DNA from: Eutreptiella sp. 'Long Island Sound 2002'
Taxonomy: Eukaryota > Protista > Euglenida
Length of the DNA stretch: 64,000 nucleotides
Direction of reading: 5' to 3'
Assembly: GCA_964036045.1 (NCBI GenBank)
Contig: OZ038379.1
Location: 76,074,001 to 76,138,000, forward strand
In this document: positions 1 through 64,000 of the stretch, piece after piece
Position numbering within the stretch: position 1 is the first letter of the stretch
Layout of the letters: each line of letters begins with the position of its first letter
Program-made: the position numbers and the translations under genes
Notes under the pieces: generated by a model
Seen by the model: only the letters and a program-made list of their open reading frames with translations
What the model was told of the DNA's origin: nothing
Database searches by the model: none

Positions 1-1
1 T

Positions 2-3000
2 AACAGGGGCTTTGTGCCCCCGCTGCGGGGCATCACCGACCCGGTCGCGCGTGCAGAGAAGGCTGCTGGGCTGGCGCAGGGGTACGACCAGGACTACCGT
101 GACTCGGAGGGGCGGTGCCTGTCTGACGAGGGGTTTATCCCTCCGGTCTACACACAGGAATATGTGGACCCAGATGGGCACTGTCCAGGGGAGCAGGGCT
201 TCATGCCACCGGTTGGGGGCGGTGATCCCATGGACTACGGGGCATACAACGCCCATTACCGTGATCGCGAGGGCCGCAAGCCTGGTGAAGAGGGCTTTGA
301 GCCACCCCTTGCCAGCCGCGGCCAGAGCCCCCGGGAGGGCTACGACGAGTTTTACCGTGATGCCCGGGGGCACAAGGTGGGCAATGCCGGCTTCCTGCCG
401 CCCACCAAGACACAGCCAGTTGTCATGTATGACAAGCAGAAGGGGATCGTGCACATTGTGCCCAAGGCTCCTTCAACCCCGGCCTCCAGCCCCGATGCCC
501 TGGAATCCAGGCCCGTAGAGATACCGTTCACCTTTCCGGTGTACACCGATGCCTACGTGGATGACTATGGCCGCAAGGTGGGAGAGACTGGGTTCATGCC
601 GCCAGGCCACGTTGGGATGCCCCTCCCTGAAGGGGGCTACACCGACCAATACCGGGACCGGGCCGGGCGGAAGCCTGGCGAGCGAGGGTTTGTGCCGCCC
701 AAGGCCTACATCGAGGGGAAGACCCCGGAGCAAATGGCGCTGGAGCTGCCCCAGGGCTTTGATGAGGGCTACTTCGACTCTGAAGGCCGGCAAATGGGAC
801 ACCCTGACTTCCGTGCACCAGCGCCGCGCCCAACCGACGGCCTCTTGGGCCTCGAGGAGAGCGGCTTCCAACCAAACTCCTCCATCTATTACCAGCAGAG
901 CTTCTGCGATGCGTCCGGCCTCATGCCCGGCGATGACGGTTTCATGCCGCCGGGAAAGAAGCGGGCAATGGAGGCGGGCACCTACGATGACCACTACGTG
1001 GACCCCAGTGGCAAAGTTGCGGGGGAGCCAGGGTTCGTGCCACCCGGCAAGACCTTTGGCCTCCTGGAGGGCTATGACGAGTTCTACCGTGACCCGAATG
1101 GCTTTGGCCCCAGCGACCCCAGATTCACCCCACCAAAGGTCAAGATCCCATCCCAAGGGTCGCAGAGGAAGATAGTGCGCCGCCGGTCCACGGCGCCCAC
1201 AATTCGTCGCATCACGGGGCTGCGGTACCATTTGGACTCCGTGAGGCGGCCCATCGGGGTGCTCTTGGACATGTCTGGCAAGCCCATCTACTATACATCC
1301 GCCTGGCCCGCAGTGGTGTGGTCCACCGATGTGGGCGCCCACGTGGCCATCGCAGACACGATGGTAGACGATGTGGCATCTGCCAATCCGGACCTGCTGG
1401 TGGTGGACCGCAGCCCACTCACCAACCTGCACACTGGCCGGCCACTGAGCCTCAAGCGCGCGCGGCGCATTGCGCACTACCTGTGTGACAAGTCTGCGAA
1501 TTTCCACGCCCACTCACTCGACCCAGTCACGGATGTGTACGGGGACACCTGCTTTGACAAGACCGGGCGGCCCATCTTTGTTGTCAAGCCCAAGGAGTGG
1601 GTGAGGGCCCCAGACGGCAGCAAGGTCCTGGATGCGACCGGCCAGCCCATCTCCCAGCACACCGCCCAGCGCTACCTGGGCATTCCCCCGGGAGAGGCCC
1701 ACATGTGGGTGGCGGAGGTGGAGGTCTCCGACAAGGGCCAGGTGCTGTACAACGTTGATGGGAGCCCGCAGCTGCGAGTCGTGAAGTCAAAGAAGACGAA
1801 CATTGTGATCAAGGGGCCCTCTGGCAAGGCCCTACAGAATGTGGACAGCAAGGCCTTCACGCGGGGAGAGCTGCAGACAATGGCGGGGCAAAACAAGGTG
1901 CTGGTGCTCTCCCGCAGACGCCAGGACGCAGTGCCTGCCCGATCAGAGGAGCACCCAATGGCGCTGGTGGTGGATCAGTCGGGCGGGCCAGTGTATGACC
2001 GGTCTGGCTGGCCCATGCTCATCCGGCACGACCCCGATGACCTTCAGGACAGGCTGCGGCTCTTCATCCTCCCGGACAGCACCCGCCCGCACGTCGTGTT
2101 TGGTCCTCAGGAGACCCCCCTCACACACCAGCTGACCGGTCTGCCACTGACGCAGAAGCGCGCGGCCCACACCGCCCGCTTCTCTGCGTCCGTCACTGAC
2201 GAGTATGAGGTGGGTGTGATCAACGGCCCCGACGGGCATCCCCTGCGCGATGTGAATGGCAACCCGGTGTTCCAGCGGACCAGGCGGCGCCCTGGCTACC
2301 TCAAGGGGCCGGAAGGTTCGCGCCTGCTGGACGCCAACGGCAAGACCATCACCGCGAGCCAGGCTGAGCGCATGGCCGGGATCACATGGGAGGACATCAA
2401 CAGCTACACTGTGGAGTTGGTATTGGACGATGATGGGCTTCCTGTGTATAGTGGCGGGAACCCGGTGATCCGCCAGGGGGCCCTCAAGGAGGGCAAGCCT
2501 CACTTCCTGGACGCCAAGGGGCAGATTGTGTGTGACGCCAAGGGCAAGCCCCTGACAGAGGGCCGCGTGCGGCAGATGATGAAGGACAAGGAGCTGGTGC
2601 TGCTGTCCCAAGTCCGATCCAAATACTTTTCCATCGACGACGACCTGTCGGGCGAGGAGTCGACTGAGTCGGACTCCTCCATCGCTTCATCTGGCCGAGA
2701 GGCCCGTGACCCCTATATCGCACACATCACCTCTGACGTGCCCTCCCGCGTGCCGTCACTGTCGCACCCAAAGAGCCCAAGTCCCGGCCTTGACAAGACC
2801 GACTCCGTGCAGTCGCTGACGCGGCAGACCTCCACGCCCTCCCCGCGGGACTCTGTGTCCTCTGCCAGCGTACCTACCCCCACCAAAGACAAGCGGCCCG
2901 GGAAGGGCGACCCCAGTCAGGGCTCGCCCTCCAGCAGTGGGGGTGTGGAGTCACCGGGCCTGGGGCTGGAGGTGGCTTATCTGGGGCTGAGGGTGGTTGA

Positions 3001-6000
3001 GCTTGCGCAGGGCCAGGTCCGTGTGCCAAGTGGCGCGGTCAAGGTGATCAGCGCCGCAGGGCCCGCAGCACGCGCTGGGATCCTGCCGCAGGACCTCATT
3101 GCGCAGATCAACGAGGACCCAGTCCCCACATTGGAGCATTTCCGGGGGGTAACTGCCGAGCTGCGCCCGGGGGTGCCCTGCAACGTGCACATCGAGCGCA
3201 ACCACCGGAAGATGGTCTGCAAGCTGACCCCGGTGGCTGGGGAGCGTCGCCCAAGCGGGAAGAAGGCCCAGCCAGTCGACGAGGGGTCAAGCATGGGGAA
3301 GCGTGGGAGCTCTGGTGGGTCCACGACCCCCCGCAGCACCGGGGGAGGCGGCACCAGCCCCCGCAGCAGTGGGCATTCAGGCGGCGGGACGCCCCGGACT
3401 GCACCATCCGGGGGGAATACCCCACGCTCCTCTGGCCCTGCCTCCTCCGGGGGCGGCACCCCTCGCAGCAAGTCCGACAAAGCCCCAAAGCAGGGGGGCG
3501 GAGCACAGCCTTCTACGCTTGATTTTTCGACCTCTGCCCCGGCTCCGGCACGTCCGCCAGTGCCTCCTGGCCAGTCGCGTGTGACTGGGCTGGAGGTGAC
3601 GGCACGGCTGGCCATCATGCAGGAGGAATGGGAGGAGCGGGTCAAGTGCCTGAAGAAGTTTGTGGATTCAAGCCCGAGCCGTGCCGCAGTCCCTGATGTT
3701 GAAGCAATGCACCAGGAAGCGCCAACGGGGGACCTGTCGGTTCGCTGTTACGGACCACACTACCGGGACGCAAAAGGGCGGAAGCCTGGGGACCCAGGGT
3801 TTGTGCCACCGCTGACAGGGGTTTTGGACGAGGCCGAGCGGCAGCGGAAGGCGGCAGGGCTGCTCGATGGCTATGATGGAGATTATCGCGATGAGAATGG
3901 GCACTGGCCCGGCAGCCCCCTTTTCATGCCCCCCTGTTACAACGACAATTACACAGACGCCAACGGGCGGCATCCCGGCGAAGCGGGCTTCTTACCCCCG
4001 GGATCTTCGCAGCCGCTGAATGAGGGCATGTATGACGCTAACTACCGCGACATCAACTGGCGGCGGCCCGGTGACCGTGGTTTCATCCCGCCAATGGCAG
4101 CCAAGTATGGCATGACGGCAGAGGAGATGGCAGTGCAGCTGCCCATCGGGTACGACGACAAGTATGTGGACCCTGAAGGGCGGGTGTCCCATGAGTCCGG
4201 CTTCATCCCTCCCCACCAGCAGGAGGTGTCCTTTATTCGGGAGGCTGAGTTCTCACTGTTCGTGCGTGTGCTGACGGCAAAGGTTGAGACCAGCGAGGAG
4301 GAGTTGCAACCCTACACTGTGCTGCGTGTGGGCAATGTGCGGCACAGCAGTACCATCAAGAAGTCCCGAGTGCCTGAATGGAACGAGACCTTCCAGTTCG
4401 AGAACCCAGACCTTGATACGCAGACCCTCGACGTTGCACTGTACTCACAGAAGACCCCTGCCGACGTGTCTTTGGGCAAGGCGCGTGTCAACCTTGCGGG
4501 GCTGAAGCAGACCACGACGCAGGCGCTGGACATCCCCTTGATGCTGAAAGGCGATCAGGGGCAGTGGGTTGAGGTGGGCAAGATGCAGGTGCTGCTGGAG
4601 CTGCGCAGCAGTGCTCCCCCGAAGTCCCCACCACAGCCACGCTCCGAGAAGCGGCTGCGGGCGGAGCTGATCAAGGCTACCGGGGTGTCGAAGCGCGCAG
4701 AGGGCTGGTACGTGAAGCTGACGCTCGGGGGGCAGGTCAAGACATCGTCCCCAAAAGAGGGCACGCCACTCCCACAGTGGAATGAGCTCTTTGAGTTCGA
4801 CGTCATTGATGAGGCACGGGAGACCCTCAACATCACGCTGCTCGACGAGTCGGACACGACCCTGGGGTTGTACCGCCTCAAGTTCGACAACATGCCTCGC
4901 GAGGTGCGGCAGGAGGTTGTGGCGACCCTTCTCGTGAAGCGGACCGATGGCCAGTGGGCGCCGAACGACCCCCCAGACAAGCTCGTGCTGGGGTTGACAA
5001 CGGTCCGCTTCGGCCGCCCAGTGCGCGACAAAACCGACAAGGCCCGCACCACGGCAGGGTCCGCGGGACTGCCCGTGGGGTACACTGCCGAGTACCAGGA
5101 CCCCGCAGGCCGCTCCCCTGGCGTGCAGGGGTTCGTGCCGCCCGCCACTGGCTACGCAGAGCATGTCTCAAGCCAGGCGCCGCTGGACGCTGGCTGCTAC
5201 GACGAGGGCTACACGGACGCCCTTGGGCGGCAGCCAGGTGATTCGCACTTCATCCCGCCGTTGCAGGGCATTACGGACCCGGAGGTCCGCGCCGCAAAGG
5301 CCAAAGGGCTGGCGGACGGGTACGACATGGATTATCGGGATGCAAATCGTGCTGGGCCCCTAATGCCCGGGTTCATACCCCCCTGCTACACCATGGAGTA
5401 TGTGGACCCCAATGGGCGCCATGTTGGGTCCCAGGGCTTCATCCCGCCTTTGCACCGCCACGCGAAGGAACTCACACTGCCCCACGGCTGCTACGACGAG
5501 AACTATCGGGACGGCAATGGGCGGCGGCCAGGGGAGGTGGGGTTTGTGCCAGTGTTGCAGCACGGTAAGACCGCGCAGGAGATGGAGGCCAAACTGCCCA
5601 AGGGCTACGACGAGTTCTACCGTGACCCAGACAACAACAAGCCCGGGGCGCCACAGTTTGTGCCTCCCCGGCCATATCCCCCTACGTTCGCAAAGGGGCC
5701 GGTGCCAGGAACGCTGCTGGGCGAACCAGAGGTTGCTGGTGGCGCTGCGGCTGTGACCGGGCCCACTAGCAGTGACAGCCAGGGCCTGCCTCCAGTCGTC
5801 TCTGCCCGCACTGGGACTGAGGTGGTCATTGACCCAATGCGTGCAAAGTCGCCTGTGGAGTGGAAGATCCCTCTGGGGGTACAAGGCTCAGGGGCGCAGC
5901 AGGGGGGCAATGCCCTTGCTGCCCCTGCGCAGACCTCCACAGATGCCTGGGTGCCCACAAAGCCGCCTGGAAAGACTTCATCAATTGCAGCGCTCGGGGA

Positions 6001-9000
6001 CAGCAGTGCACGCCCCACCGCCCCAGGTCCGTCACAGTGCAGCAAGCCTGGAGAGGAGCGACCCAAGCCTGGGTACGTGCCCCCTCTGACCTCCAAAACT
6101 GATCCCACTGCCAAGCCGCCAGACGGCTCTGACTCCGGGAGTGAGGGCAGCGGCGGCGTGGCCTACACAGCCGACTACCGCGATGAGAACGGGAAGGCAA
6201 TCGGCGAGGAGGGCTTCATCTCCCCAGTCAGTGGGCAGCCACTGCCCGCTGGCAGCTACGACTCTGGGTTCCGTGATGAGGATTTCCGGAAACCTGGGGA
6301 CCCCGGGTTCAAGCCTCCAGTGACAGGGCTGATGGACGCGGGCACCTGCGAAAAGAAAACAGCGGGGCTGGAGACGGGGTATGACGAGGGGTATGTGGAC
6401 CTGCAGGGCCGGCAGACTGGGGAACCAGGGTTCGAACCCCCAGGCCCTGGCAAGCCCTCGGTCTCCACAAAGGGCAGCGCGATGGCCAGCCCAGGAGGCC
6501 CAGGTGGCTCGGAGTTCTCCCTGGCGCCCGCCAGCCCGGTCTCCCTGACTGGCGACCACATGGCTGGAGACGCGAGTGCCCTCCCCCCACTCAAAGAACT
6601 GAAGGTGCTGCTGAATCAAGTGACCCGGATCGAGGGTCGAGGGGTATCAGATTCCTCTGCTTGGTATGTCCGCAGCCGCATCGGTGCCAACGAGTATTGC
6701 TCGCAGGTTAAGAACGGCAGTGACCCAATGTTCCATGAGACCTTCGGGCTGCGCGTGTCCGACGAGGTCAGCGAGACACTGGACCTCAGCCTCATCAACG
6801 CGAAGACCGGCGAAGTGCACGGGCAGGCACGCGTTGGCCTTGGGGACCTTCTGGCGACCTCACAACCGTCCGCCGTCACGCTGTTTGTGCAGGACAAGCT
6901 GAGCGGGCAGTGGGTGGAGACTGCCACCGCGACCCACTTGGAGCTGGAGCCCATCGGATTTGGGGCAATGCCGGACGGGCAGCTGGAAAAGCAGTTGACT
7001 GTGGAGGTGATCCAGGCAGCGTGCCCTGGCATCCCTCCAGGCCGCAAGGGCCTGACCCTGACCCTGAAGCTTGGGCAGCATGCACGACACACCACCCCGA
7101 AAATCGCAAGTGCAAAGATCCGCTGGAAGGAGCTGTTCCGGTTCCCTGTGGGGGATGCAACGAAGCAGACGCTAGACCTGACGCTGCGCGATGGCAAGGG
7201 TGAGGTGCTGGGAATGCACCGGCTGAAGATTGACGGGCTGAGGGATGGCGTCCGACAGGAAGTGGGTGCGACGCTGCATGTCAAGAAGCGCGGCAAGTGG
7301 GTAATCCCAGATCTCCCGACGCGCCTCGCCCTCGGCTTGACCGTGCATGGCCTTGACCTGTACAACGACTCGTATGTGGACGCCTTTGGGCGCAGCCCCG
7401 GTGAGATTGGGTTTGTGCCGCCTCTGCAGGGCAAGCATGGCATGACTCCCGAGGATGCTGCACGCGAGATGCCAGGGGGTTACGATGCCAACTACCGAGA
7501 CCGCTGGGGCAGGAAGCCCGGCAGCCGCGGGTTCCAGCCGCCGGCAGGCTGTGGTTCCCCATTGCCGCGCACTGGCAAGCGCCAGGGCACTCCTGTTGAA
7601 AAAGCCATCATCCCAGGTCAAGTGTCGACAACGGGGACATACGGCAGTAACTACAACGATAGCAACGGCCGTCGCCCCGGAGAATTGGGGTTTGTGCCGC
7701 CTCGGGCCGCCGCGGCGGGGATGACGGCATCTGAGATGGGATCCAAGATGCCGGAAGGCTATGACGAGTTCTACCGGGATGAAGCTGGGCGGAAAAAGGG
7801 CGAGCCAGGCTTCCGACCCCCATGTTATACTGATGATTATCGGGATGCAGCTGGAAGGAGACCAGGGGATGATGGATTTATCTCCCCGGTCACCAGTCAA
7901 GCCCTGGCCAAGGGAGCGTATGATTTGGGCTACCGGGACTCTTGCTGGCGGAAACCTGGGGACACTGGATTTACGCCCCCTGGTAGTTCAAGGGGACTTC
8001 CAGAGGGATATGACCAGGATTATGTGGATGAGTTGGGCCGGAAGATGGGCGATGCAAGCTTCACACCGCCAAAATATGATTCGGACTATGCGGATGATGC
8101 AGGCAGGCGGGCTGGAGAGGAAGGGTTTGTACCACCTGGCAAGACAAAAGGATTGGGGGCTGGAGAGTATGATGAAAATTATTGTGACCAGAACCAGAAG
8201 CGCCCAGGAGAGGAGGGGTTCATTCCCCCAATGCAGGGTGCAGCAGGAAGGACAGCGGAGGAGATGCGGCAGCTGCTGCCGAAAGGCTACGATGATGGAT
8301 ACCGTGATGTCAATGGTAAGCGTAAGGGCGATCCAGGGTTCATACCACCACAAGCCAAACTACCGCTGGTGTATGACAGCACGTACACCGACCCCAGTGG
8401 CAAGCAGCCTGGGGAGGTCGGGTTTGCGCCCCCTGTGCACCCACCCACTGACCCCCCCAAAACATTCCCAACGGATGGCGCCTATGATGCGCAGTACCGA
8501 GACGACTCTGGGAAGAAAGCGGGCGACAGTGGATTTGTTCCACCGCTGCACGGCATCACTGACCCAGTCAGACGGGCATCAAAAGAGAGTGGTCTCGCTG
8601 TGGGATGGGATGAGGATTACTATGACCCAAGTGGAAACCATGCAGGCGTTGATGGTTTTGTCGCCCCGAGCTACACTTCGGACTACGTTGATTCTGAGGG
8701 GCGTCGACCAGGTGAACAAGGGTTCCTGCCTCCTGGCAAGACCGCCAGCATGAGGATGTACCATGCTGGTGAGTATGATTCGCGGTACCGTGACCAAAAC
8801 GGCCGACAGCCTGGGGAGCCTGGATTTATCCCTCCGATGCATAAGGATAAGAGTGCAGCAGAGATGATCACAGCTTTGCCGGATGGTTATGATATGAACT
8901 ATGTGGATCCGAATGGACACAAGCCCGGGCAGCCCGGATTCCAACCGCCAAAGCCACCAGGCAAGAAGCCACTGCTGAAGAAACCGGGCAAGTATGATGC

Positions 9001-12000
9001 TTCTTATAGAGATGAGAATGGCCGGAAGCCCGGGGACAGAGGTTTCATCCCCCCACTGGCAGCTGCAGATGGTGATACTGCAGCAGAGATGGAGCAGAAG
9101 CTTCCTCAGGGGTATGACGAAAACTACGTGGACTCTGGTGGGCGGTCGATTGGAGATGAGGGCTTCAGGCCTCCGAGCTACACAGCTGACTATGTGGATG
9201 GCAATGGCCACCGACCTGGAGAAGCAGGATTTATGCCACCCACTGAAACTGGAAAGGCAGCTGGTAAGCAGCTTGGGGCTGGGGAGTATGATGAAGGGTA
9301 CCGGGATGCAAACTTCAAGAGGCCTGGGGAGCCCGGGTTCATTCCGCCGGAGCGTGCGGTGGAAGGTTACACGAAGGAGCAGATGATGGAGATCAATCCA
9401 ACCGGGTATGATGACAAGTACCGAGACAGGGATGGCAACCAGGCGGAGGACGACGGGTTCCTCCCCCCTGTCGAATTCCTGCGGGACTCGTTTGATGGAC
9501 TGGCCCCTGCGTGTGGCGGACATGTAGCACCAGCTGCACCACTGGCCTTTGGCACCTACACTGGCACATATCGTGACGTTAATGGCCGTCGCCCCGGAGA
9601 ATTGGGGTTTGTGCCGCCTCGGGCCGCCGCGGCGGGGATGACGGCATCTGAGTTCGGATCCAAGATGCCGGAAGGCTATGACGAGTTCTACCGGGATGAA
9701 GCTGGGCGGAAAAAGGGCGAGCCAGGCTTCCGACCCCCATGTTATACTGATGATTATCGGGATGCAGCTGGAAGGAGACCAGGGGATGATGGATTTATCT
9801 CCCCGGTCACCAGTCAAGCCCTGGCCAAGGGAGCGTATGATTTGGGCTACCGGGACTCTTGCTGGCGGAAACCTGGGGACACTGGATTTACGCCCCCTGG
9901 TAGTTCAAGGGGACTTCCAGAGGGATATGACCAGGATTATGTGGATGAGTTGGGCCGGAAGATGGGCGATGCAAGCTTCACACCGCCAAAATATGATTCG
10001 GACTATGCGGATGATGCAGGCAGGCGGGCTGGAGAGGAAGGGTTTGTACCACCTGGCAAGACAAAAGGATTGGGGGCTGGAGAGTATGATGAAAATTATT
10101 GTGACCAGAACCAGAAGCGCCCAGGAGAGGAGGGGTTCATTCCCCCAATGCAGGGTGCAGCAGGAAGGACAGCGGAGGAGATGCGGCAGCTGCTGCCGAA
10201 AGGCTACGATGATGGATACCGTGATGTCAATGGTAAGCGTAAGGGCGATCCAGGGTTCATACCACCACAAGCCAAACTACCGCTGGTGTATGACAGCACG
10301 TACACCGACCCCAGTGGCAAGCAGCCTGGGGAGGTCGGGTTTGCGCCCCCTGTGCACCCACCCACTGACCCCCCCAAAACATTCCCAACGGATGGCGCCT
10401 ATGATGCGCAGTACCGAGACGACTCTGGGAAGAAAGCGGGCGACAGTGGATTTGTTCCACCGCTGCACGGCATCACTGACCCAGTCAGACGGGCATCAAA
10501 AGAGAGTGGTCTCGCTGTGGGATGGGATGAGGATTACTATGATTCCCAAGGCAGGCGTTTTAGAGACGAGGGATTCATTCCTCCAACCTACACTTCGGAC
10601 TACGTTGATTCTGAGGGGCGTCGACCAGGTGAACAAGGGTTCCTGCCTCCTGGCAAGACCGCCAGCATGAGGATGTACCATGCTGGTGAGTATGATTCGC
10701 GGTACCGTGACCAAAACGGCCGACAGCCTGGGGAGCCTGGATTTATCCCTCCGATGCATAAGGATAAGAGTGCAGCAGAGATGATCACAGCTTTGCCGGA
10801 TGGTTATGATATGAACTATGTGGATCCGAATGGACACAAGCCCGGGCAGCCCGGATTCCAACCGCCAAAGCCACCAGGCAAGAAGCCACTGCTGAAGAAA
10901 CCGGGCAAGTATGATGCTTCTTATAGAGATGAGAATGGCCGGAAGCCCGGGGACAGAGGTTTCATCCCCCCACTGGCAGCTGCAGATGGTGATACTGCAG
11001 CAGAGATGGAGCAGAAGCTTCCTCAGGGGTATGACGAAAACTACGTGGACTCTGGTGGGCGGTCGATTGGAGATGAGGGCTTCAGGCCTCCGAGCTACAC
11101 AGCTGACTATGTGGATGGCAATGGCCACCGACCTGGAGAAGCAGGATTTATGCCACCCACTGAAACTGGAAAGGCAGCTGGTAAGCAGCTTGGGGCTGGG
11201 GAGTATGATGAAGGGTACCGGGATGCAAACTTCAAGAGGCCTGGGGAGCCCGGGTTCATTCCGCCGGAGCGTGCGGTGGAAGGTTACACGAAGGAGCAGA
11301 TGATGGAGATCAATCCAACCGGGTATGATGACAAGTACCGAGACAGGGATGGCAACCAGCCTATAGAAGCTGGCTTTGTACCCCCCTCACCACCGCAGCG
11401 AGGAAGCCAACCACTCCAACCAATCCAATCACCCCACGAACTGCAATCCCCACCCACTGACCCACAACAGAAAGTGGGTGACCCCTATCCACAACCCCTG
11501 CGTGTCCTGCAACACCAGGAACCGCGTGTAAGCAACCCCCTTGCGCCCTTGGAATATTCTTCCGCTTACCGCGATCAGAACAACAGACAGCCTGGGGAGC
11601 CAGGATTCATTCCACCACAGTATGCCAACACAGGCAAGAGTGCAGCAGAGATGGCACTGGCTTTCCCTGGGGGTTATGACAGGAACTATGTCGACTCCAA
11701 TGGTCTCAAAGCAGGCCAGCCAGGCTTTGTCACCCCTAGGGCACCACTGCCCTCGCCACAAAAGCCAGGGTTGTACAACAAACACGGCCAGAAAACGGGT
11801 GATGAAGGCCACACGGTTCCAGAGTTGGCTGCAGCTGGGGCAGCTTTGCCTGCTGCAGAAAAGGACAGTGAACAACCACCTGACGAACAGCTGCACCCAC
11901 CTGGGCACAGGCTGGCGCATCCTGGGCCCATTGGGCTGGGTTCTCTCACCCTCGAAAGCAATGAGCCTTATCCAGATCCAGTCGGCCCAGTTTCTGGCCC

Positions 12001-14050
12001 GTCATCTGGCAGCTCTTCTGGCAGGAAGTCTAAGGATTCGAAGGGGAAGACAAGCACCCCAAGCACAGGCATTTCTCCCCTCTCCCCCTACTCTGCTGGA
12101 AAGGACCCCAAATCTCCAGCTGTCAAGGCTACAAAGGAACCCAGTGGAAACTCCAAGAATGAGAATGTTCTTTCGACACCCAGAATGGACTCCTCTCCCA
12201 GCCAAAAAGGTAGTTCTTCCAAAGAGAGGAAAGAGAAAAAGTATGGACCCACAAATACGCCGACAACTCCTCAGGGCCCAGATGCAGTGCAGGTGAGCCC
12301 TGCTCCATACAAACTGCATGTGCATCTGCTGGGCGCCAAATTCCAGCGCGCTGGCAACATTTACACAAAGCTGACGCTGGGAGACCAGATGGAGGAAAGC
12401 ACTGTTCAGCCTGACACGGAGGAGCCTACGTGGGACATGGAGTTTGTCTTTGCAGTCCAGGACTACACCACACAGACTCTGGACTTGGCGATGTATGACT
12501 TGCTGCAAGATAGGACCATTGCAGAGATGGGCAAGGCCCGGGTGTCCCTCAATATGGACATGCAGGTTGGCAAGCAGTACAAGATGCCGCTGATGAGCCG
12601 GTCCCCCTCAAAGGAGTGGCTGCCCAGTGGGGAGGTGCAGCTGTTCATGGAGCTGAGATGGGCCCCTGTGACCCAGCCTTCTGTGCCCATGTGCCTTGTG
12701 GTTCACGAGGTCAAGGCTAACAGCCTGTCTAAGGCCAGTGTGCCAGTGAAGGTGAAGATGCACTTGGGAGGGCTGACCAATGTCACCCGCCTCCAGATGG
12801 GCCCCCCCAAGCCCGTCTGGCTTGATCTGAGCTTCCGGTTCCCCATCACGGACATGAGGAAGCAGACTCTCGACCTTAGCCTTGTGGACAACGCAGACAA
12901 GGTCTTGGGGATGTACCGCCTTAAGATCGATGGGCTGACCCGCAACACGAAGGAGTTTGTTCCTGTAAGTCTGTTGGCCAAGGACCCCAAGACTGGCGAG
13001 TGGATCTCCACAACCCCGCCCAACCGCCTGACTTTTGCCTTGACTGCCGAGGGCTTTGGCAAGGAGCCGCCTGAGGGGGCGGAGGCCTTGCCTGGAACCG
13101 CGCAAGACCCCAAGCCTGCAACACCACATCTGCCGACCAATATTACCAGGATAGACTCCAGAATGATGGAGACCCCACTGGTGGCAGAGGAGGAAGAGAT
13201 CATGCTGGAGACCGCGGAGCTGGATGATGAAGATGGTGACTCCCCGCCTTTGCAGGAATCCCCTTCCCGTCACAAGATGCGGCTGTATGACTACACGTAC
13301 CGAGACAAAAACGGGCGACGGCCTGGGGACAAGGGGTTCATCCCGCCGCTCACGGGTGTGCGGGACCCAATGGAGCGGGCAGTGAAGGCTGCCGGTCTTG
13401 AGGGAGGGTACGATATGGACTACCGGGACCGCAACGGGCGTGCGCCGTGCATGCCAGGATTCCTCCCTCCCTCCTACAGTGACTCGTATACAGACCCTCA
13501 TGGCCGGCACCCTGGAGACCCAGGGTTTGTGCCGCCCACCGGAGGCCACTCCTGCAGCCTCAAGGCCGGGCAGTACGACCGGGGTTACGTGGACCCAAAT
13601 GGCCTCCGGCCTGGGGAGCCAGGGTTCATGCCCCCAACCCGCGGCATCCACGACTCCCGGCGTCGGGCAGCGAAGGCACAGGGACTTCCAGAGGGCTTCG
13701 ATGAGGATTTCCGTGACCATATGCAGCGCACGCTTGCCGATGCTGGCTTCATCCCACCACAGTACAGCAGCCAGCTGCTAGACAACCGGGCGCGTGTCGG
13801 CGATGAGGGGCTAATGACGCCTGCAGGACCACAGGACAAGCCCCGGCCTTTGGACGTGCAGGAGGGCAACGAGGCACCTGGGATTGAGCTGAAGGTGCAG
13901 CTACTGGGTGCAAGTAGCGATACACTAACGCAGCCCCGGGTGTGCTATATGAATCTGAAGGTTGGAAAGGACACACGCTCAAGCACAAAGCAACTGCTCA
14001 CACAGGAGAGTGCCTGGGACGAGGACTTCAGATTCCTGCTGAAGGATCAG
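2..14050 (+). CDS. Exon A (5'-partial) of giant repeat/C2/PDZ protein; at least 4,683 codons
   Basis: Frame is open from position 2 (aac agg ggc ttt gtg ccc ccg = NRGFVPP, the tail of a repeat unit), so the ORF-track start at 14 is not the real start. Contains ~75 Y..Y.D..G..PG..GF.PP repeats, a PDZ domain and 6.5 C2-like domains. Ends at cag|gttatc (GT at 14051) in mid-C2 domain; the ORF-track tail VILLSCPTNH... is intron read-through. Confidence 0.9.
2960..3235 (+). other. PDZ domain (HtrA/DegP-like) within exon A
   Basis: YLGLRVV...GAVKVISAAGPAARAGILPQDLIAQINEDPV...VHIERN matches the PDZ pattern (xLGx carboxylate loop, GPAARAG, D-x-I-x-x-IN). Confidence 0.8.
7667..11359 (+). repeat. Intragenic tandem duplication: 7667-9442 and 9584-11359 (period 1,917 bp = 639 aa)
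   Basis: The copies are identical by eye except gagatggga/gagttcgga and one 45-bp patch (8626-8670 vs 10543-10587). Shadow ORFs in the track recur at +1917 (7761/9678, 7988/9905). Confidence 0.95.
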
Positions 14051-14464
14051 GTTATCCTGCTCTCCTGCCCTACCAACCATGATATATGTTTCCTTTTTTT
14101 CATTTTGAATAGAATCAGGTCCATATGAGTTGGGGCAGGATTTCCTTCGCTGGGCAAAAGATTCTTTGGGGCATTCAGTGACTGAAGGTCAACAGAGTTT
14201 ACCCTCGTTTGCATTCCAAATGGTCCTTTCACATAGACCATGGATTGAATTTTATTTCCGCAACCCAGCAACATGTAATCAGTGGTGTTGTCCGTGCTAC
14301 ACGAGGTGTTGGTTTCAGATTTTTCCTGGAGACAATATTGTGCCCCACTGGGAGTCCAGATCTAGAGGCAAATGAGAGGATGAAGGAGCACAATGCTAAG
14401 CAGGTAGTGGCTTGGTAGGCTGATAGTGTTGGACCCAGGCCTTTGCTTAGTGGCTGGTTGATAC

Positions 14465-15460
14465 TATACCGGGGGGGGGGGGGTCTGAGGATGGCTGGGT
14501 GGGTTTGTCTGGGGTTTCCCCGATTTTGGGGAAAATGCAGGTACCGCCCCTGGGGTGGGTGTCCGCTTTTTGGGGTGGGTGGGTGGGTGGGTGGGTCGCT
14601 GAGCTTGGTAGACCACCAATGTCGTTCATGGGCCGAGGCACATTGTGCCACATGGGGATGCTGCCACTTTGTTCAGACCTATCTTTACACCTTTTCACTT
14701 CAGTCTGTACATGATCCTTGAGCAAAGTGCATCAGGGACTGTCAGTGACCCAGTGGCAGGGTTTTGCTTAGTGTCCGTCCTACCCTACCCCGGGGGGGGG
14801 GGGTGGGGGGGGGTCTGGCAGAATTTCAGGGTGGGTGGGTGTCCAACCCCCCCCCCCCCCCAGGGTGGGGTGGGACTTTGTGGGGGCCCTTGGGTCTATC
14901 GAGCCAGTGCCACTTCTTTCTTTCTTCTGTTGCAGGTTCCGTGTAACATGTTTATTTATGGTGTGTTTACATGTCATTGCATACCACGTGTGCATGCCCC
15001 ACGCCCATAAAGGGGCTAGGATTCTTTGTCGTTTGTGCTGGATGCAAAGGGGGCAACACTAGAACCCCACAGTTTGCATGTCTCAGTTGGGTACGTGGGT
15101 GGGTGGGTGGGTGGGTGGGTGGGTGGGTGTCAGACCCCCCCCCCCCCCCGGGGGGGTGGGTGGGACATTTGTCGGTCTGTGGGTATGCCAAAATTCTGGG
15201 TGGGTGGGTCCCTGAATTAACCCCCCCCCCCCCCTAGGGTGGCTAAGCAAAACCCTGCCCAGTGGATATAGCACAGGTCAACCAACAGAAGGGTGTGAGT
15301 GCAAACCCTGTTGTGCACATTTTCAGCACCTGCTATGGAGTGGTCAACCTGAATTTGTTTCATCCAAAATTGCTCTGTGACCTCCCCCTCAGGGTATCTG
15401 GCAGGTGGGTCTGTGGGTCTGAGAGTGGGTGGGTGGGTCAGCCAAAATCCCCCCCCCCCT
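14465..15460 (+). repeat. G/C-homopolymer and (GGGT)n-rich low-complexity repeats
   Basis: (GGGT)n at ~14573-14595 and ~15097-15128; several C10-14/G7-13 runs; related blocks at ~14790-14880 and ~15130-15240. Confidence 0.8.
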
Positions 15461-16229
15461 TCAGCATCATCTCATGACACCCTTGAACCTCAACCGCAAC
15501 CCAAGAAGTATCGGCGTACGGCTGTACATAGTCAGGGGGAGCGGGTGTTGGATGTGGACGCCATGTCAAGTGATGGTTGTCCCGTGCATATGCTCAGTGA
15601 AGGGGAGTACAACATTCACAATTCCAATAAAGGACAAGTATTCTTTTCTTTTTTTCATGTTGCTTTGCTGAGGTCAGGTATATGGGTGGACAACATTGCC
15701 CTCTCTCAACGTAGCAAATTTCAATTGAAAATCGCCTAGAAGTCTTCAAAGTTACCCGGAAAAATGCTCGGAAGTTTTTGCAGCCAGCTCGGGACCCAAA
15801 ACGCAACCAATATCGCTTGGAATGTTCTATGGACTTCCATGCAACCGTCCCCGGGTAGCTTGGAAGAAATTTTGGTGCCAATTTCTGAAATGTACCGTGC
15901 GATATGAGTCCCATTTGGTGACCATAAGTGCTAAGCGTTTCCCAAAATCCCCTGCAAAATGCCCAGCTTTTTCCTGCCATTTTTTACCTTGTATGCCGTG
16001 CGTTCTAGCGCCATGTGATGTAGGGTGTCCTTTTCTAGGGATCTGATGCTGATGACAAAATGGCTATCCTCATACAAAATTGGCCCAATTGGCCCAATTG
16101 GAGCCGGTAGAGCAGCTATGAATGCACTGCCAAGTAATGTCATGTAGTGGACTGGGATGGAGTGGAATGGAGTGGAATGGCATGGATGTATGTGTGCGTA
16201 CACATACGTCTGTCTGTCTGTCTGCGTGA

Positions 16230-18740
16230 AAACGCCACACTGATGCCACCAGCTACCAAGATTGCTCCACCCTGCACCGTATGATGTTACAGACGGACCT
16301 GTCCCACTGGGGCATCCTGCCCCTTCAGTACGTGCACGATTCCTGGTATGCGAGTATCAAAGAGCGCCACTGGTGGTTCACATTCAAAAAGTACGCATGC
16401 AATGACGTGGCGCCGGGGATTAGCACTAATGGTGAGGGGTCAGGACCGAGGGGGTGGCTGAATCAGAGGGTCCCGTCTGTGCTGCACAGTATAAAAGAGG
16501 CTCGTCAAATCCAGGATTGGGCAAGGCTGCGGTTCCTACGCACAGATCTACAGCAGCTGGCGTCCCAGATGTCTGTCCCCCTGTATGCAGTTGGTTCCAT
16601 CGTCGTCCCAAACCTCCTCCCCAACCAGAAAAGCGCTATACACCGAGTTTCCAAAAAAATGGTTGCCTCCATTACTGGACCAGCGTGGGAAAAACAGGCG
16701 CTGTCCAAAGTAATCAGAATATTGTGGAGCAACCCGCATACCATGAGGCAGATTTTTGCCAGTCATGCCACGAGTCATGCGTCCCGCTTTGATAAGACAG
16801 TAGTCCGGCCGGTGTGTCAATGCCACGATACCCCTCCCCTCCCAGGGAATAGACAGATCATACAGGGGCACGTCGCCTACACCCTCTTGGTTCCCTGCGA
16901 AGGGACGTACCTCCGCCCCAACGACCCGCTGCCCCTCAAGGGCTCGAAAGTGTGTGCACAGCTCATCAAGGACCTAACCAAGTGCGCCGACCAGCTGGGT
17001 GCCGACCTCCCCCCCCTGCACCTGCACCTACCGCACTCACTGTGGCCAAAGACAGGGTCAGCGCTTCACACCACACGCCTATTCGCGACAGTCGTTTTTG
17101 AGTCCCACTATGTGAGAATCGTCGACAACGGCGTAGGCGTGATGTGGGGTTTGTGTAAACACTGCGTTTGGTCAAGTTCTGGACGAATTCCTCACTGCCG
17201 AAGGCTATGTTGCCTCCTCCTCTCCGCCCCCCAGGCCCTGTCTTACATTCGCTCTGAGGTCGAGAAACGAGGGTACTCGGCCGATTCATGAGGACAACTA
17301 ACCTTGCTGTACCTGTTAGGAAAATACAAGTCCTTCCGTAAAGGACAGTGGCTCTGGCGTGGCATTACCTCCCTCCCCCAACCCCTGCTTCCCAAGAAAA
17401 CCCTGCGCATCGCCGCAAGAGCCAATTGTGCCTTCTTGAAACTCCTCTGCAACGAGGTGCCATGGTGTTTCTTGGCACAGAGCATCTCAGACGTCTCCGC
17501 ATGGTTCCAGTGGCTAGACACAATCAATGCCCAGCATATTTCAGAGGTTGACTGCAAAGACCAATTCAACAATATTTGCCCCACTGTTGTCGCCGACCAC
17601 CTCCAAAAAGCCTCTGATTGGCTGGCAGCACGAAAAAAATGGAGAATGACAGAAGTGGAGTGGTCCATACACAAAGACACAAAAAAACTGGACCAGCCAG
17701 GGCATGCAAAGGCAGAAAAATTTTGGTACCTTTCCCACACGGCCATGAGAGATACCATCAGCTTCGAAATGCACTGCAACAACTTCATCAGAGCACTCGG
17801 CAGTCTGTGGTCTCGCCACGGGTGTATCCCAATGGGGGGTTCATTTTCGGCCCAAGCAGCTGACCTGCACAGTGTGTGGGGGGTCTACAGCAACACACAC
17901 CTGTTTCATCAACTCGGGACGCTACACATCTCTGAGTCGGGCTTCCTGTTTTGGCAGACACACCATGGGATTATCACACTATGCCAGTTTCGTGACAACA
18001 TAGTGGTTGCGTCCACCTACAAAGACTCCGCCTCCACCCCGATCATACAGACGGTGTGCGACATTCTCCGCACCAGCTGGAACCTGCATGTGCTATGCGA
18101 CTGCATGTCGAACCTTGGGGACCCCTGCGCGCATGCCTGCCACAAGCCGGCCACAGTGGCCCTGGGTTATGCACTGGTGCGCCACCACTGTGGTATGGGA
18201 GTAGCCTACCTCCAGCCCAGTGCACTGGATAGCGCGTGGAACCTCAAGTCAGGACCTCCCCTCCTATCCCCGCCCCTTGCGTACCCAGCTTACGTGGCAG
18301 GTATTGTCACAGGCGCTCTGAGCAACGCCGGTCACTGGTGCCATACATGGGCGGGGTAAATGCTGTCACTGGGCACATGGTTACAAATAGCTCTGCTAAG
18401 CGGTTACCAGGAAAAACAGGTAGCCCGCGCGGCACACTCGGCTGTCACCAGGGCGCTGGCCACAAGCCCCAACACCCCAGCACAAACATTGCGATTCATG
18501 TACTCCCTCCTCCCTCACCTCCCTATGCCCCACTGCTGTCACCTAACGTTTTGCGCCGCCTGGATATGTCACCAGGCACACTGGGCGGGGGACAAGTACA
18601 GTAGCTGGTTCTCCCTCCTTCCCTATCTCCAAATGGGATTTCAGGACATTGGTGCTCTAATTGGAAGCTCCTACTCTCCCATGCCACCACAGTGTGCCAC
18701 CCTGACCACGTGTGTCCACAGTGGGAGGATGTGTGTGTGA
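16230..18740 (+). pseudogene. Penelope-like retroelement ORF: 5'-truncated GIY-YIG-like remnant followed by RT; two in-frame stops
   Basis: ORFs 16281-17291, 17304-18359 and 18360-18740 share one frame, separated only by TGA (17289) and TAA (18357). PLE-type RT motifs: VRIVDNG (cf. ADKG), LLGKYK, WRGITS, EVDCKDQFNNI, GCIPMGGSFSAQAADL, CQFRDNI. The N-terminal KRH...S.LH...ILPLQ...IKERHWW...CN pattern resembles the C-terminal half of GIY-YIG. Confidence 0.7.
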
Positions 18741-19761
18741 GCAGGTGGGTACACCTGTCTCCAGACACCCATGGACGTCCAGCACGTTAAACTGCGCAAG
18801 AGGCTTGGATTGGTCCAGGTGTCATCACCTATGGGGAACCGCAAACGCCAGCAGGGTACGTTGGAGTGCTTCGGCGTCGAGGCACCTGGGGTATGGGAAT
18901 ACCACCTTCCTGCTGGTACCCCTCCCACCGCCAGCGCACATATGTCCGCACCGGGGTACGTTAAACAGCTCAGGACCATGACAGGACGAGGCCCCGATCT
19001 GTTTCTGTGTGTGGTGCTGAAGTTCCGGCAGTTTGTAGTATTTTATTCTTTACTATTCCATCTCTCTCTTGTCCTGCCCGCCATTGCTGAGAATGGCTAC
19101 CTTTTTCTATTTTTTCACCCGCTGATGGCAAGCGGGCCCTTTCACTCTTGTACATATGTGGAAGTGGGAAGCCGTACTGCAGGTAGTCACCTCAGTTCTT
19201 GTGTACATAGTTTGTCCACTCGCCAGTTGGCCGTAGCTTTTTCTTTCCATAGGCTGGTACGCGAGCGTCGGAGGTTCGAACCCTCTTGTCATCAACACTC
19301 ACCACAGCAGCTCACTACGCCACCGGCACTGCCGGCCTGCGGTGGTTGCGCCTCGTCGTTTTTTTGGGCTAGCCCCGCCCCCCCCCCCCCCCCCCCCCCC
19401 GACACTTTGCAAAAAACTACACCACCGCCCCCTGCAGCACTGCGCTCCGCCACTTGCTCCGTCAGCCGCTCGCAGCAGTTGCGCCTCCTCATCCTTCGCT
19501 TCGGCGGAGGGGCCATGTAGGCAGTAGGAATCGAACCGGCGCCTTCACGGCACGAGCCCGGTGACTCAACCACTGGCACAGCACCCACCAAAAGACAGCA
19601 CACGCGCACAGACACAGGTCAGTGCCCCACATGATAACCCACATTGTCCCTCTGGCCTTCGTGGTTGTTGACAGGGCATGACGGGTGCGACCATTGACAC
19701 AGCACCCACCAAAAGACAGACGATGTGTGTGTGTGAGCAGGTGGGTACATCTGTCTCCAGA
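18728..19761 (+). repeat. 38/40-bp direct repeat (18728-18765, 19722-19761) plus ~23-bp direct repeat (~19577-19599, ~19698-19720)
   Basis: gat(gt)n gagcaggtgggtaca(c/t)ctgtctccaga occurs twice; cacagcacccaccaaaagacag occurs twice. Confidence 0.9.
19520..19586 (-). other. tRNA-derived (SINE-head-like) sequence
   Basis: The minus strand reads tgccagtggtt (A-box-like) ...ggttcgattcc (B box, 19527-19537) at tRNA-like spacing; the stems are poorly paired, so not a functional tRNA. Confidence 0.4.
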
Positions 19762-20048
19762 GATTTGCGCCACGATACGAGTGGACATGTAAGTAGCGCT
19801 GCAGGCAGTTAGTCTCAACCTCACAACCCCAAGGCTAATCAGGGCCAATCAGTTAGAGGTGCTTGATGTGACCAGCAGTGCCTGCAGTGCCTGATAATTG
19901 TGCTTCCTCAAACTGTACTGCAGAAAGGACCTTGCCTACTGTCTTCAATGGCCTGATGAGTTTGTTTTTGGTGATCAGTGTCGTGCCCGCATACTCTCGC
20001 CCTCACTGACGGTGCGTTTCCGCGGTTTCGTTCTCTGATCCCCTTCAC

Positions 20049-20051
<3 letters not shown>

Positions 20052-20081
<30 letters not shown>
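20052..20081 (+). repeat. (GT)15 microsatellite
   Basis: Direct reading. Confidence 0.95.
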
Positions 20082-20082
<1 letters not shown>

Positions 20083-20233
20083 AAGTTGATTGTACAATAG
20101 CAAAATCTTCTAGGGGGCTGGGTTAGCGGTGGTGGTTTGGTTTTATGGATGTCAGGACCCCAGGGTTCTATTGGGCCACTGCAGTGCATCCCCTAAATCA
20201 CCCCACCATACTCTACACGACTGTCTTGTACAG

Positions 20234-23200
20234 GACCAGACACTGGACATTGCCCTCATGGCCGACGACACCCCTCGGGCCCTTTCCAAAGCTCGGTTGG
20301 TTCTCAAAGGTGTGCGGCTCGATGAGGAGCTGGACGTGACTGTGGACCTCATGCACCAAGTGGACGGGCAGCGGGTGCAGGGTGGTCAGGCCAGGCTGAA
20401 GTTGCACCTGGCCTCACTGGGCGGCATCCCACACCACCCCAAGACCGGTAAGGAAATCACCATTGAATCAATCCATGTGGTCAGCCTCACGCACCCGGAC
20501 AAAGACCGAAAGATGTACGTCAAGTGCAACTTGGGACGCCAGGTCATGGAGACGGCCCTTCAGGATGGGCCCATGCCAAGCTGGCAAGAACCATTCACGT
20601 TTGCCGTCAGTGATGAGGTCAGACAATCCCTGGACGTGGCACTGCGTGACAGCAAGAAGGGGTCCATGGGCAAAGCCCGCGTGCGCATTGATGCGCTTTG
20701 GGAGGGGGTCCTGCAAGATGTGCCAATCCGGCTGCTATCCCGGGACTCTTGTGGGGAATGGGTGTCTGGTGACCCCCCGAATCAGCTGAAGATTACGGTT
20801 CAGGCCCGGGGCTTTGGCCAACGGGTCAAGGACACCGGCAACAGCGAAGTTGTGGGATACACGGACAGTTACCAGGATGCCCACGGGCTGCGGCCTGGGG
20901 AGCAAGGCTTCACGCCCCCAGCCATTGGTCCGCTCCGCTACGACCCACAGCCGCTCTCTGCCGGCTGCTACAACCAGAACTACATGGATGCCAACCTGAA
21001 GCGGCCTGGTGAGCGTGGCTTCATCCCGCCCCTGCGGGGGGTTTCCGATCCCCAGGCCCGTGCCGAGAAAGCCAGTGGCCTGTTCAATGGCTACGACGCA
21101 GATTATCGGGATCCTGCAGATTGCGCACCGGGCGACGACGGGTTTGTGGCACCGTATTACCAAATAGACGCAGAGACGGGGCAGATCCCCCCGGTGCCAG
21201 GGATGACAGAGGGAGAGCTGCCCTATGGGGCCTACGGGGATTCGTACCGAGATGTGAACATGCGGCAGCCGGGGGAGACAGGTTTCCTGGCCCCGCTGCA
21301 GCAGCAGCGCAGTATGACCCCTCGCGAGGTCACAGAAATGTCTCCCGAAGGCTACGACGAGCTCTTTGTGGATGTGAACGGCTGCATGAAAGGGGACCCT
21401 GCGTTTGTGGGGCCTGGCTTGTTCCTGCGGCGCTTCACGTTTGCGGACCAGCCAGGGCTGGTGATGTCACCCATCCCTGGGATCCTGAGCAGTGACGTCG
21501 ACGAGGATGTCCGCGGCGACGTACTGGGCCAAAAGGGCTACGGCCTTGAGGACTCCCTGAGCCCCATGGGGCAACCCGGCTCGTACACACGGGCGTCACG
21601 GCGCAGCGGCGGAGGGGGCCGGAAGGAGCCGTCACTGCAGAGGCCTGGCAAGCAAATGACCATGTACATGAAAGACACAATCGGGAGCCACGGCAGCCAC
21701 ACCTTCGACAGGTCCAAGGGGTCAGGGTCTGACTCCGTGCCGCTGGATCTGGATGGCACCATGACGATGCCGTTGTTGCCAGCGCGTGTGGGTGAGGAAG
21801 ATTGGACCCCACTGGACGCCCTCAAGACCCGGTCGGAGGTGGAGGGGCCGGACGCGCCCAATGTAAAGCGGGGCGAACCGCCAATGCTGTCGAGCAAGTC
21901 AGGTCCAGTGGTGCTGCAGATGCGGGAGCGGCGCAAGGATGGCAACTTGTACGGGTACAGTGGTAATGAGGAGCTGGAGCCAGAGCCAGAGCTGGAGCCC
22001 ATGCTGGACAGCTCGGGCAGGGAATCAAAGTCCTCCAGCAGAGGGTCTGGGCGTGGGTCTGCGCGTCGGCAGACAGTAGACATGTCAGACATTTCCCCGC
22101 AACGGGCGCAATCGCAGTACAGCACCCGGCGGTTAAGCGAGCCCATCACCCCGACAGCATTGGAGTGCGGCAGGAGCCGCTATGTCAGCTCTGTCACCGA
22201 GCATCTCAACAGGTCGTTTGAGTTTGACCAGGACTCAACATATTCCACAGAACCAGGCGAGGGCATGCCCTTGCTGTCGGATTTGCTGGGGCCTGATGCC
22301 CCGAATATTAAGCGCGGCGAGTCCGACATGGCCAGCAAGAAGGGCCAACAGATTGTGCTGCGTATGACGGAGCGGCGGGGGTTAGGCGGCGCGTTCGTAT
22401 ACGGGCAGGAGGATGAGCCATCCATAGTCTCGGAGGCCCCGGCCAAGGCCCAGATCCAGATGATCTCGGAGTGGTCGCCGCCAGTGGTGGGACAGGTGGA
22501 TGTACGGGACAAGCAGATGCTTCAGATGCCATCTGTGCTGGCTCAGGTGGACCACAGCTCATCTGGGCGCTTGAGGACGGACAGCTCATTCATGCAGACG
22601 GAGACGGGGCAGTTTGATGGAGACTCGGAGGATGTTGTTTGGCAGGGCCAGGGCAGTGACCGCGCCGTGGTGTGGCTGGAGAACGCGGACATGGATGTGA
22701 AAGACGAGGCCGCATTGGGGTGGAGCCCGAGCCCCATCAAGGGGCAGGCGACATTGGGGCAATCTGGTCACTGCACAATAGAACCAGAGACTGCCATCAC
22801 GGAAGTGGAGGAGGAGGAGGAGGAGAACCTGGGAGTCATTACGCCGGAGCACGGCCGCTCTCGCCGCACCTCAGTAGCCTCCACGGGCCAGTACACGTCG
22901 CACACATCCCAGCACGTGCCGCAGGCGGCAATGCCGATGGCCATTCCTGGGCTGGAGGAGGGGGAGGTGGAAGAGGAGATGGCGCTGACGGACGACCAGG
23001 TTGGCCGCGCGGGCCGCCGGCGCATGTCCATGCAGTCAGCTTACTCCAGTGTCCCGAGCGCTGGTGAGGTGCAGATGCAGGGCACTGTGGAGTACGAGGT
23101 TGATGAGGATGAGGAACTGGAAATCGTCCTCTCGTCGGGTCGGGTCCATGAGGCGAAGCACACGCCAGAGGGAAGCAGGCGGGGCTCGTACTCCCAGGCA

Positions 23201-26200
23201 TCGGGCAGCGAATTGAAACTGGAGAGCCAAGAGCAGCCGGCCACGGCCATCGCTGGGATCCATGAAAGCCCCCGGTTTGACGTGGGGTACCAGACAGTCC
23301 AGCTGACAAGCAAGCCCAGCAAGCGCCCGGCGTCCCAAAGCGGGTCGTTCATGAAGGCACCGAGTGGGATCAGTGTCCAGGTCCAGCAACTCCCGCAGGC
23401 GTCCATGCCGCATTTGGAGGGTGAAGAGGAGGAGCTGGACTTCGGGCTCATGACAGTCGACCAGCGGATGCAGGTCACGAAGGTCAAACAGGGCTCCCCC
23501 AGTGCCTCATACATCACGGAGCTGCCGAGGCTGGAGAGTGGCGTGCAGGACACGGAAATGTCTTTTGCTGCAGTGGGCAGCTTCAAGAGGACGGCGACAC
23601 GACGGACATCGGTGGCAGCCTCGTACTCGCAGGGGTCTGGTAGCATTGTCAGCATGGAGAGCTCCAGGCTTCCCAAGGACCCAACCATGTTCATGCCCGG
23701 GCTGGAGAAGGGGGAAATTGAGGCTGAGGTGACTTTCTCAAAGGTGGATAGCCTCAAGAAGACGCACACACGGCGCACGTCAGTGCAGAGGGCCTCATTC
23801 TCGCAGGCGTCCACTGCAGAGGTCCGGCTGGACGCCACTGGTGGCACAACCAGCATGCCTGAAATGGAAGCACAAGATGCTGCCCAGCGCACGCAGCTGC
23901 CGGGGCAGAAAGTCCAGTATGTGCCACAGACTGGGGGCCAGGTGGGGCTGCTGGACACCCAGGACTCGCCAAAGAGCCTGCCAAGCCAGGACTCAGCGAG
24001 GACAACGGATTCTGGTCGCCGCGGGAAGCGCCGTGGGGAGCCGGATGTGACGCCGCGAGCCAGCACTGTGCGGGTTTACATGAAGGATGCCGGGTTCCGT
24101 GAGGAGAAGATGCCAATTTCGGAGGAGCCGCAGGATGTGCCAGAGGCCGAGGCGGTGCTTGGGGAGTTGTCAGATGAAGAGGAGGTGGATTTGCAGATGT
24201 CTGGCCACCAGGTGGTTTCTGGGCACGTGTGGAAGCCCATGTCAGCGGTCTACACTCCCGAAGTGGGCTCACCAGTCAGGCGGGAGCAGGTGGAGGTTGG
24301 CGAGGTGGGGATGCTGGAGGCCGATGATGAGGAAGAGGTAGGTGTGCTCATGAGCTCCGGCCAGGTGGCGAGAATCAAGCCTGTGGGCATAAAGTGGACC
24401 CATGGCGACGGGCCATGCACCGTGCAGCAGCAGTTTGCTTCCGAAACCAGCACCATCATGGAAGAGGAAGAGATAGATGTGACATGCCTGCATGCAGTCA
24501 CCGGGAAGGCGGCCGGGCGGCCGTCGCGATACCAGCGCGTGGGCTGGAAGCCGGACGCTGCGCTTCGTCTGGAGGCCACTGGGGGTTTGCAGGCGGAGCT
24601 GTGCTTCATGGAGGATTTGGAGGAGATTGATGTGTGCCCATCATCAAAGGTTGGGGCACAGACCGGGAGAGTGGGGCGGAGTCTGCGGCAGCGCTCGCAG
24701 GCTAAGTCTTGGGTGTCGATCCCGGCACCACCGGACTGTACTGAGATCAACCTTGACCCTGATTGGGAGGACCATGCGCTGCGCGTGCGGCTGCCCGCAC
24801 GCCGCAGCGAGAGTGCTGGGAGCGGCAGCCGTTCTCCACAGTCTGTGCTGGGCATGGCCAGGCAGGGCAGTGGGCTCTACCTGGCGCCAAAAGCGGGTGG
24901 AAGTCCTTGGCGGCAGCCATCCCCCGGAGGGGCTGTTTGTGGGTCGCCCACCAGCACGGCAACACAGACACCGTCGCACACCAGCGAAGGAGGATGGGCG
25001 GGCGCCGGAAGCATGTCATCAGCGCCGATTGGCTATGGATCTCGCCGTCCGTCGCGCAAGTCCTTGAACAGCTCAGACCAGGGGTCTGCGAGCCTCACCA
25101 GTGGACTTCCAATGGAGACTGGCGTTGCGCAACTAGAGGGTGGCAATGAAAGCCTCACCCTGGACCCCCGGTTCTGCGACCCATCCATCCACCTAATGGT
25201 CCCTCATCAACCCTTGGAGGGCACTGTGATGCTTCAGGACACAGACCCTGAGGCGATGATGGGCATCAAGCGACCCACAAGCTGGCAGCATGCGGCGCAT
25301 GTGCTTTCGCAGGGGGCTGCCAGGCAGTGGCACACAGTGGGGCAACCCGTCATGGACAAGGTATGTGTGGATGTCGTGGACTGTGCGGGGATTGGCGTCC
25401 TGGAGGACTGCCCCATGGCGGTTGAGATTACCTGCGGTCTGCAGACACGCACAACCTCATTCAAGCAGGCGACGGTGACCCCCGTCTGGAATGAGCGGTT
25501 TGTGTTCATCCTCGAAGATGGGCCATGCCCTGTGGAGCTCTTGTTGATGAACAACCGGGGCGATGAGTTGGGGCGGGCCTGTGTGGAGCTGGAGGGCATG
25601 CCCCTGAATGCGCGCCAGGAGTCCACCCTTCGGTTGCGGCAGAAGGTTGCGGCAGGAGGACACACAGACGTTGAACCTCCCGTGTTCCTCCGTGTCGGTG
25701 TCATCCCCACAGGACCTGTGCCGATGGGTACGCAGGCAGTGGAACGTGGTGCCCTGCAGGAGCCGCAAAAATCCGGTGGTAGCCTAGCTGGTGTCACTGG
25801 TGCACCTGCAGGGCCCCATGTGGATGGGACACTTGGCAGTAGACATGCTGAGACTGCCCCTCTCGATGCCGAGCTGGAAGGGCAGGCTGCAATCTCTGCG
25901 GGGGTGGATGGGACCCCTACGGGCCTGTTGGCAGGTGTCCCGCCCTTGCCTTTGCCTTCTTCCCCTTGTTCGGGTGCAAGGCTGCCTGTTGGTGTGGATG
26001 GTACGTACGGCCCTGAGTATCGAGATGTCAACAACCGCAAGCCCGGGGATGCGGGGTTCATCCCCCCGATCACAGGGATTCAGGATGCTGCCAAACGTGC
26101 AACGAAAGCTGCAGGTCTTCCAGAAGGTTTTGATGCTGAGTATCGTGATGCCAATGGCCGCGGGCCCCAAGAACCCGGCTTCGTGCCACCATGCTACACA

Positions 26201-29200
26201 GCATCCTATGTAGATGTGGCTGGTCGTGGTCCAGGTGACACCGGGTTCCTACCACCATGTGCCGGGGGCAGGGCTCAGCCACTCCGTCACGGGGAATATG
26301 ACAGTGCTTACCGTGATGCCAATGGGCGCAAGCCTGGGGAAACAGGATTCATTCCACCTTTGGAGGCGGCCAATGGGCGCACTGCTCAGGATATGGCCCG
26401 GAGGTATCCTGAAGGGTACGACGCACGGTATGTGGATGCTGAGGGTCGCACAGTAGCTGATGATTCCTTCTGTCCACCTGTCATTGAAACACCTGGTGCA
26501 GTGAAAAGGCCTCAGGCAGGGCAGGCTGGCAAGGAAGTGCCAAAAGAGTTGGCAGTGAAGTTGATGGGGGCCACAAGTTTGTCTGACGGTGATGCTGAGC
26601 TGGAGCCGATTATCGTATTCCATTGCGGAGGAGAGGTTGGCAAAAGTAAGGTCAGCGAGTCAGGTGCAAAGCCCGAGTTCAAGTTCTCTGTGGGTGATTT
26701 GCCTGATGAGTCGGTGGAGGTGGTTCTCCTGCATCCTGTCACTCGCGAGGCTATGGGAGAAGCCAGGATCCCGCTGTCCGAATTGCAGCAGGGCAGGAAG
26801 GAAGTTGCCGTACCACTGTATAGGCGAGACAAGAAGACTGGGAAATGGAAGCTGTTGCCTTCAGGAAGTGCCTTGAAACTGCAGCTTGAGCCCCAAGGAT
26901 TCGGTCAACCCAGTGGCAAGCGGCTTCATGTGGAAATGCTAACAGCAATGCTCTCAGCCTCAGTGGAGGTCATGCCGATGTACATCACAGCAGTTCTTGG
27001 GAACAATGCACAGAAAACGTCATTGCAGCCACCCTCCCGAGCCCCCAAATTCAATGAATCATTTGAGTTTGCTGTCACTGATGAGGAGAATGAAACACTC
27101 AATGTCACACTGCTTGGAGAGAACGGGCAGATGCTTGGGATGTATCGCCTGAAGATCAACTCTTTGGAAGAAGGAGAGCGGCAGGAGATCACGCCAAAAC
27201 TGTACAACAAGAATGCAGCGGGCCAGTGGGTTGTCCCAGACATTCCAAGTAGTGTATCTTTGGCTGTTACCAGCCAGGGCTTTGGCAAAGCCCCTAAGCA
27301 GGGGGAGGTTGCAAGTACCATCATCCGATCCTACGTTCCCCAAGCTGCAGGCTTCTCACCGCAAGCGACACAACAGATCTCAATGATCAAGTTGGATGAT
27401 CTGACCTCCAAAAGCCATTCCGGATCTGAGGTCTCTTCACACATCCCGGACATCCACCCGGCCATGTCAGAAGGCTCTGCGTCTCACACTGAAAGCCGTA
27501 ATAATAGGCCTCTGCTGGGGACAGATATGAGTTCTGCAACCACAACAAGTACAGGTGCACCAAGTGTCGTTGGTCCGGATGGGACGTATGGCCGTGAGTA
27601 TCGAGATGTCAACAACCGCAAGCCCGGGGATGCGGGGTTCATCCCCCCGATCACAGGGATTCAGGATGCTGCCAAACGTGCAACGAAAGCTGCAGGTCTT
27701 CCAGAAGGTTTTGATGCTGAGTATCGTGATGCCAATGGCCACGGGCCCCAAGAACCCGGCTTCGTGCCACCATGCTACACAGCATCCTATGTAGATGTGG
27801 CTGGTCGTGGTCCAGGTGACACCGGGTTCCTACCACCATGTGCCGGGGGCAGGGCTCAGCCACTCCGTCACGGGGAATACGACAGTGCTTACCGTGATGC
27901 CAATGGGCGCAAGCCTGGGGAAACAGGATTCATTCCACCTTTGGAGGCGGCCAATGGGCGCACTGCTCAGGATATGGCCCGGAGGTATCCTGAAGGGTAC
28001 GACGCATGGTATGTGGATGCTGAGGGTCGCACAGTAGCTGATGATTCCTTCTGTCCACCTGTCATTGAAACACCTGGTGCAGTGAAAAGGCCTCAGGCAG
28101 GGCAGGCTGGAAAGAAGGTCTCAGTGAAAGTAATTGGAGCTCCGAGTTTGTGTGACGGTGATGCTGAGCTGGAGCCGATTATCGTATTCCGTTGCGGAGG
28201 AGAGGTTGGCAAAAGTAAGGTCAGCGAGTCAGGTGCAAAGCCCGAGTTCAAGTTCTCTGTGGGTGATTTGCCTGATGAGTCGGTGGAGGTGGTTCTTCTG
28301 CATCCTGTCACTCGCGAGGCTATGGGAGAAGCCAGGATCCCGCTGTCCGAATTGCAGCAGGGCAGGAGCGAAGTTTCTGTCCCGCTGTTTACCAAAGATG
28401 CTCAAACAGGGGTTTGGAAGCGGCTGCCCTCAGGCAAGTCCCTGAGGCTACAGCTTGAGCCCCAAGGATTCGGTCAACCCAGTGGCAAGCGGCTTCACGT
28501 GGAAATACAGAGGGCAATGCTGGCAGCGCCATTGGAGGTCATGCCGATGTACATCAAAGCCACACTCGGGAATCAGGTTCAGAAGACGGCAGTGCAGCCA
28601 GGCTCCCGAGCCCCCAAATTCAATGAATCATTTGAGTTTGCTGTCACTGATGAGGAGAATGAAACACTCAATGTCACACTGCTTGGAGAGAACGGGCAGA
28701 TGCTTGGGATGTATCGCCTGAAGATCAACTCTTTGGAAGAAGGAGAGCGGCAGGAGATCACATCAAAACTGTACAACAAGAATGCAGCGGGCCAGTGGGT
28801 TGTCCCAGACATTCCAAGCCGTGTCTCTCTCGCCTTCACAAGCCAGGGCTTTGGCAAAGCCCCTAAACCAGGATCCGAAGTGCTGCAGACCACCCAAACT
28901 GTACCTCGATCCTACTCTCCACAGGGTGCAGGCTTCTCATCAGATGCGGTCCGCAATGTTTCTATTGTCATATTGACGGATCCGATGCCCCCTCCCACAA
29001 GTCAAGAGATTCAGCAACAAGCAGGTCATACTGCAGGCACCACTACAGCATCCACTACTACTACCAGCACCAGGTTCCACAGTGGCACCAGGTATGACAA
29101 TGACCTGCAGCAGCCCATACCCAATTTGACGCTCACGCAGCCCAGTGTACCTGGTGGGACAACAGGTGAGACATACCACACCGTAGAATGTACTTACGGC

Positions 29201-30067
29201 CCCAACTACGTTAATGCTAATGGCCGCAATCCTGGGGATGTTGGATTCATTCCCCCTTTTGGCAACCTGCAGGACCCAAGTCGGCAGGCTGTGAAGGCGG
29301 CAGGGCTTCCTGAAGGGTTTGACGCTGATTACCGGGACTCCAAGGGCCGCAGTCCACACGACGCTGGCTTTGAACCCCCATGCTATACATCCTCGAACCA
29401 AGACGCTGCCAGCCGACATCCTGGTGACGCTGGCTTCTTGTCTCCTACCCCTGACTCCAGCCAAGCGCAGCCTCTGAAGCAAGGGCAGTATGACAGCAGT
29501 TACCGCGACGCCAATTTCCGCAAGCCTGGTGAGAAGGGCTTCATTCTGCCTCTAGAGGCAGCCGCGGGGCGGACCGTGGCAGAGATGACAAAGAAGTATC
29601 CTGATGGGTATGACGAGCACTACATGGATTCCAAGGGTTTGACTCAGTCCCATCCAAGATTCACGCCATCCTCAATCTTTGGGACTCCAGAGAAGCCAAA
29701 GATTTACACGGGTAAGCGCCTCCATGTGGACATATTGAAGGCTACCATCCCCGACGTCGCGCATACCACATACATGAACGTTGAGGTGGGTAAGCAGCTA
29801 CAGAGTACTGCAGTGCAGCCCGCCTCTTCCAATCCCACCTTCTCAGAGAGCTTCGAGTTTGTGGTCAGCGACGAGGAGGTGGAGACACTAAACCTCACAC
29901 TGTGCAATGATCAGCACAACGTGCTGGGGATGTACCGTCTGAAGATCAACTCGCTTGAGGAGGGTGTGCGGCAGGAAGTCACCCCAAAGCTATTCAAGAA
30001 GAGTGCCAGTGGGCAGTGGGTTGTGCCAGACAGCCCCACACGGCTGACCATTGGTGTCACTAGCCAG
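20234..30067 (+). CDS. Exon B of giant protein (9,834 bp, 3,278 codons)
   Basis: Continues the split C2 domain; has 20 core repeats, ~7.5 C2-like domains and a ~1,250-aa S/E-rich region. Ends at TSQ cag|gtttgt where sibling domains continue SQGFG. Confidence 0.9.
26014..28866 (+). repeat. Intragenic duplication: 26014-27297 and 27595-28866 (offset 1,581 bp; 12 bp shorter in copy 2)
   Basis: Each copy holds five core repeats and two C2 domains, with alternating near-identical and diverged blocks. Confidence 0.95.
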
Positions 30068-31469
30068 GTTTGTCAGGGGCAACACATTGGCAATGGGGGA
30101 CCAATATGTGTGTAGTCCTGTCCGAAGGATTTTCAACTGACAGTTGTTTCAAATGGTCTCCACAAACTGTGGCCCCTGCTCCTCATCCAGGGCCAGGGGG
30201 TGGCACTGTGGTGATGCTGTGGTGGCCCATTCAGTGCCAGTTCTTGTATGCATGTGGATATCCCTTTCACATCAGTTCGGGAAGACGTGCTGAGGTCCAT
30301 TTTGATTTTGTTGTGTTTGAGTTTTGCCTACCGGGGTCTTCTCAGGGCTTGTTTTTCTCCTGTAGAACATTCCCAAGGATGCCAAAACTTTTCTCCAGCC
30401 CATCTTTGAAAGTTGTAACGCTCCTTATAGCTCTCCAATAGTCATGAATGAGATATTATGTGCACATCTGTCAAACGGCTAAATCGTGCCAACCCACATG
30501 TTGGAGACACAATTCGTTTTGGGTGTCTTCAAGTGTTAATGCGTTCATCCTCTCATGCGTTGCTTGTCGGCCCCATGCACTGAGATAAGTGATTCTCATA
30601 GTGACAATAACAACCATTTTTGGTTTTAGTGTCACAAGCTGAGCATTCAGGTGCATGTTCCTAGTCAATTACTTCATCTGGATTAAACTCTGTGTTCCAC
30701 GTATTTGTGCAACATCCAAACATTGATAGCAAGTGATAGACTCACCGTTGCATTGAGGCCCCGCATTTCTCTCCTTCACAGGTTAGGGTTTGGTTTGTCC
30801 CTTCAATTTCCCCCCTCCCTTCTCCCTAGCTCATTCTCTTCGTTCCATGTTTCTAGATTTCTCATCATACACATCTAGCAATGTGTTCATTTAGGATGCT
30901 TCGTAGTTCCCAAAAATCGGCACACTTGGGGGGGGGGGGGGGGAGGCTTGTAGCTGCGGTGTTAAAGCTTGATTCACCGGAATGCTTTCTCTGTGATATT
31001 CCAATCCCTAAATCCTGTGACAATCCTATAACAATTGGTATAAACTGTTATTGTATGGCTTTTGCAGCAGTCCCAGTGTTGTCTAGTTGGCATGTCTGTG
31101 ATGGTCGGTGATCCTTGACACACTCCAACAGCTATGGTGCTATGTTGTCTCGGAATGATAGCTCTGGTTTTCACCCTCTTGGGTGAAGGCCTCTGTGGTT
31201 CCCAAAATGTTTCAGCGTTGGTGAGTGGTGTTGCTTTGATATTGGTGAGTAAATGGCCTGGTTTTCCATTCGCAGACTAAGGGAAAGGTGTTATGTTCTG
31301 TGGGTTGTTGAGAGTGGGTTGGTGAGAAATTGTGGAAAAAGTAGGGGGAAACCAAGAAAAACTAGGAAAAGGCAAGATTACCTTGGAAAAACATGTTCAG
31401 GTGGGAAGGAACTCAAGCGGCAATTGAAACATCGGAAAATTATGGAGTTACATAGAAAAAAGGATGGGC

Positions 31470-33200
31470 ATTGGGTTTAGGTCTAGTTACCGACTGGGTT
31501 TGGTCTATGAAGGTTTTACAACCCTTTTTAGGGTCCAGGGTGAGCAACACATTTTAGCAGCAGCAGAGCAACAGGCGGTTACAAAATCCTTTTTGGGACA
31601 CCGTGGCTCAACAACCGGCATTTAGGTAGCTCAAAACAACCGTTGAGCAAATGTGCATCACTTGCCACAAGTTTTCAGCCGCCCAGCCCGCTTTATGGCC
31701 AATTTAGTGTCCAAAATGGATATTTTTAGGCTATTTTCAGGACGATTGCCAGTGCGGCAAGCAGGCGTCTCCAACGAGGGCCGTTCTTCTTCCATAGCGT
31801 TTGGGCAATGAAATGATTGCGAAGGGGTGTTGAAAGAGGCATCTCCCACACCGTGGTGCCACGCGGTGGCCCATTTTGAGTTGAAAATGAGCCGTTTTGG
31901 AGTTCGTTTTCAACACCATCATCCTCAATGTTTAGAGTATTGCCAAGGTGTCAAGCGGGTGTCCGGCATTGAACTATCCGTGGCTCAACACCGGCATCTA
32001 GGTAGCTCAAAACGACCGCACATCAAATGCAACAAGTTTTGTGCCATTTTGAGCCGCCCGGCCCGCTTTTTGGCCAATTTGGTGTCCAAAAATGGCCGTT
32101 TTTGGGCTGTTTTTGGGACGGGTGTCTTACAGTTTCGGGCGATTACCCGTGTGTCAAGCAGGTGTCTCCAACAAGGGCCGTTCTTCTTCCAAAGCGATTG
32201 AGCAATGAAGTGATTGCAAAGAGGTGATGAAAGAGGTGTCTCCCACCCCGGGGGGGCGGCCGGGCCCGGTCCTTGTATGCGACACCCCCCGCCCCCCCCC
32301 GAGTTTTGAAAGATAGTGGTGTGGGGGCCATGGCACCAACGGCGCCAAATTTTTTGTCCCATACTTAGTTGAGAAGGGTACCATGCCTTTAGTCTTTAAG
32401 ACCCTTAAGACTTTTTTCCTGGCAAAGACAAGATACCGCTATTATCGCATACATACCTCTTCATTGGAGACGCTTGCTTGACACACTGGCGATCGTCCTG
32501 AACTTTTAGCACGAGCGTCCTGAAAACATCCATTTTTGGGCACCAAATTGGCCCTAAACCAGGCTAGGCGGTGCAAAATGGCACATAACTTATTGCACAT
32601 GATGCACCTTTGCTCCGCGGTAGTTTTGAGCTACCTAGATGCCGGTTTTGAGCCACAATGTCCCCCAAAAATAGTGTCCCAAAAGACTTTCGGTCATGCA
32701 ACAATTGAACAATCTCAAGCGACCTAAGGGCAATCACTGTCCAAAGCGCCCCGAGCCGAAGTCCAAGGAACCGAATGAATAATAGATGTACGCAATGAGG
32801 CAGTCATCAAAGCCCGACTGGCTTATAATCGCCTCCTTGCGGCTGCTGTTGTTGCTTGCTCAAAAACGGCTCATTTTTGCCTCATAATGGACCACTGCGT
32901 GGCACCACAGTGTGGGAGACGGGGGGGGGGGGCGACTGCAACTGGTCCTGATGCGACCCCCCCCAACCTCTCTCAAAACTTGCCGGGGGGGGGGGGGGGG
33001 GGGGGCAACCCACTACCATCACATGCATACACCTCAAGGGGGTGTCTGGGGCATTTTCTTCCACAGCGATTGAGTTCACAAATGATTGCAAATGGGTGTT
33101 CACTCCGGCATCTCCCACGTTGTGGTGCCATGCGGTGGTCCATTTTGAGGTGAAAATCAGCCATTTTTGAACCTTTTTGCAAGATGATTGTCGTGAATGT
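31470..33200. repeat. Dispersed/foldback repeat family with internal direct and inverted copies
   Basis: ggcat(t/c)taggtagctcaaaac at ~31617 and ~31993, with an inverted copy at ~32625-32650; gcatctcccac...gtggtgcca.gcggtgg.ccattttgag at ~31840 and ~33108. Confidence 0.6.
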
Positions 33201-33290
33201 GCAGGACCATATCCAATGCAACCCGTTTTTCTTCCACAGCCGTTTCCCATGCGTTTGGCAAGACCAGGACCCAGCTTGGTCCTAGTCGTA

Positions 33291-34045
33291 CACCCCCCCC
33301 CCCCCCTGTATAAGCTACGCCCTTCTCCAAGCTACAGTAGGCGTAGGGACCGTAGCAATTTGGTACCTAATTTTAATTCGGTACCAAACGTAGTGCAACC
33401 ACATAAGACATGGGTTTCACGAATTTGCCAGTCACATAGAGTCATGGACACATTTGTTGTGAGTGTTTGCCCACTTGAAACCACCCCATTTCTGAGTCCT
33501 CTTCTTCAAGTGATGATTCTAGTGACTCTGATGATGCTCCCACTGAATTTGTTTGGGCTAAGGCTGCCCGAGGTGTGTGGGGGAATGGCCCTTGTCTTTG
33601 ATGGGAAGTTGTATTTTACAAGAGACCACATGCAAGGCAATTTTCATTCCCAAAAACTTGAAGTTGCCTCAGCCCAATCCAGCCCCTAAACCTCAGGCAA
33701 AGGCATCTTCAAAGGCATGTTCAAGTGATGAGCATGTGCAGTTGTTCCGCATGGTGTATGATCGCAAGAAGGGTTTCCAAGCCGAACATTTGTAGGCTTC
33801 TCATGCTTCATTGCTTGTGAGAATATGGGTAGGAACCTGAATTTCCATGTTTCAAACACTTTCTAGTGTTTGCATGCCTTTGTGAACGTGGGTGGAGGTT
33901 GAGGTGCATTCATACTATGCGCTCACTTACGTGTGTGTCGTTAGTTGCATGTGTCGTGCGCAAGCTACGCCCGTGTCCAAGCTACAATAGGCGTAGGGAC
34001 CGTATTAATTTGGGACTTTGGCGTAGCTTATACAAGGGGGGGGGG
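33291..34045. mobile_element. MITE-like element (~755 bp) with poly-C/poly-G plus 15-bp TIR, flanked by TA
   Basis: Left Cn-tgtataagctacgcc; right ggcgtagcttataca-a-Gn; TA at 33289-90 and 34046-47. A subterminal ~45-bp direct repeat aagctacgccc..tccaagctaca.taggcgtagggaccgta occurs at ~33312 and ~33962. Confidence 0.7.
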
Positions 34046-35152
34046 TAAGTCTTGATTTAGGTCTAGGCAACCCCCCCCCCCCCTTGCTCCCCCAATTGCA
34101 TGTTTCCTTCCTTTCTTAGTTGCTCCCTTGTAAAGTGGAATAGGACTTTCTCCCATTTGCTGTACACAATGATGTTTGTTTCGTCAAGTTTAGTCTCCTA
34201 CAAGACCCGTCCAAGAAATAGTTGCTATCTTCTTCTTTGTCCAGTGCTTCGAAATTGGGCCACAATAGTAGTTTTTCTCCCTCATCTTCCATTGCCTTCT
34301 ATCCTCTTGCTTTATCCTCTCAAGCTTGTGAGTGCCGGGGCTGCCTCTTCATCTTCTTTGGCCTCCCCTACTTACCTCCTCCTCCCACTGAATTTTGTCG
34401 AGGGTAGAAGCGGCTGTGGGTGGCCTTCATTTTTTTGGCCGTGGACTTGGAGTGGAGGGAACTTTGCCATATCACTTCCTTAGGCAACCGTGTCTATACT
34501 TTTCTCAGGTTCCCCTAGTTTTTCCTGAGGTTTTCTAGTTATGCCCTGGTTTGCTTGGTTCCGGTCCAGTTTTGCCTCGTCTTCCATTGCAGCTTGTGTG
34601 ATTTTGGTTTTGCCTTGGGAAGTGATGTTGTTTTGGCATTACCAACTATGGAGGCCCATGGGTGCTTGTCGTGCATTGCATAGAACTACCTTGGCACACA
34701 TTTTCTCATGTCTTTGGGGTTCTTTTGAGTGTGGTCCTTGAATTCGTGGATGCTGGTGCCAAGGAGGTTGCTCTGCAACAAGACCCAGCTATTGGCTGGA
34801 TAAAATTGTTTCAGAAACCTTAGCTTTGTTTCAGCTTTGTTTAGGCACGGGGGGCTCGCCGGGACCGGACCCTTTACGCCGACTCCCCCCCCCCCCTCCG
34901 GGACCGGACCCTTTACGCCGACTCCCCCCCCCCCCCCCCCTCCCTGGAAATTGGCTGGAAAGTGCCGGACCATGGGCGCCAAAGGCGCCCTAAGGAAAAT
35001 TTGCTTGAACTAGTAGAGGGTGAAAAAATGGGTTTTCACCCCATGTGTCTCTACTCAAAATACTCAGTTTTTTTGAGGAGAACACAATCATGGATGAAAA
35101 CCAAATTGGACCAAATATGAATACCACCTCTGTGCAAAGGTGTGTCAGAGAT

Positions 35153-35224
35153 GGCCTATACCCTAGTGGGTAAAGCAGTGCCTCTGCAACTGAATGGTCC
35201 TGGGTTCAAACCCTAGTGGGGGCA
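35153..35224 (+). pseudogene. tRNA-Cys(GCA)-like pseudogene / SINE head
   Basis: tata.cc.agtgggtaaagca...ctgcaa...ggtcc-ctggg-ttcaaac-cctag: the T arm pairs, the A and B boxes and a CT-GCA anticodon loop are recognisable, but the acceptor and D stems are broken. Confidence 0.5.
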
Positions 35225-35297
35225 GTCTGCAGGACTAGAGCAGGCAAGATGGAGGACACCATGGGAAATTTTTTGTTTTTGTTTTTTTTGTGCTTTG

Positions 35298-35550
35298 ATT
35301 TTGTCCCCTTTGTTGGGGATCCCTAAGAAAGCAGGGGTGACGTAGCATTTCCACCCACTTGTGGGCCCCCTAGAAGGCAGGGTTTAGGCAGCGAATTCTG
35401 CTTTTGTCCCCCTTTATTTGGGGATCCCCGAGAATGCAGGGGTGATGTAGCATTTCCGCCCTTTTTTGGGCCCGCTTTGATTTGTCCCCTTTGTTGGGGA
35501 CCCCCAAGAATGCAGGGGTGATGTAGCATTTCCGCCCTCTTTTGGGCCCG
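35298..35550 (+). repeat. Three-copy ~80-100-bp minisatellite
   Basis: tttgtcccctt..t.gggga.ccc.aga..gcaggggtga.gtagcatttcc at ~35300, ~35403 and ~35481. Confidence 0.85.
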
Positions 35551-36159
35551 CTTGGGACAAGCGCTCTTAGCGCCTCTTTCATTACCTTCCTCAACTCCAC
35601 CACTCCAATCACCCATGTTTTGAGGCCCCAAGGAGGAGAACCCCATGAAGGGCACGCGGCGCGTTGGTGCACATGATGTACAACCGGTGTGCGGGCATAG
35701 TGTGTGTGCACGTTTTGGGCACATAGTGCGTGGAGAGAACTTTTTTATAGAAAACGTATTGCGCGCGTTGCAAACCCTCCCCCCCCCTCTCCTCCAAAGG
35801 GTTTCAAAACATACATCAACTCCTTCTTCACAATATGCATGGTTCAGCCTGGGTGGGGCGCCACTGGCAACAGTGGCCGGGAATTGACTCAGGGGTGGTG
35901 CTATGCCCTTAAACACAGGTACCACCTATCATGCCCCCCCCCCCCCTTTCGCATTTTTTTTGCCAACATACATTCCGCAAAAATGTCTAGCGCAATGAGG
36001 GGGTCATTTTAAGCCATATATGTTGGGGTCCGGGTGCCCCCCTCCCCTTCAGCCGGCCCCAGACCCCCCCCCCCCCCCGTCCCGAAATTGGCTGGAAAGT
36101 GGGAGGGAGTCGGCGTATGGCCTGATGGTACGCCCCCCCCCCCCCCCCGTGTGTTCATA

Positions 36160-37111
36160 AGTCGGAGCGCCGACACAAGCAACTGGCAAAGGGAAGCAAA
36201 ATCACGCTCGAAGCGCCCGAGGCAGGCAGGCTCGGGAGTGCTTCAAGGGGTACAAGACCTGATTGCAGAGTTGGTAGCGAAAGGGTACAGAATTGTATAC
36301 ACAGACGGGTCCTCAAAAAGATTGAGCCACAGAGACACGCGCAGGGCAGGTGGCTTCGGTGTACTCGCGACAGAAGATGAGCAAGGGCCGGAAGTGCGTT
36401 TCTGCGGCTACGTACCGACGCGTCACAGGCAAACAAACAACGGTGCCGAGCTCTGGGCAGCACTGGAAGCCCTACAGGGGTTTTGGGTGCCAAAATTGGC
36501 AATCCTCACCAACTCACAGTATCTGCAACTAGGGGCGACCGGCAGGGCACAGCACTGGAAAATCAAAAGGGTGGACGACAACATCCGGCAAGCTGCAAGT
36601 CCACGTGCCCGTCTTGGAAATGCTGCTCCAGGAAATGGCAAAGCCAGGAAGAGAAGTCAGGTGGGAACACGTCCCAGCACATGTTCACGTGCAGGGGAAT
36701 GAGGTGGCAAATGGATTGGCGATGGAAGGCATGTGCTCCAGTCCACTGTGGTCCCAACAGGTCACACAGCAATTGTCATTCGGATCGGAATCCACGGTGG
36801 GGTTGAGAGGAGGGTCTGGGTCCGAATCAGAGGACACCAAAGCGCTGTGGTCGTCCTTGGGCATGGTACCCATGGACAGTGATGAGCTGACAGGGGAAGC
36901 CTCCGAGGAACCAGCACCACACGAAACGGAATCATGCAAATTGTGCAGTTCGGGCAGTGAGGAAACAGGGGCAGGGTACGTGCAAGTGGGAGGATGGGAA
37001 GAAATGTCTGAAACTGAGTCACGGTCCTTCAGCATGGATGTGAGTGACACAAGGCGACAGCGTAAGAGGCGAAAGTTCAGGAAAAGCAGAAACTCTGGAC
37101 AAGGTCGCTAG
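36160..37111 (+). pseudogene. RNase HI-type domain with acidic/basic tail (frameshifted; probable 3' remnant of a retroelement)
   Basis: IVYTDGS, QTNNGAEL, ILTNSQY (D>N), HVPAH...GNEVANGLA (D>N); frameshift near 36560-36605; no RT upstream. Confidence 0.7.
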
Positions 37112-37326
37112 CAACTGTGCCCGTGAACTCCGCATCTCGACTGCAGTATCTCCACAGGTTTCATACCTGCAAATGCCTGAACGCCCGAAACCTACGTCCT
37201 GACGCAGGAGAATTTTGACGTGAACTCCGCGTTCTGTCGCGAAGCACGGCAGCAAAGAGGCTTGGCGACGGCAACGGCTGAGTACTAACACAAAATCCGC
37301 GTCCTGTCGCGGAAAAGCTCTCTGGC

Positions 37327-37957
37327 GTGATGCCGCCGAGAAAGCCATGGAAGCAGCGGGGGGCCCAACAACATCGACATGGCCCATACACACAAATCAA
37401 TCCAGCCCCCAAGAAAGCCAAGCCCCAGCAAGAACGCCAGCGTTCTGAGCCAGCTAGACGCCTTAGCGGAAGAAGGGTTGAGAGCTGTCAATGCCGAGCT
37501 GACCACTTTGGCCTGGGCCCGTAATCTGCAAATCTGGCTCCGAGTGGACCAGCCTCACACCACCAGGATGCACTGTGAAATTGTGGACAAACATGGAGAG
37601 GCACTGCTGGTGAACAACCAAGAACTCTACTCGGTGATGGTCCAAATCAACTGGACTCTGAAGACTCAGGCTCTGACGAACATGCAGGTTCAATGGCTAC
37701 CCAAGAGTGCAGGCAAGTGGCATCCATTCCAATGGGAGGCAATCCTCCACTGTCCGACGGCAGAGGGACACAGAGCGGTACCCTCCTCTGTGAGCAGAAA
37801 TGGAGACTGCCTCCATGTATGGCTGACGGGCCGAGCTGATCTCATGAGGCTGTTCCAAAAAACGCTCTTCAGGCCAACAGACCCGGTATCCGGAGACGCT
37901 GTACGGTTCCTCTACACACTGCTGAGCACACCGCCATGCGAACGGCGATATGCCTAA
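37327..37957 (+). other. Unidentified frameshifted ORF remnant (possible ORF1/gag-like)
   Basis: A basic N-terminus MPPRKPWKQ... (37327) shifts into a 192-aa ORF of ordinary globular composition (37379-37957); no motif recognised. Confidence 0.25.
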
Positions 37958-37999
37958 CAGGAGCCAGCAAGCAGGGGGGTGTAAGATGAGGCACAGACA

Positions 38000-38250
38000 C
38001 TGGAGAGAGAGGGACGGAGAGAATGGGTGGGGAGGGTGACAAGGAAGAAAAACCCCTGGGGAGGGTGAAGAGAGGGAGAAAGAGAAAGGGCGAAGAGGGA
38101 GAGAGAGGGCGAGACGCAGAGAGAGAGAGAGAGAGGGAGACACAGAGAGAGAGGGAGGGCGAGCCACAGAGAGAGAGGGAGTGGGCGAGACACAGAGAAA
38201 GAGAGCGAAGCCCACAGAGCGAAAGGCCAGAGAGAGAGAGAGAGAGACCC
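38000..38250 (+). repeat. Compound (GA)n purine-rich microsatellite
   Basis: Direct reading. Confidence 0.9.
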
Positions 38251-39443
38251 GCAGAGCAAGGGTTAGAGACTAACCGGCACTGTGGGAGGGTGGTGGGTGC
38301 GAGCTGGCCCAAATGTACAGATGGCCAAGGCCAAAGCACAATCAGCAGCCACCTGGAGTGGTACAGAACTGGTCTGCGCTGCAGTGCAGCAAGGCAAAAC
38401 ACTGAACTGTGTGGTGATGACCATGCGCCTGTGACACGGGGGCGTATGCAAGCCCAGTATCCGTTGCCTCATGGCCGTGTGTTCAGGTGGGCCGGTAAAC
38501 CACAGGATGTGGAGTCTTACATCAAGAAGCATGCTCCCTAGGTGGTGAGTCATTTGGTTGTTCAAGATTGTCCTCTGGGACTATATCACACACAAATAGC
38601 AACACACAAATAGCTGTTTCCTTGTGAGACTTTTGTCACCATTGATCTGCTAGTGCGGTGACTCCGTCTGCGGTTCTAATTGTTCAGGGTTCTTCTTTGT
38701 TTGGTGTTATTATTGGGCGTCTCTTGTTTAGTGCGCCATTGCAACAATACATGGCTTCGGTGGGTTTCAATAGTGAAGTCTCATGGGCAGATATTCAATT
38801 CCTAGTTTCCAGGTGGATCACATAGTGAGCATTGTTAAGCACATCACATAAGTAGTCGGACACGCATGAGGCCGGAGATTCGGGGGGGCCCAAGAGATGA
38901 ATAGAGGTCGGGATATGAAGAGGGATATACACCAAAGGACAGATCATCAGGCAATCTAACTGAGACATCCATCACCGCAGACAGCCACTATAGGAAGGAG
39001 GAATTGGGCCATGGAATGAGTGGAGTGCCATCAACACAGCATCAGTTGGAAAGTGTGCAAGACCCTAGCATTGAGAGGACCGCAACAAGGATTGATACTG
39101 ACCTGGTGCCACCGGAGTCCTGAGATCTAGCGAAACAGGTAAGGAAGGAAGACCATGCCTTTCCATGAACCTGAATTTCGGGGCAAACACCAAATGGCAA
39201 AGCATTTTAAATAGGGTTAGTACGCAGTTCAATAGGGTAAGTACCAAGTGTTCCACCAACACCTTGGCTTAAATCAACTTAATTAGGTGGTTTGTGGCAT
39301 GATTACAGATTGGGATGAAGGTGTTCAAATGGTGAGGTCACCTAAATCAGGGCGCGGCACCTTTTCTTTCCTTGCTCGCTCGCTCACTCATCTTCTCCTC
39401 AATGCCCCTCGCTGTTGCCCTTCCATTCCTCCCTGAATCTTAG

Positions 39444-39689
39444 GGCTTCGGCAAGGGCTATGAAGCTCCAAAGGAGCTGAAGGTATTCTACGATGCAGGG
39501 CTGTACGACAGCACATATGTGGACATCTATGGCCGCTGGCCTGGTGAATGTGGGTTTCTCCCTCCACTGGAGGCAATGGCAGGGAAGACTCCGCAGGACA
39601 TGGAGCTAGAGTGCCCTGATGGATATGACAGTAATTACCGCGACCTCAATGGGAAGGGTCCGCAGGAGTCTGGATTCATGCCGCCAAAG
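39444..39689 (+). CDS. Exon C of giant protein (246 bp, 82 aa)
   Basis: ttag|ggc ttc ggc ... two core repeats (YDSTYVDIYGRWPGECGFLPP, YDSNYRDLNGKGPQESGFMPP) ... aag|gtattg. The ORF track shows only part of it (39519-39746). Confidence 0.9.
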
Positions 39690-40770
39690 GTATTGCCTCA
39701 CAGGGGATTGCTTTACTTTGGGGGACAATGCTGGCCTTTTTTGTAAGACACACACGATGCTGCATGTGAAGGGAGGGAGCATGCAGGCCTAGGGGCCAAT
39801 GGAGGAGAGAAAAGGTGTAGGAACGGTTGAGAAAGCTTGTGGTGTCATTGTTTTGTTCACAGAGGCTGTCTCCACGGGATTCCTGGCTTAGGCAATTCAA
39901 GGCCCCAGCCCCCCCCCCCCCCCAAGGGATGCGGTCAAGTAGCTACACGTCCCCTCCCACATCGGCATTAAAGGCAATGGGCGGGCAGACCACCTGGCGG
40001 ATGTGGGGCAACGCCGCTCCCCCCTGCTTTTTGGGCTCATCTCCATACTTCCCCCCCCCCCCCCCCCAACTGGAGGACGAGGATTCTGACCGTAAGGATG
40101 AAGCGTCCATCTGGGGATGGGAGGAGGGACACATCTCACAGCCGGAGTCAGCACCACGCACAGGTATGGGCATTAACACTCTACCGGGACGCAGCCGGGT
40201 ACAGCGGTCAAACCACGATCCCTGCCGCCGACCCCTCTGACAGACATTGAAATCTGTACCCCGCTGCAGGCGAGTAATAGACCCTGGCTGCCTACACCAG
40301 GGTCCAGGATCCCATGGTCTAATGTGAAACTAAATGGGGCCAACAGTATGGACCAAACGCCCGTGACGTGCGGGCGATTCACCACACCTCACCAGGTGGG
40401 CCTGACATGCACGGCGTCACACCCCAACCGAACTCCCCACTGTTCCCCCAGGCATCCGTACGGCTGCTGGCATCGTTGGAGCTGGTGGCAATGGAGGGCG
40501 AGGACCCCCTCTCTCCCCACAGCCTGAATTTTTCTACCTCATCACAGGAGGCCCGCTCGGACGGATCCGCGCCGGCCTTCCCCTCCGCGGCTTCCACGTT
40601 GTCATGCAGTACGGAAGGATCGCGCTGCCACACTCCCTGAATGTTGAATGTTGTATGTCTTTAACTTTAACCAAACTTGTACCCACTGGGTTTTTCAACC
40701 TAAGGTCCCAGCGAAGTCCAACCATGTGTGGCCAGATGGGGCCAGCTACCACAACAGCACGGGGAGGGAG

Positions 40771-41181
40771 CAGTCCTGGAGATAGAGTGTATCCCAAAAC
40801 TTGTAATTATTGTATCCGACTGTATCCCAGGCTTTAGAAGTGTGTGTCCAATGTGTATCCCAACTTTCAAGTGTGTGTATCACATGTGTATCCCAACTTT
40901 TTCTTCATTTATAGTCCTACGCGCTCAGTTCCCCAGTCCTTCGTTCCCTTGCGGCTCTTCCCCAGACACGATGAAGCAATTATCTTTGAAGCCGCATCTT
41001 ACAGCTCCCTCTGCAAAGGATAATGACTCCTCTTCTAGCTCAGGCTCCCCAGCCCCATTTTTCATGGTTTGCATGTATCACATGTGTATCCCAGGGGTCT
41101 AGAGTGTGTATCCTGTGCGTATCCCAAAAACAAAAAGTGTGTATCCCGTGCTATTGTGGATACACTCTATCTCCAGGTCTG
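40771..41181. mobile_element. hAT-type MITE (411 bp)
   Basis: 24-bp TIR cag(t/a)cctggagatagagtgtatcc with one mismatch; 8-bp TSD ggagggag (40763-40770, 41182-41189); many internal tgtatccc motifs. Confidence 0.85.
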
Positions 41182-42179
41182 GGAGGGAGTGACCCCTGAC
41201 CGGAATGTACGCCTGACCCTGTAGAGCCCGGAGCGCCAGTGTAGCCAGCAGAGGTTGGGTCGAGGGATGAACTTCTGTTCGCCGGACACCCAGCGGATGT
41301 GCCAAACGTTGGCATGATGGAATGAAGGCGATGATGGTCGCGGGGCAGGCGCAACCAGAGCCTAATGCGGACACTGCAACCTGACCATACTGAGGCCCCC
41401 CGAGGGCCCTTTGGGCCCAGGATAGTGGCTAGGTCAATCCGCTTGAGCGAACACTGACCTTTGGCGTCAAAGACGCGAGAGGAAAAATCACTCCAAAGAG
41501 AAGTTGTTAAATCAAGCGCTGCCGCAGGTGTCGTATAGCTCCTCATATTTCCGCTTTTTTGTCCATTTCATTGACATACATGATTGCCAAATGCTGCAAC
41601 ATCTCATTACTCATTCACGTACAGGTGCAGGTTGCAGTGCAGCTTTGCGGGCATGTGTTCCGGGCTGGGCATAGGAACCATCTACTTGTATCTTGTGTTT
41701 CTTTTTTTACCCAAAACATGGTCTCTCAAGATAGCACCCTTTGATGACAGCCAAATTGCACATAAAGTACAATCCAATTTCCTATTTTGACCTTCACCCT
41801 CGGTGTCTGTACAACATAGGTACTGCATGATGCCTTCTCCAATTACCCACGGCAAACAGTTTTTAATACTCTTGCTTGTCTCTTTGTTCCTTTTGGGTTG
41901 TGTTGTCCCCTCCTCATTGGGTTCAATAGTAGATATCACAAGACAAAGTGAAGAGAACAATGAGCTGTCAAAGCACAGCACAGAAGAAAAAAAAGGGAAA
42001 AAACAAGTTGGGATTGTGTGCCCCGTGTGCCCCTGTCCGTGCCTAGGTTGGTGCGGATTGCCAATCCCAGGAACTGGATCCAAAGACCTCTCAAGCACAG
42101 ATGCACCATTTAATCACTAGAGTACTGGCCATCTCTGACAAATGACTGCCCAAGGATGGGATTGGTATTCTATTGCCTT

Positions 42180-43650
42180 CGGCAAGTCCACCTCGCAGAG
42201 AATCTACCCCAAGCAACACACACCCAAAATAGGGTAAAAACTACATAAATTTGGGCTAAAAAGTGCTTTACATATCTTGGATGGTCATTGTAGGTGACCA
42301 CAATATCAAAAAAAAAAAGGTTCGGAAACTTCGATTTTGAGCTGTATAGGCTAAAAAACTGCATTTGCAGGTTGTGTACCAATCCCTTGGGAGCCCCCCG
42401 CGCACCCAATACCCAAATAAGGTGAAAAACACGCAAATACGGCCTAAAACATGGTTTACATACCTTGGATGGTCATTTTAGGTGATCACAATATCAAAAA
42501 AAATAAGTTCCGGAAACTTCGATTTTTGAGCCGCCCAGGATGAAAAAGTACATGAGCAGGCTGTGCACGGGCCCATTCACTATGCCATTATTCGGGGAAA
42601 ACAGCCATTTTGCATCTTTGGCACGGGTTTGGACCGGCCTTTGGCAGGGCTACAGGCTGCAAAAAACGTCCTTTCGTATCCTAGTAGGCATACACCGTCA
42701 CAACATCCCCACTCACACCCCTCATAATGGGTAGAATGGGGTCAACAAGGTCGCCAAAACCGCCAACATAGCAAAAATGGCTGAAAAGTGCATAAACTAC
42801 ATAAGCGCTCGTCCCACTCCGCCCCATACAAACCCCATGGAGTCGGGACCTGGAAACACTTTTTCGGCTCAAAATTGAAAAAAAACCAAAAGATTCATGA
42901 TTTTCGACCCAAAAAAAGGGGGGGTTCATTTCTTCAATATCCCCCCCCCCCCCACCTCCCTCAAAAGCTCCAAAAAGTGGGTTTCAAGTGGGGGGGTCTG
43001 GGGGGTCCGGACCAAAAACTCATTGGGGGATGTGTTTATTGGACAAAATAATGATTTTACAAGGGGTCAAACTAACAATTCAACCGATTGGGGTAGGGTA
43101 CGCGAATAGGCCCAAAAAGGCCCAAAAAGAAGTGGTGTCTTCCCCTATGTACAGGGCTGCCTTGCTTTGATCTAACAACCTCCGCCACGTGATTTCGAAA
43201 ACTTCGATTTTTGAGCTGCCCAAGGTGAAAAACTGCATCAGCAAGTTGTGTACCAATCCCTTGGGAGACCCCCCCCCTCCCCGCGCACCCAATACCCAAA
43301 CAAGGTGAAAAATAGGTAAATACGGCCTAAAACATGGTTTATATACCTTGGATGGTCATTTTAGGTGATCACAATATCAAAAAAATAAGTTCAGGAAACT
43401 TCGACTTTTGAGCTGCCCAGGGTGAAAAGCTGCATAAGCAGGTTGTGTACCGGCCCATTCCCTCATGTAACCCATTGTTGGTGGAAACAGCCATTTTGCG
43501 TCTTTGGCAAGGGTTTGGACCGGCCCTCGGCAGGGCTACAGACTGCAAAAAACGTCTTTTCGTATATATTGTCACAATATCCCCACTCACACCCGTGAAA
43601 GTGGGTAGCATGGGGTCAGCAATCGCCGGAATCACAAATGATGTCCGTTG
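42180..43650 (+). repeat. Degenerate tandem/dispersed repeat family
   Basis: ttggatggtcatt.taggtga.cacaatatcaaaaaaa..agtt..ggaaacttcga.ttttgagc at ~42277, ~42464 and ~43348; inverted relatives at ~51690-52000; shares gcagagaatc...ccaagcaa with ~56310. Confidence 0.75.
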
Positions 43651-43740
43651 GCAAAGAATTGATTACTGGCACGCATGTTATCTGGAGCATGATGTGAGAG
43701 AAGTCTTTTTTGAGGTCAGTGTCTGAGCGGGGTTTGGCTT

Positions 43741-44929
43741 TTGGCGTGCCGCAGGTGCTGCAGGCCTCGCAGGAAAAGCGCTCTCATTATCCCGCCCCTC
43801 GTCGGTGCCATCCATAGGCGTCTTGCAGGAGGAGGCGCCAAGCCAGGGGCACAGGATTACGCGACCCCCGAGATGCTGCGGCATCTATGGCAGCGGGGAG
43901 ACACAGAGGAGGACCGCGCATTCGTGGCCATTATTTTCCTGTTGTGGATCTGCTTCTGGCGCGTCAGGGAAGTGGCGTTAGTCCGCCCCTTCGATCTTCT
44001 CGAAGCGGGGGATGGATCCTTCTATCGCACGAAGTCCGGCAGGCCCAAAGGCTGCCACAGACGGCCTCTCTTCAAGTTTGGCATGTCCTGGGCTGGCTAC
44101 CTGTCCGAGCGGACGACGGAACCTCCCCCTCGACGAGCCTATCTTCCAGGGAGGAGGGGCAGTGTTCAAAGACCGGCTCGGGTCTCTCCTCCGGGGGGCC
44201 CGATGGAGCGGTTATGCATGGCACAGCCTCAAGAGAGGGGGTGCCGCCTGTTGGAGCCTGAAACCTGGGCTGCCCTACTTCAAATGGTGGGGAGGTTGGG
44301 CTTCTATTGGGGTTGCCATGCGCTACGCGACAGCTTTCCTTCATCATGGAGTGCTGGCGCCATTGGCCTTACCATGGCCTGGATCAGAAGTTGGAGAGCC
44401 TCAAGTGGTCAACTGCTTATCTGTGTGGGGTTCTGCTATGTTTGGGGCAGACGCAGTGGATGAAGCCTTGGGTTATGTGGGGGCCGTCTTTGGTCTTGCT
44501 CGCCCACATCTTGGCGCCGTGGCTGTTAAGCCTCCTGCGACGGTGGTGGGGGGCACCGACGGCGGCGCTCCTGGCCATGAATCGGACAGTCCTTCTACAG
44601 GCTCCGAGGGGTCCAGCTCCTGTGAATCAATCGACTTGGATGGCAGGATCATCGAGCAGCCGGTCAGGGCGGGAGCTCCCGCAGGCCCAGCCTTCAGGGT
44701 CGAAATCGAGGGGCAGTCCGCGGGGCGGAACTGGGGTGGGGGGGGCGGGACGGCAAAAGCGCAAACGGCAAGCCCCCCCCGTCCACCCTCTAAGCGCCGC
44801 AAAGCAGACGTCGAGTTAGGGCTCTGGGTGTCTCCGGTGATCGTGAAGGGGGGGGAAGGCTGGCGCGTCGGTGGGAGTGGAGAGTCTCTGCTTGAGGGTC
44901 CCCCCCACACCCCAGCGCTGTGTTCTTAG
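43741..44929 (+). pseudogene. Tyrosine recombinase of element A (frameshift ~44125)
   Basis: FWRVRE (catalytic R), RTKSG (K), WHSLKRGGAA (H-x-x-R), WWGGW, AMRYA (catalytic Y). Confidence 0.85.
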
Positions 44930-45199
44930 GCCCCGCCCCGCGCAAGCTGCGTTGGGTCTGGGACCACCGCCTAAACGATGTGCCACTGGAGATGAGAGGC
45001 CGGGCCAGAATCCCGTCCCGCAGGCCACCGGCCTTTCGGCTAAGTTCCAGGGGCGCCCGAGGCAGTGTTGATTTCCTTCTATCCCATCAATTATGTTTGT
45101 TTTCATCTCCACTACGGAGTCCAAGCACCCCCCTGTCCCCTTCCCCTTCTCCGGTGCCGTCCTCCCGGCCCCCACCTGAGCCCCCCCCGTACCTCGTCA

Positions 45200-47267
45200 T
45201 CACTACCCGAGGCAAAGAGTGAGGCCACGCCCTTATTTGTGCAGTTCATGGAGGTACTGGCACCCCATTTACCGTGGATTGCCCGGAAGCTGCCCTGCCC
45301 TTTGGAACTCTTTTTTAAGAGATCTCATATGTTTTTAGAAAGGAGTTTTAGCACCGCGGAGGATTTCAGGTTTGGGGAGGCTTTGCCCATCCTTTTGCAG
45401 AGTTTTGCTGAATTGCAGGAGGATGCGTGGGAGGGGCTTGTGCACTTGGCCACGTCCCCTATACCCCAGATGGCCCGCTCTGATCCGGGCTTGGCGGCGA
45501 AGGGCCTGGGTAAGATGGGTTCCTACGTTATTCCCCAACGGCTTTGGCAACAGCTCGTCCCTGAGTCCTTTTTGGGGGATGCACTGAGTTATGATGTCGA
45601 GGCTGACCCAGAGGGCAGTTGCGGTACGGTGGGGGCGGGGGTGGCGGAGATGGCGTCCACGTTGCTGAATTCTGGAGTCCTTAGCGCAACCCCGTTGCCC
45701 CCGCCCTGCTTTCCGTTCATCATACCCGAAAGTAGTGAGAAGGTCAGCTTAATCTTGTCCTACTTGGGCATGAACGAGCGGATAGAAGACCCGCTTACTT
45801 TTCAGTTGCCCTCATGTGAGGGTATCGCGCAGCTGCTTGCATCCACGCCATGGTCCTGCCCCCTTTACTGCACCCATGTGGATCTCACCAGCGCGTTTTG
45901 GAGCTTCCGCCTCCCCCCTGCAATGCGCACTGCTTTCCGGTTTCGGGCCCGGCCCGGCGGCCAGGTTTTTGCCCTGGATAGGCTACCTGTTGGGTGGAAG
46001 TTTCCCCCATTTTTTGCCAGCGCATTTTGGGGGATCTAGTGCGACCTCTGATACCCCCCCCCACATGGAATCGTTGCATTATCTAGGCGATTTCTTGTTG
46101 GTGGGGGGCGATCTTGAGGAGGTACCGCGCCACCATCAAGCCTCTCATGCTCGCCCTTGTCAAGGAAAAGTTCGGGGCCTATCTGTGGATGTCCCTGGCC
46201 CAACTCACAGACGCCATTCGGTCGCACCTACAGGCTGTCACCCCAGATGACGAGATGCGTTCTGCTCCCAGATGGCAGAACATATGGCGTCGGAGCCGGC
46301 GTCGCAGGATTTCCGCGACTCCGTGGAAGCCGACCCAGGCCGTTACTGATCGGGTGGTGGCTCCCCCACAGGGGGTGTCTTTTGTGATTAGCCGGAAATC
46401 CATGCTGCAACCGGTCCGGAAAATATTCTTTTTGGGTAAATGGTTGGACCTGCAGGGTAGGGAGATCAGGTCGCACCCCCGGGCTTTTCTGCAGATGTTT
46501 CATGCGTGGGTCGGGCTTGCATGTACGTCCCCACTTTCTAGCAGGCTGCTGCCCAAGATCCCAGGTTTTTTGCAGTGGCATGTTCGTCCCCATGTAGGTT
46601 CAGGGCCGCACCCGGCGGGAGCTTACTGCCATGGTCGGTGGGGCACATCGGGACTACCGACCCCGGTGAAGGTTTTGCACTCTTTGGTCACAGTTATGGT
46701 GCGGTGTGCGGAACCATGGAGACCCCCTGCCCATAGTGAGTTCCAGGTGGCCAGAAATCTGTTTGTGTCAGGTGTAACCCTCCTGGAGTTTTTTGGCCCG
46801 TCCATCTTTGTCGATGCAACTTTGGACAACTTTGGCTTTAGGGTGGGAGGGGTGATACCGGGTCGGGGGGTTAGATCCTGGCTTGTGCAGGACTGTATCA
46901 CCAATCAGCAAGTGGCAGAGCTCCAGCAGATTGCATGGGCGGTGCGCCTGGCTGCCGTCTTGGATGGCGCGCCGTGACCGTCTTTACAGACAGTACGGCC
47001 GCTAGTTGTCAAGCGGTCGGCCTTAGGGCTAAAACGTGGCTCAAGCGCCAGATGAGGGTGCTGCGTGCTGCGTGGCGGTTGGCGGTTCTGGGTATGATCG
47101 TCACATTTGTTTGGGTCCCATCAGCCCTTCAACCGGCGGATCTGCCCAGTCGCTTGTTCTCTGACCACAACGGTAGTATAAGTGCGGCGGAGGGCGCATG
47201 GTGCATTTACGAACGGCTAGTAGGTGTCCCCATGGCTTGCACTATCTTTGGAGTGGTGTTTGTCTGA
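45200..47267 (+). pseudogene. RT/RNase H of element A (frameshifted, YLGD active site, 211-bp insertion)
   Basis: THVDLTSAFWSF, RLPVGWK, HYLGDFL, FFLGK, IRSHPRAFLQMF, IFVDAT, QQVAEL, VFTDS, QPADLPSR all align with element B. Confidence 0.85.
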
Positions 47268-48894
47268 AGTGTGCCCCACCCAGCCGCTCTCGAGACCTAC
47301 CATTCCAAGGTGGTCCACCAGACAGCCCGGGGGCGTCCGGGGTGTCAGCACTGCCACACGAGCTTCGTACAAATCCCTGTCCCACACCCGATTCCTTGCC
47401 CTTCCCTTATGCCCTGAAAAAGCCTGCCGCGAGCCAGACCAGCACCAGCGTCCCCTACACCCAGAGAAAGGGGAGGGCCCCCTCCCTTTGGTGGGTCGAC
47501 AGGGAAAGATAAACTGCCCCCCCCCCGCCCCCACTCCACGAGGACCCGCCAGCAATGGCGGCAGTGGTGGTGCTGTTCTGGGGCTTTGACGTTGGGGTCT
47601 CCAAATTTCGTGACGGTCTGTTCTGGGGCGGACCGGAGGCGGACGGCCAAGTCGGCGGCCGCCGCATGGAGGAGGGCCGGTGCCTCCTGCTCTGGGCACG
47701 GGTGCGCGAAAATCAACTGAGCATGGTGAGCCTGGTGGCCAAGGATCACCCGGCGTACAGGACGCCCCGCCAGTCGGCGGGACCGGACGTCGCGCAAATG
47801 TTGTAGCGCGTGTGCCCTTCCGCGTGTCATCGCTTAGGCTAAGCGGCGGTACGGCCACCACGGCGCCCTCACGCGCGCTTACGACCGCACATGGAAAATA
47901 GGGCTATTTGCATATGGGGGTACCATTCAGCCCTGGGGCCCACGATGCCGGGCGCACGGTTACGTATGCACGGTTCTGTTCGTGCAGTACCTAACCAAAG
48001 ACCGTGCTTTGTGCTTGAGAGCCTGACTGCAGGTCTGTGTTTTCTCTTTCATATGCCCCTGCTAGTGCCCGGGTGTCTCTCTTCGGTGTTTCCTGCCTCC
48101 TCCGCCTGCGTGGTGTCCCCCTGTGGCCTACTGAGACCACACGCGAACTCCGGTGGGCCGCTCGTGACATGGTTTCATGCTGTGGGTGAACAACCCTAGC
48201 AGCGTGGGCGCAGAGGCTAGTGCCGTGGCCGTTGGCTGTGGCTGCCGGTTCCGGAGGAGGCGCTTCTGTCCCTTCCGTTTTCCGGCGGTTGATGACCGGT
48301 TGATGACCGGTTGATGGCGCGCGCTGTCCTTATGTCGTGCTTGTCCGCGATGGCCCCCTCCCCTCCCAATCGGACATTACTTTACCGCCTACGCCTCACG
48401 TGACTCGGTGTGGGACGCCCCATCCATACTCCGCGGGTGCGCCGGGGCGGAACTGTACAAATACTAAATCCTCTCCCCCCCCCCCCCTCCCCCTCCCCCT
48501 CCCTGATTGACCCGGCCGGACAGCGCCCTCTCCTGGATGGGGGGGGGGGGGTTCGGGCTGGTTTGGGGAGGGAACATGGGAGGATAGAAAGGTAAACCGG
48601 AGCGGTGTGTCTGCCCAACGACTTGATGCTTGTGTGCCTTGGTAAACTCTAGTTTGTCCCCCAAACTGGGATTACCATTTCTGCCCTCCCCCCCCCCTAG
48701 GGGCCTGCGGCCAACAGTTAGTTGCCAAAGGTGTTGCCCTCAGGCGTCCATGGGCGCCTAAGGCGCCCAATGCTCCATGAACACCAAAGGTGCCCTAAGG
48801 AAAATTTGTCCAATTTGCACCCCAACACTATCCCTCAACCCAACCTTGACTTTAACACCCGGGCCCCAACCCTCAGCCTACTCCTATCCCTACA

Positions 48895-51288
48895 CCTAAT
48901 CAAGACTGAATATTGGGACCGAGCTGGTGGGGGAGGGAACATTAGCTATGACTGGTGAGGGACATCATGAAAGACTCACACATTGATGGCTCTTGACAAA
49001 GTGAAATCAGCTTGCACGTGCACCCCATCACCACGAGACCCACTCTCAAGGCTTTTTGGACTTGTGAGGGGCCAAAATGCCCCAAAATGGGCTCATTCTA
49101 CCCGTTTGTGCACCCCAAATGGCCTAGGATGAGGTTTGGAAAAATGCGATTTTGACCCATTTTTGGTCCCAAAACAGCCCATTTTCAAGGCATCTTGGGA
49201 TTTTCGGAGGACCAAAATGGGCCACCACAACCTCAAAACGGTCCAAAAACACTTGTTTTAGCGTCGCACATGGTCTAGGATCATTTTTGGAGAAAAGTCA
49301 TCTTTTTGCCCCTACGGGACCCTGTTGACCCATTTGGGCACCCACCTGTTTGGGCTTGAGCTTGCAGCTTGTTGCAGCCTAGTGGGCCTAGGTATTGGGG
49401 TGTAGGCGTCCGTTTGGGCAATTCTGAGGGGTGGAAACCACAAAAAGTGGGGGTTTGCGGGTGGAGTAGGTGCCCTCGGAATCGCATTTGGAGCCAATGT
49501 AGCCAAAAATATGGCCTATTCTTGGTTTGTGGCCATCAGCATTTGGAGCTTCTGGGGCCCTTTTTGGGCCGTTTTCGGGACATATCATGGAGTTAGAGGG
49601 CCGCAAAGAGCTCGTTGACACGGGGAAGTCAAGCCGCAAGTGGAGTGTACCCATTGTTCCCCTTCGTTTGGCCGTTTTGAATGTGTTCCAGGGCCGTTTT
49701 GGCCCAAAAATGGCTGCTTTTGGCCCTAAACTGCAGCTTTTGAAACTGAGGTCTGCCACTTGCGAATCCTGTTCCCGGCCGCCACCGTTGAGTTTCTTGC
49801 TCAAACTTTGTGTGATTGTACTTCACACCCATAGGTATCATCCACCAAAATTTCACCTGAATCTGAAGCACCACGACGGAGTTTTGATTTCCCCCCATTT
49901 CGCGCGTGCTGCTGCTTGCTGCTTGCTTGCTGCTGCTAAACCTGGTACCTTGGTGGGCGGGCGGGCAACAAGAAATTTTTCAAAGGCCCGTGGAAGACAG
50001 TGGGGGGGGCACGGGGGGGGGGGGGGGGATGGGGGCGACCCCTTGGTTCCGGACGCCGACTACCCCCCCAACTAACTGTTGGCCGGAGGCCCCTGGGGGG
50101 GGGGGGGATGGGGGCGACCCCTTGGTTCCGGACGCCGACTACCCCCCCAACTAACTGTTGGCCGGAGGCCCCTGGGGGGGGGGGGGGATGGGAATGGTCT
50201 TGGTTTTATAACCCTTTTTAGGGTCTAGGGTGGACCTACCAGGTTTAGCAGCAGCAAGCAAGCAGTAAGCAGCAGCACGCGCGAAATGGGGGGAAATCAA
50301 AACTCCGTCGTGGTGCTTCAGATTCAGGTGAAATTTTGGTGGATGATACCTATGGGTGTGAAGTACAATCACACAAAGTTTGAGCAAGAAACTCAACGGT
50401 GGCGGCCGGGAACAGGATTCGCAAGTGGCAGACCTCAGTTTCAAAAGCTGCAGTTTAGGGCCAAAAACAGCCATTTTTGGGCCAAAACAGCCCTGGAACA
50501 CATTCAAAACGGCCAAACGAAGGGGAACAATGGGTACACTCCACTTGCGGCTTGACTTCCCCGTGTCAACGAGCTCTTTGCGGCCCTCTAACTCCATGAT
50601 ATGTCCCGAAAACGGCCCAAAAAGGGCCCCAGAAGCTCCAAATGCTGATGGCCACAAACCAAGAATAGGCCATATTTTTGGCTACATGGCTCCAAATGCG
50701 ATTCCGAGGGCACCTACTCCACCCGCAAACCCCCACTTTTTGTGGTTTCCACCCCTCAGAATTGCCCAAACGGACGCCTACACCCCAATACCTAGGCCCA
50801 CTAGGCTGCAACAAGCTGCAAGCTCAAGCCCAAACAGGTGGGTGCCCAAATGGGTCAACAGGGTCCCGTAGGGGCAAAAAGATGACTTTTCTCCAAAAAT
50901 GATCCTAGACCATGTGCGACGCTAAAACAAGTGTTTTTGGACCGTTTTGAGGTTGTGGTGGCCCATTTTGGTCCTCCGAAAATCCCAAGATGCCTTGAAA
51001 ATGGGCTGTTTTGGGACCAAAAATGGGTCAAAATCGCATTTTTCCAAACCTCATCCTAGGCCATTTGGGGTGCACAAACGGGTAGAATGAGCCCATTTTG
51101 GGGCATTTTGGCCCCTCACAAGTCCAAAAAGCCTTGAGAGTGGGTCTCGTGGTGATGGGGTGCACGTGCAAGCTGATTTCACTTTGTCAAGAGCCATCAA
51201 TGTGTGAGTCTTTCATGATGTCCCTCACCAGTCATAGCTAATGTTCCCTCCCCCACCAGCTCGGTCCCAATATTCAGTCTTGATTAGG
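48895..51288. repeat. Large inverted repeat: arms 48895-49947 and 50237-51288 (~1,053 bp), spacer 289 bp
   Basis: The arms are reverse complements with only ~4 differences seen by eye; the spacer holds two tandem ~80-bp units. Confidence 0.95.
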
Positions 51289-52775
51289 GTCACCGAGCTG
51301 GTGGAACCAGTCTTGGTTTTATAACCCTTTTTAGTGTCTAGGGTGGACCGGAGTCCGTCAGTGTGCAGATGAAACACTTTTGTCCCGCTCGTTAGGTTTG
51401 GTTTATTTACGTGATCATGATCTAGTATGTTTTGTTCATTGCCGACGTGTATGTCAATGCTTAGAGTTTGGAGTCAGGGAAGCCCCAGAGGTTGCCCAAG
51501 TGGAATTGGTGTGATGCAACGTTTTTTGTTGCAGAGTGTGTAGGTCTCTCTGAGTAGTAGTGTCATGCGATTCTATAGCCCGCGTGGGCTTTACTCTGGA
51601 CTGCAGAAGCACCACCATTTTTGGTTTCACGGCCCGGAGCGGTCTGTCTGCCCAACGGATTGATGCTTGTGTGCTTTGGTAAACTACAAATGCAATTTTT
51701 TTTCACTGCGAGCAACTCCAAAATAGTAGTTTCCGCAAAATTTGTTGTGGCCACTCACAATGATCGTCCGAGCCATGCAAATCATGTTTCAGGGAGTATT
51801 TATGTGTTTTTCTCCCTATCTTGGTATTGAGTGTGTTGGCGGGGTTGGACTGGTACACAAGGTGCTGATGCAGCTGAGCTATCCACCCTGCGCACGTCAA
51901 AAAGTCCTAGTTTCGAAAACCTAGATTTTTGATATGCTTGCTACTCAGAATGATGCCCCAAGCTATGTAAAGCATGTTTTAGGCAGCACTTATGTATTTT
52001 TCACCCTTTCTATTGGGCGTGGCAAGGGGGGGATTTCCCAATCGACTGATACAACCTATGAATGATATACAACCTACCATGCTATGCATGATGGAGTGAT
52101 GGTGTCAAAAGATCAAAGTGCTTTTTTTTGGGTTATCATGTTTGTTTTCTCTGCAATAAACCGACCATTCGCCTCGAAACGGCTTCCTTTAATGGAAAAC
52201 TCCGTTGTATGTGTAAGGAAAAAATTTGTGTAACCTCCCCTCCCTCTCTTGGGGCGCTGGCCCAACACCCCTAGCACTGAGGCCAGTTCCTCCCATCGCT
52301 GCAATAGTGATTGATTGTCGTTTTCATCTGGTCAAGGAATACCTATCACAGACACACCCCTACAACCCCAGTCCCCCTTAAACTCCTCCCCAATCAAGCC
52401 TGATCGAGTCCTGCTCACTCGGCCAAGTAGTGCCAGCAACAGCAAGGTGGGTTTGACCTGGTGGGACCCCTTGGGCGCCTGCTCTGTGATGTAGCATTGA
52501 AACACCTCGGTGTTGCCGTACTGAAGCCAAAAGGTGGAAATCAATGGCTTGGCCCAACACATGAGTGTATCATAGTTGCCTCGTTTGAACTGCCGGACAT
52601 TGCTGCATATGCATAGGAGGACGTGCATGTGTGGAGCGCTTTGTGACCTGCTTGCGGCCCTCTCTTGGGGGTTGATCGCAAAAATAATGCTGTATGTTTT
52701 TGCCCCACCCTTGAGATACTCTTTGTGGGAGGAGTGTGACAGGTGAAATCTTAATTGCGTGATTGTTTGTCCCAG

Positions 52776-53291
52776 GCCAAGACCGTCAGCCCGCAGAAGG
52801 AGTTTGGCGATGATGAGCCAGCAGTGTTGGACGGCCCTTACAATCTGGCAGTGAAGATGGTGTCAGCTACAGTGTACGAGGGCGCACTGTCGGAGAGGGG
52901 CATCTGTGCAATCCTGTCCCTTGGCGACTACATCCACGAGATTGGGCCGCAGCGGGACAAGGTCCGTTGGGAGGCTGAGGTGCTGCTGCCTGTGATAGAT
53001 GTCCAGCGCGACATCCTGGACCTCTCAGTGGTGCAGCCTGCCCTGCCAGGAGAGCTGGGCAAGGCACGCATCAGTTTGGAGGGCCTGCAGCTCAATGAGC
53101 CCCAGCCTTTGCGGTTCCCCATAATGTCCAAGGAGGAGGGCAATTGGAAACCAATGGGGGAAGTTGAGCTGCAGCTGCAGCTAAACTTGGCCCTGCAGCT
53201 GCAGGGCGGCGACAAGCGACCAGGCAAAGTGAAGTCAAAGGAGGCCTCTGAGAAGGATGAGATGGAGGTGAGCCAGGAGAAGCTCCTGCAG
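52776..53291 (+). CDS. Exon D of giant protein (516 bp; C2-like domain)
   Basis: cccag|gcc aag; C2 motifs DILDLSVV, ELGKARISLEGL, W.PMGEVELQL; donor ctg cag|gtcctt gives EKLLQ|VSLLHG, matching the first strand of sibling C2 domains. Confidence 0.85.
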
Positions 53292-54597
53292 GTCCTTGTC
53301 CCCAGCCTTCCCCTCCTCTTTTTCTTTCTGTACTTTGTGTGGAGTCGTTCAAGGACAACCGACAGGTGGTTGGACGGTGGTGGACCTGGAATGATGGCTG
53401 TTAGAGGCCAACGGGGGAGATACAGTGCAAGGTGCGCGGTCTTTTGGGTATTGCGGCTGACTCTTTTCCCATAAATCCCCCTTGTGCTTTTTCTCAGCAC
53501 CTCACCAGCCCCGAAGGCAAATGATGGGCATAGCGCGTTCGGGGCATGTCTTGACGCAGTTGCATGCATGGGGTGTGTGCCGTGACAAGCACTGGTAATA
53601 TTGGGGAAATTGGACATTCCGTTCCGAACCGGATTTTGGACATTCCCTTCCGGACCGGATCCAGAAATTGCATTGGATGGTGCATGCTGTGGTGCACATG
53701 CAACAATTTCTGAATGTCAGGAACGTCCGTTATGAGCCGTACGGTCCGTGGGACCAATTTCCCAGCGCCATCTTTGGCCACCCAAAGGCCACACAACGGA
53801 GCACTGACTCAGATTCATCATCTTCCAACTCGGATTTGTCATCCTCTTCAGGTTCATCCCTTACAAGCACTGAGGAGAATGAGGAGTAGACAAATGAATT
53901 GATGCGAATACTTTGGTGGAATGGGGCGATCCATGAGGTAGTGAAGCGAAACGCGAAACAAACGAAACAGCTATCCTATGGGATTGGGCACTGCATTCGG
54001 TGGTGAATCAAAACGTGAAACGGTCAAAACAGAGTACCTTGCAGGTTTGGGCACCCCGTGAGGTACCTGGCAAGCATTGCAAAGTGGCTGCATGCTTGCC
54101 CCGCTCTTTGATGTTGGGCCGTGCTAAATCCTTCTCCTTTCATCATCAACCAACAGCCCCCTCCAACAGGGGTTGTGGGCGGCTACAACTGCCATGCAAT
54201 TGGTGAGGAGGATGCGGTGGAGGCCTCCGTTGTTGTATGCCTGCCCCTTAGGCCATCGCCTCCCTAAAAAATCACTGAAATTTTTTTGAGACTGCATGCG
54301 AAAGAACGCGCATGGTGGGATGTGCGGTGCGCGTATCTCCCCCAACAGCTGGTGGTGGGACAGTGGTGGGGTCCCAAATGGTTGATGGTCGGAGGCTGCC
54401 AAAAATCACAATCCACGCAGGGGTTGTGCGGCATAGGCTGATAACCCACATTGGTCTGTTGTGACATTTGATCCGAGAATCTGTGTGCTGATCTCAGCAC
54501 TGGTAGTGGGGATGAAAAATGAGGTGATGTGGATGCGCATCTGCATTCACGCTGTCGCTACTGTTTTTACCTCAATTCCTTCCCTTCATCTTTTCAG
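53292..54597 (+). other. Intron 4 (GT-AG, phase 0, 1,306 bp)
   Basis: Pyrimidine tract at 54560-54594 before ttcag|gtc; in-frame join. Confidence 0.85.
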
Positions 54598-54949
54598 GTC
54601 AGCCTCCTGCATGGTATCGACTTCTATGATGCTGCTGGGGAGCTGCTCAATGGGGCTCAAGTGAAGCTGCACTTTGGAGGACAGATGTACCACAGCAGCC
54701 TGAAGGATGGCACTGCCAATCCTGAGTGGAGTGAGGAGTTTGTGTTTCCTGTTGAGAATGAGGTGGAGCAAACCCTGGATATTGCTGTCATGGATCGGCA
54801 GGCCATTATGGGCATGTGTCGTGTGAAGATCGAGTCGCTGCCACGGGATGTCAAGCACCCCATGGACATCAAGCTGTTCACGCTCATCGATGGCAAGTGG
54901 GTCACACTTGACCCCCCGCAACGGCTGCAGCTTGTGTTTGTGGCCAAAG
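54598..54949 (+). CDS. Exon E of giant protein (C2-like domain); 3' boundary uncertain (54947/54949 if spliced, 54987 if terminal)
   Basis: PEWSEEFVFPV, EQTLDIAV, MGMCRVKIESL, GKWVTLDPPQRLQLVFVAKG match the second-type C2 repeat; no GT donor at the expected point. Confidence 0.8.
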
Positions 54950-56299
54950 GCAGCCCCCAACTCTGTCCAACCCTTAACTTACCCTGACCCCCCCTTCCCT
55001 TGTAACCCCCCCCAATGTCATGACGGTCCCCCTCAAGGGCAAGGGGGACGGTCATGAAGTGACCCCCCGCCTCCCGGGAGGGGACCATCATAGGATTGCA
55101 CCACACAATGGTAGCACAAAAACTGCAGCAGTTCCAATATGACCTCAAGAAAATTTTACTTTGGCGCCTCATATTTCCTGTCCTTTTTGGGCCAAGTGAC
55201 CCCCCCCCCCCCTCCTCCCAGGGGGATGGAATTGCGGGGGGGGGGGGGGGGAAGCCCCTATTACTGTCCATGGCGCTGTACCATTGCAATGGGGGGAGAT
55301 TTCAAGAGATGCAGGGGTTTAATCCCCTGCAATTGCCCCAACCCTCACGCTCACACAACTGTCCACAGCACAGGCGACCAGAAACCTGTAGTAGTCCTGA
55401 CACTGGGATTGGGGAAGGGTGGGTGGTTTGAGGATGGTCAACCAAATGCCTGCCTTTGTACATTTATGCAAGCCACCCACCTACACCGAATTGCATTGGC
55501 CTTCCTTCTTGTCGTTGTTGTGTTACCTAGCTACATCAACTACCATCGACCTATCATCACCACATGAACAACTTGTAACAGACCTTGTTGACCCCTATGA
55601 TGGCACAATGTCTGTTGCATCTGCCACATCTGTGATGTCTGTTGAGCTGGGATGAGTTTTTGTAGCACATGCAACATTGCATTGTTGTTGCACTCTCATA
55701 CTAATATTTTTGGTGTTCGGCATCCTCCATGTATTTTGTTCCTTTTTGTGATAGCCCCAGTTCAAAGGAGAGAAAATGATGGAGGTAATGTAGCATTGTG
55801 TTGGGTTCCAAGAGAAAACCAGGATTTGGAAACACAGGGGTTGGCATCTACAAATGAATCATTATCCCAAAACATTATACCATGCTATTTGTGGCATCCG
55901 TAGGGTTGAGAACACCAACAAGTTTTCACCTAGACTGCGTTGATAGTGTCTCCTTGTATGTGCGGCATCATTCCCAAATAGCGGCAAAGTATTCACCCCT
56001 GGGGTACTGTCACTCTTGTGGTGGTCTCCCAATTTTTCTCAGCAAACTATGCACCCCTTAGGTACTGTCACTGTCAGTAGTTACTAGGTACTGTCACTGT
56101 CGCTACGTACTGTAACTGTCGCTGTTGTGGTGGTTTCCCAATCTTTTTTTCTCATTCACCCTTGGCGCATGCTATCTAGACACACTATGTGCACTGCAAC
56201 TCTCCTTGACCCATGTGGCTGGGTACTGGGTACACGGCTGGGTACTTGGTACGTACCATCCATTGCAGAGCATGGAACCTGCCTTATGTGAATTCTCTT

Positions 56300-57897
56300 G
56301 CCTTTGGCAAGTCTACCACGCAGAGAATCAAACCCAAGCAATGAACCTCCAATTGGCTGATTTTGCAATCATCCATCAGCACCATGGCTCCCCATGGGTT
56401 TGTACATACTCCCATTGACACTAAATGATCACCCAACAACAGCCCAAGGGCCCCCATGGGTCATCGGCAGTGGTCTGGGGATTGCGATTTTTCAGCCAAC
56501 CCATGCCGGCCTTCAAGCGGCAAGTCCTCGCCAATGGGGCCCTAGGGTGGCCGATCTGGGCCTAGAAACAGCACCCGCAACCCCCTTCATTGGTTAGAGA
56601 GGGTCCCTATAGAAGACAAAAGTGCAATGGGACCAAGGTCTGAAACAATGCACGGTGGCAGCTATAGACTCACAAGTTTTTGCCCGCTAGAGTGCAAACA
56701 AGCGCAAAACGGTGTTTTTGAGGGCCAATAAGACCCACTAAGAGGGCCTAGTTGGTGCCACATGACTACCCATGGGTTGATACGTACTCCCATTGTCACC
56801 AAATGATCACTCAAAGCAGCACAAGGGCCCCCTGGGGTGGTCGAAGGTTGCCCACGACTTGCTATTTTTCAACCACCCCATGCTAGGCTGAAAACGTTCA
56901 AGTCCTCACTAGTGGGGCCCTAAAAGGGGGCCATTTGGAAAATTTGGAGATAACACCCATGACCCCCATCATTGGTTACAGGGTCCATGAAGAGGAAAAA
57001 GTGGAATGGGATTAGGCTGGAAAACAGCAGGCAATGGTGGCTGCAGGCCAACCATATTTTGCTCTCTACAGAGCACAAAAGCCGGTATTTTTGAGGGCCG
57101 ATAAGCTCCACTAAGTTGGTGCTACATGGCTCCCCATGGGTTTAAGCATACTCCCATTGCCACCAAATGATCAACCAACACTAACCCAAGTGTTCCTCAC
57201 GATTGTCAAGGGTTGCTAGAAGAACTGCATGGGGAAGCACTTGATGCGGCGCGGGCGGGGCGCAGAGATTTGGCCACTCGTCCTAACCAAGCAACCGTGC
57301 TTAGCACCCAAGGGTTTTCTCTCCAACGGGGCCGTTTTAGGAGGGGGAAAGCCGAGGCCGTTCCAGGAAAACGCACCGTAGCGTGTGGCGTGGATCCTCC
57401 CCCGATATTTCACCCAACACACGTAGGCCATTTTTAGTCAAAGCGTTCATTTGGTGTTTTTCACACGGACCATGAGTGGCCCTAGGCAAGGCTACAAGCC
57501 GCCAAGCACCGTATTTTGGTCGCCCAAGAATCCACATTTTTTAACCAACCCATGGCGGTCTCTAAACAGCTAAGTGTCTATTTTGGAAATTTTTGTTGAT
57601 TTCAACACGTCCACATTGCAAAGAATCTGCCCCGAGCAACGCATATCTAAGTGGCCGATTTTGCAATCATCTCTCAGACCCCTTAGCATCATGCCTCCCC
57701 ATGGCTTCATATGTGCTCCCATTGATACGGAATGATCACCCAATCACAGCCCAAAGGCCCCCAAGGGTTGTTGAAGGACGCCCAAGAATCGGTTTTGCAG
57801 CCAACCCATGGCGGTCTCTAAACAGCTAAGTGTCTATTTTGGAAATGTTTGTTGATTTCAACACGTCCACATTGCAAAGAATTTGCCCGGAGCAACG
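56300..57897 (+). repeat. Degenerate ~370-bp tandem repeat
   Basis: cccatgg.tt.....tactcccattg..ac.aaatgatca.ccaa at ~56390, ~56770, ~57133 and ~57698; a ~100-bp duplicate (~57545-57641, ~57800-57897) has its second copy cut at 57897. Confidence 0.75.
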
Positions 57898-58020
57898 AGG
57901 ACCTGCTTGCTTTCCATTCCTTTACCCTGTCGTATACATCGACACACTCCTTGATCCACGTGTTGTGGGGAGTATACCAACGACAAGTCTCTACTATTGG
58001 CGGGGCCACCCTACATATGG

Positions 58021-58108
58021 TCCCCTGTTTGTCTTGCCCCCTTTTCGTTTACGAACAGGGGATCACTATCTCTGTGTGTGTACAGATTTGTTGAAAATTT
58101 ATTGTGTT
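58021..58108 (+). repeat. Direct repeat copy 1 of element B (88 bp)
   Basis: 87/88 identical to 63597-63684. Confidence 0.95.
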
Positions 58109-58121
58109 TTTGTGAAGCAGC

Positions 58122-58820
58122 ATGCAGGTCTTTCGCTCCCCGCCTAAGAGTGCGTCGTCTGGGCCCCCAGACCAAGGAGCCTCGGGCTCTGGGGTGGACG
58201 CGCCGGTGCAGGACACCAGCCAGATGTCGCCTGAGGAGCTGCGCGCGTTGCTGCAGTCCCAGCAAGAGGCGATCGGGCACCTACAAGCACGGTTGGAGAG
58301 CTTGGCCGTCGCGGAGAGAAATTCAGTGCCAGACTTGACCGCAGAGGCAGTGGAGCAGATGCTGAAGGGCGACAAAGTAGCCAGTTGGATGCGCCAGTCA
58401 GGCGAGGCGCCGCGGGACTACGTTAGAAGCGCAAGTGCTGCACCGGCCAGGCCGTCCGACGTGATGGGCAATGCGATGGAATGCCCCAGGGGCGACAGGC
58501 TGGCCTACAGGATTTGGGGTATCATCCTCGACTCCCAGCAGGCGTACGCCCAGAGGTTCGCGCCGGAGTCCAGCAGTCGGGCGGACCCGTCCAACCCGCT
58601 GGATGCCATGAGCTGGCCAGATGCGGTCAAAAACGGGGGACCATCCTTTAAGTACAAGCGCATCGACTTCGCTATGCGGCAAGGCGTCCTTCATTGGATG
58701 ACGAAGAAAGGAAGGTGGGTACCAATATCCGCCCGCCCGTCTGGCGAGTGCCAGAGATGCGCCAAAGAGGGCGTCCCATCAGAGCAGTTGCGGCAGTGGC
58801 ATTTCCAGTGTCCCCACTAG
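58122..58820 (+). CDS. Element B ORF1, gag-like (232 aa)
   Basis: The ATG lies 13 bp after the repeat; N-terminal coiled-coil-like segment; C-terminal C-x2-C-x13-H-x2-C motif (CQRC...HFQC); first ORF before YR. Confidence 0.65.
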   Translation: MQVFRSPPKSASSGPPDQGASGSGVDAPVQDTSQMSPEELRALLQSQQEAIGHLQARLESLAVAERNSVPDLTAEAVEQMLKGDKVASWMRQSGEAPRDYVRSASAAPARPSDVMGNAMECPRGDRLAYRIWGIILDSQQAYAQRFAPESSSRADPSNPLDAMSWPDAVKNGGPSFKYKRIDFAMRQGVLHWMTKKGRWVPISARPSGECQRCAKEGVPSEQLRQWHFQCPH

Positions 58821-58967
58821 TCCTGACGGGACTGTCGCCACTGCGACAGGGCGGGGTGGGGATGGCCGTGTTGGTGTGAAGATTCCCAACCCGCGCGTCC
58901 AATCCCCACCCGCGAGGCCTTACCTGCCACCAGAGCGACCTTCAGCGCGGCGGCGGCGGGGTGGGCA

Positions 58968-60555
58968 ATGGCGATGGCAGCTGTTGGATCGTTTAGGGTG
59001 GCGGCCGTGGGCGTTCGGGGCTGGGCCCCAAAAACACAAGCCCGATACCGTTCCGCCCTGTCCGCGGTGGCGAAGTATGAGGGAACCAGGGCTTTGCGGA
59101 CGCCGCTTACTGACACGCTGTCTGACTTCTTGGCGTCAAGGGTCTCTATGGGGCAGGCCAGGTCCACCCTCAGGGGTTATGTGTCCGCGGCTCGAGCGGC
59201 GGAAGATATCAGGCTGCTCCCGGGCTGTGTTCAGGCCATCCACTGGAGACTTGCAAAGTCCGGAAAACCGACACCGGGACAGCCATACCTGGGACCGGAG
59301 GGTCTCAGCCTCCTGTGGGCCAGAGCGGCCTCACCGGTTGAGCAGGCAGTGGCGGCGTTGGCGAACCTCAGTTGGCTTCTCTTCTTGCGAGTCTCTGAAG
59401 CGATGTCCATCACACTAGCGGGACTGGCAAGCGATTCCGTGGTCCTGTTCGTCACTACCAAGGTTGGAGGCCACAGGGAAGTGCGGCGCCCGCTTTATGA
59501 GTGGGGACGCTCGTGGGTCCGATTCCTTAGATCCTACGCCGCGGCAAACTGCGTCCCGGAGGGTCAACCGTTGGTTAGGGGAGGGGTTGAGGCAGTGGAG
59601 AAGAACTTCGCCGACCTCGTCCGTGATTCCCCGTATAGTGACCATCAGTGGCATTCCCTGCGGCGGGGGGGCGCTGCAGCTTTTCCACCGCTCTCCAAAT
59701 GTGGCCTATTTCGTTTGGTGGGGGAGGTGGAAACGGCTGGCCACGGCGTTGGAGTACGCTCTGGGCTACTTTGACCCTGCGGTGGTTGGGGCTTTGGTGC
59801 TTCCATGGCCTGTGGGTGGCCAGGCTCCTGGTGAGCGGTTGGATGTGCTGCTGGCCGACCTGTGGGGTGACCCCATGTATGCTAATCCCGAAAGGAAGTC
59901 CGTGAAGGCGTCGCTAGAAATCGCTGCCCCGGTGCCTGCGGGGCTCGTGGTATCTCTTCCTGATATGGATGTGGCGCCGCATCAAGGGGAAATGGAAGAC
60001 GTGGGGTCTGATTCAAATTCTTCGTCCGTCCCCTCGGAGTCTTCGACCTCCGCCGTGTCCACAGCAAGCGCCTGTGGCTCCCCAGCGGAGCCCGCACCGC
60101 CTGATGTCCCGGGGGAACGTCCTCCACAATTCACGCCGGGAACCGGACCTCAGGTCGGGGGCGGCAAGAGGAGGCTGCGATCTAAGGGAGCCGGCAAGAC
60201 ACCGAGAAGTGGCGCAGCAGAGGTCGACGGCGACGGTAAACCGAGGCCCAAGCGGCGAGTCGTTGGTCTGGGCGGTTCCATATCTGTCCAGCGGCATCAT
60301 GCGGCGAGCGCGAAGGTGGGCCTGGGTAATGCAAAAGCCAGACGGCCTGCCCCCAAGAGGAGGCATCCTGATGGGCCTCCAGTCGGGCCTGCCAGCAAAG
60401 TGGCTGTGCGTTCCCCACCGGAGAATCAGGGCCACGGCGGCAGTGCAGCGGCAGGCAAGCGAGGGGGGGGGGGTCGCCTGGAAATTCGCCCCCCGTGGGG
60501 GCGATTCGCGAAACCCCATCTGCCTGTGATGAGCCTGTTGGTGGCCCAGTGGTGA
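58968..60555 (+). CDS. Element B tyrosine recombinase (single +1 frameshift at TTTT 59681-59684) with low-complexity C-terminal extension
   Basis: LFLRVSEA (R), TTKVGG (K), WHSLRRGGAAA (H-x-x-R) in ORF 58968-59774; FHRSPNVAYFVWWGRW...ALEYA (W, Y) in ORF 59464-60555. Confidence 0.85.
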
Positions 60556-62504
60556 GTTCAGCGCAGGGATCACTGCAGGTTATCACATTGGCGGATGGGG
60601 GGCCCCGCCCTCTGACCAGGGCAGACCTGTTGTATGTGCGTTCGGAACCTGTTCCGTTATTTGTGCAATTTTTGCAAGCCTTCTTTACATTCTTACCGTG
60701 GCTTCACCAGGCACTGTCTTGCGGGGTACTGCTACTCATGAAGCGACTCCATTTGTTTGTGCTTCGCTTGTTTGTGACGTGTGAGGACTACCGTTTGCGG
60801 TCAGCGCCGGATATAATTTTTAACGCGCTTTCAGAATTTACCGCTGAGTCTTGGCAGGCTCTTTTGCATTTGTCTACGTCGCCAGTGCCGCAGGTGGGCA
60901 AGGTGGACCCGCAGCTGGTGGAGAGGGGTTTAGGGGCGGTGGGAAACTACATGATTTCCGATGATCTGTGGTGTGAGTTGGCCCCCCCTGATTTTGAGGC
61001 GTCTGTGTCCGATTTTCACTTGGAGAGAGAGAGTCACTCGTCTAATAGGGAGGCTTTGGTGCGACCCATGGTTAAATGGTTATTGCGTGAGGAGATAGTT
61101 ACCATTATGGATGAAAATCGCCCTTTGAGGGCGACATGCTGGCCGTTTGTGATCCCAAAGTCCACAAAAAAAGTGTCCCTTATATTTAATCTCGTTGAGT
61201 TCAATGAGAGCTTACATAAGCCGCTGTCTTTCTCGTTGGATGGTTGGGAGCAAATCTCCAAGAAGTTGGCGGATTGGCCGGCCGATAGGTCGTTGTTTTG
61301 TACACACGTGGACCTTAAAAACGCCTTTTGGAGTTTCAAGTTGCCAAGGCGACACGAGAGAGCCTTTCGGTTCCGGATGCGTTGGGAAGGTGTGGAGAGG
61401 GTGTTTTGTATGTCGCGGATGCCGTTTGGTTGGAAACATTCCTTGTTGTCTTGTCAGACGGCGTTGGGAAGGATAGTGCGACCCTTGATCCCGGAGGGGT
61501 ACACCCTCTTCCATTATTTAGATGATTTTTTGATTTTGGGGCCGGATCCAGCGCGTTTGCGTGTTGTGACTGCTCGCGTGGTCAGGGCGCTAGAGGAGGC
61601 TGATTTTATTGTGTCGGGAAAGAGTACGTTGGAGCCGGTTACGGATATATTTTTCCTGGGGAAGTACATCAATTTGGGAGTGCGCACGATCCGTTCACAT
61701 CCAAGGGCCTTTCTCCAAATGTTCAACATTTGGCTCAGGCTGGCCACGAGGTCCAGGCCTTCTTCCCGGTTACTCTCCAAGGCATTGGGCTTCATCCGTT
61801 GGCACTTTAGACCCCGTCTGGGGGGGGGGGGGGGGGCACTGCTCGCAGGAAGTTATTGTTGTGATCGGTGGGGGGGGTTTGAGAGACCCACGCCACTGAA
61901 GGTGCTGCATGGACTGTGTACCGCGATAGTCCGTTGTATGGATACTTGGGAACCCCCAACACCGGCACGCCTTGCTGTGTTTCATGCATTGTCTGCTACG
62001 CCCGATTTATGGGCTGTTCGACACTGTGTGATGTTTGGGGATGCTGCATTGGATATCATTCGATATAGAGGAGGGGCATTCATCCCGCGATTGTCAGGTG
62101 TCCGTTCCCAGGTGATCCCCCCTGCACGGCACACGCAGCAGAGCGCTGAGCTTTGGGTCTTGGTGTGGTTGGTACGGTTGGCAATCAGGTTGGGGTGGAG
62201 TTATGTTGTGCTGGTCACGGATTCCCAGGTATCTGCGTGCCAGTTGGTGGCCCTGCGGGCGTCCACGTGGCTGTCAAGGCAGCAGAAGCTGGTGAGGGCC
62301 CTGGTTCTGAGGTTGTTGCAGTCTGGTTTGATTGTCGAGGTCCGGCTGGTGCCGGGCGTTTTACAGCGGGCTGACCCGCCAAGTAGGTTGGACTCCAATT
62401 TCCAGTCTAATGTGCAACGGGCGTGTTTCCGTGCGTTTCAACTCTGGCGGGTGTTGCTGAAGCACCCTCGCGAGGTGGTGTCGGTGGGAGGGTTGGTATT
62501 GTGA
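60495..62504 (+). CDS. Element B reverse transcriptase / RNase H (669 aa, uninterrupted)
   Basis: HVDLKNAFWSF, RMPFGWKHS, HYLDDFL, FFLGK; RNase H MFGDAA, QQSAEL, LVTDSQ, RADPPSR. Confidence 0.92.
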   Translation: MGAIRETPSACDEPVGGPVVSSAQGSLQVITLADGGPRPLTRADLLYVRSEPVPLFVQFLQAFFTFLPWLHQALSCGVLLLMKRLHLFVLRLFVTCEDYRLRSAPDIIFNALSEFTAESWQALLHLSTSPVPQVGKVDPQLVERGLGAVGNYMISDDLWCELAPPDFEASVSDFHLERESHSSNREALVRPMVKWLLREEIVTIMDENRPLRATCWPFVIPKSTKKVSLIFNLVEFNESLHKPLSFSLDGWEQISKKLADWPADRSLFCTHVDLKNAFWSFKLPRRHERAFRFRMRWEGVERVFCMSRMPFGWKHSLLSCQTALGRIVRPLIPEGYTLFHYLDDFLILGPDPARLRVVTARVVRALEEADFIVSGKSTLEPVTDIFFLGKYINLGVRTIRSHPRAFLQMFNIWLRLATRSRPSSRLLSKALGFIRWHFRPRLGGGGGALLAGSYCCDRWGGFERPTPLKVLHGLCTAIVRCMDTWEPPTPARLAVFHALSATPDLWAVRHCVMFGDAALDIIRYRGGAFIPRLSGVRSQVIPPARHTQQSAELWVLVWLVRLAIRLGWSYVVLVTDSQVSACQLVALRASTWLSRQQKLVRALVLRLLQSGLIVEVRLVPGVLQRADPPSRLDSNFQSNVQRACFRAFQLWRVLLKHPREVVSVGGLVL

Positions 62505-62570
62505 GGTGTTCTCTGTTAGTTTTAGAGAAACACAGGGTTCGCCATTTTCGCGGTGCTCAGTGCTTTTGCC

Positions 62571-63053
62571 ATGCCTAAACGTGGAAAACGCCGCCGCCGT
62601 AGGCGTGGAAAATTCCGTCACCGCCGGTCGGTGGAGGCGCTGCAGTGCAGGCGGGAACGTGCGCAACAGCACCTCAGAGTTGTGCTGGAGAGGCGCCTTG
62701 CCTGGTGGCCGGTGAAGCGGATCTGGTTGGGTCTGGCTGCTAGGCTGGTCTTCATGCGGCCTTGCTCGAAGGAGGATGCTCCGGGGGTGCTGCAGCTGGC
62801 GGCGCAGGACCTGGCGGGCCGTTTGCATGGTGTTGCGGAGCAGCAGAAGACCCCGTCCGGTGATGCGAATGTTAAGGGGATGGGCGGGAATCACCTGTGC
62901 CGCCATCGTTGGATTGTGAGGGTTGGGGATAGTAGGCTGTACCTTAGTCTGTCGTCGCACACGAAGGCTGGGGGCCAGCGTCTGCCCTATATATGGGTCC
63001 AAGGGAAGCAGGTGTTGGTGCGGCGCGTGTGCTTCATGTTCCGTGCTTTTTGA
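62571..63053 (+). CDS. Element B ORF4, Arg-rich 160-aa protein of unknown function
   Basis: gccATG context 66 bp after the RT stop; begins MPKRGKRRRRRRGKFRHRRS; lies inside the direct repeats. Confidence 0.5.
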   Translation: MPKRGKRRRRRRGKFRHRRSVEALQCRRERAQQHLRVVLERRLAWWPVKRIWLGLAARLVFMRPCSKEDAPGVLQLAAQDLAGRLHGVAEQQKTPSGDANVKGMGGNHLCRHRWIVRVGDSRLYLSLSSHTKAGGQRLPYIWVQGKQVLVRRVCFMFRAF

Positions 63054-63596
63054 GCGCCCGCCGTTTCTGAATATGCGGGGTCTGGAGTTTGGGGCCTGTG
63101 CATGCGAGCACTGTACCCTGTGGTTGGCGCCGGCGCCATGGATGTTTGTCTGCGGGCACCAGAAGCTGCCCCCCTGTGAGTTCGGGCGCCAGGGCTGCGG
63201 CCCCATGCCTTTTCCTGTATATGGGACCAAGGGGTGCGCGAGTTTACTGCAATGCATGTGCTATATCCAGGTGGTTGTAATCACCATCCGGTCTGCATTG
63301 CTTGAGTAGGATCAACATGTGTGCTGATGCGGTGCGGTCGTGCAGTGATACGGGCCGCTGACGTGAAGGCATCGGTGGGGATTTTAACCAATGGGAATAC
63401 AGCGCAATGAACTCGCGCGCTGGGGTTCGCGCCGGTGCTGTGGCTGCTTGGCTGCGTGCGCCGAGCGCTGACCCAGTTTGGGTTCGTATGTATGTAGGTT
63501 CCAGCTTGGTGAGCGTGTATGGTCTGTGCATGGGGACAAGGATGAGGGGTACCAGAGGTGAATTGTTGAATTGCCTTGGTGCTTTGTCCTTTGTGA

Positions 63597-63684
63597 TCCC
63601 CTGTTTGTCTTGCCCCGTTTTCGTTTACGAACAGGGGATCACTATCTCTGTGTGTGTACAGATTTGTTGAAAATTTATTGTGTT
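63597..63684 (+). repeat. Direct repeat copy 2 of element B (88 bp)
   Basis: 87/88 identical to 58021-58108; overlaps a 13-bp perfect stem gtgatcccctgtt/aacaggggatcac (63593-63605/63630-63642). Confidence 0.95.
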
Positions 63685-64000
63685 CCCCCCGCCCGCCCCC
63701 GCGCCCGCCCCCTCACTGTGTGCGGCGGTGCATATGAGTCTGAGATTCTTTGTTGGTGGGTTGTCGATACTTGCGGTATATTTCTGTCAGTTGTTATAAT
63801 TTTGGGGCTTAGGCCTGCATCAGTGCTGCTTCACGTGTTTTGATCGCCGGTGTGTGTACGTGTGTGGTTGTGTCCCATAGACCCGGCGGGGTCTTTTGGA
63901 GAGCGCACACTAAGGCCTGTGGCGCTATGGGCGAGTACAGCTTTAGATCTATTGCAGGCGATGAGGTCGCCCGCAGCACTCTGACTGTTTTGGTCGGCCA

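Follow-up and report, generated by a model that had tools for sequence, protein, structure and literature searches.

Evidence for a giant spliced Eutreptiella gene whose product alternates a newly described repeat domain with C2 domains

Introduction

Do two giant open reading frames in the genome of Eutreptiella sp., at 14..14128 (4,704 aa) and 20129..30115 (3,328 aa), belong to one gene, and what would its product do in a euglenid? Both lie in a 64,000-nt stretch of DNA, the whole of which was analyzed and which is called the window here; all positions below are window positions, and all features lie on its + strand. Neither ORF opens with a plausible start, and both begin in the middle of a repeat or a domain. 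A sequence-only reading of the window had proposed that five segments form part of a single repeat-, C2- and PDZ-containing protein. Euglenids are the lineage defined by a strip pellicle, and the molecular parts list of that pellicle is short, consisting of articulins, IP39 and tubulin.

Results

There is strong support for the conclusion that the locus is one very large, spliced, expressed protein-coding euglenid gene, and that the window holds its middle five exons. As had been proposed, the five segments join in frame at four GT-AG introns and fuse without a stop codon into 8,332 codons, with a GT donor and a polypyrimidine tract followed by an AG acceptor at all four junctions. Exon 1 (1..14050) has 4,683 of its 4,930 codons inside the window and the rest upstream, starting 739 nt before the window at the acceptor ...cccacag/GAC and ending at the donor GATCAG/gttatc; it is 100% identical over 4,708 aa to the ENA ORF P0001. 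Exon 2 (20234..30067, 3,278 codons, in the ORF 20129..30115) is 99.97% identical to P0003. Three short exons follow: exon 3 (39444..39689, 82 codons), encoding the GFG tail of a C2B domain and two repeat units; exon 4 (52776..53291, 172 codons), encoding a linker and a C2A domain; and exon 5 (54598..54949, 352 nt or 117 1/3 codons), encoding a C2B domain. Position 54949, previously taken as the end of the protein, is instead a GC-AG splice donor; the stop codon at 54985-54987 lies beyond this donor and is not used as the protein end, and exons continue ~28 kb downstream.

The domains restored by splicing agree with this gene model. At intron 1 (KDQ/DQTLD), the C2 domain at residues 4620-4744 spans the intron and aligns over its full length with its paralogues. 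The TSQ/GFG join rebuilds a C2B tail motif common to the paralogues and to Entosiphon relatives, and the last C2B begins at the start of exon 5, so that the KLLQ/VSLL join unites the C2A of exon 4 with the C2B of exon 5. Intron 1 (14051..20233, 6.2 kb, GT-AG) interrupts a C2A domain and has no repeat or C2 similarity within it. Intron 2 (30068..39443, 9.4 kb) contains a retroelement RNase H remnant at 36034-36699, intron 3 (39690..52775, 13.1 kb) contains high-copy repeats, and intron 4 (53292..54597) is a GT-AG intron of 1,306 nt. The window ends in intron 5, of which it includes the first 9 kb (54950..64000) out of a total of ~28.4 kb; inside lies a tyrosine-recombinase retrotransposon, with RVT_1 at 60495-62501 and a weak integrase-SAM match at 58968-59771. 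A search for missed repeat or C2 exons in the introns and in the 9 kb after exon 5 found none.

Splicing of intron 4 was seen directly in RNA contigs from three runs labelled as estuary metatranscriptomes (X1, X2, and X3), which are of low depth, ~6-11x word depth. The contigs cover exon 4 with 0 mismatches and skip exactly 53292-54597, bearing out the proposed joint between 53291 and 54598. For the proposed joints 30067-39444 and 39689-52776, the ends of the RNA contigs and their length fit the exon 2-3-4 model to the nucleotide: both long contigs start 1,525 nt upstream of the first base of exon 4, which is the point where the spliced model loses uniqueness at k=31, and this supports the model. 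The contigs depart from the genome at 54951 and run on for 941 and 1,108 nt. From the GFG motif of the paralogues and the 2-nt overhang of the contigs, the next exon was predicted to open with GC-TTC-GG, and the predicted acceptor (...tctag/GCTTCGG) was found 28.4 kb downstream, behind a polypyrimidine-AG and in frame with a C2B domain. From the end of exon 2, the RNA contigs lead through exons 3-5 as far as exons 6 and 7. When the final 441 aa of exon 2 were used in a word-indexed protein search for junctions 2-4, there was no match; queried with the upstream exon, the same index returned only two euglenid relatives and missed the locus's own ORF, so that its coverage of this genome is incomplete. 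The exon 4/5 junction was also sought as an exact pattern in JGI metagenome contigs, with 0 matches.

The flanks of the window were read from another assembly of the locus that is 99.9% identical, so that flank coordinates may differ by indels. The supported chain consists of an upstream repeat exon (U-exon), a 23.7-kb intron, exons 1-5, the 28.4-kb GC-AG intron, and exons 6-8. The U-exon, of 1,679 codons, is purely repeat, and its end (...PPTYTQ/gt) together with the start of exon 1 (DYVDAKGRR...) rebuilds one repeat unit. Exons 6, 7, and 8 (104 2/3, 381, and 138 codons) carry C2 domains and repeats, and exons 7 and 8 complete split C2 domains. The 5' end had been placed outside the window, as it is, and the gene extends tens of kilobases to both sides. 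The earlier proposal of a single giant spliced protein was correct, but its size of more than 8,300 aa was an underestimate: the chain has at least 10,882 codons (~1.2 MDa), a lower bound with both ends open. Further upstream, the same strand carries a short articulin-like stretch as well as four C2-like exons, which are divergent. In the 10 kb that precede the articulin-like exon, only what look like transposon ORFs were seen, and a search of the 5.4 kb after exon 8 for the continuation of its partial C2 domain, the last one, yielded only PNO pseudogene fragments. Since neither terminus has been reached, the protein may possess a signal peptide at the N-terminus or a membrane anchor at the C-terminus.

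It could be argued that the giant ORFs are separate neighboring genes or alternative transcripts, and that their in-frame joins are fortuitous. The U-exon/exon 1 and exon 1/exon 2 junctions are based only on restored repeats or domains and on splice signals, and euglenids trans-splice a leader onto their mRNAs, so that an AG acceptor could be a trans-splice site. Nevertheless, at every junction the phase is correct and a divided C2 domain or repeat unit is made whole, RNA contigs connect the end of exon 2 to exons 3-7, and the openings of both giant ORFs, mid-repeat or mid-domain, offer no plausible start. We consider separate genes very improbable.

The architecture predicted from the sequence, in which clusters of repeats alternate with mostly paired C2 domains, a single PDZ domain, and long disordered linkers, was recovered with Pfam and our own HMMs. 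Exon 1 comprises repeat arrays, an unassigned region of two ~240-aa copies, three C2 pairs, and the PDZ domain, and it ends within a fourth C2A, of which it encodes the first half. Exon 2 begins with the remainder of that C2 pair, followed by repeats, a disordered linker of ~1,300 aa, and a single C2 domain; the rest consists of two near-identical modules of repeats plus a C2 pair, and one module of repeats plus a C2B.

Our HMMs detected 91 copies in the window part of a 21-residue unit, YDxxYRDxNGRxPGExGFxPP. The 21-residue repeat of the sequence-only reading is thus real, but its units are not loose linear motifs: they are grouped into a conserved five-unit domain of ~165 residues, modeled as a fold, in which unit order is fixed and two characteristic helical linkers, DPxxRAxKAAGL and GxTAxEMxxxLPxG, occur. 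We refer to this as the YRD-GF-PP domain. The reference copy (3749..4213) lies directly 5' of a C2 pair, exemplifying the recurring module, in which a five-unit domain precedes a flexibly linked C2A-C2B pair. Long arrays of the domain alone occur as well, the HMM architecture showing one unbroken array of ~43 units at 7361..11737. In alignment A1, which took in copies from the window, the flanking exons, Eutreptiella, Entosiphon, Chasmostoma, P0006 (ENA), and P0008 (Logan), 29 domain copies are in register, being 39-55% identical to the reference copy. Four euglenid genera, Euglena, Eutreptiella, Entosiphon, and Chasmostoma, have the five-unit register in conserved form.

An AlphaFold model of the repeat domain (pLDDT 92.8, pTM 0.82) is well ordered, yet mostly neither helical nor sheet, with isolated beta-bridges and three short helices. 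The full five-unit domain matched no Pfam family even at E<=1, and no structural neighbor was found in the PDB, AFDB clusters, Swiss-Prot models, ESM Atlas, or a wide VIA-align search. A model with so little regular secondary structure is a poor ground for a fold search, so the lack of a neighbor is weak evidence of a new fold. An ESM Atlas feature search with the repeat array gave only meaningless matches (<=0.64). The repeat is a previously undescribed domain, confidently modeled as folded.

The window part contains 16 C2 domains according to our HMMs and a phmmer map. The Pfam C2 family (PF00168) scored 132.9, 179.7, and 37.9 bits with exons 1, 2, and 5, against a cutoff of 22. The first C2A-C2B pair is at 4214..5011, and further pairs are at 6608-7351, 12278-13057, 13859-14050 plus 20234-20812 (across intron 1), 26522-27283, 28103-28852, and 52809-53192 plus 54622-54945 (across exons 4 and 5). 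Single C2 domains are found at 25367-25711 and, across intron 2, at 29714-30067 plus 39444-39449. A C2 pair was modeled by AlphaFold as two all-beta domains, or beta-sandwiches (pLDDT 87, pTM 0.52). The best Foldseek matches were the C2AB of E-Syt2 (E 6e-16), otoferlin, myoferlin, and dysferlin, with synaptotagmins also close, and the sequence profile of the pair matches the E-Syt and ferlin families too. The eight-stranded beta-sandwich fold is supported by superposition on Itch, Munc13-1 C2B, and a Trichomonas C2 (TM 0.74-0.79 by target). The five acidic calcium ligands of loops 1 and 3 are kept in none of the 16 window C2 domains, which have at most one Asp at the five positions, whereas three canonical relatives retain 4-5 of the five. 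Because the calcium-binding aspartates are lost, the window C2 domains most likely bind membrane or protein constitutively. The partial C2 domain of downstream exon 8 does carry RDPYV.

The PDZ domain (2978..3211, exon-1 residues 993-1070) is HtrA/DegQ-like: Pfam PDZ_2 (PF13180) scored 32.1 bits, against a cutoff of 27, and the sequence is similar to the PDZ chains of DegQ and DegS (E 2e-6 to 5e-6). The low-complexity linker of exon 2 (21455..25354) is rich in Ser, Gly, and Glu and contains seven RRxS motifs, an enrichment over the 0.72 expected from shuffles. Two divergent copies of ~240 aa, rich in D-x-x-G-x-P-[IVL], were read from the translation of 1199..2641; the sole match of this region was Pfam Lipoprotein_15 at 20.4 bits, below the cutoff of 24.4, and an ESM Atlas feature search with the residue 400-900 region returned meaningless matches only (<=0.64).

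Parts of the gene have duplicated recently. The long repeat array contains a 1,917-bp tandem duplication (7655-9459 versus 9572-11376) in which 45 of 1,805 nt are mismatched, for the most part within a single replaced patch at 8626-8670, and exon 2 contains an internal duplication of 1,581 bp; both tandem duplications are recent, with 96-100% identity. These duplications, together with the low RNA depth, are what might be expected of a repeat ORF in recent runaway expansion, transcribed at a low level and of minor function or none, whose size reflects tandem duplication rather than selection. Several observations make such an origin of the gene's size hard to credit: the frames have stayed open over 14.8 kb and 9.8 kb in a TE-rich region, the five-unit register and its key residues are kept as far as the deep-branching phagotrophic euglenids, splicing is accurate, and older modules have diverged yet are intact.

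Among the best 150 of 257 matches, all repeat-bearing matches with a named source are from euglenids (Euglena, Eutreptiella, Entosiphon, Ploeotia, and Chasmostoma) and none is from a kinetoplastid; unlabelled Logan or ENA contigs are the source of many other fragments with the repeat. The distribution of these homologs makes it probable that the repeat domain is restricted to euglenids. In some relatives, the repeats are fused to coiled coils of more than 1,000 aa, without any Pfam domain.

Discussion

For this protein we propose a role as a cortical scaffold, namely a pellicle linker between membrane and cytoskeleton, and our confidence in this role is evenly balanced. The sequence-only reading had suggested a scaffold of the membrane skeleton, the pellicle, or flagellar attachment, a putative function with which our observations are compatible. 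The proposal follows from C2 domains without calcium-binding aspartates, from the coiled-coil fusions in relatives, and from the euglenid-only matches of named source; it is the taxonomic restriction and the logic of the domains that point to the pellicle. Numerous C2 pairs would keep the protein in place on the inner side of the plasma membrane or epiplasm. The cytoskeletal partner bound by the repeat domains would be specific to euglenids, and could be either microtubules or a component of the pellicle strips. A membrane protein could be held by its C-terminal tail in the PDZ domain, and kinases might exert control through the RRxS linker. A literature search for a C2 domain in Euglena, with or without the pellicle, found nothing relevant.

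Known multi-C2 proteins differ from the Eutreptiella protein. E-Syts, ferlins, and MCTPs likewise have many C2 beta-sandwiches, often in tandem, but the Eutreptiella protein is 5-10 times larger and has a new, unrelated domain in alternation with its C2 pairs. That it is neither a ferlin nor an articulin had been predicted, and the window translation lacks FerA, FerI, and DysF as well as a VPV-rich domain. For a ferlin, FerB and a transmembrane element are also absent by Pfam from the 8,332 window residues, the C-terminus being beyond reach. For an extended synaptotagmin or tricalbin, the SMP domain is absent from the 8,332 window residues and from the scanned upstream exons, the true N-terminus being beyond reach. 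Articulins and epiplastins of the Euglena membrane skeleton (PMC6212826) are from the same organism group and are candidate partners; the protein itself is not one of them, having no VPV-rich medial domain in the window translation. One upstream exon encodes a very short stretch of ~33 residues, rich in V, P, E, K, and I, that is reminiscent of articulin or alveolin repeats, and this articulin-like stretch also fits a membrane-skeleton reading.

The repeat recalls the YD/RHS repeats of teneurins and of Rhs and Tc toxins in its ~21-residue period and Y...D..GR core. The register differs, however, being Y-x-D-x-x-G-R in Eutreptiella and Y-D-x-x-G-R in YD repeats; the Pfam RHS_repeat is absent at E<=1, and the model is without the long beta-hairpins of YD shells. 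WCB of Trypanosoma brucei has a single C2 domain and is a far smaller protein. As far as its description in PMC4152294 goes, which cites Baines and Gull (2008, Protist 159:115), WCB is the nearest functional analogy for a C2 domain combined with the cortical cytoskeleton.

The same gene model could serve another job. RIM and Piccolo (Aczonin), the latter a giant protein, combine PDZ, C2A, and C2B domains with long disordered regions. By analogy with these active-zone proteins, which tether vesicles and channels, the Eutreptiella protein might be the scaffold of a specialized membrane site rather than of the general pellicle, for example at sites of mucocyst docking and exocytosis in pellicle grooves, at the flagellar pocket or reservoir, or in a remnant of the feeding apparatus. 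Like the RIM/Piccolo set, it is giant, with long disordered linkers, and has tandem C2 domains after a PDZ domain; the closest structures to its C2 pair belong to proteins of membrane tethering and fusion (E-Syt2, otoferlin, myoferlin, synaptotagmins). Mucocysts do dock at pellicle grooves (PMC6212826), which also counts in favor of such a site. Exocytic C2 sensors typically have calcium ligands, however, and these are missing in 16 of 16 window C2 domains; the zinc fingers and other RIM/Piccolo regions, and Munc13-type and SNARE-related domains, are absent by Pfam; the Eutreptiella PDZ domain is HtrA-like; and so many modules are more suggestive of an extended structural element than of a point scaffold. 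RIM and Piccolo form, to our knowledge, an animal-only family, and the resemblance is therefore architectural only, a common domain set rather than demonstrated homology. A role at a specialized site appears to us rather unlikely.

A cortical scaffold of the pellicle could also act in a more particular way. Speculatively, and with a probability that we judge to be low, the YRD-GF-PP domain would be a new fold that arose in the euglenid ancestor as an adaptor between plasma membrane, epiplasm, and microtubules, and the protein would be a strip ruler whose RRxS linker, when phosphorylated, takes part in the control of euglenoid shape change. A protein of more than 1.2 MDa might then be a molecular ruler or periodic connector of pellicle strips, and the bridges visible by EM would owe their regular spacing to its dozens of C2 pairs and repeat domains.

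With at least 10,882 codons and single exons of 14.8 kb and 9.8 kb, the gene would rank among those encoding the largest predicted proteins of any protist. Automated annotation breaks it into unrelated ORF calls, which is a practical warning. A conserved, confidently modeled repeat domain, probably of one lineage, without a sequence family or a detectable structural neighbor, is a good target for structure determination and a search for partners. For euglenid biology, the gene provides a concrete candidate for how pellicle strips are tied to membrane and microtubules and slide, and one that could be tested by localization.

The coding segments very probably form a single gene

On the + strand, the window contains two giant open reading frames at 14..14128 (4,704 aa) and 20129..30115 (3,328 aa), and G+C content is 57-66% in coding stretches versus ~50% in the spacers. 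A sequence-only reading had proposed that five exons on this strand (2-14050, 20234-30067, 39444-39689, 52776-53291 and 54598-54949) join in frame into a gene ending at 54949. The joined segments are indeed stop-free over 8,332 codons, and at all four junctions a GT donor is matched by a pyrimidine-rich tract ending in an AG acceptor. Intron 1 cuts a C2 domain at residues 4620-4744, and the KDQ/DQTLD join restores a form that aligns end to end with fifteen paralogues. Junction 2 remakes the "...TSQGFGK" tail that is found after C2B in paralogues and in Entosiphon relatives, and exons 3, 4 and 5 together constitute a short yet complete module of repeats, C2A and C2B.

Contigs from three metatranscriptome runs match exons 4 and 5 with zero mismatches and skip exactly the 1,306-nt intron 4 (53292-54597). 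The two long RNA contigs (3,336 and 3,503 nt) both start 1,525 nt before exon 4 begins. In the spliced transcript model, the unique 31-mer run around exon 4 likewise starts exactly 1,525 nt upstream, in the duplicated module that ends exon 2, and a k=31 assembler is forced to break there because 31-mer uniqueness ends. Between their start and exon 4 the contigs therefore carry the final 1,279 nt of exon 2 and then exon 3, with no other insert, and their length fits splicing across 30067-39444 and 39689-52776 to the nucleotide.

The gene extends beyond the window in both directions

The RNA contigs diverge from the genome at 54951 and extend another 941 and 1,108 nt; position 54949 is therefore a splice donor, and the protein does not stop there as had been supposed. 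In the paralogues C2B is followed by "GFG", and the contigs have a "GC" overhang, from which the next exon was predicted to start GC-TTC-GG. This start is absent from the remainder of the window. The flanks were walked on a second public assembly of the locus (ENA ERZ25074135, 99.9% identical), where the predicted start was located 28.4 kb downstream, reading ...ccttctctag/GCTTCGGAAAG, in frame with the first half of C2B. Intron 5 (+ strand; donor at 54950, AAAG/gcagcc; ~28.4 kb) is thus a GC-AG intron. All other junctions examined in the gene, whether supported or merely inferred, are GT-AG, and most exons end in CAG. Two further exons follow exon 6, completing the split C2B and adding six repeat units, a C2A and the start of another C2, which is more canonical and carries RDPYV. 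The 3' end of the gene was not found downstream. Directly after exon 8, on the same strand (ENA assembly stretch L007, 16245-17950, ~16-18 kb past the window end), lie frame-shifted POR_N fragments of pyruvate:NADP+ oxidoreductase, probably a retro-pseudogene.

Upstream, exon 1 reaches 739 nt before the window, to a ...cccacag/GAC acceptor, and begins partway through a repeat unit. A further ~23.7 kb upstream on the same strand is an exon of 1,679 codons (U exon) consisting of nothing but 21-residue repeats; its end, ...GFIPPTYTQ/gtatgc, and the exon 1 start, DYVDAKGRR..., together make one perfect repeat unit. Before it lie four exon-like stretches with one divergent C2-like domain each (i-E 7e-7 to 2e-2 with a custom C2 HMM), the first and third of which give sub-threshold Pfam C2/NT-C2 matches. 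The first opens with a short articulin-like run rich in V, P, E, K and I. The 5' end of the gene was not found in the upstream search, and the next 10 kb resembles transposon sequence.

The repaired domains, the RNA contigs, the 31-mer length check and the discovery of exon 6 from its predicted start make it very probable that the pieces in the window are one gene. The U/E1 and E1/E2 junctions are predicted from the logic of the sequence. A total of 10,882 codons from the repeat exon through exon 8 is well supported.

Recent duplications and intron contents

Exon 1 contains a recent tandem duplication of 1,917 bp (7655-9459 and 9572-11376), the copies of which are near-identical save for a ~45-nt patch at 8626-8670, where one repeat unit has been swapped for a different version. 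A 1,581-bp duplication in exon 2 (25984-26547 and +1,581 nt; ~96% identity over the measured stretch) yields the two near-identical repeat and C2-pair modules in which the RNA contigs break. The gene is still growing.

The introns hold retroelements, including an RNase H remnant in intron 2 (36034-36699) and, in intron 5, a tyrosine-recombinase retrotransposon (57.9-63.7 kb) with a weak integrase-SAM-like ORF (58968-59771) and a reverse transcriptase (60495-62501). Runs of three consecutive + strand ORFs of 250-350 aa each in introns 1 and 3 (16281-19520 and 44012-46977) match no Pfam family and do not resemble the giant protein; they are probably unclassified mobile elements. Repeats in intron 3 (51000-51440 and 52470-52760) have extreme copy number, with word depth to ~1e6 in a DNA-like run, and occur in RNA runs too; at the loose ends at 51284-51292, other copies read TTAGGG-like telomeric repeats (…TAGGGTTAGGGTTA…). 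Short intronic tandem repeats with periods of 76 and 79 nt and ~2 copies each are found at 35403-35553 and 50015-50192, the latter starting with a G14 run.

The 21-residue units form a predicted folded domain

The repeat clusters noticed previously comprise 91 copies of a 21-residue unit in the window (consensus YDxxYRDxNGRxPGExGFxPP), arranged not as a loose array but in a fixed order of five. The resulting ~165-residue block is characterized by two linkers, …G[IV]xDPxxRAxKAAGL… and …GxTAxEMxxxLPxG…, and its copies align in register with 39-55% identity. AlphaFold, given only 29 aligned block sequences (from the giant gene, Eutreptiella, Entosiphon, Chasmostoma and two hits without an organism name), produced five of five models in agreement, with a mean pLDDT of 92.8 and pTM of 0.82, three short helices and otherwise isolated beta-bridges. 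No structural neighbor was found in the PDB (Foldseek, 0 hits at E<=10), in AFDB clusters (TM scores <=0.16), in Swiss-Prot models, in the ESM Atlas (TM scores <=0.32) or in a wide VIA-align search (nothing at Z>=2), although searches of this type have little power for models poor in regular secondary structure. Pfam gave no match even at E<=1. We read the block as a real folded domain, undescribed so far.

Relatives of the repeat domain

With one module as the query, an exhaustive HMMER search across 1.84 billion representative proteins gave 257 hits. Among the best 150, all repeat-part matches with a named source are from euglenids: Entosiphon sulcatum, Ploeotia vitrea, Chasmostoma nieuportense, Eutreptiella braarudii and E. 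gymnastica; the remaining repeat-part hits are unlabeled Logan, ENA or JGI fragments. Matches confined to the C2 part are generic multi-C2 proteins of many eukaryotes. Relatives from Entosiphon (2,557 aa, ORF called complete) and Eutreptiella (2,355 aa) contain no Pfam domain, and their repeat blocks adjoin coiled coils of >1,000 residues; the repeat domain is therefore a mobile module found in large euglenid proteins of a cytoskeleton-like type. The same repeat, in some cases directly beside C2, occurs in matches from a 1.94 Mb ENA contig (P0006 and P0014) and from Logan contigs (P0005, P0008 and P0019). All five are encoded elsewhere than the giant gene locus, and therefore the repeat and C2 module exists in paralogues or other species. 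An ENA match of 3,133 aa with 54 repeat units (P0002) is identical over the aligned repeat blocks to UniRef A0A7S4FTV3 of E. gymnastica (P0165), and is probably its single-exon genomic version.

C2 domains, PDZ domain and linkers

The C2 domains were confirmed by repeated Pfam matches far above threshold; there are 16 in the window, chiefly in C2A-C2B pairs, as had been described. None of the 16 retains the five calcium-binding aspartates found in canonical relatives. The modeled C2 pair has two good beta-sandwiches with a flexible joint (pLDDT 87, pTM 0.52), and the closest structures are E-Syt2 C2A-C2B and ferlins. The single PDZ domain was recovered as Pfam PDZ_2 at exon 1 residues 993-1070, with its nearest likeness in the PDZ domains of DegQ/DegS proteases. 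Long linkers are present too: the serine-rich linker of exon 2 (21455-25354; ~1,300 residues) has seven RRxS motifs versus 0.72 expected, five of which share the context RR[TGM]S...S[YF]SQ[AG]S, a possible sign of phosphorylation sites for basophilic kinases. Region 1199-2641 contains two divergent copies of ~240 aa each, full of D-x-x-G-x-P-[IVL] motifs; its sole match is the sub-threshold Pfam Lipoprotein_15 "Secreted repeat of unknown function" (20.4 bits versus a cutoff of 24.4).

Possible function of the giant protein

The gene encodes a giant modular protein of cytoplasmic type, with many C2 domains devoid of calcium sites, one PDZ domain and a new folded repeat domain. Through its C2 pairs the protein could be attached constitutively, by many weak contacts, to the inner side of the plasma membrane or to the underlying protein layer. 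The repeat domains would bind a euglenid-specific partner, the PDZ domain would retain a membrane protein by its C-terminal tail and the RRxS linker might act as a regulatory hinge. The main rival explanation is a RIM/Piccolo-like scaffold serving a secretory or pocket site. All lineages that have the repeat domain share the pellicle strip system as their defining structure, and for this reason we favor, tentatively and at somewhat less than even odds, a cortical linker that ties the pellicle membrane to the cytoskeleton. The closest parallel to the proposed linker is WCB, a C2 protein of the trypanosome corset. Full-text searches found no literature linking Euglena with C2 proteins of this kind, and C2 domains go unmentioned in the epiplastin survey (PMC6212826). 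Multi-C2 scaffolds are known as a kind; what is new here is the size, the gene structure and, most of all, the repeat domain.

Follow-up and report, generated by a model that had tools for sequence, protein, structure and literature searches.

Introduction

Piccolo- and RIM-type proteins and the multi-C2 tethers (ferlins, extended synaptotagmins and MCTPs) are large cytosolic scaffolds that hold membranes to other structures, and actin-associated adaptors carry PDZ and LIM as partner domains. The defining traits of euglenids are the pellicle and euglenoid movement, and to our knowledge few proteins of either are known beyond the articulins and IP39. Articulins are built from 12-residue repeats rich in valine and proline. 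Those of Euglena gracilis measure 80 and 86 kD (PMC2289617).

Here we describe a window of 64,000 nucleotides (the whole stretch of DNA that was analysed) from the euglenid Eutreptiella, in which a first-pass annotation had noticed many copies of a short motif. Our best overall explanation, which we consider reasonably probable, is that the motif belongs to a module family confined to euglenids, that it lies here in a giant spliced gene with C2 and PDZ domains, and that the encoded protein ties the membrane to the cell skeleton as a multivalent tether. The spliced gene, the alternation of C2 and PDZ domains with the repeat and the restriction to euglenids had all escaped the first reading.

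Results

A regular expression for the core motif finds 59 strict copies in one forward frame (codon starts 2 mod 3), one copy in another forward frame and none in the remaining four. With these 59 copies as seeds, a 24-position HMM recovers 92 domains between nt 77 and 29668 in the same frame and two more at 39501-39689; by threshold, E<=0.01 admits 93 copies and E<=0.001 admits 89. The sole match in the five other frames of the window has an E-value of 0.88, and nothing there is credible. The roughly 95 copies counted by eye are thus borne out by 89-93 matches in one frame, spread over nt 77-39689. Across a 138-kb locus we find 145 copies, of which 128 are distinct, and the consensus of the latter, x-G-Y-D-x-x-Y-[RV]-D-x-x-G-R-[RK]-P-G-[DE]-x-G-F-[IV]-P-P-x, matches the one read off in the first-pass annotation. 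Conservation among the distinct copies reaches 100% for the Phe, 99% for an Asp, 98% for a Pro and 95% and 91% for two Tyr; the emphasis that had been laid on aromatic and proline packing agrees with conserved positions that are aromatic, Gly and Pro.

The cores are joined by linkers of four classes. Class A is a basic 17-residue helix with R-x-x-K-A-x-G-L; in class B there is no linker, and the abutting cores create PPxY at their junction; class C has 7-12 residues and ends in P-L-x-x-G; class D has 14-16 residues, with a T-A-x-E-M helix ending in L-P. Class B is followed by class C in 19 of 19 cases, and class A by class B in 13 of 17. The run A-B-C-D occurs nine times where 0.13 would be expected (maximum 3 in 10,000 shuffles), with the qualification that these runs are not all independent, some copies being recent tandem duplicates. 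The same order is kept in three other genera, Entosiphon, Chasmostoma and Ploeotia. Transition counts, shuffles and relatives thus uphold the four classes and their preferred order as first proposed, but the repeating unit had been drawn wrongly, as four cores in 115-125 residues: the folding unit comprises five cores (about 161 residues), or six with the preceding core. Alignments show that conservation varies with position inside this macro-unit. Profile searches and a confident structure prediction together indicate that the five cores and linkers A-B-C-D form one compact module of about 160 residues.

The encoded protein is an alternation of five-core macro-units and C2 pairs, with one PDZ domain; all features below lie on the plus strand. 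The window opens on an array of ten cores (77..1138, by HMM) that belongs to a supra-unit beginning upstream of it, followed by the PDZ domain (2978..3211; Pfam PDZ_2, PF13180, 32.1 bits against a cut-off of 27, E 1.4e-7). Linker analysis and alignment place a canonical macro-unit, core-A-core-B-core-C-core-D-core, at 3743..4216, next to a tandem C2 pair at 4232..4945, which is matched by Pfam C2 and, at 4232-4561 and 4643-4945, by a C2 profile of our own. Further core arrays occupy 5075..6445 (a macro-unit at 5192-5671, more cores at 6158-6445), and a second C2 pair found with our profile lies at 6650..7288. The longest array follows, with about 42 cores by HMM and linker analysis (7355..11740); it contains a tandem duplication of 1917 nt (7634-9550 and 9551-11467) whose halves share 93.6% DNA identity, including two blocks of about 700 nt without a mismatch. 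Beyond it, our profile detects a third C2 pair at 12302..12985, and linker analysis and alignment a macro-unit variant of the order A-B-C-A at 13280..13762. The next C2 domain, again by our profile, is split by an intron (13883..14050, profile positions 7-61, and 20234-20359) and precedes another at 20453..20749. A degenerate macro-unit of five cores (20852..21409, HMM and linker analysis) then leads into a translated stretch of 1317 residues rich in Ser, Arg and Glu (21410..25360), with four RRxS-type sites by motif scan, which looks to be of low complexity and is probably disordered. After a C2 domain at 25361..25648 (own profile), linker analysis and the C2 profile reveal a super-repeat of about 527 residues, consisting of a macro-unit and two C2 domains, in two tandem copies (26000..29188). 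Its macro-units (26000-26482 and 27581-28063) are 98% identical to each other and its C2 parts (26531-26833, 26918-27217, 28106-28405 and 28487-28786) 80% identical. A last macro-unit with its C2 domain (29189-29674 and 29714-30007, same methods) completes the series at 29189..30007.

The C2 assignment rests on Pfam searches run exon by exon rather than on the joined protein. Family PF00168 (cut-off 22) scores 134.1 bits over four stretches in the first large exon and 179.5 bits over seven in the second, where it is the sole family above its curated cut-off. Our own profile finds 15 whole C2 domains in the two exons, besides the split one. A sequence search of the PDB with a C2 pair gives no match at E<=0.001, so these domains are too divergent for such matches.

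We read the two giant open frames and a small exon of 246 nt as exons of one spliced gene. Exon A (1..14050) belongs to a frame of 5006 codons in all, which begins some 900 nt before the window (ORF 14..14128 within it) and ends at the donor CAG/GTTATC. Intron 1 (14051..20233; 6183 nt, GT-AG, phase 0) still carries what is left of an abundant transposable element. The ORFs of this remnant (16281-17291, 17304-18359 and 18771-19520) have no Pfam match; the second is present in at least 116 scored copies genome-wide. Exon B (20234..30067; acceptor tgtacag/GAC, donor CAG/GTTTGT) has an open frame of 3333 codons. Intron 2 (30068..39443; 9376 nt, GT-AG, phase 0) holds an RNase H ORF at 36034-36702, which suggests a retroelement remnant. 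Exon C (39444..39689; 82 codons, phase 0 at both ends, borders cttag/GGC and AAG/gtattg) encodes two cores (39501-39569 and 39618-39689) linked by a class D linker. All four exon-intron borders are GT-AG and in phase 0, and three of the four are flush with domain profile hits. Two separate genes were considered for the giant frames and rejected, because the gap divides a single C2 domain, which leaves exon A at profile position 61 and resumes in exon B at exactly the next position, 62. A bacterial giant protein was likewise rejected in view of the sparse ORFs outside the exons, a tRNA search of the window that found no gene, the GT-AG junctions, the eukaryotic C2 and PDZ domains and a genome of 2.28 Gb. 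The encoded protein would thus exceed 8,300 residues within the window, and we read its exons as continuing on both sides; an upstream exon of 1775 codons, and downstream exons with C2 domains and cores, may belong to it. An open frame with a further C2 domain at 54529..54984 (plus strand; Pfam C2, 37.5 bits, E 2.9e-9) probably represents an exon further downstream in this gene, or else in a tandem paralogue; our C2 profile matches this region at 52839-53135 and 54655-54879. A word search for transcripts across the junction of exons A and B, made with the first part of exon B, gave no match, and in a search of 1.84 billion proteins no match maps to the window beyond the window's own ORFs. Since no transcript was found for the locus, we infer its exon joins and its expression.

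How widely is the repeat distributed? The exhaustive profile search of the same 1.84 billion proteins yields 64 matches, and of 71 proteins (these matches and cluster members), 70 contain the core consensus in several copies. The named matches come from Entosiphon, Chasmostoma, Ploeotia and Eutreptiella, all from transcriptomes; every match that bears an organism name is euglenid except for one weak dinoflagellate match, and many others are Logan/ENA contigs without a name. The dinoflagellate protein (P0060) was rejected as a member and is probably a spurious match: it is a chlorophyll a-b binding light-harvesting polyprotein with only a short PGDxGW-like stretch. A word search with the macro-unit profile added 13 small fragments and no new taxa. 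As the first-pass annotation had supposed, no described family accounts for the repeat: whole exons and three repeat-rich pieces have no Pfam match to it even at E<=10, a PDB sequence search gives nothing below E 0.02, the ESM Atlas offers no usable match, and the full-text literature, searched with peptide strings and for Euglena pellicle proteomes, does not describe it. On the strength of the named matches, with many others bearing no name, the macro-unit appears to define an undescribed domain family confined to euglenids. Such a restriction fits many euglenid-specific structures, not the pellicle alone.

Members of the family combine the module with different partners. The paralogue on contig C14 joins 21 cores to an ER/K-rich repeat (AEEERK) and a C-terminal cluster of four to five LIM domains, and in the Entosiphon and Chasmostoma relatives the macro-units are flanked by sequence that reads as long coiled coils. 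Our profile finds no C2 domain in the paralogues on C14, C19 and C3, nor does Pfam detect one in the protein from C19 or in the relative from Entosiphon, which implies that the macro-unit's own role is independent of C2. Relatives without C2 keep the conserved residues of the macro-unit.

AlphaFold2 (AF2) predicts the 161-residue macro-unit at nt 26000-26482 as folded, with a pLDDT of 94.7 and a pTM of 0.85 (pLDDT >=94 in four of five models), from a shallow alignment of 32 rows, mostly paralogues. According to DSSP, the model has almost no regular secondary structure: it contains only isolated bridges, such as that from the first Tyr to the Phe within one core, and three short helices, which fall in linkers A and D. 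The earlier proposal that each core is a small fold with a beta-hairpin therefore survives in part, in that the macro-unit is predicted to fold and single cores are not predicted as regular hairpins. The model speaks for one folded module, not for a series of independent motifs, and the cohesion of that module would come from aromatic, proline and glycine contacts instead of regular helices or sheets. Foldseek finds no structural neighbour of it in the PDB (TM-scores <=0.12). A larger supra-unit of 346 residues (window positions -154 to 883) was modelled from an in-register alignment, an earlier two-unit alignment having covered only one half well; the model, at a pTM of 0.56, shows two bodies predicted with confidence and a disordered link between them (residues 212-228). 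Because of these two bodies and their disordered joint, the arrays are predicted to resemble beads rather than a rod, and the model does not favour a continuous filament, one of the roles first suggested for the repeat.

Discussion

How might such a protein act? The C2 domains and the PDZ domain of the window gene, and the partners of the module in relatives, whether LIM domains, long coiled coils or an ER/K-rich repeat, point to a role as a cytosolic scaffold. We envision that the C2 pairs would anchor the protein on a membrane, at its cytosolic face, with Ca2+ perhaps controlling the attachment, that the macro-units would serve as rigid beads spacing these pairs and would bind a partner in the cytoskeleton or membrane skeleton, and that the whole protein would thereby act as a multivalent tether from membrane to cell skeleton. 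The pellicle cortex is the most likely single site of action, if still a tentative one, and we favour it on the strength of the family's distribution: members come from euglenids with pellicle strips, and none was found beyond this group. A more far-reaching proposal, which we regard as speculative, is that the macro-unit is a new fold, almost without helices and sheets and held by Tyr-Phe bridges and Pro/Gly packing, which first appeared in the stem lineage of euglenids as a pellicle building block; the giant C2/PDZ protein would then be the missing tether of the membrane skeleton or of the sub-pellicular ER to the plasma membrane, and may act in Ca2+-regulated euglenoid movement.

Alternatively, the macro-unit may itself bind Ca2+ or another ligand, its acidic residues coordinating cations so that it forms a Ca2+ sensor with the neighbouring C2 domains. 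Each core does carry conserved acidic positions (Asp 9 near-invariant, position 4 mostly Asp, position 17 Asp or Glu), and bound ions often stabilise folds that have little secondary structure, as in thrombospondin type 3 repeats. Yet each acidic position is paired with a conserved basic one (R8, R13 and R/K14), suggesting salt bridges, AF2 folds the unit confidently without ions, and there is neither a DxDxDG, EF-hand or RTX-like signature nor a match to any Pfam Ca2+-binding repeat. Together with the same residues being conserved in relatives that lack C2, this makes cation binding unlikely in our judgement. Conceivably, the arrays might instead stack without a break, forming a rod, spring or filament that, like titin-type rulers, would fix a spacing or carry load, as the very large gene, its runs of up to about 42 consecutive cores and the coiled coils and ER/K-rich repeat of the relatives, typical of spacers, would allow. 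The separate bodies of the supra-unit model, with their disordered joint and the pTM of 0.56, speak against such stacking, as does exon B, where C2 pairs and long, apparently disordered stretches come between the macro-units, and we consider a rod improbable.

Might the cores not be folded at all? PPxY is a classical WW ligand, and the class B junctions create this motif in a sequence rich in proline and glycine with little regular secondary structure by DSSP; an array of short linear motifs (PPxY, FxPP) for WW-, SH3- or EVH1-type partners, or for condensation, could look similar. Such an array would have no need of a fixed linker order conserved across euglenids, however, nor does it agree with the confident AF2 scores or with about ten near-invariant positions per core, among them Gly, Tyr and Asp outside any Pro motif, so that we give it very little weight. 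Least probable of all is a divergent form of a known hairpin repeat (RHS/YD, MORN or cell-wall/choline-binding), possibly extracellular. The YD signature is YxYDxxGR, and the resemblance of Y-[RV]-D-x-x-G-R to it is a lead only; the period of 22-24 residues is like that of MORN and cell-wall-binding repeats, and a choline-binding module (7pl5) appears in the Foldseek output at noise level (E 3.7, TM 0.08 to 0.12). Against this, Pfam gives no RHS_repeat, MORN or CW_binding match even at E<=10, regular hairpins are not predicted, and C2, PDZ and LIM, with which the module is combined, are cytosolic domains. For want of any profile or fold match, these three families were rejected as the identity of the repeat.

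The multivalent tether remains our preferred reading, and the family, joined as it is to C2, PDZ, LIM and coiled-coil parts, offers a concrete set of candidate cortical scaffold genes. For structural biology, the 160-residue module merits an experimental structure, since its confident model has almost no regular secondary structure and lacks a neighbour in the PDB; the macro-unit family is also a candidate for a new Pfam entry. The locus also bears on annotation: public gene calls list exons of the window gene as separate proteins (P0001 and P0003), as can happen when exons of 10 to 15 kb are split by transposon-filled introns.

Set beside known repeat families, the core shares with RHS/YD repeats (PF05593) a length of about 20 residues, the Tyr-x-Asp-x-x-Gly-Arg signature and high copy numbers in very large proteins. 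It differs in that no profile matches it, YD repeats are not known to have its PG-[DE]-x-GF-x-PP half, the AF2 macro-unit is predicted without a regular beta-hairpin sheet or shell, and its context is cytosolic rather than secreted or toxin-associated. MORN repeats (PF02493) likewise repeat every 23 residues or so, with many Gly and aromatic residues, and occur in protist proteins that link membrane and cytoskeleton, but they have another consensus without a profile match here and form an extended beta-sheet, whereas the model of our module has almost no strands. Cell-wall/choline-binding repeats (PF01473) find no Pfam match, and the Foldseek values for 7pl5 stay in the noise. Articulins, as euglenid membrane-skeleton proteins made of short tandem repeats, provide a precedent for lineage-specific pellicle repeat proteins, although the window lacks their 12-residue Val/Pro repeat and the two repeats show no sequence similarity. 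A likeness in architecture, and an analogy only, is that to Piccolo/RIM-type proteins, ferlins, extended synaptotagmins and MCTPs, which have PDZ domains, several C2 domains (often in tandem pairs) or both; these proteins are not known to carry the Y-D-G-F-PP macro-unit, homology is shown only for C2 and PDZ, and in the window gene we see no transmembrane, SMP or zinc-finger parts. As in PDZ-LIM cytoskeletal adaptors, finally, the family joins its module to PDZ, in the window gene, or to LIM, in the C14 paralogue; here, unlike in those adaptors, the two domains belong to different paralogues, and the new repeat makes up the bulk of each protein.

Core motif and linker order

The repeat is an undescribed, probably lineage-restricted domain in a giant gene for a probable C2/PDZ scaffold. 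An ORF scan of the window gives two very long forward-strand open reading frames in a common frame (14..14128 and 20129..30115), and a regular expression for the core recovers 59 strict copies in this frame and a single one in a second forward frame, while the remaining four frames contain no copy. A 24-position HMM made from these copies and run on the six-frame translation of the window places 92 domains in the giant-ORF frame (nt 77-29668) and two more at 39501-39689, with 93 counted at E<=0.01, or 89 under the stricter E<=0.001; its sole further match has E=0.88. The roughly 95 copies counted by eye in the first-pass annotation are thus borne out, as is the motif itself, since 128 distinct copies of the wider locus give the matching consensus x-G-Y-D-x-x-Y-[RV]-D-x-x-G-R-[RK]-P-G-[DE]-x-G-F-[IV]-P-P-x (Phe conserved in 100%, Asp in 99%, Pro in 98%, the two Tyr in 95% and 91%).

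When each core is tabulated with its downstream linker, five linker classes emerge, the four already proposed and one more. Linker A has 17 residues (xGITDPxxRAxKAxGLx), B has zero length and yields PPxY and a 22-aa period, C has 7-12 residues ending in PLxxG, D has 14-16 (xxxGxTAxEMxxxLP), and the added linker E has 25-60 and contains x-D-x-x-x-G-x-V-[YH]-x-V. A long linker of the form x-[IVM]-x-D-x-x-x-G-[IM]-V-[YH]-x-V-x-P recurs between core clusters, at window positions ~420-480 and in an exon upstream. The preferred order suggested earlier stands: across the 138-kb locus, B follows A in 13 of 17 cases and C follows B in all 19, and the run A-B-C-D occurs nine times against 0.13 expected and a maximum of three in 10,000 shuffles, a statistic that counts some recently duplicated, hence non-independent, copies. 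The same order is present in three other euglenids, Entosiphon sulcatum, Chasmostoma nieuportense and Ploeotia vitrea. Core sequence also depends on position, in that the core after linker B reads YT..YVD and the one after linker C often has the Gly of D-x-x-G substituted.

Predicted structure

Does such a unit fold? For one macro-unit of five cores (nt 26000-26482, 161 aa), AlphaFold2, supplied with a shallow alignment of 32 macro-units that are mostly paralogues, predicts a confident fold with a mean pLDDT of 94.7 (at least 94 in four of five models) and a pTM of 0.85. It is not, however, the array of beta-hairpin cores initially envisioned: DSSP assigns three short helices to the model (linker A has one, linker D two) and elsewhere only isolated bridges, examples being Tyr3-Phe20 and Tyr66-Phe83, each of which makes a closed loop of its core. 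A filament, likewise proposed at first, is not favoured by the model of a 346-aa supra-unit (window positions -154 to 883; pLDDT 84.7, pTM 0.56), in which two confident bodies (residues 1-205 and 229-333) are connected by a disordered joint (212-228), and linker E forms a beta-hairpin packed against the first of the core clusters. We read this model as beads on a string rather than a continuous rod. No structural neighbours were found in the PDB for either model.

Architecture and proposed gene structure

In the giant exons, Pfam scores C2 domains at 134 and 180 bits and a single PDZ domain at 32 bits, and along the protein a five-core macro-unit alternates regularly with two C2 domains, most plainly at 26000-29188, where a 527-aa super-repeat is tandemly duplicated. 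The longest core array (7355-11740) includes a 1917-nt tandem duplication (7634-11467) of patchy divergence: two blocks of ~700 nt are free of mismatches, and the 122 differences are all concentrated near the ends and the centre of the unit. The mismatch-free blocks point to gene conversion, to a duplication that happened very recently or to an effect of assembly such as partial collapse, each of which is possible.

Long Ser-, Arg- and Glu-rich stretches carrying RRxS-type sites separate the arrays. Four such sites (three RRTSV, one RRMSM) lie in similar contexts within a disordered-looking stretch at 22862-23800 and look like basophilic-kinase sites. Ahead of the PDZ domain, at 1262-2560, the protein has a different short repeat, [LV]-D-x-x-G-x-P-[IV]-[FY], in some nine copies (LLDMSGKPIYY, FDKTGRPIF and RDVNGNPVF among them), which has no match in Pfam.

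The giant ORFs are read from the sequence as exons of a single gene, together with a 246-nt exon (39444-39689, borders cttag|GGC and AAG|gtattg), because a single C2 domain is cut in two by the gap between the two ORFs and the borders are of the GT-AG type. By our own C2 profile, the first part of this domain (positions 7-61) stops at nt 14050 and the second (positions 62-106) starts at ~nt 20231; the intervening phase 0 GT-AG intron of 6183 nt has the borders CAG|GTTATC and tgtacag|GAC, and the second giant exon ends at nt 30067 with CAG|GTTTGT. Searches were run exon by exon, and neither a protein-set search nor a word search found transcript evidence for the locus. Exons of the same kind flank these on the same strand, namely one of 1775 codons with 43 cores upstream (window positions -29431 to -24410), a C2 exon within the window (54529-54984), and cores and C2 domains at 87-92 kb downstream; they may belong to one transcript.

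Outside the giant frames, ORF density in the window is low and no tRNA gene was found; the assembly measures 2.28 Gb, and the window corresponds to C2:76074001-76138000 in it. The first intron contains a remnant of a very abundant element (16281-19520) with three ORFs of 336, 351 and 249 aa that have no match in Pfam. For the middle ORF, at least 116 copies were scored genome-wide (6216 candidates), some inside open frames of ~1230-1250 aa, and the element is an abundant, unclassified transposable element. An RNase H ORF in the second intron (36034-36702; Pfam E 9.9e-11) is probably part of a retroelement remnant filling this 9.4-kb intron. Two poly-C tracts of ~15 nt each (39905-39925 and 40060-40080) lie just downstream of the 246-nt exon, within the next intron.

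Phyletic range and proposed role

The suspicion that the repeat belongs to no Pfam family proved correct, as a profile search of Pfam was blank even at E<=10. PDB sequences gave no meaningful match and the ESM Atlas no usable one, and full-text literature searches turned up neither the peptide strings nor any account of such a repeat. When a profile built from eight macro-units was run exhaustively with HMMER on 1.84 billion representative proteins (E<=0.001), it returned only 64 matches, two of them the window's own ORFs. Those with an organism name derive from transcriptomes of Entosiphon, Chasmostoma, Ploeotia and Eutreptiella, apart from a single named non-euglenid match, a short stretch of a dinoflagellate light-harvesting polyprotein; the motif is still present in most of the weaker matches inspected. 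The repeat is therefore likely confined to Euglenida, and within this genome it occurs at few loci: that of the window, an inverted pair on contig C19, and loci on C14 and C3.

How might such a protein act? The C14 paralogue exon (C14:52515610-52520439, minus strand, 1610 codons) encodes 21 cores followed by a long AEEERK repeat, in appearance a single alpha-helix spacer, and then by a group of four to five LIM domains (Pfam LIM, E 8e-50). In an Entosiphon relative, a long stretch resembling coiled coil lies on either side of four macro-units, and a relative from Chasmostoma has one macro-unit followed by ~530 residues of apparent coiled coil. Pfam C2 was found neither in the C19 protein nor in the Entosiphon relative, and our own C2 profile drew a blank at the C14, C19 and C3 loci; the macro-unit thus stands as an independent, mobile module. 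Its partners are C2, PDZ and LIM domains, an ER/K-rich repeat and coiled coils, all of them established components of cytosolic scaffolding at membranes and the cytoskeleton. On our best reading, the macro-unit would serve as a rigid interaction or spacer bead, and the window gene would encode a multivalent protein that tethers the membrane to the cell skeleton. The pellicle is a synapomorphy of euglenids, and the phyletic pattern of the family matches it; a pellicle role suggested by this pattern is a tentative and rather unlikely proposal. The repeat family appears to be new, perhaps also as a fold, whereas the placing of a mini-repeat domain in a modular scaffold is an arrangement of a known general kind.
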